A stretch of DNA of 64,000 nucleotides, from the NCBI GenBank assembly GCA_050692055.1, contig JBOGTC010000013.1, forward strand, positions 2,202-66,201. Reading direction: 5' to 3'. The position numbers were made by a program, and so were the translations under genes. Shown here piece after piece: positions 1 to 64,000 of this stretch. Origin of the DNA: Candidatus Limnocylindria bacterium. Lineage in GTDB: Bacteria; Chloroflexota; Limnocylindria; QHBO01. Within the stretch, counting starts at the first letter, position 1. Every line of letters starts with the position of its first letter. The notes under the pieces were generated by a model that saw only the letters and a list, made by a program, of their open reading frames with translations, searched no databases and was not told the origin of the DNA.

Positions 1-582
1 ATCATGCAGGAGCGCGGGATCGAGGGCGGCATGGGAGCCATCGTGGGCCTTTCGGACGAGCAGGTGCACGACATCGTGGAGCAGGCCCGCGAGCACGGCG
101 AGATCAGCGTTGCGAACGCCAACGCTCCGGGGCAGATCGTCCTGTCGGGCGTCATCCCGGCGCTCGTCTTCGCACTCGAGATGAGCAAGACGGTCGGCGC
201 GCGCAAGGCGGCGCGCCTCACGGTGAGCGTCGCGAGCCACTCGCCGCTCATGCGCCGGGCCCGCGACGAGTTCGGCCGCATCCTGGCCCGCGTCCCGTTC
301 CGCGATCCGGCCGTGCCGATGCTCGGCAACGTACACGCCACTGCGATCCACACCGCCGAGGGGCTGCGTGACGAGCTGACCGAGCATCTCGTCCATGGCG
401 TGCAGTGGACGGCGAGCGTGCGCCACATGGTCGCCGGCGGGGTCACCGACTTCGTCGAGGTGGGACCGGGTCGCGTCCTCTCCGGCCTCATCAAGCGCAT
501 CAGCCCGGACGCTCGCACCCACGCCGTCGACGGCGGCGAGGACGCCTTCTGGTTCTTGAGCCCGTCCGAGGAGCCCGCGTGA
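1..582 (+). CDS. fabD: Malonyl CoA-ACP transacylase, C-terminal part (5' end cut by the window edge)
   Basis: Frame continues from base 1. The translation ...ANANAPGQIVLSG...VSVASHSPLM...GVQWTASV...FVEVGPGRVLSGLIKR is typical of the FabD C-terminal half. Its stop overlaps the GTG of the next gene. Confidence 0.85.
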   Translation: MMQERGIEGGMGAIVGLSDEQVHDIVEQAREHGEISVANANAPGQIVLSGVIPALVFALEMSKTVGARKAARLTVSVASHSPLMRRARDEFGRILARVPFRDPAVPMLGNVHATAIHTAEGLRDELTEHLVHGVQWTASVRHMVAGGVTDFVEVGPGRVLSGLIKRISPDARTHAVDGGEDAFWFLSPSEEPA

Positions 583-1865
583 GCGATCGGCGCGTGGTCG
601 TCACCGGCCTGGGCGTCGTCTCCCCGGTCGGCATCGGCGCCGATGCCTCGTGGGACGCTCTCGTCAGCGGTCGATCCGGCATCGCCGACATCACGCTCTT
701 CGACGCGTCGCCGTTCGAGATCCGCGTCGCGGGCGAGGTCAAGGACTTCGACGTCACGCAGTTCATGGACGCCAAGGACGCGCGGCGCCACGATCGGAAC
801 ACGCACTTCGCCGTGGCCGCCTCCGGGGAGGCGCTGCGCCACGCCGGCCTGCTGAACGACGGCGGCCAGGTGAACGGCGACGTGAACCCCGACCGCTTCG
901 GAATGGTGTTCGGGACCGGGATCGGCGGCATCGGCATCCTGCTGGACGGCCAGAAGACACTCGACGAGCGCGGCCCGCGTCGTGTCTCGCCGTTCATGCT
1001 GCCGCACATGCTCCCCGACTCGGCATCGGGCCAGGTCGCCATCCAGTTCGGGCTGCGCGGCCCGAACATGGCCGTCGTGAGCGCCTGCGCCACGGGGGGC
1101 CACGCCATCGGCGAGGCGATGGAGGCAATCGTTCGCGGCCAGGCAGACCTGATGCTCGGCGCCGGGACCGAGGCGCCGCTGGTGCCGCTCGCGTTCGCCG
1201 GCTTCGGCCAGATGCGCGCCCTCGGCACGCCGAGGGACCCCGACACCGGCGAGTACAACCCCGCCATGGCATCGCGGCCGTTCGACGCCACCCGCGACGG
1301 CTTCGTGGTTTCCGAGGGATCGGCGGTCCTCGTGCTGGAGGAGCTGGAGCATGCGCTTGCCCGTGGAGCACGGCCGATCGCCGAGGTCATCGGCTACGGA
1401 TCATCCGCCGATGCGTTCGATATGGCGGCACCGGCCGAGCGGGGCGAGGGCAACCAGCGCGCCATGCGCGCCGCCCTGACGCGCGCCGGCATCGGTCCTG
1501 AGCAGGTCGACTACATCAACGCCCACGGCACGAGCACGCCCCTGAATGACCGATACGAGACGATGGCCATCCGTGACGTCTTCGGCGACCAGGCCGAGCG
1601 CCTGGCAGTGAGCAGCACGAAGTCGATGATCGGGCACGCCATGGGCGCGGCAGGAGCGATCGAGGCCTTCGTGTGTGCCAAGGTCGTCGAGACCGGCTGC
1701 ATCCCGCCCACCATCAACTATCGGCATCCCGACCCCGAACTGACGCTCGACTACGTGCCGAACGAGGCGCGCAGCGCCGACGTGCGGGTGGCGCTGAGCA
1801 ACTCGATGGGCCTGGGCGGCCACAACTCGACCGTCCTGGTGCGCCGATACGAGGACAACGCGTGA
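579..1865 (+). CDS. fabF: 3-oxoacyl-ACP synthase II (KAS II)
   Basis: GTG at 579 overlaps the fabD stop (GTGA). Starts VSDRRVVVTGLGVVSPVG. Active-site Cys in VVSACATGGHAIG, plus HGTSTPLND and IGHAMGAAG His motifs and a C-terminal NSMGLGGHN. Confidence 0.9.
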   Translation: MSDRRVVVTGLGVVSPVGIGADASWDALVSGRSGIADITLFDASPFEIRVAGEVKDFDVTQFMDAKDARRHDRNTHFAVAASGEALRHAGLLNDGGQVNGDVNPDRFGMVFGTGIGGIGILLDGQKTLDERGPRRVSPFMLPHMLPDSASGQVAIQFGLRGPNMAVVSACATGGHAIGEAMEAIVRGQADLMLGAGTEAPLVPLAFAGFGQMRALGTPRDPDTGEYNPAMASRPFDATRDGFVVSEGSAVLVLEELEHALARGARPIAEVIGYGSSADAFDMAAPAERGEGNQRAMRAALTRAGIGPEQVDYINAHGTSTPLNDRYETMAIRDVFGDQAERLAVSSTKSMIGHAMGAAGAIEAFVCAKVVETGCIPPTINYRHPDPELTLDYVPNEARSADVRVALSNSMGLGGHNSTVLVRRYEDNA

Positions 1866-3130
1866 CACGCCCGCCACCGGCGCGGGATCCGGCGCGTCGC
1901 GCCGTCGTCACCGGGCTCGGCGCGGTCACGCCCATCGGCAACGACGCCGACACCTTCTGGCGCAACCTGACCGCCGGCGTCAGCGGCATCGACCGGATCC
2001 GCTCCTTCGACCCCGAGGGCCTCGAGGTGCAGATCGCTGCCGAGGTCAAGGACTTCGACCCGCGGGCCTACATCGACTTCAAGGCCGCGCGACGCATGGC
2101 GCGCTTCAGCCACCTGGCGGTCGCTGCCGCGTCGCAGGCGATCGAGTCATCCGGCCTCGAGATCGGCGATGGGAACCGTGACGACATCGCGGTCGTGGTC
2201 AATACCGGCGGCGGAGGCATGGAGGAGGTTGCGGTCGAGCAGACGACGTTCGACCAGCGCGGGGGGTCGCGGGTCAGCCCCTTCATGGTGCCGATGATGT
2301 CGCCCTCGATGGGCGCCTGCCAGGTCAGCATGAAGTACGGCACCCGCGGCCCGGTGATCACCTCGGTCGCCGCCTGCGCATCCGGCGTGCAGGCGTTCGT
2401 GGAGGCCCAACGACTCATCGAGCACGGCGACGTCGACGTGGCGATCACCGGCGGCAGCGAGAGCGCCATCATGCCGCTCTCGTTCGCGACCCTGGCGAAT
2501 ATGGGCGCCCTGTCGAAGCGCAACGGCGATCCCGCCGCTGCCTCTCGCCCCTTCGACGCGGAGCGCGACGGCTTCGTGTTCGGCGAGGCCGGCGGCATCG
2601 TGGTCATCGAGGCCGCGGAGCACGCCGAGGCGCGCGGCGCCACGATCCTGGCCGAGGTGGCCGGGGGAGCCCTGACCGGCGACGCCTTCCACATCAGCGC
2701 TCCGGAGCCGTCCGGCTACGGCGCCAGCCTCGCGATGCAGCGCGCCGTCCGCGACGCTCATCTCGAGCTGGAGCAGGTCGACTATGTCGTGGCCCACGGG
2801 ACGAGCACCCCGCTGAACGACGCCACCGAGACGAAGGCCATCCGCGCCGCGTTCGGCGCCCATGCCGACCGGCTGGCGATCAGCAGCAACAAGAGCATGA
2901 TCGGCCACACGCTGGGAGCAGCGGGAGCCATGAGCGCGCTGGCTGCGGTCCTCGCCATCCGCGACGGCGTCATCCCGCCCACCATCAACCAGGAGCACTC
3001 CGATCCCGCCTGTGACCTGGACTACGTGCCCAACGAGGCGCGGCACGCCACGCTGAACGTGGCAATCGTCAACGGCTTCGGGTTCGGCGGTCAGAACGCC
3101 GTCGCGGTCTTCTCGCGCTACGCGGGCTGA
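1862..3130 (+). CDS. Second KAS II-type 3-oxoacyl-ACP synthase, tandem paralog
   Basis: GTG at 1862 overlaps the upstream stop (GTGA). Has RRAVVTGLGAVTPIGN, the catalytic triad context VAACASGVQAF / HGTSTPLND / IGHTLGAAG, and a C-terminal NGFGFGGQN. Confidence 0.85.
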   Translation: MTRPPPARDPARRAVVTGLGAVTPIGNDADTFWRNLTAGVSGIDRIRSFDPEGLEVQIAAEVKDFDPRAYIDFKAARRMARFSHLAVAAASQAIESSGLEIGDGNRDDIAVVVNTGGGGMEEVAVEQTTFDQRGGSRVSPFMVPMMSPSMGACQVSMKYGTRGPVITSVAACASGVQAFVEAQRLIEHGDVDVAITGGSESAIMPLSFATLANMGALSKRNGDPAAASRPFDAERDGFVFGEAGGIVVIEAAEHAEARGATILAEVAGGALTGDAFHISAPEPSGYGASLAMQRAVRDAHLELEQVDYVVAHGTSTPLNDATETKAIRAAFGAHADRLAISSNKSMIGHTLGAAGAMSALAAVLAIRDGVIPPTINQEHSDPACDLDYVPNEARHATLNVAIVNGFGFGGQNAVAVFSRYAG

Positions 3131-3269
3131 AGGAGGCCGGCCGGCGGGGCCGCGACAGGGCGGACGCCGGCGGTACCGGGTCCCCATGGCCCATCGGTCC
3201 ACTCCGCGAGGGCGACCGCGAACCCTAGCATGCGCTCGTGGTTCGCGACGCTCGTGCCCGCGCCCGGCC

Positions 3270-3749
3270 ATGACCGAGGTGAACGGGCTCCACCTGGCCT
3301 ACCGCGGCTTCATCGCCGGGCTGGTCGGCGGCTACGTGTGGGTGGCGATCGCGATGCTGCTGGCCTGGCCGTTCGGTCATCCGCTCGATCCGCTGCAGCT
3401 GCTGGCGTCCATCGGCCCGGAGGGCATGAGCGCCTCGCCCCAGGAGGCTTTCGTGCTGGGGCTCGGGCTGGTGCAGGGGGCCTGCGGCGCCATCGGCATT
3501 GGGTTCGCGTACTTCTTCGCGCGCTTCTTCACGGTTCGCGCCACGCTGGCGATCGCCGGACCCTGCGTCGCCCTCCTGTCCTGGGCAGTGCTGAGCGAGC
3601 GGCTGGCCGCCGCCATCGGTCTTGCGGGCTGGCAGGTCGGAGCTCCGCTGGCGCTCCTCGTGGCGACGATCTGCTACGGGCTGGTCCTTGGCTCGGCGGT
3701 CCCGCTGCGCGGCCAGGTCATGCGCTCCACGGCCGCGCCCGCCGGCTGA
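3270..3749 (+). CDS. Hypothetical multi-pass membrane protein
   Basis: ATG at 3270. Hydrophobic segments (GLVGGYVWVAIAMLLAWPF, FVLGLGLVQGACGAIGIGFAYFF, LAIAGPCVALLSWAVL, LALLVATICYGLVLG). No recognisable family, and the start is uncertain. Confidence 0.45.
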   Translation: MTEVNGLHLAYRGFIAGLVGGYVWVAIAMLLAWPFGHPLDPLQLLASIGPEGMSASPQEAFVLGLGLVQGACGAIGIGFAYFFARFFTVRATLAIAGPCVALLSWAVLSERLAAAIGLAGWQVGAPLALLVATICYGLVLGSAVPLRGQVMRSTAAPAG

Positions 3750-5043
3750 CAGACACGGCCAACGACCGGAGCGCGACCACCACCGCGCCGAGCACGACCA
3801 ACGTCGCGCCCACCAACGGCCACGGCGACCCGCGATCGGGCGCCATGGCCGCGTCAGGGAAGCGCTGCGGGAACTGGTCGGAGATCGCCGCCGCCAGGCT
3901 GGCGCTCAGCTCGGCCGTGTGCACGTAGGCGTCGCGCGCGATCTCGAATGCGAGCTCGTAGTCGCCAGCCGCATAGGCGTCGGCCTGCGTGATGAGATGG
4001 TCGGTGTGGGTGGCGATCAGTGCCTCGAGCACCTCGGCCGGCACGAACGGGTTGGCATCGGCCACGAAGGCGCTGAAGTCCGTCTGGTACTCGCCGAGGT
4101 CCTCCACCGCGCCCTCGGAGACGGCGTCGTCATCGGTCGCAAGACCTGTGACGTACGCGAAGTACGAGTCGACATGGCTCTCCCACAGCGCCCCGAACGC
4201 CTCGCCCGCCTCGGCGCCGTAGACCTCCGCGATCGTGTCCTGCAGCTCGGCCGAGTTCTCGGCGAGCGCATTCGCGGCACTCTCCGCGTCGGGCGCATCG
4301 GTGAGCGCAGCACGCATGGCGAGCGCCGCGAGATAGGTGTGCTCGCCGAAGAGCCTGTCCAGCGTGATGCGCAGGTCGGTGGCGGGGCTGAACGCCGCCT
4401 CCTGGCCCTCGAACCGCTCCGGGAATAGGCTGACGATGCCCACCGCCAGCCCGTCTCCGACGGTGAACATGTGCCGATACGTGTCGCGGATGGCGGGGTA
4501 TGCGTCGCCGAACGCCGACAGCTCGAACTCGGATACGTGCTCGAGCTGCTGGACGTGCTCCTCGATGAGCCCCTCCACCGCCTCCTGGGGCAGGGCCGGG
4601 ATGGCCTCCGCCAGGAAGCCGCTGAAGTCCGCGACGTAGCGGTCGAGCTGTTCGGACGCGAGCTGCGCGGCATCGGCATCGCCGTCGACCAGCGCGCGAG
4701 CGTAGTCCACCAGGAAGCCGATGTGATTCCGCCAATGCTCGCCGAACGCCTCGGCCGCCTCGGCCCCGTAGACGCTCTCGATGGCCGCCACGATCTCGGT
4801 CGTGTTGTCCTCGAGCACGGCTGCGGCCGCGGTGAAGTCGGGATTGCCCGCGATGCCGCTGCGAACCACCTCCAGCGACAGGAACGCATGCTCGGCCAGC
4901 AGTCGGTCGAGGCTGACGCGGAGCGCGGTCGCCGGAGCATCGGGCGGGGTCTCATCCTGGGCGATCGCGGGGCCGGCGAGCAGCCCGACCAGCGAGACGG
5001 AGAGCAGCAGAGTCGGCAGCGGGTGGCGGGGGCGAAGGCTCAT
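3718..5043 (-). CDS. Secreted protein with an internally duplicated ~190-aa helical domain and a C-terminal TM anchor
   Basis: ATG at 5043 gives the signal-like N-terminus MSLRPRHPLPTLLLSVSLVGLLAGPAIAQD. Two homologous halves (LDRLLAEHAFL...VSLFPERF and LDRLFGEHTYL...ISDQFPQRF). C-terminal hydrophobic WPLVGATLVVLGAVVVAL followed by basic residues. Confidence 0.6.
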   Translation of the reverse strand: MSLRPRHPLPTLLLSVSLVGLLAGPAIAQDETPPDAPATALRVSLDRLLAEHAFLSLEVVRSGIAGNPDFTAAAAVLEDNTTEIVAAIESVYGAEAAEAFGEHWRNHIGFLVDYARALVDGDADAAQLASEQLDRYVADFSGFLAEAIPALPQEAVEGLIEEHVQQLEHVSEFELSAFGDAYPAIRDTYRHMFTVGDGLAVGIVSLFPERFEGQEAAFSPATDLRITLDRLFGEHTYLAALAMRAALTDAPDAESAANALAENSAELQDTIAEVYGAEAGEAFGALWESHVDSYFAYVTGLATDDDAVSEGAVEDLGEYQTDFSAFVADANPFVPAEVLEALIATHTDHLITQADAYAAGDYELAFEIARDAYVHTAELSASLAAAISDQFPQRFPDAAMAPDRGSPWPLVGATLVVLGAVVVALRSLAVSVSRRARPWSA

Positions 5044-5083
5044 GGGTTCATCTCCGGTGGTTCGAGCGGTGAGCACGGGCGAC

Positions 5084-6787
5084 TCATTGTCCGACCCGCA
5101 GGTTGTCAACGAACAGGTGCGTATCGAGCGCCGCCTGGGAGGCCCGCACGCAGACCTCGTCCCGGGAGTCGAAGGCGGCCGCATCGTCGGCGGCGAGGGT
5201 CGTGGCCAGGGCCTGGGCGCCGCTGTCGCGTCCGTTGACCTCGAGCTGCGCCGATCGCTCCCCGTCCCAGGCGAGGTCGAGCCGATACCAGGCATCCGGC
5301 GTCAGATCACCGAGCTGGGCGAGCCCGCGGCTGAAGCCGATGGGCGCGGCGCCGACGGTCGCGAAGCTGACGCCGAGCGCGCCGTTCGGATCGAGCTCGC
5401 CGATGCGCAGGTCGAATGACATCGACGCACCGCCCTCGGCAAGCTCGGACGCATCCAGGCACAGGCCGGAGTCGGCGCCCTCCAGGCGCAACGACCGGTC
5501 GAACGGCGACGGCAACGGGACAACCTCGGGGGCGCCGATGACGCGTGTGACGGACTCGGTGTTCGCCTCCAGCACGCCGATGGGATGCAGGTCGAAGGCG
5601 ACGCTCCCGTCGACGGCCGGAGCCGCCGCGGTGGCAGGCGGCGTTCCGTCGTCAGTCGGGCGAGGCCCGCCGGTGTTCGTCCCGTCGCCGATCACGCCGG
5701 CGGGCGTGGCGAGGCCGTCCCTGTCAGAGGTCGGGCCGAATCCACCGAACGGGCGAATCGCGCCGGCCACGACGCCCACCGCCACCAGCAGCAGCCCACC
5801 CACCAGCAGCCCGGCGACGAGGTGGCGACGGCGGGGCGCCGGAGCCGGTGCCGGCTCCGATGAAGTGACGACTGCTGCGGGCCGTGGCTCAGCCTCGGGC
5901 TTTGGCTCGGGTTCCGATGGCGCCTCGCGCGCCGGAGCCGGTGTCGCGACCGCCACCACCTCCACCTGCGCCGGAGCCGGTGCGGTCGTGACCGCGGCGG
6001 GCGCAGCATCGGTACCTGGCGCGGCCTGCCCAGCTCCATCCGTCGGCGGCTCCGCAGCCGAGTCGCGGGATCGCGTCTCCTCCGCCAGGTCCGGCGGCGG
6101 CTCCGCAACAGCGGGCACGGGCGGCCGCGCCGCCTCGCGGTCGGGGCCGGGAGGCATGATGGGGATGGCGGCGATCGCAGCCGGCGCGAGCGGCTTCTCG
6201 ACTTCTGCACGTGGGCTGCGCCTCGCGATCTGGCGGCCCACGTTGACGAGCCGCCGCGCCACCGAACGCCAGCGGGCCTCGTAGCTGGTGAGGAGCGGGC
6301 GCATCTCGGCCCTCAGCTCGCGAGCCGGCTCCTCGGCCGCCGGCCAGACATGCTCCAGCCGGCTGGCCGCCGCGTCACGACAGCTCTCCACGCGGGACAT
6401 GAGCGCGCCGGCCGCCAGCCACGCGTCCTCCCACGCGTTGAGCGCCTCCTCGCGATCGCCTGCGGCCTCGATCCCCTCCTCGAGCTCTGCGAGCGCGGCG
6501 ATGGCCGCATCCAGCTCGCGGATGGCGCTCCGCGCCGCGTTCAGGTCCGGCGCCGGCGGCTCGGGCGTGTCAACCAATGGCCTCGACGCGGCGCATCGCA
6601 CGCAGGCCACGGCAACGGCATCCCAGCAGCAGCTGCGGCCGACGAACATGCCGCAGCCGGCGCACCATCGGAACACATTTTCGATACGTCGAAATTGGAG
6701 GTCACCTGATCCCGGCTCGGGGATAAGCAGGTCGTAGTGACGGGCACACTGCTCGCAGGATCCGGTGACCGGCCGCTCATCGAGCAC
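5084..6787 (-). CDS. Single-pass membrane protein: N-terminal Cys-rich zinc-ribbon-like region, helical region, Pro/Ala-rich linker, TM segment, extracytoplasmic LamG/concanavalin-like domain
   Basis: GTG start at 6787. Cys clusters CEQCARHY...CAGCGMFVGRSCCWDAVAVACVRCA. Low-complexity PAPA/EPEP stretch. TM LVAGLLVGGLLLVAVGVVAGAI. The C-terminal ~190 aa ends ...THLFVDNLRVGQ, resembling the C-terminus of the 20117-22129 protein (...QMLFDNVRIQ). Confidence 0.6.
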   Translation of the reverse strand: MLDERPVTGSCEQCARHYDLLIPEPGSGDLQFRRIENVFRWCAGCGMFVGRSCCWDAVAVACVRCAASRPLVDTPEPPAPDLNAARSAIRELDAAIAALAELEEGIEAAGDREEALNAWEDAWLAAGALMSRVESCRDAAASRLEHVWPAAEEPARELRAEMRPLLTSYEARWRSVARRLVNVGRQIARRSPRAEVEKPLAPAAIAAIPIMPPGPDREAARPPVPAVAEPPPDLAEETRSRDSAAEPPTDGAGQAAPGTDAAPAAVTTAPAPAQVEVVAVATPAPAREAPSEPEPKPEAEPRPAAVVTSSEPAPAPAPRRRHLVAGLLVGGLLLVAVGVVAGAIRPFGGFGPTSDRDGLATPAGVIGDGTNTGGPRPTDDGTPPATAAAPAVDGSVAFDLHPIGVLEANTESVTRVIGAPEVVPLPSPFDRSLRLEGADSGLCLDASELAEGGASMSFDLRIGELDPNGALGVSFATVGAAPIGFSRGLAQLGDLTPDAWYRLDLAWDGERSAQLEVNGRDSGAQALATTLAADDAAAFDSRDEVCVRASQAALDTHLFVDNLRVGQ

Positions 6788-6859
6788 GGATCAGGCCACC
6801 TGCGTCCAGGCCGCCTAGCGTAGTCCTCCCGCTGGAGTTCGTCACGCGGGCGCGTCTGA

Positions 6860-6899
6860 GTCAAGGTAAGTCGTGGTGCGTAGTCGCACCACCCTTGAC
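6860..6899 (-). terminator. Candidate stem-loop between the NUDIX gene stop and the next gene
   Basis: Nested inverted repeats gtcaagg...ccttgac (7 bp) and gtggtgcg-tagt-cgcaccac (8 bp stem, 4 nt loop). No clear U-tract on the minus strand. Confidence 0.3.
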
Positions 6900-6922
6900 C
6901 GACCGCCCGTCCCCGCGCTGCC

Positions 6923-7543
6923 TCAGCCCGTCGCCCCCGGGGGGCGATCCTTCTCGTCCGCATCACCAACGACGTACAGCTCAGGCTCGAAACGCGGGCC
7001 GCGGCCGGGCAGCGACGCAACCCAATCGCGCAGCGCGGACTCCACGGTCGAGAAGGCGAGCTCGCCCCACGGGATCTCATCAGGCCCGAAGGCGCGCACC
7101 TCGCTCGTCTCCGCCCCCGGCAGCGCCTCGCCGCCGACCACGGTCGCCTCGTACACCAGGGTCACGGAGGCGACGTGCGGCCGCGAGTAGGCGCCGAGCA
7201 GCCGACCGATCTCGACGAGCAGCCGGGTCTCCTCCTCGGTCTCGCGACGGGCACCTTCCTGGGCCGACTCCCCGACCTCCAGGTATCCACCTGGATACGT
7301 CCAGCGCCCGGCCCCCGGCTCGATCGTCCGGCGTGCCAGGTGGACGCGACCTTCGAGCAGCGGCAGCGTGCCAACCACGATGCGTGGATTCCGCCATGTG
7401 ACATGGCCTTCCGGGCACACCAGCCGCGGCCGGTGATCCTCCTCGAGCACGCGCGGCTCCACGGGCCGGCCGCAGGCCGGGCAGAAGCTCGGCTCCTCGC
7501 CCAGGGTGAGCGGGAAGGCGTCGGAGGCGTCTCGGTGTGGCAT
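6923..7543 (-). CDS. NUDIX hydrolase with an N-terminal zinc-ribbon
   Basis: ATG at 7543. CPACG...CPEGH ribbon. Nudix box GGYLEVGESAQEGARRETEEETRL (GX5EX7REUXEEXGU pattern). Confidence 0.8.
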   Translation of the reverse strand: MPHRDASDAFPLTLGEEPSFCPACGRPVEPRVLEEDHRPRLVCPEGHVTWRNPRIVVGTLPLLEGRVHLARRTIEPGAGRWTYPGGYLEVGESAQEGARRETEEETRLLVEIGRLLGAYSRPHVASVTLVYEATVVGGEALPGAETSEVRAFGPDEIPWGELAFSTVESALRDWVASLPGRGPRFEPELYVVGDADEKDRPPGATG

Positions 7544-7581
7544 CGGTCCATGGTAGAGGTCGCCGCTCGCCCGACGCGGAG

Positions 7582-8742
7582 CTACGAAGTCCGGCCACCG
7601 GCCTCGAGCTCGCCAAGGAGGCGCCCCGCCTCCCGACGGAAGAACGCGTCCATGAGCCGCAGTTGTACGCCCTTCTGGATCCGCTTCCGCTTGAGCGCCT
7701 GGCCACTGCGTGCCTTTAGCCAAGCCCACCGCTCGAGCACGACCAGCATCTCGTAGAGCTGCACGCTGCGCAGCGGCGTGGCGCCTGTCGCAAAGTAGCC
7801 CTCGAGGAAGCTCCGCTCGTACTCCTCCAGGCGTTCGCGGCTGTAGGCCATCCCCATGGTCGCCACCTGGGGCCCAACGGAGCGGAGGCCCACGGTGAAG
7901 CGAGCCAGGTCCCGGTAGATCGGCACCCTCCAGCGCGGGAGAGCGTCGAACGCCGTGACCCGATATCCCGCGCCGACGAAGACGTTGCGTGGCAAGAAGT
8001 CGGCGTGTGTCAGGCCCAGCGGCAGCCGCTCCGGAAGGTCGTGGAGCGCATGCCGATCGAGGCGATCCGTCAACCCGCTGAAGAATGATTCATCGTTCGA
8101 GACCGTCGCGAGGTAGCGGGCGTAGAGCGCCATCGTCTCCAGGAGCTCCGCCCTGGTCGCGCCGCGAGTGGCGATCGCCTGCGCCGGCACGAGCTGGTGG
8201 TATTTCCGCAGCCAGGCGCCGGTGTTGCCGAACGCTTGCGCGACGTCGCCCGAGCGACGGATGGCGAGGCGGCTCCCCTTCTGCATCGCCTCCCGGAGCG
8301 TCGGTTCGTCCACGTGCTCCATGATCACGGCGCGCCGCTCCGGCAGGTAATCGAGTGGACGCACGCTGCCGAACCGGGGATCCCCGAGTGATGAAAAGTG
8401 CTCGTGGATCAGCCTCAGGCCCTCGTATCGGAGCTGAGGCAGCTCGGCCTCATCGAGCTCGCTCGACGCGGGGGGGATGGCGCCGAACAGCAGCCTCGCC
8501 GCTTCGTGGGCCGAGGCATGCCGCCGCGGAGGGTCGCTCACCTTCACGATCACGTCGCGCCTCAGCGAGGCCGCGGCCAGGGAGAACCGATACAGACAGG
8601 AGCGCGGTCGCTCGCTTCGGGTGATCAGGTTGACCGTCAGGGGCGCCGAGCCGAGCTCGGGGAAGTACATGCTCCCGTGCTCTCGGATGTGGTGCAGGAA
8701 TGCTGGCCCGTCTGCCTGGGCGATGGCAGGGGTCGATGTCAT
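7582..8742 (-). CDS. Aminoglycoside-phosphotransferase-fold (APH/choline-kinase-like) kinase, unknown substrate
   Basis: ATG at 8742. Catalytic-loop-like LTHADFLPRNVFV followed by TAFDAL (a variant of the HxDxxxxN ... D motif). Confidence 0.65.
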   Translation of the reverse strand: MTSTPAIAQADGPAFLHHIREHGSMYFPELGSAPLTVNLITRSERPRSCLYRFSLAAASLRRDVIVKVSDPPRRHASAHEAARLLFGAIPPASSELDEAELPQLRYEGLRLIHEHFSSLGDPRFGSVRPLDYLPERRAVIMEHVDEPTLREAMQKGSRLAIRRSGDVAQAFGNTGAWLRKYHQLVPAQAIATRGATRAELLETMALYARYLATVSNDESFFSGLTDRLDRHALHDLPERLPLGLTHADFLPRNVFVGAGYRVTAFDALPRWRVPIYRDLARFTVGLRSVGPQVATMGMAYSRERLEEYERSFLEGYFATGATPLRSVQLYEMLVVLERWAWLKARSGQALKRKRIQKGVQLRLMDAFFRREAGRLLGELEAGGRTS

Positions 8743-8866
8743 GGCTGGGCTGCGCGGAAACGCGGCTCGGATCCCCTCCCGCTGCTGCGATCGGCCTGAC
8801 GAGACTATACGCGAGCGGCGCCGGGTGTCCAGCCGCGAGGCCACTGGTCTCGCGAGCCCTGCACGA

Positions 8867-9000
8867 GTTTGCACCCGGAGTAGGCAACTGGAGGAGGAGC
8901 GGTCGATATCGGGCTCTGCCTCCCGGCTTTACGACTCCGGGTGCAAGAAACCACCAAGCAGGAGCCCGAAGTCCTCCAGTTGGCGACTCCGGGTGCAAAC
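8867..9000 (+). promoter_or_regulatory. Long-range 29-nt inverted repeat with a competing third copy in the divergent intergenic region upstream of cysS
   Basis: 8867-8895 gtttgcacccggagtaggcaactggagga versus the reverse complement of 8972-9000 (2 mismatches in 29). A 14-nt direct copy, gactccgggtgcaa, lies at about 8934-8947 and could pair with the same 5' arm. Confidence 0.4.
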
Positions 9001-9069
9001 CCGCGGATGGGGCGGCCCAGAGGCCCACGAACCAACACCCGCGAACACGCTCGGTACAATCGCAGGGTC

Positions 9070-10488
9070 ATGACGGACCCTCTTCCGCAGGTGCGCCTGC
9101 ACAACTCGCTGACGCGCAGGACCGAGGCTCTCGAGCCGATCACGCCAGGGCGCGTCACGATCTACACCTGCGGACCGACCGTCTACCGCTACGCCCACAT
9201 CGGCAACCTGCGCTCGTTCCTCTTCGCCGACCTGCTGCGCCGCGCGCTCCAGTACCTCGGCTACGAGGTGCGCCACGTCAAGAACATCACCGATGTCGGC
9301 CACATGCGCGACGACACGTTCGACGCCGGTGAGGATCGCATCGAGGCCTCCGCCGCCGAGGAGGGCAAGTCGCCGGCTGAGCTGGCCCAGTTCTACACCG
9401 ATGCGTGGCTCGAGGACGAGGCGGCGATCAACATCCTGCCGGTCGACGTCTACCCCAGGGCGACCGACCACGTGCCCGAGATGATCGACATCACCCGGCG
9501 GCTGGTCCAGCGCGGCCTGGCGTACGAGGTCGACGGCACGGTCTACTTCGACGTCTCCGAGTTCCCTGGCTACGGCAAGCTCTCGGGTCAGCGCCTGGAC
9601 TACATGCACGCCGGGCACCGGGTCGAGGTGGAATCCGACAAGCGCGACCCGGAGGACTTCGCGCTCTGGAAGCGGGCGGGCCCGAATCGGCTCATGAAGT
9701 GGCCGTCACCCTGGGGGGATGGCTTCCCCGGCTGGCACATCGAGTGCTCGGCGATGAGCCTCAAGCACCTCGGCGAGCGCCTGGACATCCACACCGGCGG
9801 GATCGACAACAAGTTCCCGCACCACGAGGACGAGATTGCCCAGTCGGAGGGGGCGCTCGGCCATCCGGTCGTCAGCATCTGGATGCACGGCGAGTTCCTG
9901 ACGCTCGGCGACGCCAAGATGGCGAAGAGCGCCGACAACATCATCCGCGTCACCGACCTGCCGGCGAAGGGCTTCGAGCCGCTCGTCTTCCGCTACCTGG
10001 CGCTCACTGCCCACTATCGGTCCAAGCTCGACTTCACCGCCGACGCCATGCACGCCGCAGCCTCCGGGATGGCTCGCCTTCGGCGGGCTGCAACAGCCGG
10101 AACCGATGATGACGGCGCGGGCCTCGATCCCGCCGCTGAGCCGATGGCGCGCTACCGCGCGCGCTTCGCCGAAGCGATCGCCGACGACCTCGCCACGCCG
10201 CGGGCGCTTGCGATAGCGCACGAGGTCGAGAAGGCGGCGGATCTCACGGCCGCGCAGCGCCGCGCCCTGCTGCTCGAGTTCGACCGCGTGCTGGGGCTCG
10301 ATCTCGGCGCTGCCCCGTTGCCGGCAGGCGAGCTGCCGGAGGGAGCATCCGAGCTGCTCGAGCAGCGCGTCGCGGCCCGGGCCAGCCGCGACTTCGCCGC
10401 CTCCGATGCGCTGCGCGACGAGCTGGCGGCCATGGGCGTCGAGGTGCGAGACACAGCAGACGGACAGGTGGCGACCTTCCGGCGCTGA
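9070..10488 (+). CDS. cysS: Cysteine--tRNA ligase
   Basis: ATG at 9070. Has CGPTVYRYAHIGNLRSF (HIGH-type motif), WHIECSAM, and KMAKSADN (KMSKS motif). Confidence 0.95.
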   Translation: MTDPLPQVRLHNSLTRRTEALEPITPGRVTIYTCGPTVYRYAHIGNLRSFLFADLLRRALQYLGYEVRHVKNITDVGHMRDDTFDAGEDRIEASAAEEGKSPAELAQFYTDAWLEDEAAINILPVDVYPRATDHVPEMIDITRRLVQRGLAYEVDGTVYFDVSEFPGYGKLSGQRLDYMHAGHRVEVESDKRDPEDFALWKRAGPNRLMKWPSPWGDGFPGWHIECSAMSLKHLGERLDIHTGGIDNKFPHHEDEIAQSEGALGHPVVSIWMHGEFLTLGDAKMAKSADNIIRVTDLPAKGFEPLVFRYLALTAHYRSKLDFTADAMHAAASGMARLRRAATAGTDDDGAGLDPAAEPMARYRARFAEAIADDLATPRALAIAHEVEKAADLTAAQRRALLLEFDRVLGLDLGAAPLPAGELPEGASELLEQRVAARASRDFAASDALRDELAAMGVEVRDTADGQVATFRR

Positions 10489-10507
10489 CTCGAGTGCCCC
10501 TGATTGG

Positions 10508-11014
10508 TCAGCCGACCGCCAGGGCCAGGAAGACCCCTGCGGCCACGGCAGTCCCGACGACCAGCACGGAACCCCATATGCGCGCCGAGGGCGGCGGCAT
10601 GATCGCAACCCAGCTCGCCAGGCGTTCGCCCTCGGCCCGAAGCCACCCCAGCATTCGCATGCGGGCAGAGGGCGGCGGCATCGCTGCGCTCCAGCTCTTC
10701 AGCCCTCTGGCTGCGGTGCGCAGCACTGCCACGATCCGCGCGATGACCGCGGCGCGGAGGGCTCCCCAGTCCCTACCCGGCACCGCCGGGGGACGCGGCA
10801 CCCTCTGGCGAAGCGGAAGCGGCATCACCGGGTCTCCCCGCCTCACCGAGCGGACGGCCTGGGCCAGCGCGGCTGGCGCCGCGCCACAGGCGGTGCACCG
10901 GACCCCCGACGCGGTTCCCGGAGCGATCCCCAACGGCCCGCCACAGCGCCGGCAGAAGCGGGCACGCTCGCCCGTCTTTGGACGCCGGAGACGCCCGTAC
11001 TGCAGCGCTCGCAT
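10508..11014 (-). CDS. Hypothetical zinc-ribbon protein with a C-terminal TM segment and an internal short repeat
   Basis: CRRCGGPL...VRCTACG ribbon. Strong G/C preference at third codon positions in this frame, whereas the overlapping + strand ORF reads as Arg/Pro/Ser noise. Repeat AMPPPSARM / IMPPPSARI. TM VLVVGTAVAAGVFLALAV. Confidence 0.5.
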   Translation of the reverse strand: MRALQYGRLRRPKTGERARFCRRCGGPLGIAPGTASGVRCTACGAAPAALAQAVRSVRRGDPVMPLPLRQRVPRPPAVPGRDWGALRAAVIARIVAVLRTAARGLKSWSAAMPPPSARMRMLGWLRAEGERLASWVAIMPPPSARIWGSVLVVGTAVAAGVFLALAVG

Positions 11015-11265
11015 CGATCACGCCCCCCGAGCTGAATCCAAACACCATCACGGCTCCAGGCGGCGCCCGGCGTCGTGGAGCCGGAGTATTGCAGCCGCGG
11101 ATCACGCTGAATACCGGAGCGGTGACTGGCTGCACCGGATTAGTACCGTCGTACTGGCCGCCGTGGTTCGGACGGCCTATGATGCCGCGACGTGCCGTGA
11201 CCGAGCCCTGACGGCAAACTGCACTACGCCACCCATCCACGTTGCACGCTAAAGGGGGAGCTGGG

Positions 11266-13443
11266 GTGTCCTACTCTTGGATCTCAATGCCGCGCGCCCG
11301 CGCGCGCGCGATCGCAGCCGGCCTGATCACCGCCCTCGCGCTGCTGCCGATGCTGCTGATCACGCCCATCGCCGGGGTAGAGGTCGATGCAGGCTACAAG
11401 GACCATTCGTTCGGCCCGGCTGGCACGCCCACCGGCGACAAGCCACAGTCCCAGGTCTGGTTCGCCGACGGGTCCTGGTGGGGCGGCCTCTTCGTCTCGG
11501 GTTCAGACGACTATCGCATCCACAAGCTCGACACGGACATGCAGGCATGGAGCGCCACGGACGCGATCGTGGACGAGCGCAACGACACGCACGGCGACTA
11601 CCTGTGGGACGAGGCGAGCGACACGCTGTACGTCGCGTCGGTGCATGCCGACAGCAACGATGCTGCCATCAAGTTCTTCAGGTTCAGCTACAGCGCCGGC
11701 ACCTATACCTCCGCCTTCCCGGACGGCATCGACGCCGCATTCGGCCCATCCGAGACGGTCACGATCGCCAAGGACAGCCAGGGCCAGCTGTGGATCAACT
11801 ATACGAATCCGAACGGCCCGTACTGCGAGCAGGACGATTCGTGTGAGAGCGTGGAGCCACCGCCCTCAGGGCCGCCGCTGAACGAGGTCAACCGCAACGT
11901 TATGGTCGCCACCTCCGACGATGACGGTGCGACCTGGGACTCCTTTGTCCTCCCCAACTCGAGCGAGATCAGCTCCGATGACATCTCGGCCATCACCGCC
12001 TTCGGTGGCAATTCGGTCGGCATCATGTGGAGCAACGGCCTCGACAGCGAGACAAGCACGTCATTCAACTGGTCGAGCCACGCGGACGGTGCCGATGTCG
12101 ACGCCCCCGAGGCGTGGTCTGCCGAGGCAGAGGTGAGCTCTGGCGCGACAACCTATGCAGAGGATCACATCAACCTCAAGCTGACCGCCACGGCTTCGGG
12201 CACGGTCCTGGCCGCGGTCAAGACCAACGGACCAGACTCGGACGCCGATATCATGCTGCTCCGGCGCGACGGTCCGGCCACCTGGACCGAGCACGCCGTC
12301 GTGCATGGCGGCGGACCCACCCGACCACAGGTGGTGGTCGACCAGACGAACGCTGACGTCTACGTCCTCTACACCTTGCCGGAGAGCCCGCCCGACCAGG
12401 CCATCTACTACAAGAGCTCGCCGCTCAGCACGCTCGACTTCGACCCGGGCACGCCGGGGACGCCGTTCATCCAGAGCAACGATGACCCGGAGATCAACAA
12501 CGTCTCGACCGCCAAGCACACGGTGACGGCAGCGTCGGGGCTGCTGGCGACGGCCAGCGACGAGAGCACGGAGTTCTATTTCCACGGCTTCCTGGAGCTC
12601 GAGGGCACACCTGAACCCCCCCCGCCCGCCGCGCCGACCAACCTGAGCGCCACGGCCGGTGACGGCGAGGTGGCCCTGAGCTGGACGGCCTCCACGGGCG
12701 CCACGAGCTACAACGTCAAGCGTGGCACCACCGACGGCGGGCCCTACAGCACCATCGCGAGCCCGACCACGACGAGCCACACCGATACCACCGTCACCAA
12801 CGGCACCACCTACTACTACGTGGTCAGCGCCGAGAACGCCGATGGCGAGAGCAATGACTCGAGTCAGGTCAGCGCCACGCCGAGCGCCGAGCCCCCGCCG
12901 CCGCCTCCACCTCCGCCGCCGGACGAGGACCATCCGTTCACCGACATCGACGGCCACCAGTTCGAGGCGGACATCGTCTGGCTCTACAACGCCGGCATCA
13001 CGTCGGGCTGCAGCTCGACCCGCTTCTGCCCCGACAACGCCGTCAACCGCGAGCAGATGGCCAGCTTCCTGGTCCGCGCGCTGGACCTGCCGGCCTCGAG
13101 CACCAACTACTTCGGCGACGACGATGGCAGCATCCATCACGCCGATATCAACGCCCTGCGCGCGTCGGGCATCACCGGTGGCTGCGGCGGCACCAACTAC
13201 TGCCCCAAGCAGGTTGTCAACCGCGAGCAGATGGCCAGCTTCCTGACCAGGGCGCTGGACCTGGCTCCGTCGAGCGACAACGAGTTCACCGATGACGATG
13301 CGAGCATCCACCACGCCGATATCAACGCCCTGGCCGCCTCGGGCATCACCGGTGGCTGCGGCGGCAACAACTACTGTCCGCTGGGCGCGGTGACCCGCGG
13401 CCAGATGGCGGCCTTCCTGCATCGGGCATCGCCGAGGTTCTGA
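11266..13443 (+). CDS. Secreted cell-wall-anchored protein P1: BNR/sialidase-like N-terminal domain, FN3 domain, poly-Pro linker, 3 SLH-like repeats
   Basis: GTG at 11266 lies 5 nt after GGGGGAG (alternative ATG at 11287). Signal-like AIAAGLITALALLPMLLITPIAG. Family motif PTGDKPQSQVWFADGSWWG...YRIHKL. Canonical Asp-box SDDDGATW (11914-11937). FN3-like APTNLSATAGDGEVALSWT...YYYVVSAEN. Three repeats of the type F(T/G)DD...H..DI..L...GIT.GC....(F/Y)CP...V.R.QMA.FL.RAL. Confidence 0.8.
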   Translation: MSYSWISMPRARARAIAAGLITALALLPMLLITPIAGVEVDAGYKDHSFGPAGTPTGDKPQSQVWFADGSWWGGLFVSGSDDYRIHKLDTDMQAWSATDAIVDERNDTHGDYLWDEASDTLYVASVHADSNDAAIKFFRFSYSAGTYTSAFPDGIDAAFGPSETVTIAKDSQGQLWINYTNPNGPYCEQDDSCESVEPPPSGPPLNEVNRNVMVATSDDDGATWDSFVLPNSSEISSDDISAITAFGGNSVGIMWSNGLDSETSTSFNWSSHADGADVDAPEAWSAEAEVSSGATTYAEDHINLKLTATASGTVLAAVKTNGPDSDADIMLLRRDGPATWTEHAVVHGGGPTRPQVVVDQTNADVYVLYTLPESPPDQAIYYKSSPLSTLDFDPGTPGTPFIQSNDDPEINNVSTAKHTVTAASGLLATASDESTEFYFHGFLELEGTPEPPPPAAPTNLSATAGDGEVALSWTASTGATSYNVKRGTTDGGPYSTIASPTTTSHTDTTVTNGTTYYYVVSAENADGESNDSSQVSATPSAEPPPPPPPPPPDEDHPFTDIDGHQFEADIVWLYNAGITSGCSSTRFCPDNAVNREQMASFLVRALDLPASSTNYFGDDDGSIHHADINALRASGITGGCGGTNYCPKQVVNREQMASFLTRALDLAPSSDNEFTDDDASIHHADINALAASGITGGCGGNNYCPLGAVTRGQMAAFLHRASPRF
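12922..13440 (+). repeat. Three tandem SLH-like repeat units (coding) at the C-terminus of P1
   Basis: Three ~57-aa units, each with GIT(S/G)GC...(F/Y)CP and REQMASFL / RGQMAAFL. The first and last units are near-identical at DNA level to the corresponding units of P2. Confidence 0.7.
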
Positions 13444-13467
13444 GGGACGCCAGGCGACGTATCCACT

Positions 13468-13497
13468 GATCGGGGCGGCAGCAATGCCGCCCCGATC
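13468..13497 (+). terminator. Candidate intrinsic terminator hairpin after P1
   Basis: Perfect 13-bp stem gatcggggcggca / tgccgccccgatc with loop gcaa, 25 nt after the stop. No obvious T-tract. Confidence 0.45.
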
Positions 13498-13556
13498 ACT
13501 ATCCTGCGGTGGGACTCGAGCTGGAGGATCAATGTGCGCGGACGCTCCCGCGGCTG

Positions 13557-15497
13557 ATGTCAGGAACCTTTGGCGCTGCCTCGCGTCCAGCCATCTCGGC
13601 GGCACTCTCGATCGGGCTGCTTGCCGCGGCGCTCCTCGTTTCGGCCGTTCTCTCCCCGGCCCGCGCGGCGGTAGGCGATATCGGCCATGAGGGACCATCC
13701 TTCGCAGGCTCCGTCTCGGCGCCAACCGGCGAGAAGCCGGAGAGCAAGCTGTGGTGGAACGACGGTCAGTGGTGGGGATCGCTCTTCGCGCCAGGCGCTG
13801 GGGAGTACCGCATCCATCGGCTCAACGTCGCGACCCAGACGTGGGTCGACACAGGCGTGCCGCTGGATGACCGGCCGGGCTCGAAGGCCGACACGCTCTG
13901 GGACCCAGGCGTCCAGAAGCTGTACGTGGCCTCGCACATCTTCTCGAGCGGGGCGAACGACGCCGGTTTCCCGGCGCGGCTGTATCGGTACAGCTACAAC
14001 GCGTCAACCGATGCCTACTCGCTCGACGCTGCCTTCCCCACGCAGATCAACAATGTCAAGAGCGAGACGCTCGTCATCGACAAGGACTCGAGCGGCCAGC
14101 TATGGACCACGTGGGAGCAGGGTGGAAAGGTCCATCTGAACCGCACACTGTGCACGGCCTGCACCCTTGCCGACGACGACAACTGGGGCACGCCGTTCCT
14201 TCACCCTGCCCCCGGGGCACAGAACGCGACCAGCGACGACATCTCGTCCATCGTGGCCTTCGACGGCGACAAGGTCGGCGTCATGTGGAGCAACCAGAAC
14301 GACGACCGCATGTATTTCTCGGTCCACCTGGACGCGAGCGACGACTCCACGTGGGAGACGGCGAGCGTGGCGTTCGGCGGGAACAACAACGCGGACGACC
14401 ATATCAACCTGAAGGCGCTCCAGACTGATCCGAACAGTGGTCGGGTCTTTGCGGCCATCAAGACCTCCCGCTCGGGAGGCAGCGATCCGCTCGTCGTCCT
14501 CGTGGTGTATGACCGGGATGCCCTGCGCTGGTCAACGGCCACGTTCGGGACGGTCGCGAACGACCATACCCGGCCGATCCTGATGCTGGATAGCAGCAAT
14601 CGACTGGTGCACATGTTCGCGATGGCCGGCGGCACGATCTACTGCAAGACCGCGGACATGGATGCGGCAACCCCCACGTTCCCGACCGGCCTGGGGCAGG
14701 CCGTCATGCACGACGCGAGCCGCGCGAGCATCAACGACCCCACCTCGTCGAAGCAGACGGTCAGCAGAACGACCGGCATGACCATCCTCGCCGGCAACGG
14801 TCGGACGGGGCGCTACTGGCATCACTACAACGCCCTGACGACGCCAGGCTGCAACCCCTCCAGCGGCGGCAGCTCCCCGACACCTTCACCATCCCCCACC
14901 CCGACGCCGACGCCGAGCCCCAGCCCGAGCCCGAGTCCGAGCCCGAGCCCGCCACCACCGCCTCCGCCACCGCCGGACGAGGACCATCCGTTCACCGATA
15001 TCGACGGCCACCAGTTCGAGGCGGACATCGTGTGGCTCTACAACGCCGGCATCACCTCGGGCTGCAGCTCGACCCGCTTCTGCCCCGACGACGCCGTCAA
15101 CCGCGAGCAGATGGCCAGCTTCCTGGTGCGCGCGCTGGACCTGGCGGCCACCAGCACCGACTTCTTCAGCGATGACAACAGCTCGATCCACGAGGACGAC
15201 ATCAACCGCGTGGCGGCAGCCGGCATCACCGGTGGCTGCGGCGGCACGAGCTACTGCCCTGAGCAGGTTGTCAATCGCGAGCAGATGGCCAGCTTCCTGG
15301 TGCGCGCCCTGGACCTGGCGGCCACCAGCACCGACTTCTTCACTGATGACAACAGCTCGATCCACGAGGACGACATCAACGCCCTGGCCGCCTCGGGCAT
15401 CACCGGTGGCTGCGGCGGCAACAACTACTGTCCGCTGGGCGCGGTGACCCGCGGCCAGATGGCGGCCCTCCTGCATCGGGCCTCCGCACGCTCCTGA
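13557..15497 (+). CDS. Secreted cell-wall-anchored protein P2: BNR/sialidase-like N-terminal domain, Ser/Thr/Pro linker, 3 SLH-like repeats
   Basis: ATG at 13557 gives MSGTFGAASRPAISAALSIGLLAAALLVSAVLSPARA. Family motif PTGEKPESKLWWNDGQWWG...EYRIHRL...LYVAS...DDISSIVAFDGDKVGVMWSNQ. Linker PSPSPTPTPTPSPSPSPSPSPSPPPPPPPPP followed by three SLH-like repeats. Confidence 0.8.
   Translation: MSGTFGAASRPAISAALSIGLLAAALLVSAVLSPARAAVGDIGHEGPSFAGSVSAPTGEKPESKLWWNDGQWWGSLFAPGAGEYRIHRLNVATQTWVDTGVPLDDRPGSKADTLWDPGVQKLYVASHIFSSGANDAGFPARLYRYSYNASTDAYSLDAAFPTQINNVKSETLVIDKDSSGQLWTTWEQGGKVHLNRTLCTACTLADDDNWGTPFLHPAPGAQNATSDDISSIVAFDGDKVGVMWSNQNDDRMYFSVHLDASDDSTWETASVAFGGNNNADDHINLKALQTDPNSGRVFAAIKTSRSGGSDPLVVLVVYDRDALRWSTATFGTVANDHTRPILMLDSSNRLVHMFAMAGGTIYCKTADMDAATPTFPTGLGQAVMHDASRASINDPTSSKQTVSRTTGMTILAGNGRTGRYWHHYNALTTPGCNPSSGGSSPTPSPSPTPTPTPSPSPSPSPSPSPPPPPPPPPDEDHPFTDIDGHQFEADIVWLYNAGITSGCSSTRFCPDDAVNREQMASFLVRALDLAATSTDFFSDDNSSIHEDDINRVAAAGITGGCGGTSYCPEQVVNREQMASFLVRALDLAATSTDFFTDDNSSIHEDDINALAASGITGGCGGNNYCPLGAVTRGQMAALLHRASARS
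14976..15494 (+). repeat. Three tandem SLH-like repeat units (coding) at the C-terminus of P2
   Basis: Same architecture as 12922-13440. 15375-15467 is a 93-nt perfect match to 13321-13413. About 165 nt from 14976 differ from 12922 onward at only about 6 positions. Confidence 0.7.
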
Positions 15498-15859
15498 GGA
15501 TGCCCGGCGACTCCACCGCGGGCTCGAGCGAGCGCGAGTTTGCAGAGGAGCCACGCGTGGTCACCCGGCCCTGATGTACCCTGCGCCGAATGTACGGGGA
15601 GGGTCATGACGACCGCTGACTCCCCAGTTGTTGACGACCCGCACCACTTACAGCGCTTAGGTGTGGTTAAGGCGGGATCAGAGGATTGTAAAGACCCCTT
15701 CACCCCCATTAGACTTGCCAGTACCTTCGACCCATGGTCTCAGCCATCGTGCCCAACATGGCTGGTACCCGTGGTCAATGCATTCAGCCGTACGGCACCA
15801 GCCACATAGGCGGCCGGTCCGCCCAACCGATGCGGGGGAACTCCCATGGATCTCACTCG

Positions 15860-17320
15860 ATGAACATCACCGTCATTGGCCAAGGTTACGTTGGCCTGGT
15901 GACCGCGGCCTGCTTTGCCGAGTGGGACCACCACGTTACCGGGATCGACGCCAATCCGCAGCGGATCTCCGCGCTCAAGGCTGGGCGCATCCCCTTCCAC
16001 GAGCCGGGCCTTGACGAGCTCGTCAAGAGCAACGTCGCAGCGGGACGCCTGCGCTTCACCGAGAGCTCGGCGGGCGTGCTGCGCGACAGCGACGTGGTGT
16101 TCGTTGCCGTCGGCACGCATGACGGCAACGGCGGGTGGCAGACGGCCACCATCCTCACCTGCCTGGGCGAGATTGTGCCCGAGCTTCCCGACAGGGCCGT
16201 CCTGGTGATCCGCTCGACGCTGCCGCCGGAGTTCGTGCGCCAGCTGGGCAACGTGGTCGACACGCTGCGCGAGCAGGCGGGCAAGCATTCCATTGCGGTG
16301 CTGCTGAATCCCGAGTTCACGCGCGAGGGAGCGGCCATCCTGGACTTCACCCAGCCGGAGCGAATCGTCTTCGGCGTATCGAGCGATCAAGATGAACGCG
16401 GTGTGGCCGCGATGCGCCAGCTCTACGCGCCGGCCAATGCACCCATGCTGGTGATGCCGGCCATCGACGCGGCGTTCTCGAAGCTGGGCGCCAACCTCTT
16501 CCTGGCCACCAAGATCAGCTTCGTCAATGAGCTCGCCTCGCTGTGCGACAGCTTCGGCGCGACCATCGATAACGTGGTCGGAGCCATGTCGTACGACGAG
16601 CGCATCGGTGGCCGCTTCCTGCATGCCGGCGTCGGCTTCGGCGGCTCGTGCCTGCCGCACCAGGTGAGCATGACGGTACGCACCGCGGGTATCGCCGGCG
16701 TGCCGGCTCCGCTGCTCACCGCCGTCGACGACATCAACCACCGCCGACGCACGGAGATGGTGGATCGCCTGATCGAGCTCCTCGATCGGCCCGTGGATGG
16801 CGCGCTCGTCGCGATCCTGGGACTGACCTTCAAGCCGCACACCGACGATCTGCGTGACGCTCCATCGCTGGCAATTGCGAAGCAGCTCCTCGAGCGAGGA
16901 GCAACCGTGGTCGCCTACGATCCGATGGAGACGGCGCGGACGCTGGCTGCAACGTTCGTGGATGGCCTGGTCACCGTTGCGTCGCCCGAGGAGGCGCTGC
17001 GAGGCGCCGACGCGGCCGCGGTGGTGACCGAGTGGCCGGACATTCGGCACCTCGACTGGGCGCACGTGCGCGGCCTGATGCGTGGTCACGTTGTCTTCGA
17101 CGGCCGGAATGCCCTCGATCCCTCCGCGGTGACAGCTGCAGGGTACCGATATGCAGCCTTCGGACGCGGGGAGCACGAGGCACCTGCCTTCGCGATGTCC
17201 CAGGAGCACCTCGGTCGGGGCATTGGCGCCGTAACGGTCGACGCCAGCCAGCTCGAGCCGGTCGCCGTGCCTGCCAGAACGCAGGCCAGCGACCGGGAGC
17301 GGGCAGGGAGAGGCGCATGA
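15860..17320 (+). CDS. ugd: UDP-glucose 6-dehydrogenase
   Basis: ATG at 15860. Has MNITVIGQGYVGLVTAACFA (Rossmann GxGxxG), NPEFTREGAA, catalytic Cys context GFGGSCLPHQ, and LGLTFKPHTDDLRDAP. Confidence 0.9.
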   Translation: MNITVIGQGYVGLVTAACFAEWDHHVTGIDANPQRISALKAGRIPFHEPGLDELVKSNVAAGRLRFTESSAGVLRDSDVVFVAVGTHDGNGGWQTATILTCLGEIVPELPDRAVLVIRSTLPPEFVRQLGNVVDTLREQAGKHSIAVLLNPEFTREGAAILDFTQPERIVFGVSSDQDERGVAAMRQLYAPANAPMLVMPAIDAAFSKLGANLFLATKISFVNELASLCDSFGATIDNVVGAMSYDERIGGRFLHAGVGFGGSCLPHQVSMTVRTAGIAGVPAPLLTAVDDINHRRRTEMVDRLIELLDRPVDGALVAILGLTFKPHTDDLRDAPSLAIAKQLLERGATVVAYDPMETARTLAATFVDGLVTVASPEEALRGADAAAVVTEWPDIRHLDWAHVRGLMRGHVVFDGRNALDPSAVTAAGYRYAAFGRGEHEAPAFAMSQEHLGRGIGAVTVDASQLEPVAVPARTQASDRERAGRGA

Positions 17321-17853
17321 TCGGGGCCGGGAGTCTGCGTGCCGCCATGGCCTTCGTCCGCGGGGCGACGCGACGCTGGACGACGAGCGATCGCAAGTCG
17401 CGGCGCCAGTCGCTGCAGGACCTGCAGCTCGAGCTTCGGCGCGAACTGCACCGAAGCCGCCGCTACAACCGAAGCTTCGTGATGATCCGAGGCTCGCTGC
17501 GTGGACCTTCGATCGGCAAAACCGAGCGGGAGGCGATGCTGCGAGCCGTCCGTGGAAGGCTGCGGGCCACCGACCACCTGTGCGTCGCGGATCGTCACGT
17601 GTACCTGCTGCTGCCCGAGTCAGAGCGAACCAGCGGCGACCTTCTCCTAGCCCGCTTGCGAGCGGAGGTGGCCGATCGAATCCCAGAGGGCGGCCTGACG
17701 CTGGCTGCCTTCCCCGAGGATGGATTGACCATTGGCTCGCTGCTGGCCGCCCTGCGGAAGCAGGATGCGGAGGCGCGTGACCGAATGGGTCGGATTCCTC
17801 GGGACACGACCGGCCGGATCCCGGATCTGGCGCAAGACCGCAGGGCGGGCTAG
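17317..17853 (+). CDS. Small degenerate GGDEF-like protein (GGDEF motif lost, RxxD I-site-like motif kept)
   Basis: ATG at 17317 overlaps the ugd stop (ATGA). The layout RSRRYNRSFVMIRG ... RLRATD-HLCVA-DRHVY-LLLPES ... LTLAAFPEDG...LLAALR mimics the GGDEF domain order. RATD sits 5 residues before the position of GG(D/E)EF. Confidence 0.5.
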   Translation: MIGAGSLRAAMAFVRGATRRWTTSDRKSRRQSLQDLQLELRRELHRSRRYNRSFVMIRGSLRGPSIGKTEREAMLRAVRGRLRATDHLCVADRHVYLLLPESERTSGDLLLARLRAEVADRIPEGGLTLAAFPEDGLTIGSLLAALRKQDAEARDRMGRIPRDTTGRIPDLAQDRRAG

Positions 17854-17859
17854 CGGGCC

Positions 17860-18471
17860 ATGCGCGACGAACGGTGGCTCTATCTGGGACTCAAGCGCGT
17901 GATTGACCTGCTCGTCGCGGTCACGCTGCTGCCAGTGATCATCCTGGTCCTGGCAGCCTGCGCGCTCGCGGTACGCCTGGACTCCCCCGGACCGATCCTC
18001 TTCACGCAGCTGCGCACCGGCCGCCACGGCAGCCGCTTCCGCATGTACAAGTTCCGCACCATGGTTCAGAACGCGGAAGAGCTCAAGGCGAGCCTTGCCC
18101 ACCTCAGCATCGTGCCGCCGCCTGACTTCAAGGTCATCGACGACCCACGCATCACGCCGGTCGGCCGCTTCCTGCGCAAGACCAGCCTCGATGAGCTGCC
18201 GCAGATCATCAATGTGCTGCGTGCCGAGATGAGCCTGGTCGGTCCTCGACCGACATCGTTCGAGCCATCCACCTACGAGCTGTGGCATACCCAGCGCCTC
18301 GAAGTGCCGCCGGGCATCACGGGCCTGTGGCAGGTGAAGGGCCGGAACGAGTCGACCTTCGACGAGCGGTTGCGCCTCGACATCGAGTATCTCAACCGGA
18401 TGTCGGTGGGGCTCGACATGCGCATCCTCTTCCTCACCGTGGCCTCGGTCGTTCGCCGCTCCGGGGCCTGA
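17860..18471 (+). CDS. Priming phosphoglycosyl transferase (small bacterial sugar transferase, WbaP/PglC type)
   Basis: Has [10 protein letters not shown]...[27 protein letters not shown]...[38 protein letters not shown]...PGITGLWQV. Confidence 0.9.
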
Positions 18472-19128
18472 CTACCGATCCGCTTCGCCGGCAGCGACCT
18501 TCGTTCTTCTCGGCACAAGCCGACTCCCGGCAAGCGCGGTGGTGAACAGGCTGGCGAGGGCGCCCAGCCGAATCACCACGATCGGCGGCAGCTCGATCGC
18601 ATGCTCCTCGTTCCATGGCATCGCTGATCCGGCCAAGACGTCAAGGAGGAGATGGACCGCTAGGAACCCGATGCCGTCGATGAGCGCGGCGGCCGCGATC
18701 CAGGGTGCCGCCTGACGAACGGCAACGAGCAGGAGCGCGAGCTGAGGCACGGCGATCACCGCGAGCATCGCGGAACCTATAGGCCACTGATCCAGCGCGA
18801 TTCCGGCCAGGACGAGATGGAAGAACGCGCTCGCCACCAGCGAAGCGACCAGAGCCTGTGACGGCCAGCGAACGGTGCCTACCGAGGCGGCAACGACCAG
18901 GCCCGCGGACGAGATCCAGCCAATTGCCACGACCCCGACGGTCTCGACCGGTATCGGAATGAGGTCGACCGAGCGGACCAGGACGATGAACGCCGCCACG
19001 AGGCCGATCGCCAGCCCCGCCAGCAGCTGCACGCGCAGTCGCGGCTCGCCATCGCTACGGAGGGCCACCAGGATGAGCGCGGTGGCGACGCCCGCGACGA
19101 GCAGCCACAGCACGATGACCTGGATCAC
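18472..19128 (-). CDS. Hypothetical polytopic membrane protein
   Basis: About 6 hydrophobic segments. Lies 41 nt downstream of the epimerase gene on the same strand. Its stop codon directly abuts the stop of the convergent PGT gene. Confidence 0.5.
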   Translation of the reverse strand: MIQVIVLWLLVAGVATALILVALRSDGEPRLRVQLLAGLAIGLVAAFIVLVRSVDLIPIPVETVGVVAIGWISSAGLVVAASVGTVRWPSQALVASLVASAFFHLVLAGIALDQWPIGSAMLAVIAVPQLALLLVAVRQAAPWIAAAALIDGIGFLAVHLLLDVLAGSAMPWNEEHAIELPPIVVIRLGALASLFTTALAGSRLVPRRTKVAAGEADR

Positions 19129-19169
19129 CTAGCCGCTCTCAGCTCCTGGCTCGGCCGGCTCGGGGGCGG

Positions 19170-20117
19170 TCAGCGACCATCGCGGCCGGACCGCGGCTGA
19201 GCCTGCCACTCCACCTGGCTGCGGAGACCTTCGCCCGGCAGCACCAGCGGCCGATAGCCGAAGGCGGACTCCGCCTTGCTCGTATCGGCCCATGTCCGGC
19301 GCTGATCGCCGGGGCGCGGTGGCGCATGCGAGACGACCGGCTCCTCGCCGCACGCCGCGGCGATGAGCTCGAGCGCGTCGCAGAGGGTGATCTCCTGGCC
19401 GCCGCCGATGTTGTAGATCCCCCCCACCTCGGCGCCTTCGAGCGCGTCGATCGTGCCGCGGACGCAGTCCGACACGTAGGTGTTGGACCGTGACTGCCGT
19501 CCATCCCCAAAGATCACGATGGGCTGCTGATCGAGCAGCGCCTCGATGAAGATGTGGAACGCCATGTCCGGGCGCTGCCGCGGGCCGTAGATCGAGAAGT
19601 AGCGCAGGACTGCCGCGGGGAATCCAAAGGCCTGGACGTGCGCCAGGACCAGGTGCTCGGCCGCCAGCTTGCTGATGCCATACGGCGACACGGGGACGAG
19701 CGGCTGTGCTTCATCGCCCACGGCGTTCTCGCCGTATACCGACGAGGTGGACGCCTGGATGAAGCGGCGGACGCCCGCGCGGCGCGCGGCGTCGATCAGG
19801 CGCTGCAGGCCGAGGACGTTGCAGCCAACATACCCGTCCAGATCCGTCCAGCTGCGCATCAGCCCGGCCATGGCCGCCTCGTTGATGACGGCCTCGACGC
19901 CGTCGAGGGCCTCGTCCAGCGGATCGGAGCGCAGATCGACCTCCGCGAACTCGAAGCGTGGATCTCCGCGCAGCTCGGCCAGGTTCTGCTCCTTGATCGA
20001 CCGCGGATAGTAGTCGACGAAGGAATCGATACCGCGGACGTCGTGTCCCTCGGCCAGCAGACCCTGGCACAGGTGCGAGCCCACGAAGCCCGCCGCGCCG
20101 GTGACCAGGATTCGCAT
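19170..20117 (-). CDS. NAD-dependent nucleotide-sugar epimerase/dehydratase (UDP-glucuronate / UDP-hexose 4-epimerase-like SDR)
   Basis: Has MRILVTGAAGFVGSHL, STSSVYG, and YGISKLAAE (YxxxK). Its start overlaps the stop of P3 by 1 nt. Confidence 0.85.
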   Translation of the reverse strand: MRILVTGAAGFVGSHLCQGLLAEGHDVRGIDSFVDYYPRSIKEQNLAELRGDPRFEFAEVDLRSDPLDEALDGVEAVINEAAMAGLMRSWTDLDGYVGCNVLGLQRLIDAARRAGVRRFIQASTSSVYGENAVGDEAQPLVPVSPYGISKLAAEHLVLAHVQAFGFPAAVLRYFSIYGPRQRPDMAFHIFIEALLDQQPIVIFGDGRQSRSNTYVSDCVRGTIDALEGAEVGGIYNIGGGQEITLCDALELIAAACGEEPVVSHAPPRPGDQRRTWADTSKAESAFGYRPLVLPGEGLRSQVEWQAQPRSGRDGR

Positions 20118-22129
20118 CAGCCGGACTGCCGCTGAATGCGGACATTGTCGAACAGCATCTGCACGCTGGCCCCCTCAGGCGTGCGGAGGCAGACGCGATC
20201 CACCTCGTGCGGCCCAGGATCGCGCCACTGCGCGCCGGCGACGCTGAAGATCAGGTCGCCGGTGTCCAGCCGGACGACGTCCCAGGCGTAGGTGCCGGTC
20301 GCAAAGTCGACGGTGGCCGTTGAGCGATACCAGACTCCGGCCTGGTACAGCGTCCCGCTGTTCACCTCGCGCGAGCCATCCATGTACATGAGCGTCCCGC
20401 GGTCGCTGAGCTCGACGTTCGCGGTCTCCGCCCTCACGTCGCGGACCGAGGTGATCGTGGCCTCATCGGTCCCAAGGCCGGTCATGAGCACGTCGACCTG
20501 CACGACCAACGTGCCGGCCGAGACCGGCGGAATCCTCCGGCAGGCCTCGACGCGCTGGCCGGCCGCGCCGGAGATCGCGTAGCCGACCATGCCCGATCCG
20601 TCGGCGGCGACCGTCACGCCGGCCGTGCCCTGCGCCTCCAGGGCGTTGTGCGACCACCCGTCCGGAAGGCCCGCGGCGACGGACCACGGATCGAACGTCT
20701 CGTGGACCAGGTCGGTCGACACTCCATCAGCCGCGTCGAACTTCGCCCCGTCGCCGCGCGACGTGCCCGGTGGTACGCCGTCGAGCGACAGAGCCGCGTG
20801 GAGGTACCGCCCGGTGCTGCCATCCGCGGCCAGCACGACGAGCCCGGTGTCGCTGTTGACGTTCTGCTTGGTCGCCGTGGCGTTGTTGATGAGCGGGTCG
20901 ATGGCACTGTCGATGAGGGGCGTTCCATGGCCCGCGGGGAAGCTGATCCGATCCAGCGAGGTCACCTTGTAGTTGATGGTGCCGCCGCCGCCGGGCTGGG
21001 TGGCGAAGATGTAGAGATCGCGGTGCTCCTCGTCGATGACCACCACGGGCCGCGTGTGCTGATCACCGACGCGTCCGTACAGATACTTGCGCCATGTCCC
21101 ATCCGGCTCCAGCACCAGGAGCATGATCTGCGGGTCATCGTGCCTCTTCACCTCGAGCGCTTCCAGCGAGGTCTTGACGGCCACGAACAGGCGACCGCTC
21201 TCGTCACCCTCGAGGGCCCTGACGCTCAGGTGGTCGTCCGCGTTCTTGAGGCCCTGGACGACGGTGCTGGTCGCGTTCCAGGCGTCGTCGGGGGCATCGT
21301 CGGGATGGGTCGCGAAGTAGACGGCATCCTCGTTCTGGTTGGTCCACACGACCCCGACCCGGCTGGCGTAGCTGATGATGGCGGACTCGTCCGCGGCGAC
21401 CATGGTGCCGTCGACCGGGGGAATGAACGGCTCCCCCCAGTGATAGTGGTCGTGCAGCGACCGATTGACGAAGACCCGGTTCTGGGCGATGTAGCTGACC
21501 CACAGCTGCTCGGTCGTGTCCTTCGCGATCGTCACCGCCACGACGCCCCCATCGCTGATGGTCACCGGAAAATCGGGATCGAGGCTGTAGCGGCCGCTCT
21601 CGGGGTCGTAGCTGAAGCGAAGGATGCGCGCGGCATGCGATGTCCGCTCTTCCTTGGGGCCTGCACTGGCCACGTAGAGGTGAGAGCCGTCCCAGAGGGC
21701 GTCGGCGTGCACCTCGGGCCGTTCGTCGATGACGACGCCGGTGTCGTGCCACTCCTGCGTCGCCCAGTCGAGACGGTGGATCCGGTACTCGCGGCCGGTG
21801 ACGTCGAGCATCGCGGCCCACCAGGCCCCATCGTTGAACCACAGCTTGCTCTGCGGCTTGTCCATGGTCGGCTCATCGACTTCGGTGGTGTCGTACCGCG
21901 GCCCGCGGTACGTCGTCGGCGTGGCTGCCGCGGGTCCCACCTCGTCCAGCGAGCGCTGACTCGCTTCCGCCTGGCCGGGAGGGCTGATCGCCGGTGACGG
22001 AGCGTCAGCGCCCGCGATGCGGCCATCGCCCAGCGTGCGGACGACCATGAAGGAGGCGACCGCGATGGCGAGGACGATGGCTACTCGGGTGAAGACTTTC
22101 AAGGCACTTACGGCAGGATGTCGGGACAC
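20117..22129 (-). CDS. Secreted/anchored protein P3: BNR/sialidase-like N-terminal domain plus a C-terminal LamG-like jelly roll
   Basis: N-terminal TM/signal VAIVLAIAVASFMVV. Family motif TMDKPQSKLWFNDGAWWA...EYRIHRL...LYVAS...DESAIISYASRVGVVWTNQNED. The C-terminal ~190 aa ends MLFDNVRIQRQSG. Confidence 0.8.
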   Translation of the reverse strand: MSRHPAVSALKVFTRVAIVLAIAVASFMVVRTLGDGRIAGADAPSPAISPPGQAEASQRSLDEVGPAAATPTTYRGPRYDTTEVDEPTMDKPQSKLWFNDGAWWAAMLDVTGREYRIHRLDWATQEWHDTGVVIDERPEVHADALWDGSHLYVASAGPKEERTSHAARILRFSYDPESGRYSLDPDFPVTISDGGVVAVTIAKDTTEQLWVSYIAQNRVFVNRSLHDHYHWGEPFIPPVDGTMVAADESAIISYASRVGVVWTNQNEDAVYFATHPDDAPDDAWNATSTVVQGLKNADDHLSVRALEGDESGRLFVAVKTSLEALEVKRHDDPQIMLLVLEPDGTWRKYLYGRVGDQHTRPVVVIDEEHRDLYIFATQPGGGGTINYKVTSLDRISFPAGHGTPLIDSAIDPLINNATATKQNVNSDTGLVVLAADGSTGRYLHAALSLDGVPPGTSRGDGAKFDAADGVSTDLVHETFDPWSVAAGLPDGWSHNALEAQGTAGVTVAADGSGMVGYAISGAAGQRVEACRRIPPVSAGTLVVQVDVLMTGLGTDEATITSVRDVRAETANVELSDRGTLMYMDGSREVNSGTLYQAGVWYRSTATVDFATGTYAWDVVRLDTGDLIFSVAGAQWRDPGPHEVDRVCLRTPEGASVQMLFDNVRIQRQSG

Positions 22130-22207
22130 AGGAACCCCCCACCGTGGAGCCTCTTGATCCCTCCAGCCCGCAGTATAGGTGCAGAACGCATCTTGGGTGC
22201 AGGCGGA

Positions 22208-23185
22208 CTATCGAGTTGCCTCACCCCAGATTGAAAGGTCCAGCCCCGTGAGCTGTGCGAGCCTTCGGTTGTCCGGGGCAAACTCGCTGTCCAGGCGGGC
22301 CAGGACGGCGCGTTCCTCGTCGGACCGGTCGCCGGAGCCGACTCGGAAGTTGAGAGCCGCGTACGGCGCTTTGAGCGCCCTGTGCGCGCGCTTCTTGAAC
22401 CGGCCAGCGGGGATCATGCGACCAAGGGACAGCCTGAGCCGGTGGAGGCGCGAAGAACGCGTGCGAACCGTGGGCTTCTTCCGCAGGAATGGATACGAAT
22501 CGTAGTAGCTGGGCTCGAGACCGAGATGCGTGGCAAGGTCACGCATGAACCGTCGCTCGTCCCTGATCATGTGCTCGAAGAGGAGCAGCTGGATCCGGCC
22601 AGGTGGGAAATGCTCCAGCCAACGCTCGAGGTAGTCCACGTAGCGGCTCTGCGTGATCGCCCATCTCGTCAGATCAGTGAGCCGGCCCTGGTCCTCGCGA
22701 GCCGCAAGCTCAACGAACTGCGCGAACGTGATCGAGCGGTCGAGCGTTGCCAGGTTGTTGCGAGCGTACTCGTAGAACGAGTAGACCCGTTCGGACGGCT
22801 TGCGCAGCAGGAAGATCACCCGCGGCTTGGACTCGAGCTGCGCGAGCATCTCGCGCGCGGTCTCCTGGTAGATGTAGCCCGGAGTGCCCTCGAGAATCAC
22901 CCTGCTGGAACTGACATCGCAGTGCTCGAAGTAGGACGCATAGGCGCCGAGGCCATGATCCGCATAGTTGCTCCGCGCGTTGAAGGTCGGCCACTCCCGA
23001 TCCATGAAGAAGTACGTCTCCTTGACGCTCGACGCGCAGACGTCAGGGTGGTCGGCGAGCCAGGCGAACACGGACGTCGTCCCGCACTTTGGCGCTCCGG
23101 CGATCACGACGTTCGGCAGCAGTAGCCGAGCTGCCTTCCGGGCGATCAGTGCATCAGCGCGGATCACAGGCATGCGCGCATCCAC
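22208..23185 (-). CDS. Sulfotransferase (PAPS-dependent family) 1
   Basis: 5'-PSB motif VVIAGAPKCGTTSVFAWL. LLRKPSERVYSFYEY is a 3'-PB-like region. Alternative start at 23173. Confidence 0.8.
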   Translation of the reverse strand: MDARMPVIRADALIARKAARLLLPNVVIAGAPKCGTTSVFAWLADHPDVCASSVKETYFFMDREWPTFNARSNYADHGLGAYASYFEHCDVSSSRVILEGTPGYIYQETAREMLAQLESKPRVIFLLRKPSERVYSFYEYARNNLATLDRSITFAQFVELAAREDQGRLTDLTRWAITQSRYVDYLERWLEHFPPGRIQLLLFEHMIRDERRFMRDLATHLGLEPSYYDSYPFLRKKPTVRTRSSRLHRLRLSLGRMIPAGRFKKRAHRALKAPYAALNFRVGSGDRSDEERAVLARLDSEFAPDNRRLAQLTGLDLSIWGEATR

Positions 23186-23297
23186 ACGACGATCTCCATC
23201 CGCCCGATGAGCGAGAAATGCTTCAAGGGATCCTCGGAGTCAATAACATGACTCGGCCACCAATCTCACGCTGGTCATTGTGGGAGTCCCACAGGGT

Positions 23298-24149
23298 ATG
23301 CGCAGGACACTTCTTCGCTCGATTCGCCGTGCGGCGAAGGAGGCGATCGACACGGCAGGTGCCCTTACGAGTCGGGCGCGGACGGATCCTGACTTCATCA
23401 TCATTGGCGCTCAGAAGGCCGGCACGACGTCGCTCTACCGCTACCTGTGCAGCCATCCTCGAATCAAGTCCGCGCGGCGAAAGGAGATCCACTACTTCGA
23501 CTGGAACTATGGTAGAGGCAGGGCCTGGTACCGAGGTCATTTTCCATGGTCCTGGGGGTCGACGGTCGGCAGGGGTCGCGAGTGGCTGACGGGCGAAGCG
23601 TCTCCATACTATCTCCATCACCCCCTGGTCCCTGGACGCGTGGCGCACGATCTCCCAGGGGCCAAGCTCATCGTCCTTCTCCGCAATCCCGTGGATCGGG
23701 CCTTTTCGCATTACCAGCACGAGAGGGTTCGCGGACACGAGCCGCTTTCCTTCGAGGACGCGATCGCGGCGGAAGCCGATCGCCTGGCGACGGAGTTCGG
23801 AAGGTTGAGCACCGATCCTTCCTACCGGAGCCGCAACGACGAGAGGCACTCGTATCTCGCTCGAGGCGTGTACGCCGATCAGCTCACTCGATGGTGGTCC
23901 GAGATCCACCGAGATCGCTTCATCATCCTTCGGACCGAGGACCTGGCAGGCGACCCCCGCGCCACGCTGAACAGAGTCCTGGGATTCCTGGGCCTGGAGG
24001 CAGTCGACCGCGCGCGCTTTCCGCGCTTCCTTGAGGGAAGATACGGGGCAGCGATGGAGCCGCGCACGAGAGCAAGGCTGGTCGAATACTTCCATCCGCA
24101 CAACGAGCGCCTCGAAACTCTCCTGGGTACGCGTCAAGACTGGGATTGA
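23298..24149 (+). CDS. Sulfotransferase (PAPS-dependent family) 2
   Basis: Has FIIIGAQKAGTTSLYRYL and LLRNPVDRAFSHYQH. ATG at 23298 chosen (the ORF opens at 23280). Confidence 0.8.
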   Translation: MRRTLLRSIRRAAKEAIDTAGALTSRARTDPDFIIIGAQKAGTTSLYRYLCSHPRIKSARRKEIHYFDWNYGRGRAWYRGHFPWSWGSTVGRGREWLTGEASPYYLHHPLVPGRVAHDLPGAKLIVLLRNPVDRAFSHYQHERVRGHEPLSFEDAIAAEADRLATEFGRLSTDPSYRSRNDERHSYLARGVYADQLTRWWSEIHRDRFIILRTEDLAGDPRATLNRVLGFLGLEAVDRARFPRFLEGRYGAAMEPRTRARLVEYFHPHNERLETLLGTRQDWD

Positions 24150-24166
24150 CTCTCGGTGCTGGAATC

Positions 24167-25282
24167 TCAATGGTGCGACGCGAGCAAGTCCGCATAGACC
24201 CGTTCGGTCGCCTCGATGAAGGCTGCCATCGAATAACGCTCCGCGACCAGTCGGCGGCCGCGCTCACCCATGGCGGCTGTGACGCGCGGCTGCCCCAAGA
24301 GGTGCTTGATTGCATCCGCCAGGCGCTCGCTGTCGGCGGGCGGGACGAGCAGGCCGTGCTCGCCCGTCGTCACGATCTCCGGAATCCCGCCAACGCTGCT
24401 GGCCACCACCGGGCGACCATGCACGAGTGACTCGAGCAGGACGATGCCGAACTCCTCCTGCAATGACGGCAAGACGGTGAATTGGCAGAGCGCGATGAGA
24501 TCGGAGACGTCATTCCTCGCTCCCAGGAACTTGACGTGCCCTGACAGTCCGAGCTGCCGGGTTCGCTCCTCAAGCTCGGCCCGATCCTCGCCATCCCCGA
24601 TGAGCAGGAGGCAGACGTCAGGGTGGGTGCTCGTGACCGAAGCCAGGGCCTCGAGGAGATACCGCTGGCCCTTTCTCTTCCGCAGGCGGGCGACACACCC
24701 GATGAGCGGCGTCTCGGAGCCGATCCCGAGCTCGTCGAGCAACGCCCTGCGCTGTACCGCGGTGAGCTCAACAGGCATCTCCATCCCCATGGGGATCACT
24801 CGTATCCGCCCCGGATCGACGCCGTACCTCTCAATGGCATGTCGCTCGACGGCCTGGCTGAGCACGATGAGGCGCTCGCCCATGCCTGCCGCAGTGAGTC
24901 GACGCTGATCGTTGCGGATCTCATGGATCGTGGATACCAGGCGCGTCCCGGTCAGCCGCGCCACCAGCCTGCCGATGAGTGCCGCGTAGCGGTGGTGCGA
25001 GTTGATGAGCTGGATGCGCTCCCGACGCACCAGCCGGGCCAGCCGAATGGATGTCGGCACCAGATCCACGACGTTCGGAGTGGAGCGCGACGGCCCGAGG
25101 TAGGGTGAGAGGCGGAAGTCGGTACGCTGCTCCGCGACATCGTGGATCCTTGCATCCCACGCACCGCCGCCGCTGACCACCATCACGCGATGACCGCGCT
25201 CCACCAGCCCCTGGCTCAGGCGGACGATGTACTCAGTCGCTCCACCCACCGGCAGGGATGGGCGAATCTGCAGGATGTTCAT
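24167..25282 (-). CDS. Glycosyltransferase family 4 (GT-B)
   Basis: Has MNILQIRPSLPVGGATEY... and the C-terminal EEFGIVLLESLVHGRPVVASSVGGIPEIV (E-x7-E region). Confidence 0.85.
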   Translation of the reverse strand: MNILQIRPSLPVGGATEYIVRLSQGLVERGHRVMVVSGGGAWDARIHDVAEQRTDFRLSPYLGPSRSTPNVVDLVPTSIRLARLVRRERIQLINSHHRYAALIGRLVARLTGTRLVSTIHEIRNDQRRLTAAGMGERLIVLSQAVERHAIERYGVDPGRIRVIPMGMEMPVELTAVQRRALLDELGIGSETPLIGCVARLRKRKGQRYLLEALASVTSTHPDVCLLLIGDGEDRAELEERTRQLGLSGHVKFLGARNDVSDLIALCQFTVLPSLQEEFGIVLLESLVHGRPVVASSVGGIPEIVTTGEHGLLVPPADSERLADAIKHLLGQPRVTAAMGERGRRLVAERYSMAAFIEATERVYADLLASHH

Positions 25283-25360
25283 TGCGTCCTTCGCAGGATC
25301 GTCCCGGCGGCGCTGGCAGGTACGGTCGCCGTCACTGGCGACCGCGGACAGCTTGCCGGG

Positions 25361-26299
25361 TTATGCCCAGGCGGACAGGTCCAGACCCGTCTGCTCCGCG
25401 AGCCGCCGATTGAGCGGTGCGAACTCCGCGTCCAGCTCCTTCAGCACCCGGACATCATCGTCTGACCTGGCTTGCTGCCCGCGTCGTACGTTCATCGCAG
25501 TGTATGGCCGGGTCAGTGCCTTGCGAAGGGCACGCTTCAGTGAGCTCCTCGGCAAGAGCCGCCCCATCCTCAGTCTGGTTCGCTGCAGCATCTGGAGGCG
25601 GACGTTGTAGGTCTGCTTCTTTCGGGGGAAGTGGTAATCCGCGTAGTACCCCTGGTCGATGCCAAGCGCCGCAGCCACGCTGCGCATGAAAGCCGACTGA
25701 TCTGCCTGCAGAGCCTCGAAGAGGAAGAGATGCAGGTTCTGCGGCGGAAACCTGGACAGCCAGTCGCCCAGGTAGTCACTGTACCGACTGAACTGGATCC
25801 CGTACTCGGACCACGCCTCGCGTTCCACTCGCTCCACCCCGCCTGGAACCGACTGAAATGAACCTGCGCCGGTCCGAAGCATCGACACGAAGTCTCGGAA
25901 TGTCGTGGCCGGGCTGATGATCGCCATGTTGTTGCGGGCGTACTGGTAGAAGGAATACGTGCGTTCCGAGGGCTTGCGAAGCACGAAGACGACCTGGGGT
26001 GCCGGGTCCAGGCTGGAGAGGACCTCCAGGGCGGTTCTACGGTACAGGTACTCGGGCGTGGCTTCGAGGATGACCTGGGCCCGGGCAGGATCGCAATGCG
26101 CGAAGAATGATTCGTAGCCGGCGAGTCCGTGATCCGCGTAGTTACACGCAGGATTGAATAGCGGTGTTCCGCGATCGACCAGGTAGTGGGTCTCCTTCAC
26201 GCTGGCGCCGCATACCTGCGGATGGTCGTTCAGCCACGCAAACAGCGAGGTCGTGCCCGACTTCGGTGCTCCAGCGATCACGACGTTTGGCAGAGTCAT
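25361..26299 (-). CDS. Sulfotransferase (PAPS-dependent family) 3, close paralog of 22208-23185
   Basis: Has MTLPNVVIAGAPKSGTTSLFAWLNDHPQVCGASVKETHY and VLRKPSERTYSFYQYARNN. Confidence 0.85.
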   Translation of the reverse strand: MTLPNVVIAGAPKSGTTSLFAWLNDHPQVCGASVKETHYLVDRGTPLFNPACNYADHGLAGYESFFAHCDPARAQVILEATPEYLYRRTALEVLSSLDPAPQVVFVLRKPSERTYSFYQYARNNMAIISPATTFRDFVSMLRTGAGSFQSVPGGVERVEREAWSEYGIQFSRYSDYLGDWLSRFPPQNLHLFLFEALQADQSAFMRSVAAALGIDQGYYADYHFPRKKQTYNVRLQMLQRTRLRMGRLLPRSSLKRALRKALTRPYTAMNVRRGQQARSDDDVRVLKELDAEFAPLNRRLAEQTGLDLSAWA

Positions 26300-26315
26300 A
26301 CGGACTGGCTGATTC

Positions 26316-28394
26316 TCACGTTCCGCCCTGGGTCACCACCAGCTGCGGCGGCTGGCTGCCCTCGCTGCTGCTGTACCACGTTGCGGGCTTGGCGGTCCCG
26401 ACCAGGACGAAGCTGTAGGTGCCGTCGGCGCCGATGCTGCTGGTCACGTCGAGCTCGACCCAGATCCCGCCGGTCGTGGCGCCGGCGCTGTCGAGCACGG
26501 CCCCGCTGCTGCCCGGGCGCGTGTTCCAGGTGATGGTGGCCTCATCCCAGTCGTTGCTGGCCGCGGCATAGAGGTCACCGCCGCCGGGGCTGGCCTGGAC
26601 CACGAACAGGCGCAGCGTGGCGCTGCTGACCGTGTCGGTCAGTCCGGCGACGCTGAACTTGAGGTAGGAGTCGGAGTTGTTGTCCGGATTGCCATCGCTG
26701 AAGGCGCGCAGGATGGTGTCGTTGCCGTAGTTGGCGTTGGGCGCGGGGCCGCGCACGGTGGCGTCGTCGGTGGGGGTGAAGATCAGCGGCTCGCCGCCAC
26801 CACTGCCGTCGGTGACGGTGATGGTGACGGTGGCGATGTTGCTGTCGTCGGTCCCGTCGTTGGCGGTGTAGGTGAAGGCGTAGTCGCCGCTGAAGCCCGG
26901 CTCGGGGGTGTAGCTGAAGGAGCCATCGGCGTTGAGCGTCACGTCGTCGCCCGGATCGCTGACCTCGGTCGCGGTCAGCGGGTCGCCGTCGGCGTCGGTG
27001 TCGTTGGCCAGCACGCCGGGAGCGGCCACGTTGAGGGTCGTGTCCTGCGGGGTGCTGTAGCTGTCGTCGGCCGCCACCGGCGCGCTGTTGGGCGGCGGCT
27101 CGCCACCTGGATCCTCCACGCCGTTGCAGCCGGCAGTCGTCAGCGCGTTGTGGTGGTGCCAGTAGCGCTCTGCACTGCCGGCCGCCATGACCACCAGCCC
27201 CGTCGTGCTGTTGACGTTCTGCTTGGCGGAGGTGGCGTTGTTCATGGTGTGGGACGCATCGCGCAGGACCGGCTCACCCAGCCCGGCGGGGAAGCTCATG
27301 CCGTTGCGCGCGGCGTCCATGTTGGTGGTCTTGCAGTAGATGGTCTGCCCCACGCTGTTCGACGTCGGCGAGGTGGCGAACAGGTGGACCAGCCGGTTCG
27401 TCGTGTCGAGCATGACGATGGGCCGGGTGTGATCGTCCTGCTCGGTCCCGAACACCGCGGCATCCCACCAGCCCTCGCTGCGGTCGTAGCGCAGCAGGAC
27501 GACGAGCGGGTCCGGGTTGTTGGAGCGGCTGGTCTTGATGGCGGCGAAGACGCGGTCGCTGTTGGGATCGGCCTGCAGCGACTTGAGGTTGATGTGGTCA
27601 TCGGCGTCACCGCCGGCGCTGCCGTAGGCGACGCTGGCCACCTCCCAGGTCGTGTCGGCGCCGGCATCGAGATGCACGGAGAAGTACATCCGGCTGTCGG
27701 GCTGGTGGCTCCACATGACGCCGATCTTGTTGCCGTCGAAGGCGACGACCGAGGCGATGTCGTCGCTGTTGAGGCCGGTCGCGCCGGTGACCGGCAGCGT
27801 GAACTCGGCGCCCCAGGTCGCATCGTCGGTGGTCGAGCGATTGACCTTGACCTCGCCGCCGGCCTCCCAGGCCGCCCACAGCTGTCCGGTCGAGTCACGG
27901 TCGATGGTCAGCGTCTCGGGGTTGGTACCGGTGATCTGGGCCAGGTGGTTCGCCGTCCCGGCGCCGGCGTCGTTGGTGTAGGTGTCGGTGTCGGCGTTGT
28001 AGCTGAAGCGGAACAGGCGGCCGCCGCCGCTGCCACGGGAGGCCACGTACAGCTTGCCCGTGGCCTGGTGCCAGAGCGTGTCGGCCCGCGAGCCCGCTCG
28101 GGTGTCGATCGGCACGCCGGTGTCGGTCCACTGCTGGGTCGTCGCATTGAGACGATGGATGCGGTGCGCTGCGCCGGCAGGGCTGTACATGACCGCCCAC
28201 CAGTGCCCGTCGTTCCACCACAGCTTGCTCTCCGGCTTCTCGCCGGTCGCGGCGCCGCCAACGCCGGTATTGGAAGGACCCTCCCAGCCGAAGTCGCCGG
28301 TGTCCGCCGCGACGGCGGCGGGCAGCATGTTGAGCGCGACGACCAGCGCCAGGACAAAGACCGGCCGGCACCGCCGGAACAGCGAAGGGCACAT
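26316..28394 (-). CDS. Secreted protein P4: BNR/sialidase-like N-terminal domain, cadherin-like/Ig-like domain, DNRLRE (CBM96-like) C-terminal domain
   Basis: ATG at 28394 gives the signal-like MCPSLFRRCRPVFVLALVVALNMLPAAVAA. Family motif ATGEKPESKLWWNDGHWWA...HRIHRL...LYVAS...DDIASVVAFDGNKIGVMWSHQ. Cadherin-like APVAADDSYST...VLANDTDADGDPL...FTYTANDG. DNRLRE-like YGNDTILRAF...SYLKFSVAGL...ATLRLFVV...WDEATITWNTRP. Confidence 0.8.
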   Translation of the reverse strand: MCPSLFRRCRPVFVLALVVALNMLPAAVAADTGDFGWEGPSNTGVGGAATGEKPESKLWWNDGHWWAVMYSPAGAAHRIHRLNATTQQWTDTGVPIDTRAGSRADTLWHQATGKLYVASRGSGGGRLFRFSYNADTDTYTNDAGAGTANHLAQITGTNPETLTIDRDSTGQLWAAWEAGGEVKVNRSTTDDATWGAEFTLPVTGATGLNSDDIASVVAFDGNKIGVMWSHQPDSRMYFSVHLDAGADTTWEVASVAYGSAGGDADDHINLKSLQADPNSDRVFAAIKTSRSNNPDPLVVLLRYDRSEGWWDAAVFGTEQDDHTRPIVMLDTTNRLVHLFATSPTSNSVGQTIYCKTTNMDAARNGMSFPAGLGEPVLRDASHTMNNATSAKQNVNSTTGLVVMAAGSAERYWHHHNALTTAGCNGVEDPGGEPPPNSAPVAADDSYSTPQDTTLNVAAPGVLANDTDADGDPLTATEVSDPGDDVTLNADGSFSYTPEPGFSGDYAFTYTANDGTDDSNIATVTITVTDGSGGGEPLIFTPTDDATVRGPAPNANYGNDTILRAFSDGNPDNNSDSYLKFSVAGLTDTVSSATLRLFVVQASPGGGDLYAAASNDWDEATITWNTRPGSSGAVLDSAGATTGGIWVELDVTSSIGADGTYSFVLVGTAKPATWYSSSEGSQPPQLVVTQGGT

Positions 28395-28597
28395 TGGCGG
28401 ACATTCTCCCCTATCCTGTCTACCGAGCAAGCGGCGCCGCCCGTCAGCTGCCCGGCGATGCGTCGTGGACGCGACGCTGAGGCCCATTGTACTCGGGCGG
28501 GTCGCGGTGGCGAGGGGTGGACTACCGCGCGAGCAAGGAGCATCGGCGTGCAATGTGAACGACGGCTGAACCGATTGATGCCTTCCCAATCGCCGGC

Positions 28598-30157
28598 ATG
28601 AATCGGTCCGTCGAATCCGAGGAGTCGGCGACCCAACGCCCCAGGCCGGAGGCCAGAACGACCAGGCGGCAGATTCGCGGATCGAGCCTTCTGCTGATCG
28701 GGCGCGGCCTCTCAATGGCGGTCAATTTCGGCGTCCAGATCCTGATCGTCCGCTACTTCTCGAAGCCGGAGTTCGGCGCCTACGCCTACGCCCTCTCCGT
28801 GGTCAATGTGGCTTACACGTTCGTGACCTTCGGTCTGGACCGCGCGGTGACGCGTTTCGTGCCGATCTACGAGGAGCAGGGAGCCTACGCCAAGCTCTTC
28901 GGCACGCTCGCCCTCGCATTCGGCGCGGTCCTCTCGCTGGGAACCCTGGCGCTCATCGCCATCTATGGGCTGCGGGGCTGGATCGAGGATGCCCTCATCG
29001 GCGACCCGCTCGTCCTCAGCGTCCTGGTCGTCCTGATCCTGATGGCGCCCATACGGGCGCTGGGCGACGTCTTCCTGGGGTTGATGGCCGTCTTCGCCAG
29101 CCCGCGCGCGATCTTCTTCCGACGTCACATCCTTCCACCGCTGCTGCGGGCGGTCCTGGTGGGCGTGCTGATTGCCGGCCAGTTCGACGTCGTCTTCTTT
29201 GCCGCCGGTACCGTCGTCACGTCCATCATCGGCTCGCTGGCGTATGTCGTCGTCCTGGCCAACGTGATGCGACGGCGCGGTCTCTTCGGCCGCTTTGATC
29301 GAGCCAGCTTACGGATTCCGTTTCGCGAGGTGCTCGGCTTCACGGTTCCGCTGCTGACGAGCGACCTCGTGTTCGTCGTCATGCACGCCTCGGACGCGTT
29401 GCTGCTCGGGTATTTTCACAATGCGCAGGCGGTGGCCGAGTTCCGGGTTGTGCAGCCGGCCGCCGACCTCAACGTCCTGGTGATGGGCAGCTTCACGCTT
29501 CTCTTCACGCCAATGGCCGCGCGCCTCTTCGCTCGACACGATCACGCTGGGATCCATGAGCTGTACTGGCGTACTGCAGCGTGGATGGCCATCCTGTCCC
29601 TTCCGATCTTTCTGCTGACCTTCTCACTTGCTGGCGATGTTGTCGTGGCTCTGTACGGGGATCCGTATCAGGCGTCGGGTGTGTACCTCACGCTGCTGGC
29701 GCTGGGCTACTACTTCAATGCCGCGCTGGGGTTCAACGGCCTGACGCTCAAGGTCTTCGGAAAAGTACGCTACGTCGTCATCATCAACCTGGCGGTGGCG
29801 GTCCTCAACGTGGCGCTCAACCTTCTCCTGATTCCGTCGTTCGGGGCGCTCGGAGCAGCCATCGGCACCCTGATCGCCATGGTGGTCCACAATTTCCTCA
29901 AGCAGGCCGGGCTTCAGCTCGTTGCCGGACTGTCCATCTTCGACCCCGAGTATGCACGCCTGTATGCGCTCATCGCCCTCAGCTCGGTTGGGCTACTCGC
30001 GATCCAGCTGCTGCTCCACCCACCCCTCTACATCGGCTTCGTGCTCGCGGCTGGCATATCGCTGGCCGTCACCGTGCTGAACCGGAAGCTGCTCGACGTG
30101 CCGCGGACATTCCCCGAGCTGCTTCGCATCCCGCTGGTGCGCAGGATCTTCGGCTGA
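28598..30157 (+). CDS. Polysaccharide flippase (Wzx, MOP/PST superfamily)
   Basis: About 12-14 hydrophobic segments. The N-terminus GSSLLLIGRGLSMAVNFGVQILIVRYFSKPEFGAYA is typical of PST flippases. Confidence 0.8.
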   Translation: MNRSVESEESATQRPRPEARTTRRQIRGSSLLLIGRGLSMAVNFGVQILIVRYFSKPEFGAYAYALSVVNVAYTFVTFGLDRAVTRFVPIYEEQGAYAKLFGTLALAFGAVLSLGTLALIAIYGLRGWIEDALIGDPLVLSVLVVLILMAPIRALGDVFLGLMAVFASPRAIFFRRHILPPLLRAVLVGVLIAGQFDVVFFAAGTVVTSIIGSLAYVVVLANVMRRRGLFGRFDRASLRIPFREVLGFTVPLLTSDLVFVVMHASDALLLGYFHNAQAVAEFRVVQPAADLNVLVMGSFTLLFTPMAARLFARHDHAGIHELYWRTAAWMAILSLPIFLLTFSLAGDVVVALYGDPYQASGVYLTLLALGYYFNAALGFNGLTLKVFGKVRYVVIINLAVAVLNVALNLLLIPSFGALGAAIGTLIAMVVHNFLKQAGLQLVAGLSIFDPEYARLYALIALSSVGLLAIQLLLHPPLYIGFVLAAGISLAVTVLNRKLLDVPRTFPELLRIPLVRRIFG

Positions 30158-30159
30158 TC

Positions 30160-31353
30160 ATGCGCATCCTGTACATCACGGACGCCTTTCCGTGGCCGCT
30201 CACCAGCGGCCACCTTCGGCACTATCACCTGATCAGGGGCTTGTCCCGGCGTCACTCGGTGAGCCTGCTGTCCATTGTTGGCGCTGACTTCGATCACCGT
30301 CGCAGCGATGCGCTGCGACCCTTCGCCGAGCGCATCCATACGTTCCCGACGACGGGACGCCGGCCGCCGACCCAGCTGCGCTCCGCCCTGCCATCTCGTG
30401 CCGTGGCGGCCGCGGAGCAGCTGGCACGCGAGGCGCTGGAGCTCACCAAGGACGGCGGCTTCGACGTCTGCCTCCTGACCGGCAGGCGCGCCTACCCGGC
30501 GCTCTCACGCCTGGCGGACATCCCGTTGGTGGCGGACGTGTGCGACGCAACCTCGAGCCGGATGCGCGGCGCGCTGAGCCACGCCGGCGGCTCCAGCAGG
30601 CCGCTGCTCTATCTGCGGTACCTCTGGGCAAGGCATGCCGAGCGTCAGGTGATCGCACGGGCAGAGCATCTCGTCTTCGCATCGCCGCGGGACCGCGATG
30701 CGCTGGTCGATCGCAGGACGCGAGGCCACGCCGCGATCGTGCCGAACGGAGTCGACGACGACTATTGGCGTCGGAGCACGACGCGGCTGGGCAGTCACGA
30801 GGTCGTCTTCACGGGCGCGATGAGCTACCCACCGAATGCGGATGCGGCCGTCTACCTGATCCGCGAGATCATGCCCCGGGTTCAACGAGAGGTGCCCGAG
30901 GCGAGCCTGTCGATCGTTGGCCGCGATCCGACACCCGAGCTGGTGGCTGCCGGCAGCCGCCATGGTGCCACCGTGACCGGCTACGTCGACGACATGCGCC
31001 CTCACCTGGAGCGCGCGGCCGTCTTCGCGGCGCCGCTGCGCTTCGGTTCAGGAATCCAGAACAAGCTCCTCGAGGCGATGGCGATGGAGGTGCCGGTGGT
31101 GGCATCACCGCTGGCGGGCGAAGGGCTCACGACCGAGGACGGGGCGTTGCCACCCATCGGCCTGGCCGAGGATGCCGGAGAGTTCGCCCGGCAGCTCGTG
31201 ACCCATCTGCGCAGCGATCAGCCCGAACCGAGCCGGCTCGGGCGCGCGTTCGTGCAGCAGCACTTCAGCTGGCCCAGCAGCGTCGAGCGGCTCGAAGCTG
31301 TTCTCAACCGCGCCGGAGCACCAACCGAGCAGCGTTCCAGCAGTCAGCGATGA
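30160..31353 (+). CDS. Glycosyltransferase family 4 (stp1-like)
   Basis: ATG at 30160. Has MRILYITDAFPWPLTSGHLRHYHLIRGL... and SGIQNKLLEAMAMEVPVVASPLAGEGL. Confidence 0.85.
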   Translation: MRILYITDAFPWPLTSGHLRHYHLIRGLSRRHSVSLLSIVGADFDHRRSDALRPFAERIHTFPTTGRRPPTQLRSALPSRAVAAAEQLAREALELTKDGGFDVCLLTGRRAYPALSRLADIPLVADVCDATSSRMRGALSHAGGSSRPLLYLRYLWARHAERQVIARAEHLVFASPRDRDALVDRRTRGHAAIVPNGVDDDYWRRSTTRLGSHEVVFTGAMSYPPNADAAVYLIREIMPRVQREVPEASLSIVGRDPTPELVAAGSRHGATVTGYVDDMRPHLERAAVFAAPLRFGSGIQNKLLEAMAMEVPVVASPLAGEGLTTEDGALPPIGLAEDAGEFARQLVTHLRSDQPEPSRLGRAFVQQHFSWPSSVERLEAVLNRAGAPTEQRSSSQR

Positions 31354-32488
31354 AGGGCACCGGATCGGCCCACGAGAAGACAGCGTCCACCTTGCGGCCG
31401 CGGATGGATCGCCACCAGCCACGGAGACTGAGCTCGCCGCGGCGCCAATGGTGCAGCGCGGCCTGGAGGTCGTGGCGCAGGTAGATCCACTTCACGGTTC
31501 CGTAGCGCTGTTTGAGACGATCCGGCAGTGGCCGCCCCGTGGCATCGCAGTACGCCGCGTACAGCAGCTCCACGCCGCCCGCCTCGGCGATGGCGGACCT
31601 GCCGGTGGGCCGGCCGACGTTGGGCTCGACGATGAAGTGCTCGCCGGTGCGAGCGTCGCGCTTCATCTCCACGTAGCCCAGCCCGCGATAGTGGCACGCG
31701 CGAAAGAGCCGAATCGTCTCGCGCAGCACGACGTCGTTGCGCACCTCCTCGCCCAGACAGCTCGTCCCCGTTTCGGGCGGCCACTGGCGAATCTTGCGTG
31801 CCACGAACGTGACGATGGGCTCCGAACGCGCGTCGAAGTAGCAGTTGCAGGAGTAGAGCTGCTCCTCCCCGCCGGCGATCCACTGCTGAGCCAGCAGGAC
31901 GTCAGTCCAGGCCGAGCAGCGGTCGTAGACCGAGAGCATCTCGGCGGCGTCGTGCACCTTGAAGGCCTTCGCTTTCGTTGCCGCCTGCCAGGCCGGCGTC
32001 TTGAGGGCAGGTTTCATGACGCCCGGGTACCGCATCTCGGCGGCGGCGGCCTCGGCATCCTGCCGGCCGCGCAGTACGAACGTCGCAGGAATGGGCAGTC
32101 CCTGCTGCTGCGCATAGGCCACGAAGCGCACCTTGTCCATCAGCACCTCGACCACCTCGGCATCGGGCAGCAGCACGTGATACCAGTCCGACAGCCGTTC
32201 CCGGCCGCGCGAGATGGTGAGCACGCTGAGATCCGTGCATGGAAAGAGAACGGCTCGCTCGCCGAGGCGTGGCCCGAGACGCTCGAGGGCGCGCAGCAAG
32301 CCCTCGCCCGAGGTTTCCGCCGCGATGATCTCCTCGCATGCCCGCGTTCGCGCGCAGAAGTGGTCGCGCCTGGCGGCGATGCCGACCACCGGGACCTTCC
32401 TGCGGGCCAGGATGCGGGCAGTCTGCAGGCCGGTGATGCAGTCGAGGCCGACGACGACCGCCGCCGGCCGCCCGCGCGTGGCGATCAC
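31304..32488 (-). CDS. ATP-grasp carboxylate-amine/thiol ligase-like protein (COG3919-type)
   Basis: Has AAVVVGLDCITGLQTARILARRKVPVVG, KVRFVAYAQQQGLPIPATF, YPGVMKP, LLAQQWIAGGEEQLYSCNCYF, and YRGLGYVEMKRDARTGEHFIVEPNVGRPTG. GTG at 32488 is preferred. The ORF extends to an ATG at 32569, which would overlap the upstream gene by 62 nt. Confidence 0.7.
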   Translation of the reverse strand: MIATRGRPAAVVVGLDCITGLQTARILARRKVPVVGIAARRDHFCARTRACEEIIAAETSGEGLLRALERLGPRLGERAVLFPCTDLSVLTISRGRERLSDWYHVLLPDAEVVEVLMDKVRFVAYAQQQGLPIPATFVLRGRQDAEAAAAEMRYPGVMKPALKTPAWQAATKAKAFKVHDAAEMLSVYDRCSAWTDVLLAQQWIAGGEEQLYSCNCYFDARSEPIVTFVARKIRQWPPETGTSCLGEEVRNDVVLRETIRLFRACHYRGLGYVEMKRDARTGEHFIVEPNVGRPTGRSAIAEAGGVELLYAAYCDATGRPLPDRLKQRYGTVKWIYLRHDLQAALHHWRRGELSLRGWWRSIRGRKVDAVFSWADPVPFIADCWNAARLVLRRG

Positions 32489-32507
32489 AGGCTGTCGAGT
32501 CGCGACG

Positions 32508-33407
32508 CTAGCGCGTCGTCGCGATCTCGTCCTCGAGGGAGATCGCCTCTGACGTGCCAACCAGATCAAAGACGTGGTTCACCGAGGCGATCGAGCCATC
32601 CACCGAGGCCGCCGTCCGTTCCCGGGCGAGCGTTGCCAGCGTCTCTTCGATCGCCTGGATGGCGGCGCGCATCGGCTGATTGGCGAGGATGACCATCTGG
32701 AAGCCCTTCTCTCGCAGCTGCTCGGCACTGAACGACGGGAAGAGCGTCGGCACGGCGACGAGGGGAGTCTTCCCGAGGCCGCCCCATTGCCCAAGGAAGC
32801 CCTCGATCTCCCCCAACGTCTTGTCGCGGGAATGGATGAGGATCGCATCGGCACCGGCATTGACATAGGCATCGGCACGCTGGCACGCGTCCTCGATGCC
32901 GTGGCCGGCGATGAGCGACTCGATGCGGGCGATGAACACGAAGTCGTCGCTCTGCTGGGCAGACTTCGCGGCTCGGATGCGGCGAGCCTGCTCCTCGACC
33001 GGGATCAGCTCACGCTTGGACTCTCCCAGGTACAGGCTGTTGCGCTTGGGGAAGAGATTGTCCTCGACGCAGATGGCCGCGATGCCGGCTCGCTCATACT
33101 CGCGGACCGTGCGGACGACGTTGGAGAATCCGCCGAACCCGTTGTCGCAGTCGGCCACCACCGGCAGATCGGTCGCGGCGTCCATGCGGACGGCAGCCTC
33201 GAGCGCCTCGCTCATGGTGATCAGGTTCAGATCCGGCATCGCGTAGGTCATGGTCGAGACGGCCAGGCCGCTCACCCACACAGCGTCGAAGCCATTAGCC
33301 TCGATCAGCTTCGCGGTCAGGGCGTCATGCGCCCCAACAGCCAGGACCGGCCTCGGTCCCTGCAGCCCGTTGCGCAGCGCCTGCCTCTTGGCGTCAGCCT
33401 TCGTCAC
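32508..33407 (-). CDS. PEP mutase-like enzyme of the isocitrate lyase/PEP mutase superfamily (motif EDN-x5-NS)
   Basis: Has AVGAHDALTAKLIEANGFDAVWVSG, VVADCDNGFGG (metal-binding Asp pair) and CVEDNLFPKRNSL. It lacks the KRCGH motif of methylisocitrate/isocitrate lyases. Confidence 0.65.
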   Translation of the reverse strand: MTKADAKRQALRNGLQGPRPVLAVGAHDALTAKLIEANGFDAVWVSGLAVSTMTYAMPDLNLITMSEALEAAVRMDAATDLPVVADCDNGFGGFSNVVRTVREYERAGIAAICVEDNLFPKRNSLYLGESKRELIPVEEQARRIRAAKSAQQSDDFVFIARIESLIAGHGIEDACQRADAYVNAGADAILIHSRDKTLGEIEGFLGQWGGLGKTPLVAVPTLFPSFSAEQLREKGFQMVILANQPMRAAIQAIEETLATLARERTAASVDGSIASVNHVFDLVGTSEAISLEDEIATTR

Positions 33408-34348
33408 TTGGCGATCCCCTCTTTCTCATTGCCTTCGAGCGCTCGGATGATGCGGACGATCTCTCGACCGATCTCGCGTTGCGAATCGATGGTGGTGGCC
33501 CCGATGTGCGGGGTCAGGATGACATTCGGCAGCGCGGCGAGCGGCGAGATCTTGCCCTCGCCCTCCTGCTCGTGCACGTCCAGGCCGGCACCGGCGAGAC
33601 GCCCCTCGGTCGTCAGCTCCCGATGAAGGGCCTCCTCGTCGACGACTCCCCCACGTGCCATGTTGACCAGGAAGGCGCCCGGCTTCATGGTGGCCAACGC
33701 TGCGGCGTCGATCAGCCGATGGCTGGACTCCTTGAGCGGCACGTGGACGCTGACGAAGTCGGCCTCCCTCAGCACGGCCGCGCAGTCCATCAGCTCGATG
33801 CCGGCGTCGGCCAGCTCCTGGGCTCGCGTCGAGCTCGGCGACTCCACGCAGCCGATGACACGCATGCCCCAGGCGGCTCCCAGGCGCGCGACCTGTCCAC
33901 CGATGTTGCCGACGCCGATGACGCCCAGGGTTTTTCCGACGAGGAGGTGGCCGATCACCTCTCCCTTGGCCCAGTGGCCCTGGCGCAGCAGGCGGTCTGC
34001 AAGCATGATCTGGCGCGCCAGCGCCAGCATCAGCCCGAAGCTGAGCTCCGCGACCGCCTGCGCTCCAGGGCCGGGAATGCGCTCCAGGCTGATGCCGCGT
34101 CGCCGAACCTCCTCGAGATCGAGGTTGTCCAGGCCGGACCCGGCCCGGATGATCGTCCTGAGCTGCGGTGCGCACCCCAGCACCGCCGCGCTGACGCGGA
34201 CGCCACTGCGAAAGACGAGGACCTGCCGATCACCGATGAGCGACTTGATGCGGTCCTCATCCGCGTTCAGGGCGAACACGACGTCGTGGCGCGAGCTCAG
34301 GTACTCGACCGCCCTGTCGTCGATCGAGCTGGCAACGAGGATCCTCAT
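33404..34348 (-). CDS. D-isomer-specific 2-hydroxyacid dehydrogenase (3-phosphoglycerate dehydrogenase-like)
   Basis: Has GSGLDNLDLEEVRRRGI, GKTLGVIGVGNIGGQVARL (NAD fold), VSVHVPL, LVNMARGGVVDE and TPHIGATT. It has 4-nt overlaps with both neighbours. Confidence 0.85.
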   Translation of the reverse strand: MRILVASSIDDRAVEYLSSRHDVVFALNADEDRIKSLIGDRQVLVFRSGVRVSAAVLGCAPQLRTIIRAGSGLDNLDLEEVRRRGISLERIPGPGAQAVAELSFGLMLALARQIMLADRLLRQGHWAKGEVIGHLLVGKTLGVIGVGNIGGQVARLGAAWGMRVIGCVESPSSTRAQELADAGIELMDCAAVLREADFVSVHVPLKESSHRLIDAAALATMKPGAFLVNMARGGVVDEEALHRELTTEGRLAGAGLDVHEQEGEGKISPLAALPNVILTPHIGATTIDSQREIGREIVRIIRALEGNEKEGIAK

Positions 34349-35067
34349 CGCTGTCTCGCCGAAGCGGCGACGGCTCGGCGGCCGCGACGACGCTGTTGGT
34401 GGAACCGCCGCACGAGCCGGGCAACGTCCCCCACCACCGCATCGAGCGGCCGATCAACGTCGACCAACGCAAAGGCAGGGGCCAGCCCGGCCGTTTCGAG
34501 ATACTCGCTCCGCCGGCGCTCGAGCGACTCGAGCGTTCCTTCGCCCTTCCGCGCGAGAAGGACCGCGGCGGGGGCATCCAGGTAGATCACCAGGTCCGGC
34601 CTCGGATACACGCGCCGCAGCAGAAGACCGTGCAGGCGATTGGCAAGAGGGCGTCCTCTCCCTGAGTTGATCACGTCGTAGGCATGGTAATCGGCGAGGA
34701 AGTGCCGATCGAAGATGACGATCTTCCCGCGCCGGCGATGGTAGGACGCCAGGGCCTGCCGGAACCATTCCTCCCCGATCCAGTTGGCCATCCGCAGCGC
34801 GGCCTTCAGCTCCCGCCGGGCGCGCGACATGGGGCCGGCCGCACCGGGATCTCGCTCCGTGTCGGAGGCGGCCACCATGTCTGATCGGCCTCCTCGCGCG
34901 CGCTTCAGGGCCAGGACCAGGCGAGTGGTAGGCAGCATCACCCCACTGGATTCAAGGTTGACGCCCATGTACAGATACTTGGCTGGAAGACCGAGCTTGC
35001 GCTCGAGCAGCCGGGCGACTGTGGTCTTGCCCGCCCCGTCGGGCCCGATGAGCGCCACCGTGAACAT
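34345..35067 (-). CDS. P-loop NTPase / small-molecule-kinase-like protein (thymidylate-kinase-fold-like)
   Basis: Walker A ALIGPDGAGKTT. IVIFDRHFLADY is Walker-B-like. PDLVIYLDAPAAVLLAR is lid-like. Paralog of 50192-51118. Confidence 0.6.
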   Translation of the reverse strand: MFTVALIGPDGAGKTTVARLLERKLGLPAKYLYMGVNLESSGVMLPTTRLVLALKRARGGRSDMVAASDTERDPGAAGPMSRARRELKAALRMANWIGEEWFRQALASYHRRRGKIVIFDRHFLADYHAYDVINSGRGRPLANRLHGLLLRRVYPRPDLVIYLDAPAAVLLARKGEGTLESLERRRSEYLETAGLAPAFALVDVDRPLDAVVGDVARLVRRFHQQRRRGRRAVAASARQR

Positions 35068-35077
35068 CGCGTTCTCC

Positions 35078-36184
35078 TCAGCTCAGGTGAGGAGCCATGG
35101 CGTCGAACAGCGCCGCCACGGGGATCGGGTAGGGGTGACGCACGATATAGCTTGGCCTTCCCTTCAGCATCCGGGCAAGCTGCTGGTGCTCGCGTTCCGT
35201 CACGTGATCAAGCAGGTCGTTTCGTCGCTCGGGGAATGCGAAGCGAAACTTCAGGTAGTAGGCCACCAGATCCAGCCGCTCATGGTGCAGCGAGAAGGCC
35301 ATTCGCGCAGCAACCTCATCCGAATCGATCGGCTCGACGGTGACCCGCTCGCTGGCGTGACTCACCACGAAGAAGATGCGCTCCGGCGTGCCGCCAGCCC
35401 TGCATGCCGCTTCACCGAAGAGCCGTTCCGGCGCAAGATGGACGAAGAGTTGGCGCTCGATCAACGGCATGGCGCGCCGCATCATGGCGCGTGGGCCGCC
35501 ACCCTGCCGTGCGCCTCGCGCGAGGCGCGTCACCGAGGCCAGACCACCGAGCCGCGCCCGATCACGCCATCCGACCCGGCTCCGATATTCCGGCACCTGT
35601 GAGAGATGCCAGTCCCACAGCTTGATCGGCTCGGGCAGCCCGACCATCCGCCTGCCCCCGTCAGCGAGGTACACCCACTCGTCACCGATGTAGCTCGCGC
35701 CGTTGCGCATGAACGCCAGGAGGGCTTCCGTCTTGCCACCCTTGGCCCATCCGGTCACCAGGGCATCCATGCCGCGGTACTGGAACGCGGAGGCGTGCAG
35801 AGCAACGGCGTCGTTGCCGAGCGCCGTCAGGTTGATGATGGGCACCAGCAGCGGAACGGCAGGCACGCCACGCTCACACACGATCTCGCACGATCGTCCA
35901 ACTCGGTCGAGCGGGATCTGCACCCGGGCACGTGCCTTGTACTTGCTGCGCAGCACGAGAAAAGCGTCGTCGGTGTAGGCAGCGTCATCCAGCCCGACCA
36001 GTCGCGGTGTCGAGCTGAGCGACAGGCGATCGACGAATCGGATCACGATGTCTGGCTCGCGATCCAGGTTGCCCTGAAGCGGCCCGAGCTGGCGGTCCAC
36101 AGCCGCCGCATCCCGCGGAGCGGCGTCGATCAGACGAATGCCAACGAGGCCGTGAAGGTCATAGTCAATGCGCTCGCTAGGCAC
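35078..36184 (-). CDS. HPr-kinase-C-terminal-domain-like (HprK-related) kinase
   Basis: LHASAFQYRGMDALVTGWAKGGKTEALLAFMRNGASYIGDEWV matches the HprK pattern HAS..v..G.GvLi.G.SG.GKSe.AL.L...G..lv.DD. GTG at 36184 overlaps the upstream epimerase stop by 8 nt. The longer ORF to 36352 would overlap it heavily. Confidence 0.6.
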   Translation of the reverse strand: MPSERIDYDLHGLVGIRLIDAAPRDAAAVDRQLGPLQGNLDREPDIVIRFVDRLSLSSTPRLVGLDDAAYTDDAFLVLRSKYKARARVQIPLDRVGRSCEIVCERGVPAVPLLVPIINLTALGNDAVALHASAFQYRGMDALVTGWAKGGKTEALLAFMRNGASYIGDEWVYLADGGRRMVGLPEPIKLWDWHLSQVPEYRSRVGWRDRARLGGLASVTRLARGARQGGGPRAMMRRAMPLIERQLFVHLAPERLFGEAACRAGGTPERIFFVVSHASERVTVEPIDSDEVAARMAFSLHHERLDLVAYYLKFRFAFPERRNDLLDHVTEREHQQLARMLKGRPSYIVRHPYPIPVAALFDAMAPHLS

Positions 36185-37163
36185 TGGCCGCTTGTGCGAG
36201 CGTCGAGGCTCGCTCCCGAACCTGCCGCTCGATCCAGCGATAGGTCGGGACCAGGCCCTCCTCCAATGAGATCTGCGGCTCCCATCCCAGCACCTCACGC
36301 AGGCGCGTGTTGTCGGAGTTTCGCCCGCGGACCCCCTGCGGACCCTCGACATGGCTGAGGGTGATGTCCTTCTTGCCGGAGATGGCGATGATGATTGCCG
36401 CCAGCTCGTTGATGCTCACCATGCGGTCGGTCCCGAGGTTGATCGGATCGCCGTGGTCTGACTGCATGATCCGGTAGATCCCCTCGACGCAATCGTCGAC
36501 GTGGCAGAAGGACCGCGTCTGTTCGCCGTCGCCCCAGATCTCGACCGTTCCCCCGGACTCGGCCGCGGCCACCTTCCTGCACAACGCCGCCGGCACCTTT
36601 TCGCGTCCGCCATCGAAGGTGCCGTTCGGGCCGTAGATGTTGTGGAAGCGTACGACGCGAGTCTCGATACCGTGCTCGCCGGTGTAGTACGTGCACAGCA
36701 GCTCCGAGATCAGCTTCTCCCAGCCATAGGCATCCTGTGGCTGGGCCGGGTATGCATCCTCCTCCTTCAGCGGCTTGACGTTGGCATCTGTCTGCAGGAA
36801 CTCTGGATAGACGCAGGCGGAGGAGCTGTACAGGTAGCGGCCCACGCCGTGCTCGCGGGCAGCCTCCAACGTATGAAAGTTCATGAGCGCGTTGTTGTAG
36901 AGGATCGTTGCGTGGTTGGCCGAGATGAAGCCCATGCCTCCCATATCCGCCGCCAGGGCATAGACCTGGTCCACCCCGCGCGTTGCCTCGACACACTCTT
37001 CCCGCAGGCGGAGGTCCCGGATCTCGAACTCATCCGCATCCACCTCGGTGAACTCCGGGTACTTGATGTCCACGCCGCGGACCCAGTAGCCCCGCTCTTT
37101 CAGGTATGTCACCAGGTGATGGCCGATGAATCCACCAGCCCCTGTCACGAGAACTCGCTGCAC
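36177..37163 (-). CDS. GDP-mannose 3,5-epimerase-like NAD-dependent SDR
   Basis: Has VLVTGAGGFIGHHL, LAADMGGMGFI, SSACVYP, YGWEKLISE (YxxxK), RFHNIYGP and GVRGRNSDN. Confidence 0.85.
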   Translation of the reverse strand: MQRVLVTGAGGFIGHHLVTYLKERGYWVRGVDIKYPEFTEVDADEFEIRDLRLREECVEATRGVDQVYALAADMGGMGFISANHATILYNNALMNFHTLEAAREHGVGRYLYSSSACVYPEFLQTDANVKPLKEEDAYPAQPQDAYGWEKLISELLCTYYTGEHGIETRVVRFHNIYGPNGTFDGGREKVPAALCRKVAAAESGGTVEIWGDGEQTRSFCHVDDCVEGIYRIMQSDHGDPINLGTDRMVSINELAAIIIAISGKKDITLSHVEGPQGVRGRNSDNTRLREVLGWEPQISLEEGLVPTYRWIERQVRERASTLAQAASA

Positions 37164-37413
37164 CGTGATGCTCCTCCCTAGGATTCGATGATCGTCCCGC
37201 GACGCGATCGCTTCGGGGACGCTGGCTATCGTGCAGCATAGGCGTCATTCGGACCAGTACCCGAGCAGTACTCCTGTTGAGCGGAGTCACCGCTTTTCGG
37301 TCCGCGTGCTTGGAGGCTGCGTGGGGCTATCATATGATGCCGCGGCCCAGGAGGGGCCGCACCACGCGTCCGGCGCGTTCGTTTGTGAGGGGGGGACAAG
37401 GCTGATCACAGGA

Positions 37414-38529
37414 ATGAGGGCGCGCCCCGTGGATGTCATGCTGGGCACTTCAAGCAGCGAGTCGGCGGTCCATCCCGTCCTGCGCCAGCTATTCGCCGCG
37501 CTCGAACAGAACCGCGTGCGCTGGTGCGTGCTGCGCGGAGAGGATCGGCTCGATGGCACGGCCGGAGACGTCGATATCCTGGTGGCCGGCGGCGATCGGG
37601 AACGGCTGCGCCGCATCGCGAGTGAGCTTGGCTTCGCTCGCATTCCGTCGTGGGGCTACGTATCGCATCTCTTCCTGCTGGCGTACGATCCGCGAAGCGA
37701 CCGCTGGCTCAAGCTCGACGTCGTCAGCGAGCTGGCGTTCGGGCCGTACTACTCGTTGCTGCTGCCAGCGGCGGACGAGTCTCTCCTGCATCGTCGGACG
37801 CAGGATGGGGTGGCGCTGCTATCCGATTCGGATGCCTACTGGGCGCTGGCGCTCCACGCCCTGCTGGACAAGCGGGAGGTCACCGACAGCCAGGCCGCGC
37901 GCCTCAAAGAGCTCGAGCCCCGAACGAGCGGCCGGGGCGCGATCGAGCGCGAGCTGACGAGGCTGGCGCCCGACGGCTGGATCGGTCGCTTCAAGCGCTC
38001 CCTGGAGCGCGGAGAATCGGTCGGCTTCGGCCAGTATGCCGACGAGCTCTCCAGAGCCTGGACGCGGCGGCAGCGCGGCGCGAGCTGGCGACGAAGGATC
38101 GCGGGCTTCATATTGCGTCGGGCCGCGGTGGTGCTTCGATTGCGCCAACCACGCGGCATGGGTGTGGTGCTGAGGCCCACCGGGCAGGCCGCCATGCTCG
38201 CGGCCGATCTTCGACGATCGTTCTACTTTCCGGTCAGGTGGCTGTCAGCCGAGGCGGCAGGCCGCGGGCCTGCCAGCCTCCTCGCCGAGATGACCCGCCG
38301 GCTGCGCTTCAGGCTCATGCGGAGCCGCGGCGCGCTGATCGTGTTGGACTGTCCCGCTCCGAGTGATGAAGATGAGTTGGTTCGTTGCGGCGGCATTGCA
38401 CCGGACGTGGTGATTGCCATCGCGCCTGGTAACGACCGCGGACAGCTACGACGCGAGGTCACCGCCGCGCTATGGCAGGCCCTCGCCGCTCAATGGAAGA
38501 AGAACGAGAGCCGAGCGAACCACCGCTAG
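37414..38529 (+). CDS. Two-domain hypothetical: nucleotidyltransferase-like N-domain (GDVDILV) plus a P-loop-kinase-like C-domain with a destroyed Walker A
   Basis: N-domain RWCVLRGEDRLDGTAGDVDILVAG...LGFARIP...YDPRSDRWLKLDVV. C-domain GVVLRPTGQAAMLAADLRRSFYFPVRWL ... RGALIVLDCPAPSD ... APDVVIAIAPGND aligns with the P-loop protein at 50192-51118. The start is uncertain (37414 or 37438). Confidence 0.5.
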   Translation: MRARPVDVMLGTSSSESAVHPVLRQLFAALEQNRVRWCVLRGEDRLDGTAGDVDILVAGGDRERLRRIASELGFARIPSWGYVSHLFLLAYDPRSDRWLKLDVVSELAFGPYYSLLLPAADESLLHRRTQDGVALLSDSDAYWALALHALLDKREVTDSQAARLKELEPRTSGRGAIERELTRLAPDGWIGRFKRSLERGESVGFGQYADELSRAWTRRQRGASWRRRIAGFILRRAAVVLRLRQPRGMGVVLRPTGQAAMLAADLRRSFYFPVRWLSAEAAGRGPASLLAEMTRRLRFRLMRSRGALIVLDCPAPSDEDELVRCGGIAPDVVIAIAPGNDRGQLRREVTAALWQALAAQWKKNESRANHR

Positions 38530-38541
38530 AAGGAGCCCAGC

Positions 38542-39741
38542 GTGCGTATCCTGGTTTGCGCCTCCGATACCCCTCTGCCACCCACCAATACCGGCTACCG
38601 CCGACAGCTCCAGGGTCTGCTGCCGGAGCTGCGCAAGCGGAACGATGTCAGCTTCATCGGCTACCGAATGCCAGATCAGGAGCCGCCACTGCAGGACCAG
38701 CCGGGCACCCGGATCATCTCTTACCAGCGTCCGGGAGCCGCGGGCAACGTGGCCGACATCGCGCTCGCCTTCCTGCAGCAACGGCCGCTGCGGGCGCACC
38801 GCTTTGCGGCGGGGCTTCGCCAGGCGCTGCACGACGAGCTTCGCGACTTCAAGCCGGATGTCATCCACGTGGGGCCGGGGAAGCTGGCCGGGCTATTGCC
38901 AGACCTCGCTGGACGGCCCTCGGTGCTGGGCGTGATGGACACCTGGCACCTCAACGTCGAGGCACGGGCGACCACAGCGGGTGGGCTGCGCGCCGCCCTG
39001 CTGCGTAGCGACGTCAGCCGCATCCGACGGTTCGAGGCCAACCGCTACCGGGGCTGGGACCGAGTGGTGCCGAGCAACGAGGATGATCTCGAGACCCTCC
39101 GCTCCCTCGATCCGACCCTGCCCCTGGCCCTGATCCCGATCGGCTTCGACGCGAGCGCCTACGCACCGGACCCCCATGCCGTGCGCGATCCCAATCGGAT
39201 CATCTTCCACGGGGCGATGGCGTACGCGCCCAATATCGTGGCGGCCGAGTTCCTCGCCCGGCAGGTCCTGCCGCGCGTTCGAGCCGTTCGGCCGCAGGCC
39301 CACCTCGCGATCGTCGGCCGCGACCCGGCGCCTCGCGTGGAGGCGCTGGGAAGCCTGCCCGGAGTGACGGTGACCGGCGGCGTGGACGACATGCGCTCAT
39401 GGCTCACCGGCAGCCAGGTTTGGGCCGGGCCCTTCCTCTCGGGCACCGGCATCAAGACCAAGCTGCTCGAGGCCATGGCAACGGATCTGCCGTGCGTCGT
39501 CACCCCGCTCGGCGGTCGCGGGCTCGACCTCTCATCCGGCAGCTTCATGGTGGGATCGACCGAGGAGGAGCTGGCCACCCTGCTGGTCAAGGTCCTGGAG
39601 GACGACGAGCACGCGCGCAGTCTCGGCCGCGCCGGTGGGGATTACGTCCGCTCGCGCTACGACTGGCCAGTGGTCGGGAGGGCCTTCGAGCGGCTGTACG
39701 AGGACGTCATCGCCGAGAAGGCGGTACGGGCTGCCGGCTGA
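38542..39741 (+). CDS. Glycosyltransferase family 4 (stp1-like), paralog of 30160-31353
   Basis: GTG start. Has RILVCASDTPLPPTNTGYRRQLQGLL and TGIKTKLLEAMATDLPCVVTPLGGRGL. Confidence 0.85.
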   Translation: MRILVCASDTPLPPTNTGYRRQLQGLLPELRKRNDVSFIGYRMPDQEPPLQDQPGTRIISYQRPGAAGNVADIALAFLQQRPLRAHRFAAGLRQALHDELRDFKPDVIHVGPGKLAGLLPDLAGRPSVLGVMDTWHLNVEARATTAGGLRAALLRSDVSRIRRFEANRYRGWDRVVPSNEDDLETLRSLDPTLPLALIPIGFDASAYAPDPHAVRDPNRIIFHGAMAYAPNIVAAEFLARQVLPRVRAVRPQAHLAIVGRDPAPRVEALGSLPGVTVTGGVDDMRSWLTGSQVWAGPFLSGTGIKTKLLEAMATDLPCVVTPLGGRGLDLSSGSFMVGSTEEELATLLVKVLEDDEHARSLGRAGGDYVRSRYDWPVVGRAFERLYEDVIAEKAVRAAG

Positions 39742-39772
39742 TGGCCCCCGCGGATTGGGCAGTGACCTGTCG

Positions 39773-41527
39773 GTGAGCGGCCCGGCGCCGGGCGCGGGTG
39801 CCACGCTAAGGCTGGCGGTCGGTCCCGACCTGGGCCCCGGCGAGAATGTTGCCGGAGACGTCAGTGGCGCGGCCTGGACCTATCTCCTGCCGCGGCGACA
39901 GGTGCGCGCCATTCTCAGCCTGGGACACCTGCCCAGCGCGACGGAGAGGACGCTGCTCGACATCGCCGAGGAGCTGATCGTCACGCCTGACTCGGGCATC
40001 GCCGAGGGCCGATCCACCGAGGGGGACGCGACCATCCGGGAGCTCGGCCCCGTCCAGGGCGCGCGGTGGCCGCTGGCCGACGCCAGCGTCGAGCTCATCG
40101 TTGCAACCGACCGGGCATGGACGCGCAGGCTGGCGGAGGAGCCCGCGCTGGCCACCGATCTCCAGAGGGTCGTGACGCCGGAGGGCTTCATCTTCGTCCA
40201 GCTCGCCGGCGAGCCCGAGCTTGCCTCCGGTGACGGTCACCTGCCGGCCGGCTTCGCCCGCCGCGACCTGCTCTGGCTGAGCACCAGCAGCGACGAGGTT
40301 CGCGCGGCAGCGCCCGCGCGCGATCGGTGCGCGATCCGGTTCCTCGTGAGCCACTCGCGGAAGAGAACCGGTGCGTGGCTTCCATCGCGCCTGCGCGATC
40401 TGACGAGGCGGCTACGGGGTCGACGAGTCCCGTCCGCCCTGCTGCAGAGCACCGGAGCAGTGCGCTGGCGGGACGGCTCACAGGGTCTGGATGCCCCGCC
40501 GCAGTACTTGATCGAGGCGGCCGCCTCGGCAGGGCTGGACATCTCACGCCATGGCTGGGCGCTCGTCGAGCCCGGCACCTATCTGACGAAGAAGCCGCTC
40601 ATCTTTCTCTTTGCGCCGGAGAGCCCCAAACCGGAGCTCGTCGTCAAGCTCGCTCGGGAGGCCCGACTCAACCATCGCGTCGAGAACGCGCTGCGGGCCC
40701 TCCAGATGCTCGACGGTCAGCCCTCCACGCTGCGTCGCGCATTCCCCCGCGCAGCATTCTCCGGCGAGCACGGTGGCCTCGCCTTTCTGGCCGAAACGGT
40801 CATCCATGGCACCCCGCTCCAGGAGCACCTCGCGCGACAGGCCTCCGATGCCCAGCTGCGAGGCATGGTCGAATGGCTGATCGATCTGGGACTGGCCACG
40901 GCCGATGCCGGCGTGGCGACAGCCACCGAGATTGCGGGCGGCCTGGACGAGATGCTGCAGCAGTTCATCGCCATCTACCGTCCGGCTGAGCGTTATCGGC
41001 GATTCCTGGCCGCACAGATCGAGCGGGTCTCGATGGCGACTGCCCCTTTCCCGCTCGTGCTTCAGCATGGCGACGCCGGCACCTGGAACGTCCTGGTCGA
41101 CGAGGACGCGCAGCCCCATCTCATCGATTGGGAGGCATCCGTGCCGCATGGCCTTCCGCTCTGGGACCTCTTCTACTTCTTTCGCAGCTTCGCCGTCAGG
41201 GAATCGAAGCTCCGAGGCTCCCGCGACACGCTCGCCGCATTCATCCGACAATTCTTGCAGGCCGGCCCGCTCCTCGCCCCGCTGTCACAGTCGTGCGCGC
41301 GCTTCTGCGCGGAATCGGGTCTCGAGCCACGCCTCGTCGAGCCGCTCTTCTACACCTGCTGGATGCACCGTGCGCTCAAGGAGGCCAGCACGCTTGCCAC
41401 CTCGAGCCTCAGGCATGGCCATTACGTCAAGCTGCTGCTCCGCTGCATCGACGCTGATCAGGCCCCCGGGCTGTCGCACCTGTTCGGCGGCGCCATGGGC
41501 CGTTCGGTTGGGAGCGACCGGTCGTAG
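39773..41527 (+). CDS. Two-domain protein: Rossmann/methyltransferase-like N-region plus an APH-fold kinase C-domain
   Basis: GTG at 39773 is the first start after the upstream stop (the ORF opens at 39635 inside the GT4 gene). The kinase loop is LVLQHGDAGTWNVLVDEDAQPHLIDWEAS. The N-region has ILSLGHL...ADASVELIVATD...PEGFIFVQL. Confidence 0.6.
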   Translation: MSGPAPGAGATLRLAVGPDLGPGENVAGDVSGAAWTYLLPRRQVRAILSLGHLPSATERTLLDIAEELIVTPDSGIAEGRSTEGDATIRELGPVQGARWPLADASVELIVATDRAWTRRLAEEPALATDLQRVVTPEGFIFVQLAGEPELASGDGHLPAGFARRDLLWLSTSSDEVRAAAPARDRCAIRFLVSHSRKRTGAWLPSRLRDLTRRLRGRRVPSALLQSTGAVRWRDGSQGLDAPPQYLIEAAASAGLDISRHGWALVEPGTYLTKKPLIFLFAPESPKPELVVKLAREARLNHRVENALRALQMLDGQPSTLRRAFPRAAFSGEHGGLAFLAETVIHGTPLQEHLARQASDAQLRGMVEWLIDLGLATADAGVATATEIAGGLDEMLQQFIAIYRPAERYRRFLAAQIERVSMATAPFPLVLQHGDAGTWNVLVDEDAQPHLIDWEASVPHGLPLWDLFYFFRSFAVRESKLRGSRDTLAAFIRQFLQAGPLLAPLSQSCARFCAESGLEPRLVEPLFYTCWMHRALKEASTLATSSLRHGHYVKLLLRCIDADQAPGLSHLFGGAMGRSVGSDRS

Positions 41528-41530
41528 GAG

Positions 41531-43129
41531 TCAGGGCCGGTGCGTCACGCCCGCCGCCGGGGCGCCCGCCAGGCTCGGCAACGCACCCGATCCGGTGACC
41601 GGTGAGCGTTCGGGTGCTGGTTCGGCGGCCTCGGCCCGTTCCCGTTCCTTTGCAAGGATCCAGACGGTGACGTTGGCAAGCGCCACCAGCAGCCAGAGGT
41701 AGCGGGCATAGGAAAGGTGCAGGAAGATGCCGGACATGAGGTATGCGGCCAGGCTGAGCTGGAAAGCTGACGCCCAATTCGCATACTCGGCACGCCGTGA
41801 CCGCCAGTAGGCTCGCGTGCGGCTCAGACCGACCCACGTCACCACAATGATCGCGAGGAACAGAGAGAGCCCCAGCAAGCCCAGGTCAGCCGCCATCTCG
41901 GCGTACAGGTTGTGTCCCCGCCGGCTGGTCCCGAAGTGTCTCATTCCGAGGTCATTCGCGACGTCCTGGGAGTACTCGACGAAGTACCGACCCGGCCCGA
42001 CTCCCACGATCGGGTTCTCGAAGAAGGTGACGAGGGCGGCGACGTTCGAGGTCGCTCGGCCGAGGATTGCCCCATCGGGGTCCTCTCCGGAGTCCGACAC
42101 GAGGCCGGCGACTCCGGTGAGCGTTTCGAGGCGCTCGACGAACTCGGGCGCGACGAGGGGAACCGAGATCGCTGCAACGAGCGTCAGCGCGAGCGCGTGC
42201 TTGAGCCTGATGTGGCGCATCAGCACGGCGAGGCCCACGACACCAACGAACGCGACGGCGGCGCCGCGCGAGAAGGTGAGGAGCATACCGGTCAGGATCA
42301 GGAAGCCGGCCACGACGGTCGCCGCACGCAGCCACCGCGAGCGCGTACTCAGGAACGCGAACGCCGCCAGCGGTAGCAGCACGATCATGATCTGGGCGTA
42401 GCGGTTCTTCGAGCCGATCGGCCCGCCGAGCCGCGGGCGCAACCCCTCCTCCACGACCTCCTCATCGGACGCCTCGCCACTCTGCGCAAAACCCCCGTAG
42501 TAGTTCTCGTAGGTTCCCGTCACCTCCTGGAAGAGCGACAGGCCGCCCATGAGCGTGCCCGCCAAGAGCAGCACGGCGATCGCCCAACGCACCATCTCCG
42601 GCGTCCGGATCGCGTTGACGACGAGTATGAAGAGGAGCATGCCTTCGGCGACATAGATGCCCATCCAAGCGGCCGAGGCGCGGACATCCGCCGAGAGGAG
42701 CGATGAGAGCATCTGCGCTCCCAGGAAGGCGATCATCAGGGGGAAGACCCTGGTCAGAACGACCTCCTGGCGGCGGATCAGGACATACCCCACGGCGGGC
42801 AGGCCGATCAGGACCGGTGACATGGCCGCCACCACGGTGGGCACCCCGTGGAAGTGCATCGCGACCACCGGCACGTTCGTATAGAAGATGAACAGGAAGA
42901 GGAGGATCGAGAGCCGCGGGTTGGCGATGAGCACGCCACCGGCGAACAGGAGCACGGATCCGAGCAAGAACGGCAGCGGGCTCTCGGCGAAGGCGATCGC
43001 GCCTCCCAGGACGGCAGCCATGGCGAGGCAGGCAACGGCGAGGAGAAGGCGGCCCCCGCGCCTGCGCTGCGTCGGGCTGACGGCGGGCAGCGGCAGGGCG
43101 GCGGGCAGCGACGGGGCGCCGGCGCTCAC
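41531..43129 (-). CDS. O-antigen polymerase/ligase family membrane protein (Wzy-like)
   Basis: About 11-12 TM segments. LLTFSRGAAVAFVGVVGL is a typical Wzy_C region. Followed by a large loop and terminal TMs. Its start overlaps the GT2 stop (ATGA). Confidence 0.75.
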   Translation of the reverse strand: MSAGAPSLPAALPLPAVSPTQRRRGGRLLLAVACLAMAAVLGGAIAFAESPLPFLLGSVLLFAGGVLIANPRLSILLFLFIFYTNVPVVAMHFHGVPTVVAAMSPVLIGLPAVGYVLIRRQEVVLTRVFPLMIAFLGAQMLSSLLSADVRASAAWMGIYVAEGMLLFILVVNAIRTPEMVRWAIAVLLLAGTLMGGLSLFQEVTGTYENYYGGFAQSGEASDEEVVEEGLRPRLGGPIGSKNRYAQIMIVLLPLAAFAFLSTRSRWLRAATVVAGFLILTGMLLTFSRGAAVAFVGVVGLAVLMRHIRLKHALALTLVAAISVPLVAPEFVERLETLTGVAGLVSDSGEDPDGAILGRATSNVAALVTFFENPIVGVGPGRYFVEYSQDVANDLGMRHFGTSRRGHNLYAEMAADLGLLGLSLFLAIIVVTWVGLSRTRAYWRSRRAEYANWASAFQLSLAAYLMSGIFLHLSYARYLWLLVALANVTVWILAKERERAEAAEPAPERSPVTGSGALPSLAGAPAAGVTHRP

Positions 43130-45174
43130 TTCGCGGTCCTCTCCGTGTCACGCGCCACATAGTCGTACCGGCCGGGGGGATCTCGGACCTCCCTGAGCGT
43201 GTGTTGGGCGGCGTCGCTCCGGACAGGCAGGGTCCGCACGTTGTAGCGCAGCCGATAGCGCAGGTAGCGCAACAGCTTCACCCAGCCGCCGCGGAACATG
43301 CGACCGGAGGTGAGCACGGTCATCTCCCGTGATCCGGAATACGCGATCTGGGCGCGTATCGCACGCATCGCAGGCCCCACATTCAGATCATCGGCCAGTA
43401 CCCCACGATCGTACAGCTCCAGCATGAGGCTGCGCTGCACGCCATAGTTGCTGCCGCGAGTGGTCGGGATGCGAAGGATCACGCGCTTGACCCAGCGTGC
43501 AAGGTGGTGAGCCCAGATCCTGGCGCGAACCGACCACTTCGGCAGGAAGTCGACGTAGTCGACGCGGGAGTAGGCCAAACCGGCGCCGGCATCAAACCGT
43601 GCCACGTACCAGTCCAGCAGGGCTGTGGGATCCGGAATCCGGCAATCTGCATCAAACAGGATGATGCGCTCACCGCGCGCCGCGCGCACGCCTGGCAGCC
43701 GTGCCGCCAGGCAGATCGCCTCCCCGGTTCGCCGCTCCAGCACGGGAATGGCAAGCACGGTTGCACCGAGCGACCTGAGCTCCTCGATCTCGTTCGGCGG
43801 CTCGCCGGGCGGATAGTTGTTCACCACCAGCACGATCTCGAACGCGTGCCGCCCCCGGTAGCGGCCAAGGTCAGCCAGCAGGCGAAGGACGTTCTCGAGG
43901 TCGCCGCGCGCGTTCACGGGCACCACGATGGAGGCGTCCACAGCCCCGCCGGCCCGGCCGCGGAGGCGCCCCATCGCTGTCTGCAGATCCAGCGGCTGCT
44001 CCTCCGGCGCGTCGCTCCGCGGCGGCGCGGCTCTGCTCGACCGATTCGTCTCCCAGCGATCGACCTGACGGCCGAGCACGAGGTTCAGGGCGGCGCGCAG
44101 CGCGGCCGCGTTGACGAGGATGAAGAACGCGGGAAGGGCCAGCAGGCGGCTGCGCCCCAGCCGTCCTCTGCCGGCCGCGAGGCCCGCCACGCCCAGCACG
44201 TAGAACGCAACCTGCCCGATCGTCATGGCACGGTAGATGATGCCCCTTCTCCACAAGATTGGCGAGGCCACGGCCAGAAGGACCAGCGGCACGGCCACCA
44301 GGCGCCGCAGCAGCTTGTGAGAGGCGAGCTGGACGGCATAAAAGCCGTAGCGGAGCGGATCGAGCAAGCTGCGGCGGACCAGGATGCCGCGGAGCCCGCG
44401 GGTCATGACCCGCACCTTGCGGTCGAACTCGTGCTGGCTGCTGGGCGCCACCGCTTCGTAGGCAACGGCGTCGTGAGCGAAGACCAGGCGATATCCCTGG
44501 GCCACCACTGCCGTGGAGGTGGCAAAGTCGTCGGTGACACCGCTGGGAACCGGTGAGAAGGCCGAACGGCGGATGGCGTAGATGGCGCCGGTGGCGGAGA
44601 TTGCACTCCCGGCCCGGCTCTCCGCTCTCTTCAGCAGCCTGTCGAAGCTCCAGTAGCTGCGCTCGCCCTCCCCGTAGGCCGACGGGCCGTCGGCTCGGTA
44701 AACCTGATCGCCGGCGACGCCGCCCACGCTCGGATCCGCCAGCGGTCGGGTGAGGGCGCGGAGCGCATGGGGCGCGAAGATGCTGTTTGCGTCCGAGAAG
44801 ACGAGGATCTCGCCGCGGGCCACGTCGACCGCGGCATTCAGTGCCGCCGCCTTGCCCACTCGTGGCATCGCCACCAGGCGCACGCCCTCTGGCTCGAAGC
44901 GCCGCACAACGGTCTCCGTCTCATCGTCCGATCCATCGGAGGCGACCACGATCTCGAGGCAGTCGCGCGGGTAGTCCAGCGCGAGCAGGTTCGTCAGCTT
45001 CGCGCCGATGCTGGCCTCCTCGTTGTGCGCGGCCACGATCACGGTGATCGATGGCGTGATCGGGGCGGATCGGTACGGCCTGGGCCGCAGCAGGGCGCGG
45101 GCAAAGACCACAACCGGGAAGATGAGGTAGGTGTAGACGATGGTCGCCAGCGCCGACCAGAACAGCGCCCGCAT
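43126..45174 (-). CDS. Fused double family-2 glycosyltransferase with internal TM segments
   Basis: N-terminal GT2: ITVIVAAHNEEASIGAKL...VVASDGSDDET...VFSDANS...GAIYAIRR. Then 3-4 TM helices. Second GT2-like: ASIVVPVNARGDLENVLRLL...IVLVVNNYP...ILFDADC. Confidence 0.8.
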   Translation of the reverse strand: MRALFWSALATIVYTYLIFPVVVFARALLRPRPYRSAPITPSITVIVAAHNEEASIGAKLTNLLALDYPRDCLEIVVASDGSDDETETVVRRFEPEGVRLVAMPRVGKAAALNAAVDVARGEILVFSDANSIFAPHALRALTRPLADPSVGGVAGDQVYRADGPSAYGEGERSYWSFDRLLKRAESRAGSAISATGAIYAIRRSAFSPVPSGVTDDFATSTAVVAQGYRLVFAHDAVAYEAVAPSSQHEFDRKVRVMTRGLRGILVRRSLLDPLRYGFYAVQLASHKLLRRLVAVPLVLLAVASPILWRRGIIYRAMTIGQVAFYVLGVAGLAAGRGRLGRSRLLALPAFFILVNAAALRAALNLVLGRQVDRWETNRSSRAAPPRSDAPEEQPLDLQTAMGRLRGRAGGAVDASIVVPVNARGDLENVLRLLADLGRYRGRHAFEIVLVVNNYPPGEPPNEIEELRSLGATVLAIPVLERRTGEAICLAARLPGVRAARGERIILFDADCRIPDPTALLDWYVARFDAGAGLAYSRVDYVDFLPKWSVRARIWAHHLARWVKRVILRIPTTRGSNYGVQRSLMLELYDRGVLADDLNVGPAMRAIRAQIAYSGSREMTVLTSGRMFRGGWVKLLRYLRYRLRYNVRTLPVRSDAAQHTLREVRDPPGRYDYVARDTERTAK

Positions 45175-46448
45175 CAGGCGGCCTCCACGCGGGTGAACCG
45201 CCGGGCAAGCGCGGCGGCGTTGGTGGCCACGTCAAACTCGCGCCGCACCTTCTCGCGTCCGGCGCTGCCCAGCCGCTGGCCGAGCTGCGGCTCGTCGTGA
45301 AGGCGTCGGAGGGCCGAGGCCAGCCCGGTTGCGTCGCGTGGAGGCACGAGCAGCCCGCTGACGCCGTCCTCGACCAGCTCCGGGATCCCTGACAGCTCGC
45401 TGGCAACCACCGGGATGCCGCTGCTCATCGCCTCCATGAGCACGACGGGAATGCCCTCCCGCTTTCCACCGGCCGTCGGCACGCTGGGCGTCACGAGCAC
45501 GTCGGACTGTCGGAGCGCCTCGGCGATCTCGCCGCGCGTGCGCTGGCCCTCGAAGCGGATCCGGTCCCCCACGCCGGCGTCCCGTGCCTGACGCACCAGC
45601 GCCGCGCGGTCGGCGCCGTCGCCGATGAGCCGGCAGACGAAGTCGATCCCCGCCTCGGCGAGCTGCCGGCAGGCTTCAACCAGGAAGGTCTGGCCCTTCA
45701 CCTCGTGCAGGGTTCCCACCGAGATGATGGTGAAGGCTTGATTGCGTGGTCGTTCGGCAGGCCGGAACATCGACGTCTCCACCCCGCAGTGAATGACGAC
45801 GAGCTTGTCCCGCCACTGCTCGCCGCACTCCGTCAGGATGAGCTGCCGGTTGTAATCAGAGATCGGCACCACGAAGGCCGCCTCCGCAACCTTCTCGCAC
45901 AGCATGTGACGGTCGACGTGGAGATCGGACCCGTGCGCCGTGAAGCTGTAGGTGATGCCGGTGAGCCGCTGGATGATGAAGCCGGCGGCGGCGGGATGGC
46001 TGGCGAAATGACAGTGAACGTGCGTGATTCGATCCTCAGCCATGAGGCGGGCGGCGTGGGCGACCTTCGGAAAGATCCCCAGCGCTCCACCCAGGAAGTT
46101 CAGGCTGCCCCACGTACCGCGGATCACGTCGCGCAGGGCGCGCAGGTAGGCGCGCGGCCGCCGCCTCAGGAAGTGCAGCTGGCTTCGGAGGATCGCCATC
46201 GATATGAACGGCAGGTAGTGTGCGCGCTCCACCAGCGCCACGGCCTCGGGCTGCACGATGGCCTCCCGTTCGCGCAACAGCGGGTAGAGCTCGACCCGGA
46301 CGCCAGATCCCTCCATCGCCAGGATCTCGTACAGGATGAACGTCTCGGTCAGCTTGGGGAAGCGCGACATGATGTAGGCGACCCGGGGATGCCCGTCGTC
46401 AAGCGGCGTGCCCGATCGGCTGTCCTCAGCGCGGTCGCCTCGGCTCAT
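45174..46448 (-). CDS. Glycosyltransferase family 4 (WcaL-like)
   Basis: ATG at 46448 overlaps the galE stop (ATGA). Has VAYIMSRFPKLTETFILYEI and EGIPVVLMEAMSSGIPVVASELSGIPELV. Confidence 0.8.
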   Translation of the reverse strand: MSRGDRAEDSRSGTPLDDGHPRVAYIMSRFPKLTETFILYEILAMEGSGVRVELYPLLREREAIVQPEAVALVERAHYLPFISMAILRSQLHFLRRRPRAYLRALRDVIRGTWGSLNFLGGALGIFPKVAHAARLMAEDRITHVHCHFASHPAAAGFIIQRLTGITYSFTAHGSDLHVDRHMLCEKVAEAAFVVPISDYNRQLILTECGEQWRDKLVVIHCGVETSMFRPAERPRNQAFTIISVGTLHEVKGQTFLVEACRQLAEAGIDFVCRLIGDGADRAALVRQARDAGVGDRIRFEGQRTRGEIAEALRQSDVLVTPSVPTAGGKREGIPVVLMEAMSSGIPVVASELSGIPELVEDGVSGLLVPPRDATGLASALRRLHDEPQLGQRLGSAGREKVRREFDVATNAAALARRFTRVEAA

Positions 46449-47467
46449 TGCGCCGACCGCTGTACCAGGTTCCGGGCGATCGCCACGTCGTCGAAGCCGT
46501 TCGGGTGCGTGGAGTGCCACCGCCATGCCGACTCGATGATCTCCTCCAGCCCGAAGCGGGGCGACCAGCCGAGCTCTGACCGTGCGCGCCCGTTGTCGGC
46601 CCAGATCGCGGCCGGATCGCCCGGCCGGCGCTCCGCGTCCTGGACCACGATCCGGCGCCCGCTTACGCGCTCGGTCATGGCAATCACCTCGCGGACTGAC
46701 GCACCGCGGCCTGTCCCGAGATTGAGCGTCGTCGAGGTGCCGTCGGCTGCGAGATGGTCGAGCGCGAGGGCATGCGCATCGGCGAGGTCAACGACGTGGA
46801 TGTAGTCCCTGATGGCCGAGCCATCGGCCGTCGGATAGTCTGAGCCGAAGACCTGGACGCTCGGCGCGACACCCATGGCCGCCTTCATCACGACCGGCAC
46901 GAGGTTCGCGGCATTGGCCCAGTTCTCACCGATCGACCCATCCAGGGCAGCGCCGGCGGCATTGAAGTACCGCAGGCTGACGTGGCGGAGACCGCGACAG
47001 GCATCGAGCCAATGCAGCATCCGCTCGATGAGCAGCTTGCTCTCGCCGTAGGGATTCTCCGGCCGCAGCTCACTCTCCTCGTCGACCGGCTGGCGGTCGG
47101 GCGTTCCATAGACCGCGCATGACGACGAGAAGACGAGCATCCGAACGTCAGCTCGCAGCATCGCGTCCAAGAGCACGAGAGTCTTGCTGACGTTGTTCTC
47201 GAAGTAGCGCACCGGCTCCCGGAGCGACTCATCCACCGCCTTGTTCCCGGCGAAGTGGACGACGGCGTCTATCCGCTCGGATTGAAACAGTCGATCCAAT
47301 CGCTCTCGGTCGCCCATGTCAGCGACCACCAGGGGGGTTTCGCCGATGGAGGCCGGGTGGCCGTGCTCGAGCGAGTCCAGGACGATGACCGCGTCGCCTC
47401 GACTCTCCAGGCACCGAACGGTATGCGATCCGATGTAGCCGGCTCCGCCGGTGACGAGCACGCGCAT
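46445..47467 (-). CDS. galE: UDP-glucose 4-epimerase
   Basis: ATG at 47467. Has MRVLVTGGAGYIGSHTV, FSSSCAVYG, YGESKLLIE and LRYFNAAGA. Confidence 0.9.
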   Translation of the reverse strand: MRVLVTGGAGYIGSHTVRCLESRGDAVIVLDSLEHGHPASIGETPLVVADMGDRERLDRLFQSERIDAVVHFAGNKAVDESLREPVRYFENNVSKTLVLLDAMLRADVRMLVFSSSCAVYGTPDRQPVDEESELRPENPYGESKLLIERMLHWLDACRGLRHVSLRYFNAAGAALDGSIGENWANAANLVPVVMKAAMGVAPSVQVFGSDYPTADGSAIRDYIHVVDLADAHALALDHLAADGTSTTLNLGTGRGASVREVIAMTERVSGRRIVVQDAERRPGDPAAIWADNGRARSELGWSPRFGLEEIIESAWRWHSTHPNGFDDVAIARNLVQRSAQ

Positions 47468-47477
47468 ACCCGTGCCG

Positions 47478-48956
47478 TTACTCAGCCGGACGGTTGTCCG
47501 GAAGGCGGCCGCCCGACACGGCGTCACGGCGCTGTTCGTCGATGCCGCGCCCGCTCGCTGCGGCCGACCGTGTCGCGCTCGCCGCCTGCCTCACGGCCAC
47601 CGGCGCCCCGAGGTCCGGCCTCATTTGCGCGCCGGCCGGCCGTCTCGAACCAGCGCGTGCGTCGCTCTTGCGGAGCGCCTGCCGACCGTCCTGCAGGATC
47701 GTGCCAACGAGATTGGCCCCCACCAGCCGCAGGCTGTCGACGGCATACACGACGTTGTGTCGCTTCGACTCGCCTCGGTGGGCGGTGAGGACCGTGCTGT
47801 CCACAATGCCCGCCCACATCAGCGTGCTTGCCGAAAGGTGGATGGGAGCCGAGTTCACGATGATGAGGTCCGCACGCGCGGCGACCAGGTCGAGGATCTG
47901 GCGCGCGTGTCCCGCATCGACCAGGTCAGCATGCCTGCTCAGTCCGTACGGCAGCACGACGACATCCGGCGCCTGGTGGTGCAACGCGTCGTCCAGCACG
48001 TCGGGGCCTCCCGCGAGCAGATCGGTGAGGCCAACGCGACCGTCGAGGCGCAGGAGCCTGGTGATCTCTCGCCGTTCTGCATTCGCATCCACCAGCGCGA
48101 CGCGCTTTCCGCTGCGAGCGAAGGCCGCGGCGAGGTTGGCCGCAACCTCACCGCTGCCGTCGTGGGTCTGTGCCCCGACGACGAGCAGACGTTCCTTCGA
48201 ATGGTCACCGGCCGCGAAGGCGAGCTTCGTGGTGATCAACCGATAGGCGATAGCGGCACGCGAGTCGGGTGCCGCCTCGACGATGAGCGGGTTGGCGGAC
48301 CGCAGGCGTCGGGGGCGGGACAGGTCGGCAGTGCCGAGCAGGGGCACCGGCGCCGCCTGCGCCAGGTCGTACGACTCCATGACCGCATCGCTGAAGTACT
48401 CGATGAGCAGCAGCAGCACGATGGCGCCCAACAGGCCCGCGAAGACCGCCAGCCCGACGATGAGCGAGATCTGCGGCGCAACCGGCGAGCTGGGGACCTC
48501 GGCCGGCTCGAGCAACAGCGGCGCACCGTCCGGGCGGCTGAGGCTCTGAGATGTGATGAGCTCGAGCTGGTCGAAGAGCGCGTTCGCGATCGCGGCCGCG
48601 AGCTCGGGATCGCCGTGCTCGGCGGTGATGGTCAGGAGTCGGGTCGTGGTGTCGGCCGTGGCGCGCACCGTCGGCCGCAGCTGGCGCGGCTCGATGGAGA
48701 GCCCCAGCTGCTCGATCGTGCCCTCCAGCAGCGGTTGGCTGGCGATCAGCTCGCCGTAGGTCTGCACGTGAAGCGACGCGGCCCGCAGCGTCTCGGCATC
48801 AGCGTTGATCGGTCCGATGAGAACGCGCGAGCGGGACTCGTATGTCGGCGGTATCTGCGACGCCACAAAGTAACCGGCAAGCCCCGCCACCCATCCCGCG
48901 ATGATCAGCGTCCACAGCCATCGCCTCGCCATGGCGACATAGCGCGTCAGTTCCAA
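47478..48956 (-). CDS. Polysaccharide co-polymerase (Wzz domain) fused to a BY-kinase-like domain with degenerate Walker motifs
   Basis: TTG start at 48956 lies 5 nt after GGAGGAG. The Wzz-like N-terminus has 2 TMs. The C-domain has VVGAQTHDGSGEVAANLA where GxxGxGK[ST] is expected, VALVDAN (Walker A'), and LIIVNSAP where D is expected. The C-terminal tail has no Tyr cluster. Confidence 0.75.
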   Translation of the reverse strand: MELTRYVAMARRWLWTLIIAGWVAGLAGYFVASQIPPTYESRSRVLIGPINADAETLRAASLHVQTYGELIASQPLLEGTIEQLGLSIEPRQLRPTVRATADTTTRLLTITAEHGDPELAAAIANALFDQLELITSQSLSRPDGAPLLLEPAEVPSSPVAPQISLIVGLAVFAGLLGAIVLLLLIEYFSDAVMESYDLAQAAPVPLLGTADLSRPRRLRSANPLIVEAAPDSRAAIAYRLITTKLAFAAGDHSKERLLVVGAQTHDGSGEVAANLAAAFARSGKRVALVDANAERREITRLLRLDGRVGLTDLLAGGPDVLDDALHHQAPDVVVLPYGLSRHADLVDAGHARQILDLVAARADLIIVNSAPIHLSASTLMWAGIVDSTVLTAHRGESKRHNVVYAVDSLRLVGANLVGTILQDGRQALRKSDARAGSRRPAGAQMRPDLGAPVAVRQAASATRSAAASGRGIDEQRRDAVSGGRLPDNRPAE

Positions 48957-49044
48957 GTGACTCCTCCCCGGGCCAATACCAACCGTCTGTGCCTAGAGCA
49001 TAGGCGGCGCGGACCGAGTTGGGAAGCCGCGGTGGTGCCTACGC

Positions 49045-50085
49045 TCAACGACCTATGTTTGCGCGGCGCCCCAATCGAGCCGACCAGGCCAGCGCACCGA
49101 GCTGCAGGCGCAGCACGGGCAGAGCAGAGCGGCCTCCCACATTGATCCGCCGCATGCGCAGCCAGTCGGGTCGCGAGACGTCGTTGCTGCCCCGCTGGGT
49201 GGTGAAGGCGATCTGGAAGCCGGACCTTCGGACCGCAGCAACCGCCGTGGCATCCGCGCCACCTGCAGGATACGCGAAGACCGGGCTGGTGGGACCGAGC
49301 TCTCGCTCGAGATCAGCCAGCGACCCGCCGATCTCGTCTTCCAGGGCTCCGGGCGGCAGGCGATCCAATCGGGCATGCGTGCGTGAGTGCGGCAGCACCG
49401 CCAGGCCCTGCGCCGCGAGATCCCGCAGCTGCGCCCACGTCAGTACGGCGTTCGACGATGCTGCGGCACCGAGCTCGGCGATCCATCGGTCCGCCAGCGC
49501 CATGGCTTCCTCGTGCGGGAGTCGATGGAGCTTCGTCCGAAGCGTCCGATAGGCGATCAGCCTGTCATCGTGACTCCGAAGCCCGAGCGCTGCCGCGCCG
49601 CCGTCGCGAAGGGTGGGCCGGCGCGTCGTCATGAGGGCGTGATAGAGCCTGTCCCACCAGAAGCCTCGGACCGCTGCACCGGGATAGGCGGTCGGAACGA
49701 ACACCGCTGCCGGCACGCCATGGCGACGGAGCGTCGGCCAGGCGTGCTCTGCCAGGTCGCGGTACGCATCATCGATCGTGAGCAGCAGGCTCCTGCGCGG
49801 CGGGCGACCCCGGCCCTGTCGTACATCAAGGAGATCGCTGATCGAGATGATCTCGTAGTGCTGCTTCAGGAAGGTGATCTGGGCATCGAACTGGTCCGGC
49901 GTCGCGCTGATCAGCCCGGGGTACAGCTCGGGCCGATGATCGGGCTCGTCGACTCGGTGATAGGTGAGCACCGAGACGATGTCTCGAGATGGCGGCGCGA
50001 CTCTCTCGAGCGTCGCGGCCAGCCATGCCACCGCCTGGTGGTCAGACACGCGCGAAACCAGTCCCTTGATCACGTCTCCGTCCAT
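49045..50085 (-). CDS. Polysaccharide deacetylase (NodB homology domain)
   Basis: ATG at 50085. Has LTYHRVDEP, LLLTIDDAYRD, VPAAVFV and LPHSRTHARL. Confidence 0.75.
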   Translation of the reverse strand: MDGDVIKGLVSRVSDHQAVAWLAATLERVAPPSRDIVSVLTYHRVDEPDHRPELYPGLISATPDQFDAQITFLKQHYEIISISDLLDVRQGRGRPPRRSLLLTIDDAYRDLAEHAWPTLRRHGVPAAVFVPTAYPGAAVRGFWWDRLYHALMTTRRPTLRDGGAAALGLRSHDDRLIAYRTLRTKLHRLPHEEAMALADRWIAELGAAASSNAVLTWAQLRDLAAQGLAVLPHSRTHARLDRLPPGALEDEIGGSLADLERELGPTSPVFAYPAGGADATAVAAVRRSGFQIAFTTQRGSNDVSRPDWLRMRRINVGGRSALPVLRLQLGALAWSARLGRRANIGR

Positions 50086-50191
50086 AACAAGCAGCAGCCG
50101 TGAGCGGCTGCCGGTAAGGGGTCGCGATAACTCCGTGGCTGAGCGTAAGCATATACTCCGCGGCATCGAACGCCCGTACGCATCCTGAGCT

Positions 50192-51118
50192 GTGCCCGTG
50201 AATCCGCCCGCTTCCCTGCATCCGGTGCTCCTGGCCGCGGCCTCTGCCGTGGCGAGCAGCATCGGACGGCGCGCGCCGGTCGAGTACGACCACAGCGAGA
50301 CCGGCTCCGGCGAGGCGGTGGTCATCACCGTGGCGGCTGCTCGCTCAGACAACGGCATCGGACGGAGGCTGGCCGAGATGGGTTTCGCGCAGGTGGGAGG
50401 CATGCCGCAAGTCCGCCGCTACGTGGGCTACGACCCAGCCACCGATCGCTGGCTGACGCTCGAGCTGCGTCCGCAGCCAACCATGCATGCGTCACGCCCG
50501 TCGCGGGCTCGGCGCAGAATCGGTTCCGTGGTGGACTGGATCCTCGCGCGTCGACCAGGCATCACGGTCGCCGTCGTGGGGCCGGATGGCGCCGGAAAGT
50601 CGACGCTCATCTCAGGCCTGGCGCGGTCCTTCGCCCTCCCGGTGCGCACCTTCTATGCCGGCCTCTATCCCCAGGGCGAGACGCGTCGCAACGCCCTGGT
50701 GGGACTCGGCACGCTGCAGCAGCTCGTGCGCCTGTGGCGCATCCGCGCCCTGGCCTCATACCATCGCCGGCGCGGTCGCCTCGTCATTTTCGATCGCTAT
50801 CCCTATGACGCCCTGCTGCCGCTGCCACCGCGAGCCCGCCGACGCTCCAGCTGGCGCAGAGCCCTCCTGGCGCGGGCATGCGCCGCCCCGGACCTGCTGA
50901 TCGCGCTGGATGCGCCATCCGAGGTCCTTCGTCAACGACGCGACGAACATCCGGTCGAGCGCATCGAGGCTCATCGGCTTCACTATGCCGAGCTGGCCCG
51001 CACGCTGCCCAACGGCGAGCTGGTCGACGCATCGCAGGGAATCGAAGCCGTCCGCCGACGAGCGACGGACCTCGTCTGGCGACGCTACGCGAGTTCCCTG
51101 AGAGGCGCTGGTCGCTGA
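50192..51118 (+). CDS. Two-domain protein: N-domain related to 37414-38529 plus an intact P-loop kinase-like domain
   Basis: GTG start. N-domain ...LAEMGFAQV...YDPATDRWLTLELR. Walker A VAVVGPDGAGKST. Also LVIFDRYPYDA and APDLLIALDAPSEVL. Confidence 0.6.
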   Translation: MPVNPPASLHPVLLAAASAVASSIGRRAPVEYDHSETGSGEAVVITVAAARSDNGIGRRLAEMGFAQVGGMPQVRRYVGYDPATDRWLTLELRPQPTMHASRPSRARRRIGSVVDWILARRPGITVAVVGPDGAGKSTLISGLARSFALPVRTFYAGLYPQGETRRNALVGLGTLQQLVRLWRIRALASYHRRRGRLVIFDRYPYDALLPLPPRARRRSSWRRALLARACAAPDLLIALDAPSEVLRQRRDEHPVERIEAHRLHYAELARTLPNGELVDASQGIEAVRRRATDLVWRRYASSLRGAGR

Positions 51119-51122
51119 TATC

Positions 51123-52337
51123 TTGCTGCTACGAGACCTCGCCTATCCGCTCATGCCGCTGGAGGTCAGCCGAGGGACGGTGGTCGAAGGCGAGGCTTGG
51201 TCGGTTGACCCCTCGTCCCTTCCGGAGGGGTACGACGTCATCGTCTGGGGCAGGCTGCCGGACGCCGCGGCCGGACCGCGTGAGGCGCTTCTCGCCGCCG
51301 CGAGTCGTGAGGTCACGCTCAGCACCATCCACCGGCGCGCGCCAGCGCCCCTCCGCGTCGCCGCCGTCCACCGGCTCCCGGCCCGCCAGCTCGATCACGG
51401 CCCTCGAGGACGGCTCCGGTCGTTCGTTCGTGGGGGCGCCATGGTCGAGTTCAGCTCCCCCTCATCGGGAAGACGCATCCTCGATGAAGTCATGGCGGCT
51501 GCAGGGGGGCGACCCGCATCGTCGCAGCTGTACGCCGGGTCGGGTGGCGCACTCCTGCGCTCATTGGCTGTCGGCGCTGACCAGCGGGCATTCCTGCGCG
51601 TTGCCAGGGCCGGTGGGTCCGGAGACCCGAGCCACCTTTCCACCACGCTGCGCCAGGTCGCGGCGGCACGCATCCCTCTGGCTCCCAGGCTGCTGGGGCA
51701 GGGCGAAACGGCTGGGGCCTCGTGGATTCTCGAGACCGCCCTTTCCGGCCGGCGCCCACGGCGCCTGACCCTGGACCTGGCGAGGCAGGCGGCGGATCTC
51801 GTCTCGTCGTTTCCGCGGACCGGTGGCCGTCCGACGACGCTCGAGCGCGACCTTCGAGGTATCGCGTTCGCGCTGCCACGGTTTGCAGACCCCCTGGAAC
51901 GCTTGAATGCGGAGCTTCGGCCGATGCTTCAGGAGGTCCCGGCGGTCATGCGACACGGCGATCTGTGGACGGGCAATCTCCTCGTCAGCCGCGGCCGACT
52001 CTGCGGGGTCATCGACTGGGATGCGTCGGACCCGGCGGCCGTGCCAGGCAGTGATCTCCTGCAGCTCGTGGCTGGCGAGATCCGGCGGCGAGCCCGCGCA
52101 TCGCTTGGAACCGCCTTTCTGATGCAGCCATGGCGCACGGACCTGTTCACGAAGGTCGCAGCGCCGTACTGGTCCGAGATCGAGCTCGAGCCCACGCCCC
52201 AGCTGCTCGACCTCGTCGGCATTGCCTGGTGGGCGACGGAGGCCCACGGAACGCTGGCCCGCCTCCCGCACAGGGCGGCAGATCGCGGTTGGGTGGAGTC
52301 AAACGTGGAGGCCGTTCTCTCCGCCCTCGCACCGTAG
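51123..52337 (+). CDS. APH-fold kinase, unknown substrate
   Basis: TTG start 4 nt after the upstream stop. Catalytic loop VMRHGDLWTGNLLVSRGRLCGVIDWDAS. Confidence 0.6.
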   Translation: MLLRDLAYPLMPLEVSRGTVVEGEAWSVDPSSLPEGYDVIVWGRLPDAAAGPREALLAAASREVTLSTIHRRAPAPLRVAAVHRLPARQLDHGPRGRLRSFVRGGAMVEFSSPSSGRRILDEVMAAAGGRPASSQLYAGSGGALLRSLAVGADQRAFLRVARAGGSGDPSHLSTTLRQVAAARIPLAPRLLGQGETAGASWILETALSGRRPRRLTLDLARQAADLVSSFPRTGGRPTTLERDLRGIAFALPRFADPLERLNAELRPMLQEVPAVMRHGDLWTGNLLVSRGRLCGVIDWDASDPAAVPGSDLLQLVAGEIRRRARASLGTAFLMQPWRTDLFTKVAAPYWSEIELEPTPQLLDLVGIAWWATEAHGTLARLPHRAADRGWVESNVEAVLSALAP

Positions 52338-52385
52338 CCCAGGCGCTCCCCATCTCGCTACATCGCCCAGCTTCAGCGGCATCGC

Positions 52386-52411
52386 GGAGAGGCCACAGGC
52401 CGTGGCCCTCC
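52386..52411. terminator. Candidate bidirectional hairpin between convergent genes
   Basis: ggagaggccac-aggcc-gtggccctcc forms a ~10 bp stem with one bulged A. It lies between the stops at 52337 (+) and 52447 (-). Confidence 0.35.
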
Positions 52412-52446
52412 GCAGTACCGCATCCACGGTGTGACGAGCTAGGGCC

Positions 52447-53976
52447 TCAGTTGGCCACCACGAAGTCAACGTACTGCAGCCCGGTCAGACGCTTTCCACC
52501 GTCAACCGCATCGACCCGCAGCACCAGCGTGTGGAGGCCGTTGGCCATGGTCGTCGTGTCGATCCGCAGCGACCCGCGGAACTCGCTGTTCCACTGGCCG
52601 AGCACGATTCCACCGCCGTCCGAGTCCTCATCGTTGTGATGGAAGTCGGGACCGATGTAGGCCGCGCTGAAGGTCGTCTGCCCACCGCCAGAACCGGCAT
52701 CGAGCCGGACCTGCGGCTGCCACACGCCGCTGACCGTCTGGCCCGGCAACACGCCCGTGAGGGACTGCAGCACCGGATTCTGGTAGCCGTTATCGGTATA
52801 CCAGCCGCGACCCACGATGCCGCCGATGCCGTCGCGCTGGCCACCGTCCGAATTGCCGTTCTCCGTCCTGATCGGCCAGCCGGAGCTGGTGAGCATGACC
52901 TCGCCGTTGGACAGCTCGACGCGCGGCTTGAACCTCAGCTCGTGCCACCCGTCGTTGGCCTTGGTGGTATCGACACGGGTACGGACCCAGTACTCGCACG
53001 TTCGGCCAGTGCCACACGTCTCGTCCATGCCGACCGCGTGCAGGTTCCCTTGCCCCGCGTGATTCGTGAACAGCGCGGTCTCATAGCGGAACAGGTGGCC
53101 GGGGTTGTCGTGCAGGGTGATGAGCGTGTCGAAGGTGACCACGCCCGAAACGGTCTGTCCCAGCGGCACGCACGACGCGGCGTGCAGGTGCGCGATCTGG
53201 CCCTCCGCCAACGGGTCGCCCTCCCACCACGTGTGAATCTGTAGGAAGGTCCTCGGCTCGGGGTAGCCGGTGCACGTCACCGGGTTGCCCGACCCGGCCG
53301 CGTGTCCGGGCTGCTGAGCGGTCGCGCTTTCCTCGTGCTGCTCCGGGGTCGGCTGCGCAGTCGGCTCGCCAGTGGTCACCACCGGGGCCGGGGCCGGGGC
53401 AGCCACCGTCGTCGGCGCCGGTGTCGGCTCTTCACTCGGCAGCTGGGGCGCCGGAACGGTCAGCTCTGGTCCGCCGCCCAGGTCGGTTGTCGTCGGATCT
53501 GCCAGCACGGGCGTCGGGTCCGGCTCGACAGCGACCGGCAGCTCCAGCACGCGCACGGTAACGGTCGCCTCACGCGGTTCGCCCGAATCGCTCGAATGCT
53601 CGACCGCCGTCAGCTCATACGAACCCTCCTCAGCGTCGGCCGGCACGGTCACGACCGTCTCGAATCTGCCTGCGCTATCGGCGATCACGACGGCCATGCC
53701 CTGCGACGAGCCATTCCAGCGCAGCTCGATGTGAGCGTTCGGAGCGAAGCCCTCACCCGCTGCGACCACCGCCCCACCGGGGACGGCCGCCATGATGACG
53801 GAGAGCTCCGGGCTCGCCGCCTCGACCCGGGTGCTCGCGAATGCCATGACGCACAGGACGAGCGCGATCGGGATCGTCCGGAGCGGTCCGGGTAATCGAC
53901 TGGGGCGTTTCGGTTCGGTGAGGTTGAATGACAGCTGGCGGGGTCGCTGGCTCGAGACCAGGGATGGGGCACGCAT
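52447..53976 (-). CDS. Secreted hypothetical protein: Ig-like N-domain, Pro/Thr-rich linker, ~300-aa Cys-containing domain of unknown function
   Basis: Signal-like IPIALVLCVMAFASTRVEA. Linker PTPVLADPTTTD...PTPAPTTVAAPAPAPVVTTGEPTAQPTPE. I recognised no motif in the C-domain. Confidence 0.6.
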   Translation of the reverse strand: MRAPSLVSSQRPRQLSFNLTEPKRPSRLPGPLRTIPIALVLCVMAFASTRVEAASPELSVIMAAVPGGAVVAAGEGFAPNAHIELRWNGSSQGMAVVIADSAGRFETVVTVPADAEEGSYELTAVEHSSDSGEPREATVTVRVLELPVAVEPDPTPVLADPTTTDLGGGPELTVPAPQLPSEEPTPAPTTVAAPAPAPVVTTGEPTAQPTPEQHEESATAQQPGHAAGSGNPVTCTGYPEPRTFLQIHTWWEGDPLAEGQIAHLHAASCVPLGQTVSGVVTFDTLITLHDNPGHLFRYETALFTNHAGQGNLHAVGMDETCGTGRTCEYWVRTRVDTTKANDGWHELRFKPRVELSNGEVMLTSSGWPIRTENGNSDGGQRDGIGGIVGRGWYTDNGYQNPVLQSLTGVLPGQTVSGVWQPQVRLDAGSGGGQTTFSAAYIGPDFHHNDEDSDGGGIVLGQWNSEFRGSLRIDTTTMANGLHTLVLRVDAVDGGKRLTGLQYVDFVVAN

Positions 53977-54230
53977 GCTGGGACCTTCCTCGGGTGCGGG
54001 TGCCGACTCTCATCGGCCTCGACGCGGCCCGTCAGCTCGCCCGTTCGTCCCGAGGAAGGCGCGAAATGGCGATTTGCGAGCCTCCTCGCGCAGGGCGGCA
54101 CGCGAGTTCAGGGAAGCATACAGCACCGCTCCAAGCCCGCGTGCGCCAGATCGGTACCTACGCCTACTCGAACGCGAGCGTCGTAGCTCTCCGGTCCTGG
54201 TCGGCTCCGATTGGCTCGGGTCGGCGGAGC

Positions 54231-54860
54231 CTAGGCCGGCGGCAGGTACCCGAGCTCCTCGAGCCTCGCGACCACCCTGGCGGCGCTCTCATCAGGTGTC
54301 TCGCGGCCGTCCGAGTAGCAGGTCACCTCGGCGTTCAGCGGCGCCTCGTACGGGTCGCTGACGCCGGTGAAGTTGGCGAGCTCTCCGGCCAGCGCCTTCT
54401 TGTAGAGGCCCTTGACGTCGCGCTCGGCGAGCACGTCGATGGGCGCCTCGACGTACACCTCCACGAAGCGTCCGATGTTGGCGCGCACCTCGTCGCGGAT
54501 CTCGCGATACGGGCTGATGGCGGCGGCGATGGCGACGGTCTCGTTGCGCGTGAGGAGCTCGCATACCCATCCGATGCGCCGGATGTTGGTATCGCGATCC
54601 TCCTTGCTGAAGCCGAGCCCCTTCGAGAGGTGCGTGCGCACGACGTCGCCGTCGAGCACCTCCACTCGAAGGCCGCGGGCGCGCAGCTCACGCTCCACGA
54701 TCTCGCTGATGGTGCTCTTGCCGGCCCCGGACAGGCCGGTGAACCAGATGGTGAAGCCGATGCTGGCATCGGCCGCGCGCGGCGTGCCGGCGTCGCCATG
54801 CGTGGAGGCGGCCGGGGCCTGCCCCATGGCGGCGGTCGTGTCGGGCGTATCGGTGGTCAT
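54231..54860 (-). CDS. cysC: Adenylylsulfate (APS) kinase
   Basis: ATG at 54860. Has [15 protein letters not shown] (P-loop), [21 protein letters not shown], and [23 protein letters not shown]. Confidence 0.9.
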
Positions 54861-54886
54861 CGGTCCGTTCGTCGTTGCTCCTGTGC

Positions 54887-56062
54887 TCACTGCGGTACCG
54901 GGCTGCGGTTGGCGTCGATCAGAATCTGGGCCACCTCCGGCCGGCTGAACTCCGGCGGCGGCATCTCGCCGCTCGACAGCAGCTCTCGCACCTTCGTGCC
55001 CGACAGGATGAGATGAGCCTCGTCGCCGTGCGGGCAGGTCTTGTACGACGCCATGCCCTCGCAGGCGTGACACCAGAACGTGTGCTCGAAGAAGAGCGGC
55101 GTGATCCCGAGCTCGTCCGGCCCGAACTCGTCGAAGATGTGGTGCGCGTCGTAGGTGCCGTAGTAGCTGCCGACCCCGGCATGATCGCGGCCGACGATGA
55201 AGTGGGTGCAGCCATAGTTCTTGCGCGCGATGGCGTGGAAGATCGCCTCGCGCGGGCCGCCGTAGCGCATGGCGGCGGGGTAAACGGAGAGCAGGGTGCG
55301 GTCGGCCGGATAGTAGGCGGCGAGGAGCGTCTCGTAGGCGCGCATGCGCACGTCGGCCGGAGTATCGTCCGACTTCGTGTCGCCGACCAGTGGGTGGACC
55401 ATCAGGCCGTCGACCACTTCCAGCGCGACCTTGGTGAGGTACTCATGAGCGCGGTGGATCGGGTTTCGCGTCTGGAACCCTACCACGCGTCGCCAGCCCC
55501 GCTCGGCGAAGATGGCACGGGTCTGCGCGGGGGCCCGACGGTGCTCCGCGAACGGAGGATCCTGGGGTTCTTCGAGCACCCAGACCTCGCCGCCGAGGTA
55601 GACGTCACCGGCCGCCTGGATGCGCGCGACGCCGGGGTGCGCCTCCTCCGTCGTACGGAAGACGCTCCGGGCCTCGTGCTCCTTGTCGTAGGCGTACTTC
55701 TCCGATAGCTCGAGGATGCCGACCGCCCTCCCGGCGTCGTCCACCAGCGAGATCTCCGAGCCGATCTCGAGCCGGTCGGCATGGTCGCGAGGCACGGCCA
55801 GGGCCACCGGGATGGTCCAGGGCAGTCCGTTGGCCAGGCGCATCAGGTCCACGACGCTGCGGTAGTCCGCCTCGCCCATGAACCCGGTCAGCGGGCTGAA
55901 GGCGCCGTTGCCGATCAGCTCGAGGTCCGAGATGCCGACTGAGCTGAGCGTGACGGCAGGAAGGCTGCTCGACCGCTCCCGCGCGGCCTCGCGCGCGGAG
56001 TCGGTGAGCTGGCGATCGACGAGGGTCCCTCCGTGAGGGGCGATCTGAACGGAATTGGACAC
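54887..56062 (-). CDS. sat: Sulfate adenylyltransferase (ATP sulfurylase)
   Basis: Has [26 protein letters not shown], and [12 protein letters not shown]. Confidence 0.95.
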
Positions 56063-56161
56063 GAACGGCGGATCCTCCGGTGATGTGACGGGGCCATCGG
56101 AATACCGGTGGCGGCGGGCGGCGGCCTCCTATGGTAGCGCGTCCGCCGATCTGCCCCGTCC

Positions 56162-57931
56162 TCAGAAGGGAAAGGCGAGCGGGATCAGGACGGTCGCCAG
56201 CACGATGGTCATGAGGTTCAACGGCAGGCCCACTCGCGTGAAGTCGGAGAACCGGTACCCACCGAGCCCGTAGACGAGCAGGTTCGTCTGGTATCCGATG
56301 GGCGTCAGGAACGAAAGGCTGGCGCCCAGCGCCACGGCGATGACGAACGGGCGCGGATCGCTGCCCGTGGCGGCAGCGGTCGCCAGCGCGACCGGAAACG
56401 CGATGACCGCCGCTGCGTTGTTCGAGATGAGCTCGGTGAGCAGCATGGTCGTGATCAGCACGGCCGCCAGGACGCCGAGCGGCCCGAACGGCTCCATGAC
56501 GCCGACTAGGAGCCCCGCGATCGCCTCGCCGAGGCCGCTCTTCTCCACCGCCGAGCCCAGGCCGAACGCCGCAGCGATGAGGATGACGATGTTGAGATCC
56601 ACCGCGTCGCGTGCCTGGCGGACGGTGAGCACCCGCGTGGCGACGATTGCCAGCGCCGCACCCAGCGAGGCATGGAGAATCGGCACGATCCCGAGGCCGG
56701 TCAGCGCCACCAGCGCGAAGCCGATGATGCCCACCAGTCCGGCCTTGCGCGGCTGCGTGGGCGGGATTCCTCCCAGGGAGGCGACGACCAGGAAGTCGAG
56801 CCTGTCGCGCCAGCGGTCGCGAAACGCGCGATCGCCGAGCACCAGGAGCGTGTCGCCGAGGCGCAACGGCACCTCGCCCAGCTTGGCGTCGATCCGTTGG
56901 CCGGCGCGGTGGATGGCAAGCACCGCGGCGTCATACCGCGCCCGGAATCCGATCTCCTTCAGCGTGTGGCCCACGAGGTCGCCGCCCGCCCCGACGACGA
57001 CCTCGTAGAAGCGGTGGCCGCCGGTGGCGAGCTCGTCGATGTGCCGGCTCTCGGCTGACTCCAGGCCGCGCATGCGCTGGAGGTCCACGATCTGGTCGAC
57101 GCGCCCGACGAAGGTCAGCAGGTCGCCACCGGCCAGCGGCTCATGCGGCGCCACTGGCACGATGCGCCGTCCCCCCCGCTCGATCTCGACCAGGAAGACC
57201 CCCTGGAGCTGCCGCAGGCCGGCCGTCTCGACCGTGGAGCCATCGACGGGACCAGCGGCTGCCACCCGCATCGTCACCGTGAAGTCCCGGCCGCCGGCGG
57301 CGATCGCCTCGCGCGAGGAGTCGCGCGCCGGCAGCAGGCGACCTGCGACCAGCACCATGAGCAGGCAACCCACGATCGCGATTGGCAGGCCCACCGGAGT
57401 GAGCTCGAACAGATCGAGCGGGGGCATGCCCGACTCGACCAGCAGACCTGAGACGGTGAGATTCGTCGACGTGCCGATTGCGGTGATCACGCCGCCCAGG
57501 ACCGCCGCATAGCTGAGCGGGATGAGGAAGCGCGAGGGAGGGAGCCCCCGTCGCTGCGAGAGCTCGAGCACGGCGGGCACCGTCATCGCCACCAGCGTGG
57601 TGTTGTTGAGAAAGCCGGACATCCCGGCGATCGGGAACAGCAGGCGCGCGAGCAGCACCCGCCCCTGCCGCGCGGATCCGAACAGCCCGGCCACCACGGG
57701 CTGCATCACGCCCGCCACGTCAACCGCCCGAGCGAGAATCAGTAGCGCGCCGACCACGATGGGCGCCTCGCTGCTGAATCCGCGAAACGCCTCGTCGGGC
57801 TCGACGAGTCCGATGAGCAGCAGGACGATGGTGGCGGCCAGGACCGCCAGCGCAGGCTGAACCATGTCGCGCGCCAGCACGACCACGAGCGCCACGATGA
57901 CGCCCAACGTGAGCCAGGCTTCGAGTCCCAT
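56162..57931 (-). CDS. SLC13/DASS-family anion permease with two central TrkA-C (RCK_C) domains, putative sulfate transporter
   Basis: ATG at 57931 (MGLEAWLTLGVIVALVVVLARD). The longer ORF to 58369 overlaps nrnA and reads as low-complexity. Two RCK_C-like segments (GSTVETAGLRQLQGVFLVEIERGG..., LVGHTLKEIGFRARYDAAVLAIHRAG...) are flanked by TM bundles. Confidence 0.8.
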   Translation of the reverse strand: MGLEAWLTLGVIVALVVVLARDMVQPALAVLAATIVLLLIGLVEPDEAFRGFSSEAPIVVGALLILARAVDVAGVMQPVVAGLFGSARQGRVLLARLLFPIAGMSGFLNNTTLVAMTVPAVLELSQRRGLPPSRFLIPLSYAAVLGGVITAIGTSTNLTVSGLLVESGMPPLDLFELTPVGLPIAIVGCLLMVLVAGRLLPARDSSREAIAAGGRDFTVTMRVAAAGPVDGSTVETAGLRQLQGVFLVEIERGGRRIVPVAPHEPLAGGDLLTFVGRVDQIVDLQRMRGLESAESRHIDELATGGHRFYEVVVGAGGDLVGHTLKEIGFRARYDAAVLAIHRAGQRIDAKLGEVPLRLGDTLLVLGDRAFRDRWRDRLDFLVVASLGGIPPTQPRKAGLVGIIGFALVALTGLGIVPILHASLGAALAIVATRVLTVRQARDAVDLNIVILIAAAFGLGSAVEKSGLGEAIAGLLVGVMEPFGPLGVLAAVLITTMLLTELISNNAAAVIAFPVALATAAATGSDPRPFVIAVALGASLSFLTPIGYQTNLLVYGLGGYRFSDFTRVGLPLNLMTIVLATVLIPLAFPF

Positions 57932-58025
57932 GCAGTGCGCCGTCCTGGAAGTAGAATCTGCCGGACGCCCCGGCCTGCCCGCAGTAAGCGGTGACGAGTC
58001 CGTCGGGCAGGGAGGATACCTGTTG

Positions 58026-59030
58026 ATGACACCGGCCGAAGGGCCGACGGACGACCTTCCCGTCGTTGCGGCGCTGCTCGCCGCGCGACGGGTGACCGCC
58101 ATCTGCCATGAGAACCCCGATGCGGACACCATCGGCGCCGCCATCGCGGTGGCGATCATCGCCGAGCAGCTCGGCAAGGAGGCGGAGATCGTGAGCGTCG
58201 ATCCTCCCGCACCCGCGTTCGGGTTCCTGCCGCGCTTCGACCAGATCATTCGGTCGCCGCGCCTCGAGCCGGACGTCGCGGTGGTGTGCGATGCGGCGTC
58301 GCTGGCACGCGTGGGCAGCATCACGTCGGACGCGGCCGAGTGGCTGTCGCGCGCCACGCTGATCAACATCGATCACCACGTGACGAACGACAGGTTCGGC
58401 GACGTCAACCACGTCGACGCTGACGCGGCCGCGACCTGCCAGGTCATCGCGGAGCTCCTGCCGCGTCTCGGCGTGCGACCGGACGCGGACGTGGCCACCG
58501 CCCTCCTCGCGGGAATCGTCCGCGACAGCCACGGCTTCTCCGACCCGGGAACCTCCGCGCGGACGCTGCGCTCGGCAGCGGACCTGGTGGAGGCCGGGGG
58601 TGACCTCGCCGCAGCCCATCGCATGCTCGTGGAGCTGCCGACCGCGACCATGGCGCTGTGGGGAAAGCTGCTCGATGCGATGGTCCCCGCGTTCGACGGC
58701 CGCATCATCTACACCATCCTCACCAAGGCGATGCTCGACGAGACCGACACGCGCCAGCACGACGCGGATGGGCTCGTCGAGTTCATGGCCAATGCGAAGG
58801 GCGTGGACGTGGCGCTGCTGCTGCGCGAGGTTGGGCCGACGACGACGCGGGTCAGCATCCGCACCAATGACCGGGTGGATGCGACGCGCATCGCGGCGGC
58901 CTTCGGAGGCGGCGGCCATGCGAGCCGAGCAGGCTGCACGATGACGGCCGCGTGCATGGACGGGCTCGATCTGCTGCTCCCGGCATGTGAGCGCGAGCTG
59001 GCGGGACTCGACGCGCGGCGGGGCACCTAG
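58026..59030 (+). CDS. nrnA: DHH/DHHA1 phosphoesterase, NrnA-type (oligoribonuclease / pAp phosphatase)
   Basis: ATG at 58026 after GGGAGGA. Has ICHENPDADTIGA (DHH motif I/II region), INIDHHVTN (DHH) and GGGGHASRAG (DHHA1 GGGH). Confidence 0.8.
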   Translation: MTPAEGPTDDLPVVAALLAARRVTAICHENPDADTIGAAIAVAIIAEQLGKEAEIVSVDPPAPAFGFLPRFDQIIRSPRLEPDVAVVCDAASLARVGSITSDAAEWLSRATLINIDHHVTNDRFGDVNHVDADAAATCQVIAELLPRLGVRPDADVATALLAGIVRDSHGFSDPGTSARTLRSAADLVEAGGDLAAAHRMLVELPTATMALWGKLLDAMVPAFDGRIIYTILTKAMLDETDTRQHDADGLVEFMANAKGVDVALLLREVGPTTTRVSIRTNDRVDATRIAAAFGGGGHASRAGCTMTAACMDGLDLLLPACERELAGLDARRGT

Positions 59031-59057
59031 TTGGCCATTGGGCCCGACGCCGCGCGC

Positions 59058-59483
59058 ATGGCATCCGGCCGCATCGTGGTGATCGCCGTCTTCTACGGGC
59101 TTCTCGGTGGCACCGCGCTGCTGATCGGGCTCGGCCCGCTGCTCCAGCCTGCCGGCCCATGGATCCGCCTGGCCGGGTTCGTGGCGATTGCAACGGGAGT
59201 GACGCTCATCGCCGCCGCGGCCGGGCTGCTGTGGCGCGGCCGCCTCGGAAGGGCGCTCGGCATCGCGGGCGGCATCGCGGCGCTCGTCCTTGGAGTCATG
59301 GTGGTCGGTCTGTCATTGGCCAGCCTGGAGAGCTGCCCCGGGCTCGACGACGCAGCGCAGCCGTGCTTCGTCCTGGTCGGGGGCATCGGCTTCATCGGGC
59401 TGCTGATCACTTTCGCCGGGCTGGGCGCCATTGCGGTCATCCGACGGACCCGCAGGAGCTTCTTCCGGCCACGACGCCCGTAG
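59058..59483 (+). CDS. Hypothetical 4-TM membrane protein
   Basis: Hydrophobic segments with a basic C-terminal tail. The start is either TTG at 59031 or ATG at 59058. Confidence 0.45.
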   Translation: MASGRIVVIAVFYGLLGGTALLIGLGPLLQPAGPWIRLAGFVAIATGVTLIAAAAGLLWRGRLGRALGIAGGIAALVLGVMVVGLSLASLESCPGLDDAAQPCFVLVGGIGFIGLLITFAGLGAIAVIRRTRRSFFRPRRP

Positions 59484-59510
59484 GCTCCTCGAGAAGCGCG
59501 GCGGGGGCCG

Positions 59511-59852
59511 TCACGCCGGCCCGCGGACGAGGGCAGGAAGCTCTCTCACGAGCCTGGAGCGCGCCCACATCGGGCCGAGACCATGACGCTTCGCGTCCGC
59601 GTGCGCCTGGAGGTCGGTATGAGGGCCGAACAACACGAGCCTTGTGCCCGGTGCCGATGATCGCCACGTCCGCAGCGCATCTTCCCAGCCAGCTGCTCGC
59701 TCGTTCCAGTCGACGAGCACCACGTCCGCCTGCGCCGGGGGCGGCAGCTGCTGCGGGGAGTCGACGCGGCTCAGCTCGGCACCGGCCTGGCGCGCCGCGG
59801 CCTCGATTCTGCTGAACAGCATGAGGTCGCGCACCACGGCGACCACCTTCAC
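59511..59852 (-). CDS. Small hypothetical protein with receiver-like (CheY-like) topology
   Basis: MKVVAVVRDLMLFSRIE...ADVVLVDWN...TRLVLFGPH resembles a beta-alpha receiver layout, but the acidic pocket is not clearly conserved. 4-nt overlap with the upstream gene. Confidence 0.4.
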   Translation of the reverse strand: MKVVAVVRDLMLFSRIEAAARQAGAELSRVDSPQQLPPPAQADVVLVDWNERAAGWEDALRTWRSSAPGTRLVLFGPHTDLQAHADAKRHGLGPMWARSRLVRELPALVRGPA

Positions 59853-60253
59853 GCCTGCAGCTGCTCCTCGTCCCGGTCGACCGGCTGCGGTGGCACCGGC
59901 TGCGGCCCTTCCTCGCTGCCACCTGCGGCCAGGGGCGCGTGATAACCGTTGCCGTTCATCGTCTGCTCCATCACATAGCGCGCGATGTGCATCGGGTACA
60001 CGCCGACGATCACCGGCGCTCGCACCTCGACCGACAGCTCGATGCCGATCTCGTCACGCTCCCACAGGTCCTGGACCTTGAGCGCCTCCCGCTCGGGCAG
60101 GCCGACGAAGGCGCTGGTGCCGTTGCGCGCGATGTTGCTCATCGCCTCCGGATCGAGGTTGAAGCGCCTGCGAAGGTCCGTGATGGCGACGTATGGGCGG
60201 GATGTGAGGTATCGGCGGAGACTGGAGGTGCTCGGCCGTTTGCTGGCAGACAT
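59849..60253 (-). CDS. Hypothetical protein
   Basis: ORF with high-GC3 codon usage, 28 nt downstream of the proline dehydrogenase gene on the same strand. No motif recognised. Confidence 0.45.
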   Translation of the reverse strand: MSASKRPSTSSLRRYLTSRPYVAITDLRRRFNLDPEAMSNIARNGTSAFVGLPEREALKVQDLWERDEIGIELSVEVRAPVIVGVYPMHIARYVMEQTMNGNGYHAPLAAGGSEEGPQPVPPQPVDRDEEQLQA

Positions 60254-60280
60254 CAGTCGTTCCCGTCAGTCTACCCCTGT

Positions 60281-61210
60281 TCAGGATCGCTCGCCGAAGA
60301 CACTCCGCAGGACGAACCACACGTTGGCCGGTCGCTCGGCCAGGCGCCGCATGAAGTACGGGTACCACTCCGTGCCGTATGGCACGTAGATGCGCAGGCG
60401 ATAGCCCTGCTCGATCAGCCGGCGCTGGAGGTCACGTCGGATGCCATAGAGCATCTGGAACTCGAACTGATGCGCCGTGATCCCGCGCTCGCGCGCGTGC
60501 GCCCTGACGCGCTCGATCATGGCCGGGTCGTGCGTGGCGATCCCGGGGTAGGCGTCGGCATCCAGGAGGCGACGGCTGAGCTCGACGAACGAGTCGCCGA
60601 TGGCCTGGCGTTCCTGCATCGCCACCTCCGGCGGCTCCGCGTACGCGCCCTTGCAGATGCGCGTCCGCACGCGATCCACGGCGAGCGCCTCGACGTCCCG
60701 GCGGGACCGATGCAGGTAGGACTGGATCACCGGTCCCACGTCGCAGCCATCGGCCCGCAGACGGCGCACGACCTCCAGGGTCCGGTCGGTGTAGGCCGAT
60801 GACTCCATGTCGATGCGCACGAAGATGCCGCGCCGGTGCCCCGCCTCGACGACGGGCCGGATCACTTCGAGGCACTCATCGACCCCGAGGTCGAGCCCCA
60901 TCTGCGTCAGCTTGAGACTGACGTTGGCGTCGAGGCCCTCGGCCGCGATGCGCTCGATGGCCTCCACGTACTGTGCCGCTGCCCGATCGGCCGAGGCGCG
61001 GTCGATCACGCTCTCGCCGAGCACGTCGAGCGTGGCCGTGGCGCCGGTTGCATTCAGCGCGCGAACGGCGCGGGCCGCCTGGTCCAGCGTGGTGCCGGCC
61101 ACGAAGCGCAGCGGCATGCGGCGCAGGAGCGGCGTTGCCAGCGCCACCCGCGCGATCCAGCGGCGGTCGCTGAGCCACAGGAAGAACCCGCGCAGCGCGG
61201 CGCTGAGCAT
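60281..61210 (-). CDS. Proline dehydrogenase
   Basis: Has RFVAGTTLDQAARAVRALNATGATATLDVLGESV, VSLKLTQMGL, IDMESSAYTDRTL, ICKGAY, and QMLYGIRRDLQ. Confidence 0.85.
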   Translation of the reverse strand: MLSAALRGFFLWLSDRRWIARVALATPLLRRMPLRFVAGTTLDQAARAVRALNATGATATLDVLGESVIDRASADRAAAQYVEAIERIAAEGLDANVSLKLTQMGLDLGVDECLEVIRPVVEAGHRRGIFVRIDMESSAYTDRTLEVVRRLRADGCDVGPVIQSYLHRSRRDVEALAVDRVRTRICKGAYAEPPEVAMQERQAIGDSFVELSRRLLDADAYPGIATHDPAMIERVRAHARERGITAHQFEFQMLYGIRRDLQRRLIEQGYRLRIYVPYGTEWYPYFMRRLAERPANVWFVLRSVFGERS

Positions 61211-61527
61211 CAGCGGCGGCCGTGGCTCCAGCCACGCGCACGCTCCACGGCGTTGCGAATCAGCGCCTTGCTCGGCACGTTGGAGCCATGTCCGTAGTCG
61301 CGCTGGCGCAGAGCCACGGAGCGCGCCGACGGCGGATCGATGTCGCTCCCGTCGATGCGGATGGTGGGCGAGCCGCGGAAGCCGAGGAGCTCGGCATCGT
61401 CCTCGGAGGCGACCGCGATCATCTGGATCGGCGTCTCGAACGCGTCCTCGGTCAGCACCTCAACGAGGTTCTGGCGAGCCTGCATGTAGCCGGGGTCGTC
61501 CTCGATGTAGAGCAGCTCGACGCGCAC
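61210..61527 (-). CDS. Thioredoxin-fold-like small protein lacking the usual Cys motif
   Basis: MRVELLYIEDDPGYMQARQNLVEVL...LGFRGSPTIRIDGSDI resembles small Trx-like proteins, but EDDPGY occupies the usual (G/D)CP position. Assignment is from memory of the family and is weak. Confidence 0.45.
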   Translation of the reverse strand: MRVELLYIEDDPGYMQARQNLVEVLTEDAFETPIQMIAVASEDDAELLGFRGSPTIRIDGSDIDPPSARSVALRQRDYGHGSNVPSKALIRNAVERARGWSHGRR

Positions 61528-61530
61528 GGC

Positions 61531-61800
61531 TCAGCTGGTTGCGAAAAAGGCGACCAGCGCCACGACGGCGAAGGCGCCGAGGGCGGCACCGGCGTACATC
61601 CGGCGACGCTCCTCGCCGGTCATTCCCTCGCGCGTCGAGGCGCGAGGCCCACGGGATGCACGCCCGCGCCATGCGAGGTAGCGCTCCGCGTTCGTGTCGC
61701 GCGTATCGCGCGCCCGATAGGCCCGCCAGGCCGGCCACGCCACGAGGTAGGCGGCCACGCCGGCGGGGACGGCCGCCAGCAGCCAGAGGATCGCGGACAT
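61531..61800 (-). CDS. Small 2-TM membrane protein
   Basis: The hydrophobic N-terminus (ILWLLAAVPAGVAAYLVAW) and C-terminus (YAGAALGAFAVVALVAFFA) flank an Arg-rich loop. Confidence 0.4.
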   Translation of the reverse strand: MSAILWLLAAVPAGVAAYLVAWPAWRAYRARDTRDTNAERYLAWRGRASRGPRASTREGMTGEERRRMYAGAALGAFAVVALVAFFATS

Positions 61801-61821
61801 GCGCTCAGGCTACCGGATCGC

Positions 61822-62562
61822 TCACGCCGCCTCGCCCGCCGCGGCTGCATCCACGATCCACTCGAGCGAGCCCGATGCGGGACGCACCCGTGCCGCGGGC
61901 GGATCCGAGCTGCCATCGCGAATGGTGGCCAGCGCGGGCGCCTTGTCCGCGCCGCTGAGCACGAAGATCACCGCCCGCGCCGCATTGAGCACCGGGTAGG
62001 TCAGGGTCATGCGCCACGCCTCGGGCCCCGGCGCCCAGTTGCCGATCGCCCATCGTTGCCCTTCGTCCAGGCCCTCGCTGTCGGGGAAGAGGCTCGCCGT
62101 GTGACCGTCCGGTCCCATCCCCAGCCAGACGAGGTCGAAGGCCGGTGGCTCGTCGCCGCGAGCACCGAACGCGAGCCGCAGCTCGGCTTCGTAGGCGAGG
62201 GCTGCAGCGTCGAGGTCCGAGGCCTCGGCAGGCATGCGATGGACGCTGTTGGGACGCACGTTTGGCAGCTGCGCGATGAGCATCTGGTAGGCAACGCCGA
62301 AGTTGGACTCGGGATGGTCCGGCGGCACCGTTCGCTCATCGCCCCAGAAGAACTCCACGCGGGACCAGTCGACGCGGTCACGGCGAGGGGCGCCGCTGAG
62401 GAGCGGATAGACGGCCTTGGGCGTCGAGCCCCCGGACAGGGCCACGCGGAAGGCGCCCCGCTTCTCGATCGCCTCCCGTGCCGCCTCCACGAACCGGTCG
62501 GCCGCGGCAGCGGCCACGGCGTCGGGGTTGGGAAGGACCGTGAAGCGGCCGTCAGCCGTCAC
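61822..62562 (-). CDS. pgl: 6-phosphogluconolactonase
   Basis: GTG at 62562 overlaps the opcA stop (GTGA). Has ALSGGSTPKAVY, FFWGDERTVPPDHPESN, and LGMGPDGHTASLFP. The 444-aa ORF extension upstream is out of context. Confidence 0.9.
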   Translation of the reverse strand: MTADGRFTVLPNPDAVAAAAADRFVEAAREAIEKRGAFRVALSGGSTPKAVYPLLSGAPRRDRVDWSRVEFFWGDERTVPPDHPESNFGVAYQMLIAQLPNVRPNSVHRMPAEASDLDAAALAYEAELRLAFGARGDEPPAFDLVWLGMGPDGHTASLFPDSEGLDEGQRWAIGNWAPGPEAWRMTLTYPVLNAARAVIFVLSGADKAPALATIRDGSSDPPAARVRPASGSLEWIVDAAAAGEAA

Positions 62563-63827
62563 GCCGCCGCCTCGCGAGCCGAGGCCAGGATGATGGCCGC
62601 CGCGCGCAGCGCGTCCTCGTACACGGGGTTGATGACGTCCATCGCCAGCTGCGTGCTCAGGAGCTCTGCCTCGGAGGCGGGCTCCATGCGGACGCGGCGC
62701 AGGAGGGCGGTCATCCCGTCCGCGTTCGTCGCCACCGTGGCCTCGTCGCCCGCGCGGTCGATGATGAACTCGGCCGCGCCCGCCTCGCCCAGCGAGGCCA
62801 GGCGGACGGAGGTCAGGTCGCCGCGGCGAACCGCATCGGCCTCGACCGGCTCGATGATCAGCTCGACCATCTCGTAGCGGCCCTCGAGCACCAGGCGCAG
62901 GCGGCCCTCCTCGAGGGTCTCGACGGTCCGATGCCGCCGCCAGCCGAGCCGGGTGGCGATCCAGCCGGCATAGAGCAGCGCCTGCGCCATGGGCGCGGCG
63001 ACGCCCGGCGTGACCTCGTGCGACTCGGCGGGCGTCCCGGGCTGTCCGACGGCATAGCGGACGTGCAGGCGGCTCAGGTTTGGCAGGTAGCGCCGGAAGC
63101 GCGTCGTGTCGAAGAACTGCGCGGTCAGCTCCTGCCACCACGCCAGCCGCGCCCACGCCAGGTCACCGACGCCGCTGCGCCGGCGCACGCTGCCGAGCCG
63201 GCGCAGGCCGGCGAGCAGGTCGTCGAAGTCTGCGGTGTCGACGATGAGCCGATCGGCCAGGTCGACCAGCTGCTCGAACACCGAGTGCTCGAACGGCGGC
63301 GTGCCCGGCCACCACACGTGCGTCGGCAGGTCGTGGATGAGCAGCGGGGCGACGACGCCGGACAGGTGCTCGGCCGCCTCGCCACGCACCGTGAGCACGA
63401 TCTCCTCGTAGCAGATGCGGTCGGAGCCGCTCACCGGATCGTGGCAGTGCGTGCTGATACGTGCATCGAGCGGCGCGCCGGCGTTCGCATGCTCCGGCAC
63501 GAGGATGATCGCTCGCGACGGATGGCGAACGCCGAGATCCATCATCGTCTGCACCACGCGGTCGGCCGCGTCGGTGTCCACCACGGTCGCGATCAGATTG
63601 AGGACCGAGGCCCGCGCATGCGGCAGCCCCTTCTCGCCGATGCGGCGCGCCCTCTGGTCGTCGGCAGCGGCGCTGGCATCCCATAGGCTGGCGAGGTGGG
63701 CCCCGATGGCGCGGACGCTGGTATCGCGCTCCTCCCACAACGGCGTGGCGAGGCTCTCCGCCTCGCCGAAGCGCATGAGGCGCCGATGCACCGCCCGCTC
63801 CCGAGCGGCGGCGCGCGCGGGACTCAC
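62559..63827 (-). CDS. opcA: Glucose-6-phosphate dehydrogenase assembly protein OpcA
   Basis: GTG at 63827 overlaps the zwf stop (GTGA). The alternative start is ATG at 63776. Has RASVLNLIATVVDTD...VRHPSRAIILVPE...PLLIHDLPTHVWWPG. Confidence 0.85.
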   Translation of the reverse strand: MSPARAAARERAVHRRLMRFGEAESLATPLWEERDTSVRAIGAHLASLWDASAAADDQRARRIGEKGLPHARASVLNLIATVVDTDAADRVVQTMMDLGVRHPSRAIILVPEHANAGAPLDARISTHCHDPVSGSDRICYEEIVLTVRGEAAEHLSGVVAPLLIHDLPTHVWWPGTPPFEHSVFEQLVDLADRLIVDTADFDDLLAGLRRLGSVRRRSGVGDLAWARLAWWQELTAQFFDTTRFRRYLPNLSRLHVRYAVGQPGTPAESHEVTPGVAAPMAQALLYAGWIATRLGWRRHRTVETLEEGRLRLVLEGRYEMVELIIEPVEADAVRRGDLTSVRLASLGEAGAAEFIIDRAGDEATVATNADGMTALLRRVRMEPASEAELLSTQLAMDVINPVYEDALRAAAIILASAREAAA

Positions 63828-64000
63828 GGCCGTCGCCAGGCGCGCGCGTCGCGCTCGATGAGCTCGTCGGCGGCAGTCGGACCCCAGGTACCGGCCTCGT
63901 AGGGATGCAGTGGACCCCCTTCCCCGCTCACCCAGGCGTCGAGGATCGGCTGCAGGATCTCCCACGCGCGCTCCACCTCGTCGTCGCGCGTGAACAGGCT
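63824..64000 (-). CDS. zwf: Glucose-6-phosphate dehydrogenase, C-terminal 58 codons (5' part outside the window)
   Basis: Reverse-strand translation SLFTRDDEVERAWEILQPILDAWVSGEGGPLHPYEAGTWGPTAADELIERD... is the conserved G6PD C-terminus. Confidence 0.85.
   Translation of the reverse strand, partial: SLFTRDDEVERAWEILQPILDAWVSGEGGPLHPYEAGTWGPTAADELIERDARAWRRP

Follow-up and report, generated by a model that had tools for sequence, protein, structure and literature searches.

A secreted beta-propeller-like domain family accompanying cell-surface polysaccharide clusters in Chloroflexota and further phyla

A Chloroflexota genome from soil encodes four secreted and mutually related proteins, P1 to P4, whose shared N-terminal domain belongs to a large family so far without annotation. 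The family of this N-domain is new although its fold is known, and it occurs widely as a conserved partner of gene clusters for cell-surface polysaccharides. Its most likely role is to cut, trim or hold the polymer made by the clusters in which it is encoded.

Four paralogs with a common N-domain and different tails

The window, i.e., the whole stretch of 64,000 nucleotides analysed, had been described in a sequence-only reading as carrying a family of four paralogous open reading frames, each opening with a signal or anchor segment; the four frames were found at the same positions, and each of them does open with a hydrophobic segment of this type. P1 (11287..13443, plus strand; alternative starts at 11242, 11266 and 11287), of the wall-anchored subtype, comprises a signal peptide, the propeller, a fibronectin type III (fn3) domain and three SLH repeats. 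Its protein exactly matches NCBI MGH2427383, named "S-layer homology domain-containing protein". P2 (13557..15497, plus strand; alternative starts at 13509 and 13557) includes a signal peptide, the propeller, a Pro/Ser/Thr linker and three SLH repeats. In P3 (20117..22129, minus strand), a signal/anchor segment is followed by a long linker, the propeller and a ConA/LamG-like beta-sandwich. P4 (26316..28394, minus strand, in an open reading frame reaching 28715) combines a signal peptide, the propeller, a cadherin-like/Big_9 domain and a CBM96 (DNRLRE) domain. The P4 cluster includes NCBI MGH2427395, a "DUF7594 domain-containing protein" of 692 aa like P4, located on a 71-kb contig shared with P1 and P3.

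The N-domain extends over 11389..12606 (plus strand) in P1, where it bears a P1-specific insert, 13674..14846 (plus strand) in P2, 20774..21922 (minus strand) in P3 and 27132..28298 (minus strand) in P4. About 390 aa can be aligned, with 34-61% identity and 74 invariant columns (34% for P1, 41% for P3 and 61% for P4, each against P2), a similarity that, judged by the alignment, is far above chance. The motif blocks listed beforehand were recovered in all four proteins with minor paralog-specific departures, namely AEDH and an MW block ending in SNG in P1, PTM for PTG and ADES for DDIS in P3, and AHRIH in P4. Likewise, the Asp-box SDDDGATW of P1 lies exactly at 11914-11937 and is the single match to S/T-x-D-x-G-x-x-aromatic across P1 to P4.

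The C-terminal modules proposed for the four proteins also hold, on Pfam and NCBIfam evidence and, for P3, on an AlphaFold2 model searched with Foldseek. The fn3 domain of P1 (12631..12873, plus strand, residues 449-529) scores 26.3 bits against a GA threshold of 25. The SLH triplets of P1 (12934..13440, plus strand, Pfam SLH E=1e-17, three repeats seen by eye) and P2 (14988..15494, plus strand, Pfam SLH in three stretches) reach 64-65 bits against a cut-off of 20.8 (PF00395) in two to three stretches, three repeats being visible in the translations, and the two modules are 86.5% identical at the nucleotide level. In P4, a cadherin-like/Big_9 Ig-like spacer (26811..27095, minus strand, residues 434-528) precedes the CBM96/DNRLRE domain (26328..26780, minus strand), which passes the cut-offs of Pfam PF24517 and NCBIfam NF033679 (118.4 bits against a GA of 26; 88.3 bits against a cut-off of 34). 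The tail of P3 (20120..20773, minus strand) recurs in at least nine related loci, as found by a local jackhmmer search over the related sequences fetched, and matches no Pfam family, Laminin_G included. Its AlphaFold2 model (pLDDT 74, 15 strands) resembles calreticulin lectin domains, legume lectins and the accessory domain of BT_1020 (TM 0.55-0.64, E ~1e-8). Thus, as modelled, this tail is a ConA-like lectin/glucanase-fold, or LamG-like, member at the fold level only.

Fold and conserved residues of the N-domain

The N-domain has no usable match in Pfam, NCBIfam or the PDB sequences, whether the query was a single sequence or a profile built from 4 or 33 sequences, and PDB profile searches over all PDB sequences (E<=10) returned one spurious SH3 match or nothing. 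On these searches, no characterised enzyme family lays claim to the domain, which the sequence-only reading had left without a named CAZy family. The AlphaFold2 model of the P2 propeller (pLDDT 93.6, pTM 0.92) contains 28 strands. Since these amount to seven times four and the best structural matches, GH145/PL42 and PL24, are seven-bladed, the N-domain is probably a seven-bladed beta-propeller and not the six-bladed one initially expected. The best Foldseek matches in the PDB are enzymes whose substrates are acidic sugars. They comprise the GH145/PL42 structures 4irt, 5muk, 5mul and 5mvh (TM 0.60-0.64, E ~1e-9), with BT3686 and BACCELL_00856 among them, a pseudaminidase, the PL24 ulvan lyase LOR107 (6byt, TM ~0.5), the polysaccharide lyase Uly1 and sialidases; TM is 0.38-0.50 for the sialidases and the Pseudomonas pseudaminidase. 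GH74 is a further structural neighbour. The structural alignments with PDB matches show 10-13% identity. The viral structure library yielded only uncharacterised phage propellers, with TM up to 0.67, and was uninformative.

The description of the domain as a BNR/sialidase-like propeller stands for its structural class, which is sialidase/PL42-like, whereas the link at the sequence level is weak. Indeed, BNR_2 reaches 25.7 bits in the P1 propeller, under the Pfam GA of 31.4, gives no match in P2, P3 or P4, and is found at E<=1 in two of 33 family members; the Asp-box is restricted to P1. GH33 sialidases and the Pseudomonas pseudaminidase share with the N-domain a propeller and, for P1, one Asp-box and a sub-threshold BNR_2 match, but they have six blades against the seven deduced here, and their repeated Asp-boxes are missing in P1 to P4. 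At the sequence level, the sialidase Arg triad and Tyr/Glu/Asp set are not recognisable in order in the N-domain, in which R67, R105, R300, Y381 and several Asp are conserved. The YRIH block was considered as an equivalent of the sialidase FRIP motif and rejected because its Arg (R46), invariant in P1 to P4, is not among the residues conserved at >=90% in the family.

Among 150 family representatives, 69 positions are conserved at >=90%. This set is rich in Asp, His, Arg, Lys and Tyr (among them D65, R67, D73, D189, H218, D220, D242, H243, K263, R300, Y381 and H383), and these core residues are present in P1, P2, P3 and P4 alike; R105 is likewise conserved in the family, and the domain includes 10 invariant Trp. 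In a topology-based test, conserved polar residues display a mild bias towards the top face that is not significant (23 vs 13, p=0.29). Propeller domains of the family are acidic, with a median pI of 5.1.

Polysaccharide loci and architectures of the family

The glycan genes reported to be interleaved with the four paralogs are supported by Pfam. They include a UDP-glucose/GDP-mannose dehydrogenase (UGDH; 15734..17320, plus strand), a Bac_transf priming sugar transferase (17860..18471, plus strand) and an NAD-dependent epimerase (19170..20117, minus strand) translationally coupled to P3, as the stop codon of P3 overlaps the epimerase start codon (TGATG). Two sulfotransferases (22208..23185 and 25361..26299, both minus strand) flank a GT4 glycosyltransferase (24167..25282, minus strand), and the island continues with a Wzx-type flippase of about 14 hydrophobic segments (28598..30157, plus strand), a Wzy_C protein of the polymerase, ligase or O-oligosaccharyltransferase family (41531..43129, minus strand) and a Wzz/PCP-like chain-length determinant (47478..48956, minus strand). 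A small polytopic membrane protein (18472..19128, minus strand) adjoins the priming transferase, as does a 216-aa open reading frame of similar size in the related locus L004. No sequence similarity between the two was detected, and tblastn matches to the membrane protein were found in none of 80 related loci. Besides the propellers, no further glycanase is recognisable in the island of the window.

Across relatives, Wzx, Wzy, priming-transferase or UGDH homologues occur in 21 of the 48 long related loci, and 19 of these 48 hold at least two propeller copies. The block made of a P3-type gene, the epimerase, the priming transferase, UGDH and a second propeller gene is kept in several Chloroflexota, and propeller genes stay syntenic with the priming transferase and UGDH in different classes. 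Recurrent neighbours of the family are biosynthetic, i.e., glycosyltransferases, Wzx, Wzy, UGDH, epimerase, deacetylase and kinases, the sets of glycosyltransferases differing between loci. A family occurring widely away from glycan genes, which would have spoken against a role in their product, is not what was observed, as the propellers are tied to glycan loci genome-wide and the association with polysaccharide loci is strong. This context makes it very improbable that the proteins are enzymes that scavenge polysaccharides of foreign, environmental origin and sit in the island by coincidence or co-regulation only. Such a role would suit their catabolic structural neighbours (GH145/PL42, ulvan lyases and GH74) and the CBM96 module, defined in an alginate lyase (PMC9971899), but no transporter, PUL-like or sugar-catabolism gene is among the recurrent neighbours, and the cross-class synteny with biosynthetic genes also argues against it.

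The N-domain family is large: clustering at 50% identity yields about 3,000 groups, distributed in Chloroflexota, Actinomycetota and further phyla. Its usual architecture is a signal peptide, the propeller, Ig-like spacers and a CBM, commonly CBM96, which was found in 22 of 53 sampled members; other tails are ConA-like, PA14, dockerin or T9SS modules. Adhesin-type partners (cadherin-like, PKD, RTX and TIG) are common, some members of about 400-450 aa have no annotated tail domain and are apparently stand-alone propellers, and a fusion with a phytase occurs in one homologue. The closest homologues of P1 nearly all carry SLH or CWB2, and those of the P2 propeller carry PKD or CBM96, with SLH in none of the best 120. 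The modular shuffling proposed at first is thus upheld for P2, whose SLH tail, judged from its sequence, is a recent acquisition from P1 or shared with it, the sole recent swap of the four. It does not apply to the P1-type, P3-type and CBM96-type architectures, since these are old, conserved and syntenic subfamilies: the three subtypes, wall-anchored (SLH/CWB2), ConA-tailed and CBM96-tailed, are ancient.

S-layer-like structural proteins had been put forward as an alternative; with SLH in only two of the 53 sampled members, the family as a whole is unlikely to have such a role. A related proposal, in which cell-surface or S-layer-type glycoproteins are the acceptors of the island's glycan, with Wzy_C acting as O-oligosaccharyltransferase and the Pro/Ser/Thr linkers as sites, is distinctly improbable. 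Wzy_C-family proteins do include O-oligosaccharyltransferases, the genes lie inside the island, and SLH triplets in P1 and P2 as well as the long PSPT linker of P2 would fit. The same scarcity of SLH nevertheless counts against this proposal, as do the fast evolution of S-layer lattice proteins, compared with 69 near-invariant positions across phyla here, and the presence in the island of Wzx and Wzz/PCP, typical of polymer export.

Proposed role on the polymer of the locus

On the favoured reading, the N-domain would be a glycan-processing enzyme that works outside the cytoplasm on the polymer of its own locus, a tentative proposal for both catalysis and substrate, given slightly less than an even chance. 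The activity would be that of a lyase or hydrolase, a Ca-dependent esterase being less likely, and the substrate would be the anionic polymer of the Wzx/Wzy island, probably with uronic acid and sulfate. P1 and P2 would be placed on the cell wall via SLH, P3 would be membrane-proximal owing to its N-terminal anchor and ConA-like lectin domain while being co-translated with a nucleotide-sugar epimerase, and P4 would reside in the matrix via CBM96, these locations being predicted ones. There would then be three sites where the polymer is trimmed, remodelled or released.

The order of signal peptide, propeller, Ig-like spacer and CBM is a customary CAZyme layout. In favour of an enzyme also count the acidic-sugar enzymes among the best structural matches, the conserved core residues, the apparently stand-alone propellers, the polysaccharide context and the lack of another recognisable glycanase in the island. 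PL42 (formerly GH145: BT3686, BACCELL_00856, BACOVA_03493/4irt and FoRham1), PL24 and PL25 are, like the N-domain, single propellers of about 375-400 aa, seven blades being deduced here. They act on uronic-acid glycans, ulvan being sulfated, and the island of the window encodes UGDH and sulfotransferases; an Asp-box occurs in FoRham1 as in P1. Nevertheless, sequence similarity to these lyases is undetectable, with 12% identity in structural alignments, their context is catabolic whereas that of the N-domain family is biosynthetic, and the partner domains CBM96, SLH and ConA-like of the latter are different. PL42, PL24 and PL25 use an Arg/His/His/Tyr site on a seven-bladed propeller, made of an anterior Arg as neutraliser, a His as base/acid and a neighbouring His and Tyr (PMC8377490). 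Conserved Arg, His and Tyr residues, at most candidates for such a site, also occur in the N-domain.

Such a role would have parallels in Gram-negative systems, i.e., AlgL, PslG and BcsZ, and in WpsE (GH26) and GimA/GimB (GH5) of Actinoplanes. These glycanases, encoded in or beside EPS clusters, are (beta/alpha)8 or alpha/alpha toroid proteins, none of them a propeller, and do not form a conserved set of three subtypes. In this group, secreted enzymes with a binding domain, sometimes paralogous, are encoded with Wzx/Wzy genes, as P1 to P4 are, and act on, or are needed for, the polymer of their own cluster. Indeed, a sulfated Wzx/Wzy cluster requires its GH26 enzyme (PMC13390465), and paralogous secreted GH5 enzymes with binding domains, encoded beside an EPS cluster, degrade the product of that cluster (PMC12691653). 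The wps-1 cluster and the island of the window both include two sulfotransferases and a kinase-like protein.

Several observations speak against an enzyme. A TM of about 0.6 is expected of any seven-bladed propeller, a lectin (CV39L) reaching 0.58 with the P2 propeller, and sequence comparisons provide no tie to any enzyme family. The bias of conserved polar residues towards the top face is only mild. In 11 of 80 related loci there is a separate gene with an Alginate_lyase domain, so that a glycanase role within the clusters does not evidently fall to the propeller; this gene was searched for in the window and is absent from it. The phytase fusion suits a targeting module no less than a catalytic one, and an acidic domain fits poorly with a polyanionic substrate, barring a contact bridged by Ca2+.

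The main alternative, a serious rival though given a lower chance than an enzyme, is a non-catalytic "double-sided tape" or matrix scaffold in which the propeller binds the exopolysaccharide of its own island and the C-terminal modules fasten it elsewhere. SLH would attach the polymer to the cell wall, amounting to capsule retention in a monoderm, and the ConA-like and CBM96 modules would reach other glycans or surfaces. In Vibrio cholerae, the paralogs Bap1 and RbmC combine a common exopolysaccharide-binding beta-propeller with differing environment-facing domains, their function being tied to one exopolysaccharide (PMC10102183), a design that by analogy closely resembles the pattern of P1 to P4. 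The conserved wall anchoring of the P1 subtype through SLH/CWB2 would suit tethering, the 10 invariant Trp would suit sugar stacking, the phytase fusion would suit cargo targeting, and the frequent adhesin-type partners, the lack of a catalytic family match and a lectin propeller in the same TM range fit as well. Conversely, the core residues are highly conserved across phyla though the neighbouring glycosyltransferase sets differ, whereas a polymer-tuned lectin would be expected to vary; stand-alone propellers apparently occur, and the acidic domain would face a predicted anionic polymer. Bap1 and RbmC, gammaproteobacterial and known to bind and not to cut, have eight blades and an inserted beta-prism, which the N-domain does not have, and they are absent among its best 50 structural matches.

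Returning to a processing enzyme, a broader and improbable version holds that the propeller is a new CAZy-level family carrying out a core extracytoplasmic step of a Wzx/Wzy pathway that only monoderm bacteria of soil (Chloroflexota and Actinomycetota) would possess. For example, the finished chain would be released from its lipid carrier, or transferred or trimmed at the wall, and the ConA-tailed membrane-proximal, SLH/CWB2 wall and CBM96 matrix subtypes would split the work by location. If true, this would fill a poorly understood step, the release or attachment of Wzy-dependent polymers in bacteria without an outer membrane.

Thousands of proteins carrying the domain, in abundant and mostly uncultured soil phyla, are currently named by their tails only, as "PKD", "DNRLRE", "S-layer homology" or "hypothetical". 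The domain offers a handle on the processing or retention of sulfated and uronic exopolysaccharides in monoderm Chloroflexota and Actinomycetota, and it may be used as a marker of polysaccharide islands in metagenomes. For acidic polymers, it points to a candidate new family of lyases or hydrolases; should it bind only, the "double-sided tape" principle of Bap1/RbmC would reach distant phyla.

Four propeller genes within a polysaccharide island

The four ORFs that the sequence-only reading had grouped as paralogs, P1 (11287-13443, +), P2 (13557-15497, +), P3 (20117-22129, -) and P4 (26316-28394, -), are present as described in the ORF listing and its translations, in a window of 65-72% G+C. 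Their N-terminal ~390 aa (the N-domain) can be aligned end to end with 74 invariant columns, the identity to P2 being 34% for P1, 41% for P3 and 61% for P4. The motif blocks reported for the family recur in all four, a few positions being substituted in one paralog or another. Each protein opens with a hydrophobic segment, in agreement with the proposed signal or anchor, and the Asp-box SDDDGATW of P1 lies exactly at 11914-11937, the sole one among the four proteins. The differing tails are also borne out by Pfam and NCBIfam, with fn3 and SLH in P1, SLH in P2, and Big_9/cadherin-like and CBM96/DNRLRE domains in P4. The P3 tail has no match in Pfam; its description as a LamG-like jelly roll holds at the fold level, since AlphaFold2 predicts a beta-sandwich of 15 strands (pLDDT 74) with calreticulin and legume-lectin domains as best PDB matches (TM about 0.6, E about 1e-8). 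An iterated search with this tail recruited the C-terminal 70 aa of an ORF without Pfam match (5084-6787, -; E=9e-18 after iteration), which may be profile drift. P1 is named 'S-layer homology domain-containing protein' by NCBI and P3 'hypothetical protein'; for P4, the name 'DUF7594 domain-containing protein' belongs to a cluster member of the same 692-aa length, encoded on the same contig as P1 and P3.

P1-P4 are embedded in a Wzx/Wzy-type polysaccharide island that spans roughly 11 to 52 kb of the window. It includes a UDP-glucose dehydrogenase (UGDH), a Bac_transf priming transferase, three NAD-dependent epimerases/dehydratases, two sulfotransferases, several GT4/GT1-family glycosyltransferases and one GT2, a Wzx flippase, a Wzy_C protein, a Wzz-like protein, a polysaccharide deacetylase, an ATP-grasp protein, a PEP mutase, a 2-hydroxyacid dehydrogenase and APH-type kinases. 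The polymer is therefore probably anionic, with uronic acid and sulfate. Domain searches recognized no other glycoside hydrolase or lyase in the island. P3 and the epimerase gene downstream of it overlap by their stop and start codons (TGATG), a sign that the two are co-translated.

Within the island, the ATP-grasp (31304-32569), PEP mutase (32508-33407, 187.7 bits) and D-2-hydroxyacid dehydrogenase (33404-34348) genes are grouped on the minus strand (31304-34348) and could serve phosphonate or amino-acid decoration of the glycan; a PEP-mutase homologue is rare in related loci (only 2 of 80). Just outside the island with its two sulfotransferases, a CitMHS/Na-sulfate-symporter-type permease with TrkA_C domains (56162-58369, -) could supply sulfate. 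In the region 28598-31353, the mechanically called ORF 29581-31353 shares about 580 nt with the Wzx gene and probably starts near 30200, as its glycosyltransferase domain begins only at residue 407.

Fold and extent of the family

No Pfam or NCBIfam model reaches its threshold on the N-domain, the sole hint being BNR_2, which scores 25.7 bits in P1, under the 31.4-bit cut-off, and is matched in 2 of 33 family members. Searches of PDB sequences, profiles included, gave no match. The AlphaFold2 model, computed from a 33-sequence alignment, is all-beta with 28 strands (pLDDT 93.6, pTM 0.92), which would form seven four-stranded blades closed by an N-terminal strand. The top Foldseek matches in the PDB are 4irt, BT3686 and BACCELL_00856 (TM 0.60-0.64, E about 1e-9), seven-bladed propellers of GH145 (now PL42), followed by a Pseudomonas pseudaminidase, the PL24 ulvan lyase LOR107, the polysaccharide lyase Uly1, GH74 enzymes and sialidases. 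PL42, PL24 and PL25 have in common an anterior Arg/His/His/Tyr site (PMC8377490). The fold class of the model is clear, but function is not settled by it, as a lectin propeller scores almost as high (0.58).

A full-database profile search retrieved 3,044 clusters at the 50% identity level with E<=1e-3, and 1,611 with E<=1e-30. The propeller stands at the N-terminus in 130 of 149 occurrences; two family members carry two copies (two complete domains per chain in the metagenome proteins P0121 and P0122). Compared across 150 representative domains, 69 positions show at least 90% conservation, ten of them Trp. The conserved charged or polar residues (P2-domain numbering) include K21, D65, R67, D73, Y84, R105, Y108, D189, H218, D220, D242, H243, K263, R300, D306, K325, N354, Y381 and H383, and P1, P2, P3 and P4 all retain the core of this set. 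In 53 representatives sampled without bias, the accompanying domains are CBM96 (22), Big_5 (10), PKD (9), cadherin-like (7) and TIG (5), then ConA-like, SLH, RTX and T9SS (2 each), phytase and PA14 (1 each).

The 80 best species-representative genomes with the family belong to several Chloroflexota classes, Actinomycetota (Thermoleophilia, Acidimicrobiia, Micromonosporaceae, Georgenia and others), Gemmatimonadota, Calditrichia, Eisenbacteria and Terriglobales, with one deltaproteobacterial MAG. Co-located paralog sets with differing tails are a recurring feature, as seen in an Ardenticatenaceae (Chloroflexota) locus, L041, where four tandem propeller genes (4663-16357) end with phytase (392 bits), InlB-B-repeat, CBM96+dockerin and CBM96 tails.

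Genomic neighbours and subtypes

When the window's own proteins were used as tblastn probes on 80 loci (up to 10 kb each side), homologues of Wzx were found in 18, of the priming transferase in 16, and of Wzy and UGDH in 11 each. Among the 48 loci of at least 15 kb, 21 hold at least one of these four, and 19 hold two or more propeller genes, for which our rough estimate by chance is ~1 locus in 80, assuming three or so copies in a genome of 5 Mb. When the neighbouring ORFs of the 80 loci were clustered without supervision, the recurrent partners were Wzx in 12, GT2 and an Alginate_lyase-domain protein in 11 each, large APH-kinase proteins in 18, polysaccharide deacetylases in 11-17 and ATP-grasp proteins in 12-13, glycosyltransferases and epimerases being also recurrent. 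The commonest neighbour (22-23 of 80 loci, among others in Micromonospora, Dactylosporangium and Chloroflexia) is a homologue of the window protein 37231-38529 (+), an unannotated cytoplasmic protein without Pfam match whose longer homologues end in a weak P-loop, thymidylate-kinase-like region. Micromonospora and Dactylosporangium loci gave no Wzx hits and carry GT2, FemAB-like acetyltransferase and APH genes instead. Given these counts, and the genes found where Wzx hits are missing, the link to glycan genes drawn by the sequence-only reading stands in the 80-locus survey: the family is not one that is widespread without them.

APH-type, kinase-like proteins, some of >1,300 aa, recur in such islands (L004, L024 and others) and are encoded in the window at 39635-41527, 51123-52337 and 7582-8874; the kinase-like WpsI is also part of the sulfated wps-1 cluster of Actinoplanes (PMC13390465). 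Alginate_lyase-domain (PF05426) proteins are encoded in L008 (15307-16887), L031 (1442-3778), L082 (14650-15531) and others; this gene was looked for in the window and is absent.

Three subtypes, wall-anchored, ConA-tailed and CBM96-tailed, appear to be ancient, and one swap, in P2, is probably recent. The P3 tail has homologues in nine or more other loci, four of which (L004, L008, L049, L062) have the ConA-tailed P3-type gene directly followed by the epimerase, while the ORF calls of both overlap in L007. The P3-type gene lies within a few kilobases of the priming transferase and/or UGDH, plus a second propeller gene. Among the closest P1 homologues (45-50% identity), SLH is the tail of almost all, with CWB2, another wall-binding repeat, in a few. 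The order KAS, KAS, ..., NUDIX, CysS, P1-type SLH propeller marks a stable island edge in three Chloroflexota genomes (window 405-13443; L081 1-11812; L082 1-11848), and one of the two other islands also holds CBM96-type and P3-type genes. The P2 propeller belongs to the CBM96/PKD-tailed subtype, with P4 as nearest relative and no SLH among its 120 best hits. The SLH modules of P1 (12880-13427) and P2 (14937-15481) share 86.5% DNA identity over 550 nt, whereas no DNA alignment was obtained between the propeller regions (34% protein identity), which suggests that the module passed recently between these neighbours by transfer or gene conversion. P2 thus probably arose when a CBM96-type gene was duplicated and the copy acquired the SLH module next to it.

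Possible roles of the propeller

The favoured reading, held tentatively, is that the propeller is an extracytoplasmic enzyme that processes the polymer made by the island itself. The tail would set its location: the wall for the SLH forms P1 and P2, a membrane-proximal site for P3 with its anchor and lectin domain, and the matrix for CBM96 tails. This reading is favoured by structural neighbours rich in enzymes, a dense set of invariant Asp, His, Arg and Tyr residues that persists across phyla although the glycosyltransferase sets differ, a domain layout like that of CAZymes, propellers of about 400-450 aa that apparently stand alone, and an island without any other recognizable glycanase. Precedents exist in Actinoplanes, where the GH26 WpsE is required within a sulfated Wzx/Wzy cluster (PMC13390465) and the paralogous GH5 plus binding-domain enzymes GimA/GimB adjoin an EPS cluster (PMC12691653). 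The evidence against is substantial: Pfam, NCBIfam and PDB searches found no sequence link to any enzyme family, the conserved polar residues have no significant face bias, the N-domain is acidic, and some related loci have a separate lyase-like gene. That the propeller carries out a core extracytoplasmic step specific to this pathway, releasing or attaching the Wzy product, is improbable.

The main rival, itself rather unlikely, is that the propeller would be a non-catalytic polymer-binding module acting as a 'double-sided tape', as demonstrated for the propeller common to Bap1 and RbmC (PMC10102183). The wall-anchored subtype and the phytase fusion fit such a module well, whereas cross-phylum invariance and the stand-alone forms fit it less well. 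That the propellers are surface glycoprotein acceptors is quite unlikely, and that they scavenge foreign glycans is very unlikely. The fold and modular logic are of known kinds; the family itself is unannotated, uncharacterized and large, and its conserved place in the polysaccharide islands of monoderm soil phyla is previously unremarked.

What the first reader, a model, noticed from the sequence alone, without database searches (positions are those of the whole stretch)
22208..26299. Three PAPS-type sulfotransferases clustered with a GT4 between two propeller paralogs
22208-23185, 23298-24149 and 25361-26299 each carry the PKxGTT 5'-phosphosulfate-binding loop and a downstream (L/V)LR(K/N)P..R..S.Y region. 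Two of them are close paralogs (VVIAGAPK(C/S)GTTS(V/L)FAWL). Three sulfotransferases in one glycan cluster imply multiple distinct sulfation positions. Sulfated envelope glycans are uncommon in bacteria outside a few lineages such as rhizobial Nod factors/LPS, mycobacterial sulfolipids and some cyanobacterial or marine EPS.
Basis: partly seen in the sequence, partly recalled or inferred. Interest (0 to 1): 0.7.

Follow-up and report, generated by a model that had tools for sequence, protein, structure and literature searches.

The report
Three sulfotransferases in a glycan cluster
An uncultured freshwater/soil Chloroflexota bacterium carries three sulfate-adding enzymes inside a sugar-polymer gene cluster, next to genes that make the sulfate donor, so it probably makes a sulfated surface polysaccharide. 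That product is rarely shown chemically in bacteria, but the genes turn out to be common.

Summary
ORFs 22208-23173(-), 23298-24149(+) and 25361-26299(-) all pass Pfam Sulfotransfer_1/_3. Their closest solved structures are a bacterial sulfotransferase (3rnl) and the animal heparan-sulfate 3-O- and N-sulfotransferases. All three keep the 5'-PSB lysine, the catalytic Glu and the 3'-PB Arg/Ser.

Corrections:
- ST2 reads QKAGTT, not PKxGTT, and lies on the opposite strand.
- ST1 and ST3 are 50% identical and are not recent duplicates.

The three genes sit in a Wzx/Wzy/Wzc-type polysaccharide cluster of about 35 kb in a Candidatus Limnocylindria MAG.

Related loci in Gaiellaceae and other phyla repeat the pattern of sulfotransferases with GT, Wzx, Wzy and propeller genes. 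Of 80 related loci, 24 hold 2-3 sulfotransferases.

The most likely mechanism is cytoplasmic, PAPS-dependent sulfation of the lipid-linked repeat unit before export. This is a new member of a known kind (synechan xss, Vibrio CPS, Actinoplanes wps-1). The family is very large, so interest is modest.

The parts
22208..23173 (-). ST1. A heparan-sulfate-type (Sulfotransfer_1/3) PAPS sulfotransferase of 321 aa, predicted cytoplasmic.
   Evidence: Pfam 55.3 and 44.5 bits. PDB 3rnl E 8e-18 and 3-OST-1 E 8e-15. Motifs PKCGTT, KETYF and LRKPSERVYSFY. No membrane segment. Gene call.
23298..24149 (+). ST2. The most 3-OST-like of the three, 283 aa, on the opposite strand.
   Evidence: Pfam 76.1 and 68.7 bits. 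Full-length alignment to human 3-OST-1, E 8e-24, with KEIHYFDW aligned to NEVHFFDW. 27% identical to XssA of synechan, E 8e-21. A 52%-identical orthologue sits in the syntenic contig L084.
24167..25282 (-). GT4 glycosyltransferase between ST2 and ST3.
   Evidence: Glycos_transf_1 140 bits and Glyco_transf_4 82 bits.
25361..26299 (-). ST3. A paralog of ST1 (50% identity), 312 aa.
   Evidence: Pfam 49.6 and 41.9 bits. Comparison with ST1. Across 20 family members K13, K35-E36, R108, R113 and S116 are invariant. The exact protein is annotated 'sulfotransferase domain-containing protein [Candidatus Limnocylindria bacterium]'.
20117..22129 (-). Propeller paralog 1. Has an N-terminal membrane or signal segment, a beta-propeller of about 380 aa and an unassigned C-terminal domain.
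   Evidence: No Pfam, NCBIfam or PDB sequence hit. AF2 model pLDDT 91. Foldseek matches to sialidase-like, GH145 and lectin propellers at TM about 0.6. Membrane segment at residues 5-36.
26316..28394 (-). Propeller paralog 2, carrying Big_9/cadherin-like and CBM96 domains.
   Evidence: CBM96 118 bits and Big_9 79 bits. 39% identical to paralog 1. Orthologues of 43% identity lie next to sulfotransferases in Gaiellaceae loci.
28715..30157 (+). Wzx-type flippase.
   Evidence: Polysacc_synt 62.8 bits. Multiple membrane segments.
30160..31353 (+). GT4-type glycosyltransferase.
   Evidence: Glyco_trans_1_4 89.6 bits. Gene call.
15860..17320 (+). UDP-glucose 6-dehydrogenase-like enzyme, which would supply a uronic acid.
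   Evidence: Three UDPG_MGDP_dh domains. NDP-sugar dehydrogenase family 372 bits against a cut-off of 190; the nearest named families are TuaD and AglM.
17860..18471 (+). Initiating polyprenyl-phosphate sugar-phosphate transferase.
   Evidence: Bac_transf 215.7 bits. EPS_sugtrans 263 bits.
19170..20117 (-). NAD-dependent nucleotide-sugar epimerase/dehydratase.
   Evidence: Epimerase 195 bits.
41531..43129 (-). Wzy_C-domain polytopic membrane protein, either a polymerase or an O-ligase.
   Evidence: Wzy_C 55.3 bits. At least 10 membrane segments. PEP_O_lig_1 85 bits, below its cut-off.
43126..45174 (-). GT2 glycosyltransferase with membrane segments, 62% identical to its partner in the Gaiellaceae sulfotransferase loci.
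47478..48956 (-). Wzz/Wzc-like co-polymerase with a tyrosine-autokinase domain.
   Evidence: Wzz 24 bits. eps_fam BY-kinase 70 bits and polys_exp_MPA1 63 bits.
49045..50085 (-). PF01522 polysaccharide N-deacetylase with no evident signal peptide. The start codon is uncertain.
   Evidence: Polysacc_deac_1 53.8 bits. PgaB-like N-terminus. Sequence. 50% orthologues in loci L003 and L007.
54231..54860 (-). APS kinase CysC, which makes PAPS. The start codon is uncertain (54827-54890).
   Evidence: APS_kinase 201.9 bits. NF002059 275 bits against a cut-off of 244.
54887..56062 (-). ATP sulfurylase Sat.
   Evidence: ATP-sulfurylase 324.8 bits and PUA_2 188 bits. NF003166 562 bits against a cut-off of 387.
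56162..57931 (-). CitMHS/DASS-type anion permease with two TrkA_C domains, a candidate sulfate importer. The start codon is uncertain.
   Evidence: CitMHS 247 bits, Na_sulph_symp 45 bits and TrkA_C 74 bits. DASS 110 bits, below its cut-off.
58026..59030 (+). DHH/DHHA1 phosphoesterase, a candidate pAp (3'-phosphoadenosine 5'-phosphate) phosphatase. The start codon is uncertain.
   Evidence: DHH 53 bits and DHHA1 38 bits. NrnA model 89 bits against a cut-off of 350, so it is not an equivalog.

Best explanation
The three genes encode soluble, cytoplasmic, PAPS-dependent carbohydrate sulfotransferases of the heparan-sulfate 3-OST/NST-like branch of Sulfotransfer_1. They belong to a Wzx/Wzy/Wzc-type polysaccharide pathway in a Candidatus Limnocylindria (Chloroflexota) genome.

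Proposed sequence of events:
1. Sulfate enters through the adjacent anion permease.
2. Sat and CysC convert it to PAPS.
3. The phosphoglycosyl transferase starts a repeat unit on polyprenyl phosphate. GT4 and GT2 enzymes extend it, and it includes a uronic acid supplied by the UDP-glucose dehydrogenase.
4. ST1, ST2 and ST3 each transfer sulfate from PAPS to a hydroxyl group, or possibly to a free amine, of that lipid-linked oligosaccharide on the cytoplasmic face. A Glu acts as base, next to the PSB-loop Lys.
5. Wzx flips the sulfated unit, the Wzy_C protein polymerises or ligates it, and the Wzc-like protein controls chain length.
6. The pAp by-product is removed, perhaps by the DHH phosphoesterase.

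The product would be a strongly anionic, sulfated extracellular or capsular glycan. The secreted or SLH-anchored propeller proteins probably bind or trim it.

Shown here: family membership, conserved catalytic residues, cytoplasmic prediction, gene context and conservation of that context.

Inferred, not shown: the acceptor, the positions sulfated, the order of steps and the role of the propellers.
For: - Family HMMs are passed.
- The nearest solved structures are 3rnl, HS 3-OST-1/3/5 and the NDST1 N-sulfotransferase domain. ST2 aligns end to end with 3-OST-1.
- The PSB-loop Lys, the KE catalytic dyad position and the R..R..S 3'-PB motif are invariant in 20 family members and present in all three proteins.
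- No membrane segment or signal peptide is predicted.
- Neighbouring genes include Bac_transf, UDP-Glc dehydrogenase, four GT4, one GT2, Wzx, Wzy_C, a Wzc-like BY-kinase, GalE and other epimerases.
- Sat and CysC pass NCBIfam cut-offs in the same window and sit next to an anion permease.
- Sulfotransferases of this family lie among GT, Wzx and Bac_transf genes in many phyla. CysC is within 10 kb in 7 of 80 loci, and a Planctomycetota locus reads Sat-CysC-ST-ST.
- Gaiellaceae and other actinomycete loci share sulfotransferase, GT2 (62%), Wzy_C (42-46%), Wzx (48-52%), propeller (43%), deacetylase (50%) and Wzz.
- A second metagenomic contig, L084, keeps ST2 and ST3 orthologues (52% and 57%) in the same neighbourhood.
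- ST2 is 27% identical (E 8e-21) to XssA, which is genetically required for the sulfated EPS synechan (PMC8205485).
Against: - There is no biochemical or chemical evidence. The organism is known only from a MAG.
- No NCBIfam equivalog names these sulfotransferases, so the acceptor cannot be read from homology.
- Identity to any characterised enzyme is at most about 30%.
- The PAPS genes are 28 kb from ST3 and about 4 kb beyond the last clear glycan gene. They could equally serve sulfur assimilation.
- The Wzy_C protein could be a ligase or an O-oligosaccharyltransferase rather than a polymerase, so the final carrier of the glycan is open.
- The DHH protein falls far below the NrnA cut-off.
- The promoter and terminator scans found no more than chance, so operon structure is unproven.
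Confidence: 0.68

Rival explanations
1. The chemistry is the same but the destination differs. The sulfated oligosaccharide is not released as EPS or CPS. Instead the Wzy_C-domain protein, acting as an O-ligase or O-oligosaccharyltransferase, moves it onto a wall polymer or onto the SLH/propeller surface proteins. The result would be a sulfated S-layer or wall glycoconjugate.
For: - Two SLH-domain propeller proteins (11242-13443 and 13509-15497) sit at the edge of the cluster, and two more propeller paralogs flank the sulfotransferases.
- Wzy_C (PF04932) also covers ligases. The best NCBIfam match is a 'putative O-glycosylation ligase', though below its cut-off.
- No second obvious Wzy was found among the unassigned ORFs.
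Against: - A Wzc-like co-polymerase with a tyrosine autokinase domain is present, which is typical of EPS/CPS pathways.
- The Wzy_C score for the ligase model is 85 bits against a cut-off of 188.
- Nothing marks the propeller proteins as glycosylation targets.
Confidence: 0.2
2. The three enzymes sulfate something other than the cluster's glycan, such as a lipid, a small metabolite, a peptide or a nucleotide sugar pool unrelated to the polymer. Their position in the glycan cluster would then be incidental.
For: - The Sulfotransfer_1/3 families include small-molecule and lipo-oligosaccharide enzymes.
- The cluster also holds several kinase-like genes, an ATP-grasp and a PEP-mutase-like gene of unknown role.
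- The sulfotransferase region has a lower GC content than its flanks.
Against: - The nearest structural relatives are all polysaccharide sulfotransferases.
- The sulfotransferases are interleaved with a GT4 and sit between Wzx and the initiating transferase.
- The association of sulfotransferases with GT, Wzx and Wzy genes recurs in distant lineages.
Confidence: 0.08
3. One or more of the three copies is a redundant or decaying duplicate, so three genes do not mean three sulfation sites.
For: - In Synechocystis, deletion of one of the two sulfotransferases (xssE) had little effect (PMC8205485).
- ST1 and ST3 share one fold and identical motifs.
Against: - All three are full length with intact catalytic motifs.
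- ST1 and ST3 fall in different subclades. ST3 is closer to foreign proteins (57%) than to ST1 (50%).
- ST2 and ST3 orthologues are retained together in L084.
- Trios of distinct paralog lineages recur on other contigs.
Confidence: 0.12

Closest known systems
Synechocystis sp. PCC 6803 xss cluster for the sulfated EPS synechan (XssA and XssE; PMC8205485)
   Same: Both are Wzx/Wzy/PCP-type clusters with several GTs, an initiating sugar transferase and more than one sulfotransferase. ST2 and XssA belong to the same HS-sulfotransferase-like branch (27% identity, E 8e-21). The initiating transferases are 46% identical.
   Different: It is not orthologous. ST1 and ST3 match XssA only weakly (21%), and XssE matches only at the P-loop. 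No XssQ/R/S regulators are found. Here there are three sulfotransferases and the PAPS genes are linked. The host is a Chloroflexota, not a cyanobacterium.
Vibrio sp. KMM 8419 sulfated capsular polysaccharide locus (PMC11641403)
   Same: Three sulfotransferase genes and extra PAPS-synthesis genes lie within one polysaccharide locus. The authors call this combination the hallmark of sulfated polysaccharide synthesis.
   Different: The Vibrio CPS uses an ABC-transporter (Kps) route and CysNDC. This window uses Wzx/Wzy/Wzc with a homo-oligomeric-type Sat plus a separate CysC. In Vibrio the polymer structure is chemically proven; here nothing is.
Actinoplanes missouriensis wps-1 cluster (WpsB and WpsH; PMC13390465)
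   Same: Both are in Gram-positive-type, high-GC organisms. Both are Wzx/Wzy/Wzz clusters with a heparan-sulfate-type sulfotransferase domain protein, a protein-kinase-like gene and a secreted glycan-active protein. In both, sulfation is predicted but unproven.
   Different: wps-1 has two sulfotransferases from different families, with a GH26 and a methyltransferase. Here there are three HS-type sulfotransferases and propeller proteins instead of the GH26. Sequences were not compared directly.
Animal heparan sulfate 3-O-sulfotransferases and the NDST N-sulfotransferase domain (PDB 1zrh, 3uan, 1t8u, 1nst)
   Same: The fold family is shared, with the PSB loop, the Glu base in the (K/N)E(I/V)H(Y/F)F segment and the LR(D/N/K)PxxRxxS 3'-PB motif. 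ST2 aligns over the whole 3-OST-1 catalytic domain.
   Different: The animal enzymes are Golgi type II membrane proteins that act on a finished polymer. The bacterial ones are soluble and cytoplasmic, so they must act before export. Identity is only about 25-30%, and acceptor specificity cannot be transferred.
Sulfotransferase 3rnl (solved bacterial structure; no function is stated in the entry name)
   Same: It is the best PDB match to both sulfotransferase types (E 8e-18 and 3e-24). For ST1 the alignment is full length and includes the C-terminal FAPDxxRL...DLSxW segment.
   Different: No acceptor is known for it, so it adds fold information but no functional information.

Membership tests
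PAPS-dependent sulfotransferases, Pfam Sulfotransfer_1 (PF00685) / Sulfotransfer_3 (PF13469) | Score above the curated gathering threshold. | tested here: met
   ST1 55.3 and 44.5 bits, ST2 76.1 and 68.7 bits, ST3 49.6 and 41.9 bits, against cut-offs of 22 and 27.
PAPS-dependent sulfotransferases, Pfam Sulfotransfer_1 (PF00685) / Sulfotransfer_3 (PF13469) | 5'-phosphosulfate-binding loop with a conserved Lys (xKxGTT). | tested here: met
   PKCGTT, QKAGTT and PKSGTT. The Lys is invariant in a 20-member alignment and aligns to the RKGGT loop of 3-OST-1.
PAPS-dependent sulfotransferases, Pfam Sulfotransfer_1 (PF00685) / Sulfotransfer_3 (PF13469) | 3'-phosphate-binding motif (Arg ... Ser on the strand-helix after beta-strand 3). 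| tested here: met
   LR(K/N)PxxRxxSxY is present in all three. R108, R113 and S116 are invariant. The motif aligns to LRDPSERVLS of 3-OST-1.
Heparan-sulfate 3-OST/NST-like branch (Glu as catalytic base) | An acidic base in the segment after the PSB helix, aligned with the Glu of 3-OST-1 'NEVHFFD'. Its assignment as the catalytic base comes from my own knowledge of the 3-OST-1 literature. | tested here: met
   KEIHYFDW of ST2 aligns to NEVHFFDW. KETYFF of ST1 aligns to NEVHFF. K35-E36 are invariant in the family.
Heparan-sulfate 3-OST/NST-like branch (Glu as catalytic base) | Sulfuryl transfer from PAPS to a glucosamine residue of a glycosaminoglycan. | not testable with these tools
   This needs enzyme assays. 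Identity of about 25-30% does not carry acceptor specificity.
Sulfated-polysaccharide biosynthetic gene cluster (sulfotransferases plus PAPS synthesis inside a polysaccharide locus; PMC11641403) | Sulfotransferase genes interleaved with glycan assembly and export genes. | tested here: met
   The sulfotransferases lie between Bac_transf, UGDH and an epimerase on one side and Wzx and a GT4 on the other, with a GT4 between ST2 and ST3.
Sulfated-polysaccharide biosynthetic gene cluster (sulfotransferases plus PAPS synthesis inside a polysaccharide locus; PMC11641403) | Linked PAPS-synthesis genes (ATP sulfurylase and APS kinase). | tested here: met
   Sat 562 bits (cut-off 387) and CysC 275 bits (cut-off 244) at 54231-56062. 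They lie about 4 kb beyond the last glycan-related gene, so linkage is loose.
Sulfated-polysaccharide biosynthetic gene cluster (sulfotransferases plus PAPS synthesis inside a polysaccharide locus; PMC11641403) | Sulfate ester demonstrated in the polymer. | not testable with these tools
   The organism is uncultured and known only from a MAG.
Synechan xss system | Orthologues of XssA and XssE and the XssQ/R/S regulatory set. | tested here: not met
   Only family-level similarity was found: ST2-XssA 27%, and XssE matches at the P-loop only. There is no hit to XssQ, XssR or XssS in the window.
NDST-like N-deacetylation/N-sulfation logic | An N-deacetylase that acts on the same substrate as an N-sulfotransferase. 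| tested here: inconclusive
   A PF01522 deacetylase with no evident signal peptide lies at 49045-50085. It is conserved alongside the sulfotransferase in Gaiellaceae loci. Neither its substrate nor any N- versus O-specificity of the sulfotransferases can be read from sequence.

The most novel reading that the evidence does not exclude
The cluster makes a glycosaminoglycan-like polymer: a uronic acid plus a hexosamine that is N-deacetylated in the cytoplasm and then N- and O-sulfated by three heparan-sulfate-type enzymes. The polymer may carry a further phosphonate or phosphate decoration. In this monoderm Chloroflexota, such a polyanionic glycan would be the ligand or substrate of a large, unannotated family of secreted or SLH-anchored beta-propeller proteins. 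That would be a bacterial heparin-like envelope system shared with Gaiellales.
Probability: 0.1. Interest if true: 0.7.

Novelty: new member of a known kind. Interest (0 to 1): 0.35.

Why it matters
Sulfated polysaccharides have been shown chemically in few bacteria, and recent papers still describe them as essentially cyanobacterial (PMC8205485, PMC13390465).

This locus, together with the related loci found here in Gaiellaceae, Acidobacteriota, Gemmatimonadota, Planctomycetota, Bacteroidota and Rhodobacterales, indicates that the genetic capacity is widespread in uncultured soil and freshwater lineages. It often involves two to four sulfotransferases per cluster.

For Limnocylindria, which has no cultured representative characterised for its envelope, the locus predicts a strongly anionic surface polymer. 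That would bear on metal binding, desiccation tolerance and phage or predator interactions.

It also offers a compact set of soluble bacterial carbohydrate sulfotransferases with a linked PAPS supply, which could be useful for enzymatic sulfation. It is not a new kind of system.

Tried and rejected
- **NCBIfam scan of the three sulfotransferases.** No model matched, so no curated subfamily name is available.
- **PDB sequence search with the propeller.** No hit was found. Only the fold search gave matches, at 13% identity and TM about 0.6. That is too weak to choose between a glycosidase and a lectin.
- **Promoter and terminator consensus scan over 18-31.5 kb.** Counts equalled the shuffled expectation, so it says nothing about operons.
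- **Orthology to the synechan xss cluster.** Rejected.
- **Naming the DHH protein as NrnA.** Rejected as a membership claim: 89 bits against a cut-off of 350. It is kept only as a candidate pAp phosphatase.
- **Calling 32508-33407 a true PEP mutase.** Not accepted. TIGR02320 scores 273 bits against a cut-off of 319.55, and the Ppm-specific EDKX5NS motif reads EDNLFPKRNS.
- **ST1 and ST3 as a recent tandem duplication.** Rejected.
- **Assembly artefact.** Considered, but the same gene order appears in a GenBank MAG contig and in a Logan assembly, and a diverged syntenic contig also exists. The two identical contigs may derive from the same reads.
- **Literature on Limnocylindria.** The most relevant paper does not mention sulfotransferases, sulfate or exopolysaccharide.

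Full report
**1. What is at the coordinates**

The window has about 68% G+C. In 22.2-26.3 kb there are four real genes:
- ST1, 22208-23173(-)
- ST2, 23298-24149(+)
- a GT4 glycosyltransferase, 24167-25282(-)
- ST3, 25361-26299(-)

These come, and the gene calls of the public assembly agree.

All three sulfotransferases pass both Pfam sulfotransferase models well above threshold, and the GT4 scores 140 bits. A tblastn of each sulfotransferase against the window finds exactly three copies.

ST2 is on the + strand, divergent from ST1 and convergent with the GT4.

ST1 and ST3 are 50% identical. ST1 and ST2 are 27% identical.

**2. What kind of sulfotransferase**

Against all PDB sequences, both types match best to a bacterial sulfotransferase (3rnl). 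After that come only heparan-sulfate 3-O-sulfotransferases 1, 3 and 5 and the N-sulfotransferase domain of NDST1, with E from 1e-10 to 1e-24. ST2 aligns with human 3-OST-1 from end to end.

The alignments place these residues opposite their 3-OST-1 counterparts:
- the PSB-loop Lys
- the Glu of K-E-(T/I)-(H/Y)-(Y/F), opposite the Glu of NEVHFFD
- the LR(K/N)PxxRxxS segment, opposite LRDPSERVLS

In a 20-member alignment of ST1/ST3 relatives these positions are invariant: K13, K35-E36, R108, R113 and S116.

None of the three has a hydrophobic segment, so they are predicted to be soluble and cytoplasmic. That fits the cytoplasmic location of PAPS. NCBIfam has no model for them.

**3. Organism and surroundings**

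ST3 is identical to a protein annotated 'sulfotransferase domain-containing protein' from a Candidatus Limnocylindria bacterium MAG, GCA_975322505.1.

Pfam and NCBIfam scans of the neighbours show a polysaccharide cluster of about 35 kb. It contains:
- UDP-glucose dehydrogenase-like enzyme (15860-17320)
- initiating phosphoglycosyl transferase (17860-18471)
- epimerases (19170-20117 and 36177-37163) and GalE (46445-47527)
- Wzx (28715-30157)
- GT4s (24167-25282, 30160-31353, 38542-39741 and 45174-46526)
- a membrane GT2 (43126-45174)
- a Wzy_C protein (41531-43129)
- a Wzz/Wzc-like co-polymerase with a tyrosine-kinase domain (47478-48956)
- a PF01522 deacetylase (49045-50085)

**4. The PAPS module**

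At 54.2-59.0 kb the same window encodes:
- APS kinase (202 bits Pfam; NF002059 275 bits against a cut-off of 244)
- ATP sulfurylase (325 bits Pfam; NF003166 562 bits against a cut-off of 387)
- a CitMHS/DASS anion permease with TrkA_C domains
- divergently, a DHH/DHHA1 phosphoesterase

Together they provide sulfate uptake and activation to PAPS, plus a candidate for removing the pAp by-product. The DHH protein does not reach the NrnA cut-off, so that last step is only a suggestion.

A published analysis of a chemically proven sulfated Vibrio capsule concludes that sulfotransferases together with PAPS genes in a polysaccharide locus are the hallmark of sulfated polysaccharide synthesis (PMC11641403). 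This window meets that criterion, although the PAPS genes lie about 4 kb beyond the last glycan gene and could also feed assimilation.

**5. Related loci**

- **Protein database.** The search with ST3 gave 151 relatives, nearly all unnamed metagenomic proteins. Several share one contig.
- **GTDB species genomes.** The scan found 178 relatives. The best are only 52% identical and come from Gaiellaceae and other actinomycete MAGs. Next come Planctomycetota, Longimicrobium, Pyrinomonadaceae, Deltaproteobacteria, Rhodobacterales, Bacteroidota, cyanobacteria and one archaeon. No Chloroflexota is among the best 80.
- **Neighbourhood census.** I ran tblastn with this window's proteins on the 80 GTDB loci and on the two contigs of this same locus, each extended by 10 kb on both sides. 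In the 80 GTDB loci, 24 had two or three sulfotransferases. Across all 82, the counts were GT4 in 36, Wzx in 16, initiating transferase in 13 and CysC in 7. One Planctomycetota locus reads Sat-CysC-ST-ST. These counts are lower bounds, because tblastn with single queries misses divergent GTs.
- **Four actinomycete loci (L003-L005 and L007).** These share much of the window's gene set: GT2 62%, Wzy_C 42-46%, Wzx 48-52%, propeller 43%, deacetylase 50% and Wzz.
- **Contig L084.** This metagenomic contig is syntenic (UGDH 62%, transferase 69%, epimerase 64%, propeller 44%). It keeps an ST3 orthologue (57%), an ST2 orthologue (52%) and a third, different sulfotransferase.
- **Contig L083.** Another contig has four sulfotransferases with Wzx, GTs and heptose-pathway genes.

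**6. Are three genes three functions?**

In a neighbour-joining tree ST1 groups with the Gaiellaceae sulfotransferases and ST3 with a different set. ST3 is closer to foreign proteins (57%) than to ST1 (50%). Elsewhere, trios of paralog lineages are conserved between contigs. The tree has no bootstrap support.

This argues for old, retained paralogs and therefore for different specificities. Regiospecificity remains an inference.

**7. The 'propellers'**

- The two flanking proteins share a domain of about 380 aa (39% identity).
- The same domain occurs in the two SLH proteins at 11242-15497.
- It has no Pfam, NCBIfam or PDB sequence match.
- More than 600 database relatives exist. They are fused to Big, RTX, fn3, CBM96 or laminin-G-like domains.
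- An AlphaFold model built on a 40-sequence alignment is confident, with pLDDT 91.2 and pTM 0.91.
- Foldseek places it among beta-propellers. The best matches are a putative Bacteroides neuraminidase, GH145 enzymes, a pseudaminidase and Photorhabdus lectins, at TM about 0.6 and 13% identity.

So 'propeller' is right. Whether the proteins cut or only bind the glycan is open. They carry an N-terminal hydrophobic segment and are conserved next to the sulfotransferases in the actinomycete loci.

**8. Comparison with known systems**

- **Synechan (xss).** This cluster has two sulfotransferases in a Wzx/Wzy cluster (PMC8205485). I fetched it. ST2 is 27% identical to XssA, ST3 is 21% identical, and XssE matches only at the P-loop. 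There are no XssQ/R/S homologues. The logic is the same but the clusters are not orthologous.
- **Actinoplanes wps-1.** This cluster combines a heparan-sulfate-type sulfotransferase, a second sulfotransferase, a kinase-like protein and a secreted glycosidase in a Wzx/Wzy/Wzz cluster. Sulfation there is also only predicted (PMC13390465).
- **Vibrio KMM 8419.** Three sulfotransferases plus cysNDC.
- **Family size.** ST2's family is very large: 39,681 50%-identity cluster representatives at E<=1e-3, 21,073 at E<=1e-10 and 2,833 at E<=1e-30. Many plasmid-borne copies occur in Sinorhizobium, Phaeobacter and cyanobacteria.

**9. Verdict**

The best explanation is cytoplasmic, PAPS-dependent sulfation of a lipid-linked, uronic-acid-containing repeat unit before Wzx export, giving a sulfated EPS or CPS (confidence about 0.68).

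The main rival differs only in destination: a sulfated wall or S-layer glycoconjugate.

This is a new member of a known kind. What is new:
- the host lineage; no paper in the library links Chloroflexota or Limnocylindria to sulfotransferase-bearing glycan clusters
- the three-sulfotransferase layout with a linked PAPS module
- the conserved partnership with an unannotated propeller family

Interest is modest (0.35).

Noticed in passing
window 54231-59030: A PAPS supply module lies at the far end of the glycan cluster. It comprises APS kinase, ATP sulfurylase, a CitMHS/DASS anion permease with TrkA_C domains and a divergent DHH/DHHA1 phosphoesterase (NrnA-like, but far below the cut-off). It was not part of the finding, yet it is the strongest contextual support for sulfation.
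   Followed up: yes
window 11242-13443, 13509-15497, 20117-22129, 26316-28394: Four paralogs share an unannotated beta-propeller domain of about 380 aa with no Pfam, NCBIfam or PDB sequence hit. Two are fused to SLH domains and one to Big_9 plus CBM96. More than 600 database relatives exist with many different extracellular fusion partners. A confident AF2 model (pLDDT 91) resembles sialidase-like, GH145 and lectin propellers only at fold level. This looks like a widespread uncharacterised extracellular domain family.
   Followed up: partly
window 31304-35067: A block of four genes reads: ATP-grasp-like, PEP-mutase-family protein, PGDH/VlpB-like 2-hydroxyacid dehydrogenase, P-loop kinase-like protein. 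The mutase pairing recalls the phosphonopyruvate-to-phosphonolactate branch (PMC8942020). However, the mutase scores 273 bits against a TIGR02320 cut-off of 319.55, and its Ppm motif reads EDNLFPKRNS instead of EDKX5NS. It may be a phosphonate or other C3-acid decoration of the glycan. This is unresolved.
   Followed up: partly
window 7582-8874, 35078-36100, 39635-41527, 50192-51118, 51123-52337: There is an unusual number of kinase-like genes in and around the cluster: three APH-family proteins, one AAA_33 protein, and one with a GWAKGGKTE P-loop that matches no family. The Actinoplanes wps-1 cluster also has a protein-kinase-like gene. Their role is unknown; glycan phosphorylation is one possibility.
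   Followed up: no
window 22000-26000: G+C drops to 0.63-0.65, against about 0.68 in the flanks. Third-position GC of the sulfotransferases is 0.72-0.82, against 0.85-0.89 in neighbouring genes. The nearest ST1 relatives are in Gaiellaceae (Actinomycetota). This hints at horizontal acquisition of the sulfotransferase/GT4 segment.
   Followed up: partly
window 49045-50085: A PgaB/IcaB-type (PF01522) N-deacetylase has no evident signal peptide and is conserved (50% identity) beside the sulfotransferase, propeller and Wzz genes in actinomycete loci L003 and L007. A cytoplasmic deacetylase together with NST-like sulfotransferases would allow N-sulfation, as in animal NDST. This is speculative.
   Followed up: partly
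L083:1420-10918; L006:5996-10891; L084:2109-4900: Other metagenomic and MAG loci carry arrays of two to four sulfotransferases of this family. L083 has four, together with Wzx, GTs and heptose-pathway genes. L006 (Planctomycetota) reads Sat-CysC-ST-ST. L084 has three in a cluster syntenic with this window.
   Followed up: partly
window 52447-53976: A 509-aa protein with an N-terminal hydrophobic segment, a Pro/Thr-rich linker and only a weak Ig-like domain hit lies between the glycan cluster and the PAPS genes. Its function is unknown.
   Followed up: no

Follow-up and report, generated by a model that had tools for sequence, protein, structure and literature searches.

An EDN-type PEP-mutase-like enzyme in a conserved gene cassette of Wzx/Wzy islands, with a proposed role in phosphonate tailoring of the polymer

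A glycan island of Candidatus Limnocylindria bacterium (Chloroflexota) carries an operon that combines a PEP-mutase (PepM)-like enzyme with a dehydrogenase and an ATP-grasp ligase and has no phosphonopyruvate decarboxylase (Ppd) in view, which raises the question of what the operon makes and how an unfavourable PepM equilibrium would be pulled. We analysed the whole 64,000-nt stretch around it (hereafter the window; GCA_050692055.1, contig JBOGTC010000013.1, forward positions 2,202-66,201). The reading that we favour, with roughly even confidence and on the strength of homology and gene context, is that a five-gene tailoring cassette of Wzx/Wzy islands would make a phosphonate acid and fix this acid to the polymer.

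Organization and conservation of the operon

The ORF check of the window agreed with the initial annotation that the following six genes lie on the minus strand, at the coordinates claimed there:

31304-32488, minus strand: ATP-grasp carboxylate ligase (weak HMM matches and predicted fold), proposed to attach the acid to a glycan or precursor
32508-33407, minus strand: PEP-mutase-like enzyme (PEPM) of an EDN-type clade (PF13714, TIGR02320, PDB matches and motif), proposed to convert PEP to phosphonopyruvate
33404-34348, minus strand: PGDH-like D-2-hydroxyacid dehydrogenase (2-Hacid_dh_C, 184 bits), proposed to convert phosphonopyruvate to phosphonolactate
34345-35067, minus strand: dTMP-kinase-like P-loop protein (Walker A GPDGAGKTT; Thymidylate_kin at 35 bits and several P-loop models)
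35078-36184, minus strand: HprK/PEPCK-fold P-loop kinase-like protein (predicted fold; invariant GWAKGGKTE and GDEW)
36177-37163, minus strand: GDP-mannose 3,5-epimerase homologue (PDB 8sg0/2c59, E ~1e-113), first gene of the operon

The gene overlaps of 8 and 4 nt reported earlier were reproduced at the sequence level. The epimerase stop codon (TAG, 36179-36177) lies inside the HprK-like gene, whose GTG start codon is at 36184, so that the two genes share 8 nt; a 10-nt gap separates the latter from the P-loop gene, the P-loop/dehydrogenase and dehydrogenase/PEPM junctions each overlap by 4 nt, and 19 nt separate the PEPM stop codon (32510-32508) from the GTG at 32488 that starts the ATP-grasp gene. 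For the HprK-like gene, the 368-aa start is supported by 27 homologues that align over ~99% of its length, an alignment that takes in the conserved N-terminal DYDLHGLVGIRL.

The cassette recurs in about 45 other bacterial loci. The dehydrogenase gene lies immediately upstream of PEPM in 29 of the 34 loci with enough upstream sequence and is present in 33 of them, and the ATP-grasp gene lies directly downstream in 18 of 26 related loci (present in 23). In the 12 loci that have 5 kb or more on each side, we found the dehydrogenase in 12, the P-loop gene in 11, the ATP-grasp and HprK-like genes in 10 each, and no Ppd-like gene. Five genes make up the conserved unit, namely those for the predicted HprK/PEPCK-fold kinase, the P-loop protein, the dehydrogenase, PepM and the ATP-grasp ligase, and in related loci a PF01522 deacetylase often joins them. 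A block of six genes had been proposed at first; five of them do recur together, but the epimerase, with one weak match (25%) among 15 related loci, is specific to this genome's operon and lies outside the conserved cassette. The initial annotation had also described the mutase, dehydrogenase and ligase as wired to two kinases. These genes do co-occur, but both kinases and the deacetylase are present without PepM or dehydrogenase in two related islands (L027 and L030), and one locus (L029) has an orthologous dehydrogenase (60%) and ATP-grasp ligase (65%) with no PepM within 10 kb, suggesting a modular system and not a single fixed pathway.

Assignment of the PEP-mutase-like enzyme

The product of 32508-33407 matched PF13714 (PEP_mutase) in Pfam with 188 bits, and its NCBIfam scores were 273 for PepM (TIGR02320), 220 for PPH and 180 for PrpB, the 273 bits for TIGR02320 lying below the model's cut-off of 319.6. 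The nearest solved structures were PepM 5unc (3e-65), PPH 2dua (2e-60) and PepM 1m1b, while carboxyPEP (CPEP) mutase, methylisocitrate lyase, petal death protein and oxaloacetate decarboxylase gave 6e-35 or weaker. These E-values and scores place this member of the ICL/PEPM superfamily in the PepM/PPH subgroup and not in the lyase or decarboxylase groups, as the earlier assignment would have it. With the canonical PEP mutases (Mytilus 1m1b, Streptomyces 5unc) and PPH 2dua it shares ~40-45% identity, the same fold and an identical catalytic set (W44, S46, G47, D58, D85, D87, E114, K120, N122, S123, R159 and H190), and its N122/S123 pair is PepM-like, unlike the T/S of PPH. The sole changed position of the known catalytic/motif set is K116, which is replaced by N, so that the motif reads EDNLFPKRNS as compared with the field's diagnostic EDKX5NS. 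The form EDNxFPKRNS is common to all of the best 120 homologues, and T88N, Q130R and F138Q are further clade-specific differences from canonical PepM.

In contrast to the canonical PepM/PPH proteins, this enzyme belongs to a separate, tight clade (64-77% identity, spanning Chloroflexota, Actinomycetota, KSB1 and Myxococcota), which was monophyletic in 40 of 40 bootstraps; in 30 of the 40 it fell outside the smallest clade that unites the three characterised PepM/PPH structures. Bit scores agreed, at 430 to the protein's own 50%-identity representative and at most 279 to all others. The characterised PepM/PPH crown includes one hydrolase (PPH), so function is not uniform within the subgroup. 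The name "PEP mutase" is thus favoured by the subgroup and the retained catalytic residues, but not by the EDK motif, the TIGR02320 cut-off or the separate clade, and because of these three points, which the initial annotation had missed, its activity is something that we infer from sequence.

Support for a real mutase activity comes from more distant EDN...NS relatives, whose direct neighbours are Ppd-like ThDP decarboxylases in seven Streptomyces genomes (L017-L023), where these have split alpha/beta subunits and phosphonopyruvate decarboxylase as best NCBIfam model, and in three metagenome contigs (L061, L063 and L064). EDN-type domains were also found fused to MobA-like NTP-transferase domains (NTP_transf_3) and, as a weak match, to a TPP_enzyme_N domain.

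The EDN-type protein could instead be an ICL/PEPM lyase, hydrolase or decarboxylase that yields an ordinary 2-oxo acid (pyruvate, hydroxypyruvate or a derivative of oxaloacetate), from which the dehydrogenase and the ATP-grasp ligase would give a non-phosphonate acidic acyl or depsi decoration through D-lactate, D-glycerate or D-malate, by VanH/VanA-like logic. The K116N change in the diagnostic motif, the score below the PepM equivalog cut-off and the position outside the characterised crown are consistent with this, as are the L029 locus and the neighbouring EDN...CS subgroup, in which a Cys stands where lyases have their catalytic one. We nevertheless consider it unlikely, since the residues known to matter for PepM catalysis, N122 and S123 included, are all invariant in the clade, whereas position 122 is Thr in PPH and the loop is Cys-Gly in lyases, and the lyase and decarboxylase structures matched ~30 orders of magnitude worse than those of PepM and PPH. 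Moreover, the dehydrogenase is PGDH-like (250 bits) and not LDH/VanH-like (at most ~93 bits), as would suit a substrate that bears a phosph(on)ate. Ppd-like decarboxylases accompany other EDN...NS proteins, and a dedicated source of pyruvate or oxaloacetate would be redundant, because both already come from central metabolism.

Dehydrogenase and candidate driving step

Pfam scans, precomputed Pfam matches on matching MAG contigs and tblastn with Ppd-like and NTase domains revealed no ThDP-dependent decarboxylase (Ppd), aminotransferase or PntC-type nucleotidyltransferase across the 64-kb window, in line with the earlier remark that it holds no Ppd, and none of 45 related clade loci has a Ppd-like gene. 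For the dehydrogenase, the best NCBIfam model was PGDH (TIGR01327), whose cut-off of 454 its 250 bits do not reach, and the top PDB match was the short PGDH 1wwk (1e-70).

By homology, the EDN-type enzyme would isomerise PEP to phosphonopyruvate, and the dehydrogenase, judging from its family, its translational coupling and its near-universal adjacency, would reduce this to D-phosphonolactate as the driving step. Such a reduction, like that by VlpB in valinophos synthesis, would pull the unfavourable PepM equilibrium and make a Ppd unnecessary. The literature bears out this background to the initial annotation: the reduction of phosphonopyruvate (PnPy) to phosphonolactate (PnLac) by a 2-hydroxyacid dehydrogenase is recognised as another way to drive the pathway (PMC8942020, PMC12871164), and VlpB has been used in vitro as a working PnPy reductase (PMC11867202). 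Since L029 keeps the dehydrogenase and the ATP-grasp ligase without PepM, the dehydrogenase might use another 2-oxo acid.

The early steps of valinophos synthesis (VlpA PepM and VlpB, Streptomyces durhamensis) likewise couple a PEP mutase to a 2-Hacid_dh-family reductase and not to Ppd, with phosphonolactate as presumed product, and their cluster also encodes an ATP-grasp ligase (PMC8942020, PMC11867202). Here, in contrast, the mutase is of the EDN type, the cassette is carried by Chloroflexota, non-Streptomyces Actinomycetota and KSB1, cultured Geodermatophilaceae among them, and a Wzx/Wzy polysaccharide context with two P-loop kinases and a deacetylase takes the place of a small-molecule cluster; none of the rest of the vlpABCDE core, which makes DHPPA, was found here. 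PepM, 2-Hacid_dh and ATP-grasp ligases are valinophos-type hallmarks (PMC8942020, PMC11867202), and the product might accordingly be a diffusible small-molecule phosphonate, a phosphonolactate/DHPPA ester or peptide, with the glycan-island location incidental. We regard this as very improbable, given the Wzx/Wzy/Wzz/GT setting of every long locus in several phyla, the co-occurring polysaccharide deacetylase, the absence of an adjacent exporter, resistance gene or further reductase genes, and the single ATP-grasp ligase, whose family is distinct from Ddl/RizA-type peptide ligases.

Run in the opposite direction, the dehydrogenase would oxidise scavenged phosphonolactate to phosphonopyruvate and the mutase would work the favourable way, as its equilibrium lies more than 500-fold toward PEP (PMC12871164); one homologue is auto-annotated as phosphonopyruvate hydrolase. 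Such a catabolic pair seems hardly credible, because a phosphonate transporter or regulator is absent nearby, the genes are translationally coupled inside biosynthetic glycan operons across phyla, and the ATP-grasp ligase and kinases would have no role in it.

Attachment to the polymer and the two kinase-like proteins

The glycan-island setting described at first was confirmed, as the flippase, Wzy polymerase and GTs are all present in the window (Pfam of the window and matching MAG contigs) and the related loci likewise sit in Wzx/Wzy/GT clusters. The relevant features outside the operon are:

28715-30157, plus strand: Wzx-type flippase (Polysacc_synt/MatE on the matching contig)
37231-38529, plus strand: nucleotidyltransferase-like protein with a GDVDILV motif and a degenerate P-loop half, divergent from the operon
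41531-43129, minus strand: Wzy-type polymerase (Wzy_C, 55 bits)
49045-50085, minus strand: PF01522 polysaccharide deacetylase (weak Pfam match on the matching MAG contig; orthologues in or beside the cassette elsewhere)
50192-51118, plus strand: paralogue of the cassette P-loop protein (AAA_33/thymidylate-kinase-like by Pfam; 32% identical to the 34345-35067 product)

Flippase homologues occur close to the cassette in L005, L007, L009, L016 and L025. Deacetylase orthologues (37-49% identical) lie in or beside it in L010, L013, L015, L025, L026, L027, L029 and L030, between the P-loop and dehydrogenase genes in L010 and L013; in the window, the 50192-51118 gene adjoins the deacetylase and an APH-family kinase gene. 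The 37231-38529 product, which had no Pfam match, is possibly an accessory tailoring protein. It aligns at 35% identity (265 aa) with the N-terminal half of L028 20051-21260, in which PF14907 and thymidylate kinase give faint matches; L029 has a similar fusion.

The ATP-grasp fold of the 31304-32488 product was indicated by weak HMM matches and an AlphaFold model (pLDDT 82), which Foldseek matched to biotin carboxylase, RizA, Ddl and PurK (E ~1e-16); source annotations call it carboxylate-amine ligase or D-aspartate ligase. Fold and co-occurrence suggest that it would activate the carboxylate as an acyl phosphate and couple phosphonolactate to the glycan or to a lipid- or nucleotide-linked precursor. 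Most likely, the co-occurring PF01522 deacetylase would expose the acceptor amine of a hexosamine and the product would be an amide there; a VanA-like ester to 2-OH would be the alternative. As in VanH/VanA, a 2-Hacid_dh would make a D-2-hydroxy acid for an ATP-grasp ligase to couple, but this dehydrogenase resembles PGDH and not VanH, the ligase is no more than remotely Ddl-like (E 8e-4), and the target would be a glycan and not a peptidoglycan precursor. Surface phosphonylation of the phosphonoglycan/AEP type also has a PepM-family enzyme in glycan clusters and a polymer-bound phosphonate, and relies on Ppm-Ppd-AEPT, the PntC cytidylyltransferase and LicD-type transfer (PMC6697681, PMC8942020). 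In contrast, the window searches found no Ppd, AEP transaminase or PntC here, a C3 hydroxy acid is predicted in place of a C2 amine, and attachment would probably proceed via ATP-grasp.

The HprK-like protein had no match in Pfam, NCBIfam or PDB sequence searches, its 1711 homologues are all annotated as hypothetical, and precomputed PF07475 was present on 4 of 120 listed homologues. The HprK-like call nevertheless held at the level of the predicted fold, as the AlphaFold model (pLDDT 90.8) matched ATP-PEPCK (TMq 0.45-0.51) and the HprK/P C-terminal domain (E 2e-5 to 1e-4) in Foldseek and thus fits both HPr kinase/phosphorylase and ATP-dependent PEPCK. It differs from these in sequence (10-18% identity, no HMM match for the query), N-terminal domain and length (368 aa, as compared with ~310 for HprK and ~540 for PEPCK). 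Its Walker A ends in GKTE, as theirs does, and a GDE motif takes the place of the ADD of HprK.

In the weakest step of the proposal, the P-loop and HprK/PEPCK-fold kinases might carry out ATP-dependent phosphoryl transfers onto the acceptor sugar or the phosphonate. Since they also occur in related islands without PepM or dehydrogenase, they look like a general anionic-tailoring pair and not a phosphonate-specific one, and the acceptor of the ligase and the substrates of both kinases as proposed here are guesses. Phosphonolactate could also be attached through its phosphonate, the kinases building a phosphono-(di)phosphate anhydride, in place of PntC's usual CMP activation, for transfer to a sugar hydroxyl, while the ATP-grasp ligase would cap the carboxylate that stays free, by amidation or in another way. 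The cassette P-loop protein resembles dTMP kinase, and the oxygen that NMP kinases phosphorylate is one of a phosph(on)ate; genes for PntC or LicD-type activation were not found in the window, L028 and L029 have a domain paralogous to the P-loop protein in fusion with a PF14907-like nucleotidyltransferase, and Li & Horsman describe a canonical Ppm that has a thymidylate kinase and PF14907 as neighbours (GCF 540, PMC8942020). We judge this linkage quite unlikely, because the kinases of L027 and L030 indicate that a phosphonate substrate is not needed, kinase-based phosphonate activation has no known precedent in glycan tailoring, and the cassette has no obvious transferase.

Taken together, the subgroup of the mutase-like enzyme, the lack of Ppd, the adjacent dehydrogenase and the glycan context favour the original reading of phosphonolactate on a glycan, whereas its epimerase membership and fixed-pathway wiring did not hold. 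Genes for PAPS synthesis and several sulfotransferases lie in this genome's island too, which makes it probable that the polymer is sulfated as well as phosphonylated. Published inventories that demand a perfect EDKX5NS match would drop the EDN-type enzyme, and the route proposed for the cassette is one that current phosphonate surveys would overlook.

Organization of the operon and identity of its products

All six minus-strand ORFs of the initial annotation were present at the positions listed below. Read from the sequence, the epimerase gene ends in TAG (36179-36177), 8 nt inside the next gene, which starts with GTG at 36184, and the stop codon of the PEPM gene (32510-32508) is followed by 19 nt and then by the GTG start of the ATP-grasp gene at 32488. 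Overlaps of 4 nt occur at the junction of the P-loop and dehydrogenase genes and likewise at that of the dehydrogenase and PEPM genes.

36177-37163, minus strand: clear GDP-mannose 3,5-epimerase homologue (E ~1e-113 to 8sg0/2c59)
35078-36184, minus strand: HprK-like protein
34345-35067, minus strand: dTMP-kinase-like P-loop protein (profile and sequence matches)
33404-34348, minus strand: PGDH-like 2-hydroxyacid dehydrogenase (PF02826, 184 bits; PF00389, 68 bits)
32508-33407, minus strand: PepM-like protein (PF13714 PEP_mutase, 187.7 bits, residues 15-259 of 299)
31304-32488, minus strand: ATP-grasp fold, no specific family (Foldseek and weak HMM matches)

The second gene (35078-36184) is called as 340 aa in the NCBI MAG; we favoured a 368-aa start on the strength of 27 homologues whose alignments extend through the N-terminal DYDLHGLVGIRL segment. 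The 368-aa product gave no sequence match in PDB, Pfam or NCBIfam, including PF07475 (Hpr_kinase_C) at E<=0.01, and precomputed PF07475 matches were present in only 4 of its 120 listed homologues. GWAKGGKTE (Walker A) and GDEW are invariant in the family alignment. Only structure prediction and Foldseek were informative: most of the confident AlphaFold model (pLDDT 90.8) aligned with ATP-dependent PEP carboxykinase (TMq 0.45-0.51), and the HprK/P catalytic domain was matched as well, with a Foldseek probability of 1.00 for both. On these predictions, the label HprK-like holds at the fold level.

The product of 33404-34348 has a D-2-hydroxyacid dehydrogenase fold of the PGDH type, with the short archaeal PGDH 1wwk as its closest structural relative (1e-70); its TIGR01327 score of 250 bits is well under the SerA equivalog cut-off of 454. 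The last gene encodes a three-domain ATP-grasp fold (Foldseek E ~1e-16 to biotin carboxylase, RizA, Ddl and PurK) with weak HMM matches to CPSase_L_D2, Ddl and RimK, and Foldseek with its model returned generic ATP-grasp enzymes only, giving no substrate clue. Beyond the epimerase gene, 37231-38529 encodes a PF14907-like nucleotidyltransferase homologue in which the P-loop half is degenerate; its counterpart in L028 and L029, two of the loci collected from other genomes and metagenomes, is fused to an intact dTMP-kinase-like domain. A thymidylate kinase and PF14907 have been described flanking a canonical Ppm (Li & Horsman, 2022; PMC8942020).

Proteins identical to those of the window are also carried by two contigs of MAG GCA_975322505.1, which part at ~43068-43129: the first, CDICOX010000167, stops within the Wzy gene at about window position 43096, and the second, CDICOX010000163, begins nearby. 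The assembly behind the window is thus the more contiguous one. The same protein lies on a 71 kb contig of another assembly.

The PepM-like protein as a candidate mutase

PF13714 (PEP_mutase) was found over the full length of the product of 32508-33407, and the position of the diagnostic PepM motif, EDKX5NS, is occupied by EDNLFPKRNS, which is not a perfect match. The characterized PepMs in the alignment all have EDKxxxxxNS and phosphonopyruvate hydrolase (PPH) has EDKxxxxxTS, while all 120 of the nearest database homologues (71-77% identity, together with two identical copies) have EDNxFPKRNS. Among NCBIfam models, TIGR02320 (PepM) scored best with 273.2 bits, under its equivalog cut-off of 319.55, followed by PPH (220.4) and PrpB (180). 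In the PDB the leading matches were PepM 5unc (3e-65), PPH (2e-60) and Mytilus PepM (9e-60), and the next-best ones, to CPEP mutase, methylisocitrate lyase, petal death protein and oxaloacetate decarboxylase, were at 6e-35 or weaker. These values place the ICL/PEPM member in the PepM/PPH subgroup and outside the lyase and decarboxylase groups, in agreement with its initial description as PEP-mutase-like.

We take the catalytic residues of Mytilus PepM to be W44, S46, G47, L48, D58, D85, D87, E114, K120, N122, S123, R159 and H190, a list that reportedly comes from the work of Dunaway-Mariano and Herzberg. All were kept in the query and in 10/10 members of its clade of tight EDN-type relatives with the exception of L48, present in the query but replaced by F in 8 of those 10. 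Among the catalytic-site positions compared, only K116 departs from the characterized PepM and PPH proteins, and K116N, T88N, Q130R, F138Q and a few others are the clade-specific changes relative to 90 EDK-type representatives. The pair that separates PepM from PPH, N122/S123, is retained in the product of 32508-33407. A literature search on the role of Lys116 returned unrelated PTP1B papers only.

When 1.84 billion 50%-identity representatives were searched, the clade's full-length representative scored 430 bits and everything else 279 bits or less, a sharp drop that marks the clade as tight and isolated. In distance-based NJ trees, which are indicative rather than definitive (40 bootstraps, three characterized anchors reconstructed from PDB alignments), it was monophyletic in 40/40 bootstraps and fell outside the most recent common ancestor of 5unc, 1m1b and 2dua in 30/40, within a basal EDN-type grade.

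Three lines of indirect evidence support the EDN-type protein as a candidate mutase: no member of the catalytic set is lost, N122/S123 included; MobA-like NTP_transf_3 domains occur fused to EDN-type domains; and distant EDN...NS proteins are flanked by Ppd-like decarboxylases. The NTP_transf_3 fusions include an EDN...NS example (P0157, a PEPM-like protein from the searches), and one EDN-type domain is weakly fused to TPP_enzyme_N; fusion to an NTP-transferase has also been reported for some canonical PepMs. The Ppd-like decarboxylases directly flank the distant proteins in seven Streptomyces genomes (L017-L023), where phosphonopyruvate decarboxylase was the best-scoring model for the split alpha/beta subunits, and are also their neighbours on three metagenome contigs (L061, L063 and L064). 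Counting against a mutase, the product of 32508-33407 fails both curated criteria, the motif and the TIGR02320 cut-off. Such a failure would suit the main rival explanation, in which the EDN-type protein lacks mutase activity and the pathway yields an ordinary D-2-hydroxy acid, and which we regard as unlikely.

The motif also governs which proteins are seen at all. Phosphonate producers have been located almost wholly by pepM searches, and recent surveys require a perfect EDKX5NS match: Li & Horsman (PMC8942020) retained only such sequences, as did an actinomycete survey of December 2025 (PMC12723261), and EDN-type proteins would therefore be removed.

Two further groups of EDN-type proteins were observed. 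In L017-L023 (for example L018, 8892-12064), a single protein, 682 aa long in L018, combines an FMN-dependent L-lactate-dehydrogenase/oxidase-like domain with a PEPM domain of the EDNLFPKRNS type that is 34-35% identical to the query; the split Ppd/sulfopyruvate-decarboxylase-like alpha and beta subunits precede the fusion, and an MFS exporter lies ~0.7 kb downstream. This Streptomyces locus looks like a small-molecule cluster, one that would likewise escape an EDKX5NS filter, and the cassette dehydrogenase had no match in these loci at E<=1e-4. A sizeable PEPM-like subgroup has EDNxFPKRCS (P0122, P0125, P0127, P0134, P0138, P0144, P0163 and others; loci L059 and L060), in which Cys replaces PepM Asn122 at the catalytic Cys position of the KKCGH loop of isocitrate and methylisocitrate lyases. 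Among its full-length proteins scanned, many were fused to NTP_transf_3 and one weakly to TPP_enzyme_N; they may be mutases or lyases.

Conservation of the cassette and its polysaccharide context

Clade loci, 45 in all, were taken from isolate genomes, MAGs and metagenomes. A candidate phosphonopyruvate-consuming partner, the PGDH-like dehydrogenase, adjoins the PepM-like gene: of the 34 loci that extend far enough, 33 have it and 29 have it immediately upstream. The ATP-grasp gene was immediately downstream in 18 of 26 loci and present in 23. In the 12 loci flanked on either side by at least 5 kb of sequence, we found the dehydrogenase in 12, the P-loop protein in 11, the ATP-grasp and HprK-like proteins in 10 each, a deacetylase in 4 and a Ppd-like protein in 0. 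The absence of a ThDP-dependent phosphonopyruvate decarboxylase from the 64 kb window, as first reported, was confirmed, and Ppd-like sequence was found in 0/45 clade loci. Nor did the window contain any NTP_transf_3 or NTP_transferase match of the PntC (phosphonate cytidylyltransferase) type, only the PF14907-like protein at 37231-38529.

The six-gene block originally proposed did not stand as a unit: five genes recur across loci, while the epimerase, with a single weak match among 15 loci, does not recur with them and was rejected as a pathway member. The carriers include Geodermatophilaceae bacterium URHB0062, Geodermatophilus sp. LHW52908, Blastococcus, Marmoricola, Acidimicrobiia, Chloroflexia, Anaerolineales and KSB1, two cultured Geodermatophilaceae among them, and database names extend the range to Myxococcales and Propionibacteriales.

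The five genes themselves appear modular. Eight other loci have an orthologue of the PF01522 polysaccharide deacetylase (49045-50085 in the window) within the cassette or next to it; in L010 and L013 it lies between the P-loop and dehydrogenase genes. L027 and L030 carry the HprK-like, P-loop and deacetylase genes with a different ATP-grasp (ATPgrasp_Ter) and neither PepM nor dehydrogenase. L029 (10001-15478) has the HprK-like, P-loop and deacetylase genes, the dehydrogenase (60% identical) and the ATP-grasp (65% identical), but PepM is absent between the last two genes and from the remaining sequence up to 10 kb away. Either a more distant stretch of the 73 kb contig carries pepM, or a different 2-oxo acid can serve as substrate for the dehydrogenase. 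From these gene sets, the kinase pair with the deacetylase and PepM with the dehydrogenase look like separate modules, the former a general tailoring module and the latter an acid-supply module; the cassette-type ATP-grasp accompanies the dehydrogenase across loci.

Genes for beta-propeller phytase-like proteins (PF02333) lie within or adjoin the cassette in KSB1-type and other loci (L024, 11031-12089 and 14644-15987; L028, 8891-9949; L029, 8886-9989), with one of them between PepM and ATP-grasp in L024 and L028, and have no counterpart in the window.

Every long locus was a Wzx/Wzy/Wzz/glycosyltransferase polysaccharide cluster, which bears out the glycan-island setting assigned at the outset. 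A small-molecule product, very unlikely in our judgement, and a catabolic role, which we consider the least credible reading, both fit this context poorly. By its gene content, the island in the window appears geared to a sulfated polysaccharide; its genes include the following.

22208-23185, 23298-24149 and 25361-26299: Sulfotransfer_1
54231-54860: APS kinase
54887-56062: ATP sulfurylase
56162-57931: CitMHS/Na-sulfate-symporter-type permease
58026-59030: DHH/DHHA1 phosphatase
7582-8874, 39755-41527 and 51123-52337: APH-family (PF01636) phosphotransferases

Similar sulfation genes lie beside the related cassettes in L027 and L029. A sulfonate link, tying the sulfation genes to the cassette, was rejected because most other cassette loci lack sulfotransferase and PAPS genes. 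The related cassettes in L027, L029 and L030 too have flanking APH genes.

The island further encodes large secreted or surface proteins (11242-15497, 20117-22129 and 26316-28715), two of which carry SLH domains, in one case together with BNR and fn3 matches, and one with Cadherin-like/Big_9/CBM96 matches; their homologues adjoin the cassette in L010, L013, L024 and L028. Polymer binding or processing, as enzymes anchored to the envelope, is a possible function. An exact-protein look-up for 13509-15497 gave no match. At 15734-17320 and 17860-18471 lie a UDP-glucose/GDP-mannose dehydrogenase, which suggests a uronic acid in the polymer, and a Bac_transf initiating sugar-phosphate transferase, which marks the start of repeat-unit assembly.

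A proposed route to phosphonolactate-bearing polymers

In the mechanism that we propose, the PepM-like enzyme would convert PEP to phosphonopyruvate, which the dehydrogenase would reduce to D-phosphonolactate, supplying the thermodynamic pull. The ATP-grasp enzyme would ligate this acid either to the polymer itself or to one of its precursors, with an amide to a deacetylated hexosamine as the most plausible linkage, and both P-loop proteins might, as a guess, carry out ATP-dependent phosphoryl transfers onto the acceptor or the phosphonate. Homology, adjacency and literature precedent (PMC8942020, PMC12871164, PMC11867202) argue for the mutase and reduction steps, and fold and co-occurrence for the ligation. 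As a whole, the mechanism seems to us about evenly poised between right and wrong. A mechanistic variant, in which phosphonolactate is attached through a kinase-activated phosphonate, we judge improbable.

Phosphonolactate on a polymer was also the initial interpretation, which is partly supported, with the changes that the mutase is non-canonical (EDN), the unit comprises five genes and the block is modular. Ppd-independent reduction of phosphonopyruvate is already known (PMC8942020, PMC12871164, PMC11867202), as are phosphonylated glycans. A search for the gene combination returned general surveys only; like the EDN-type clade and the accompanying kinase set, it is undescribed in the searchable literature, as had been supposed.

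More broadly, and with somewhat less than even confidence, we suggest that EDN-type proteins are genuine PEP mutases lost by motif-filtered inventories, and that the clade, with its reductase, ligase and kinases, puts phosphonolactate on (often sulfated) exopolysaccharides in soil Chloroflexota, Actinomycetota, KSB1 and others. If true, this would be a Ppd-independent pathway to a C3 phosphonoglycan, and both environmental phosphonate capacity and the chemical range of phosphonoglycans would have been underestimated. The cultured Geodermatophilaceae carriers make the proposal directly testable, and the HprK/PEPCK-fold, dTMP-kinase-like and PF14907-like proteins form a recurring uncharacterized glycan-tailoring set worth study in its own right. 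A widespread and highly conserved EDN clade would escape perfect-EDKX5NS screens; were it active, that rule would need loosening, the estimated number of C-P-producing bacteria would rise, especially among soil Chloroflexota and Actinomycetota, and phosphonoglycans would gain a C3 hydroxy-acid member made without Ppd.
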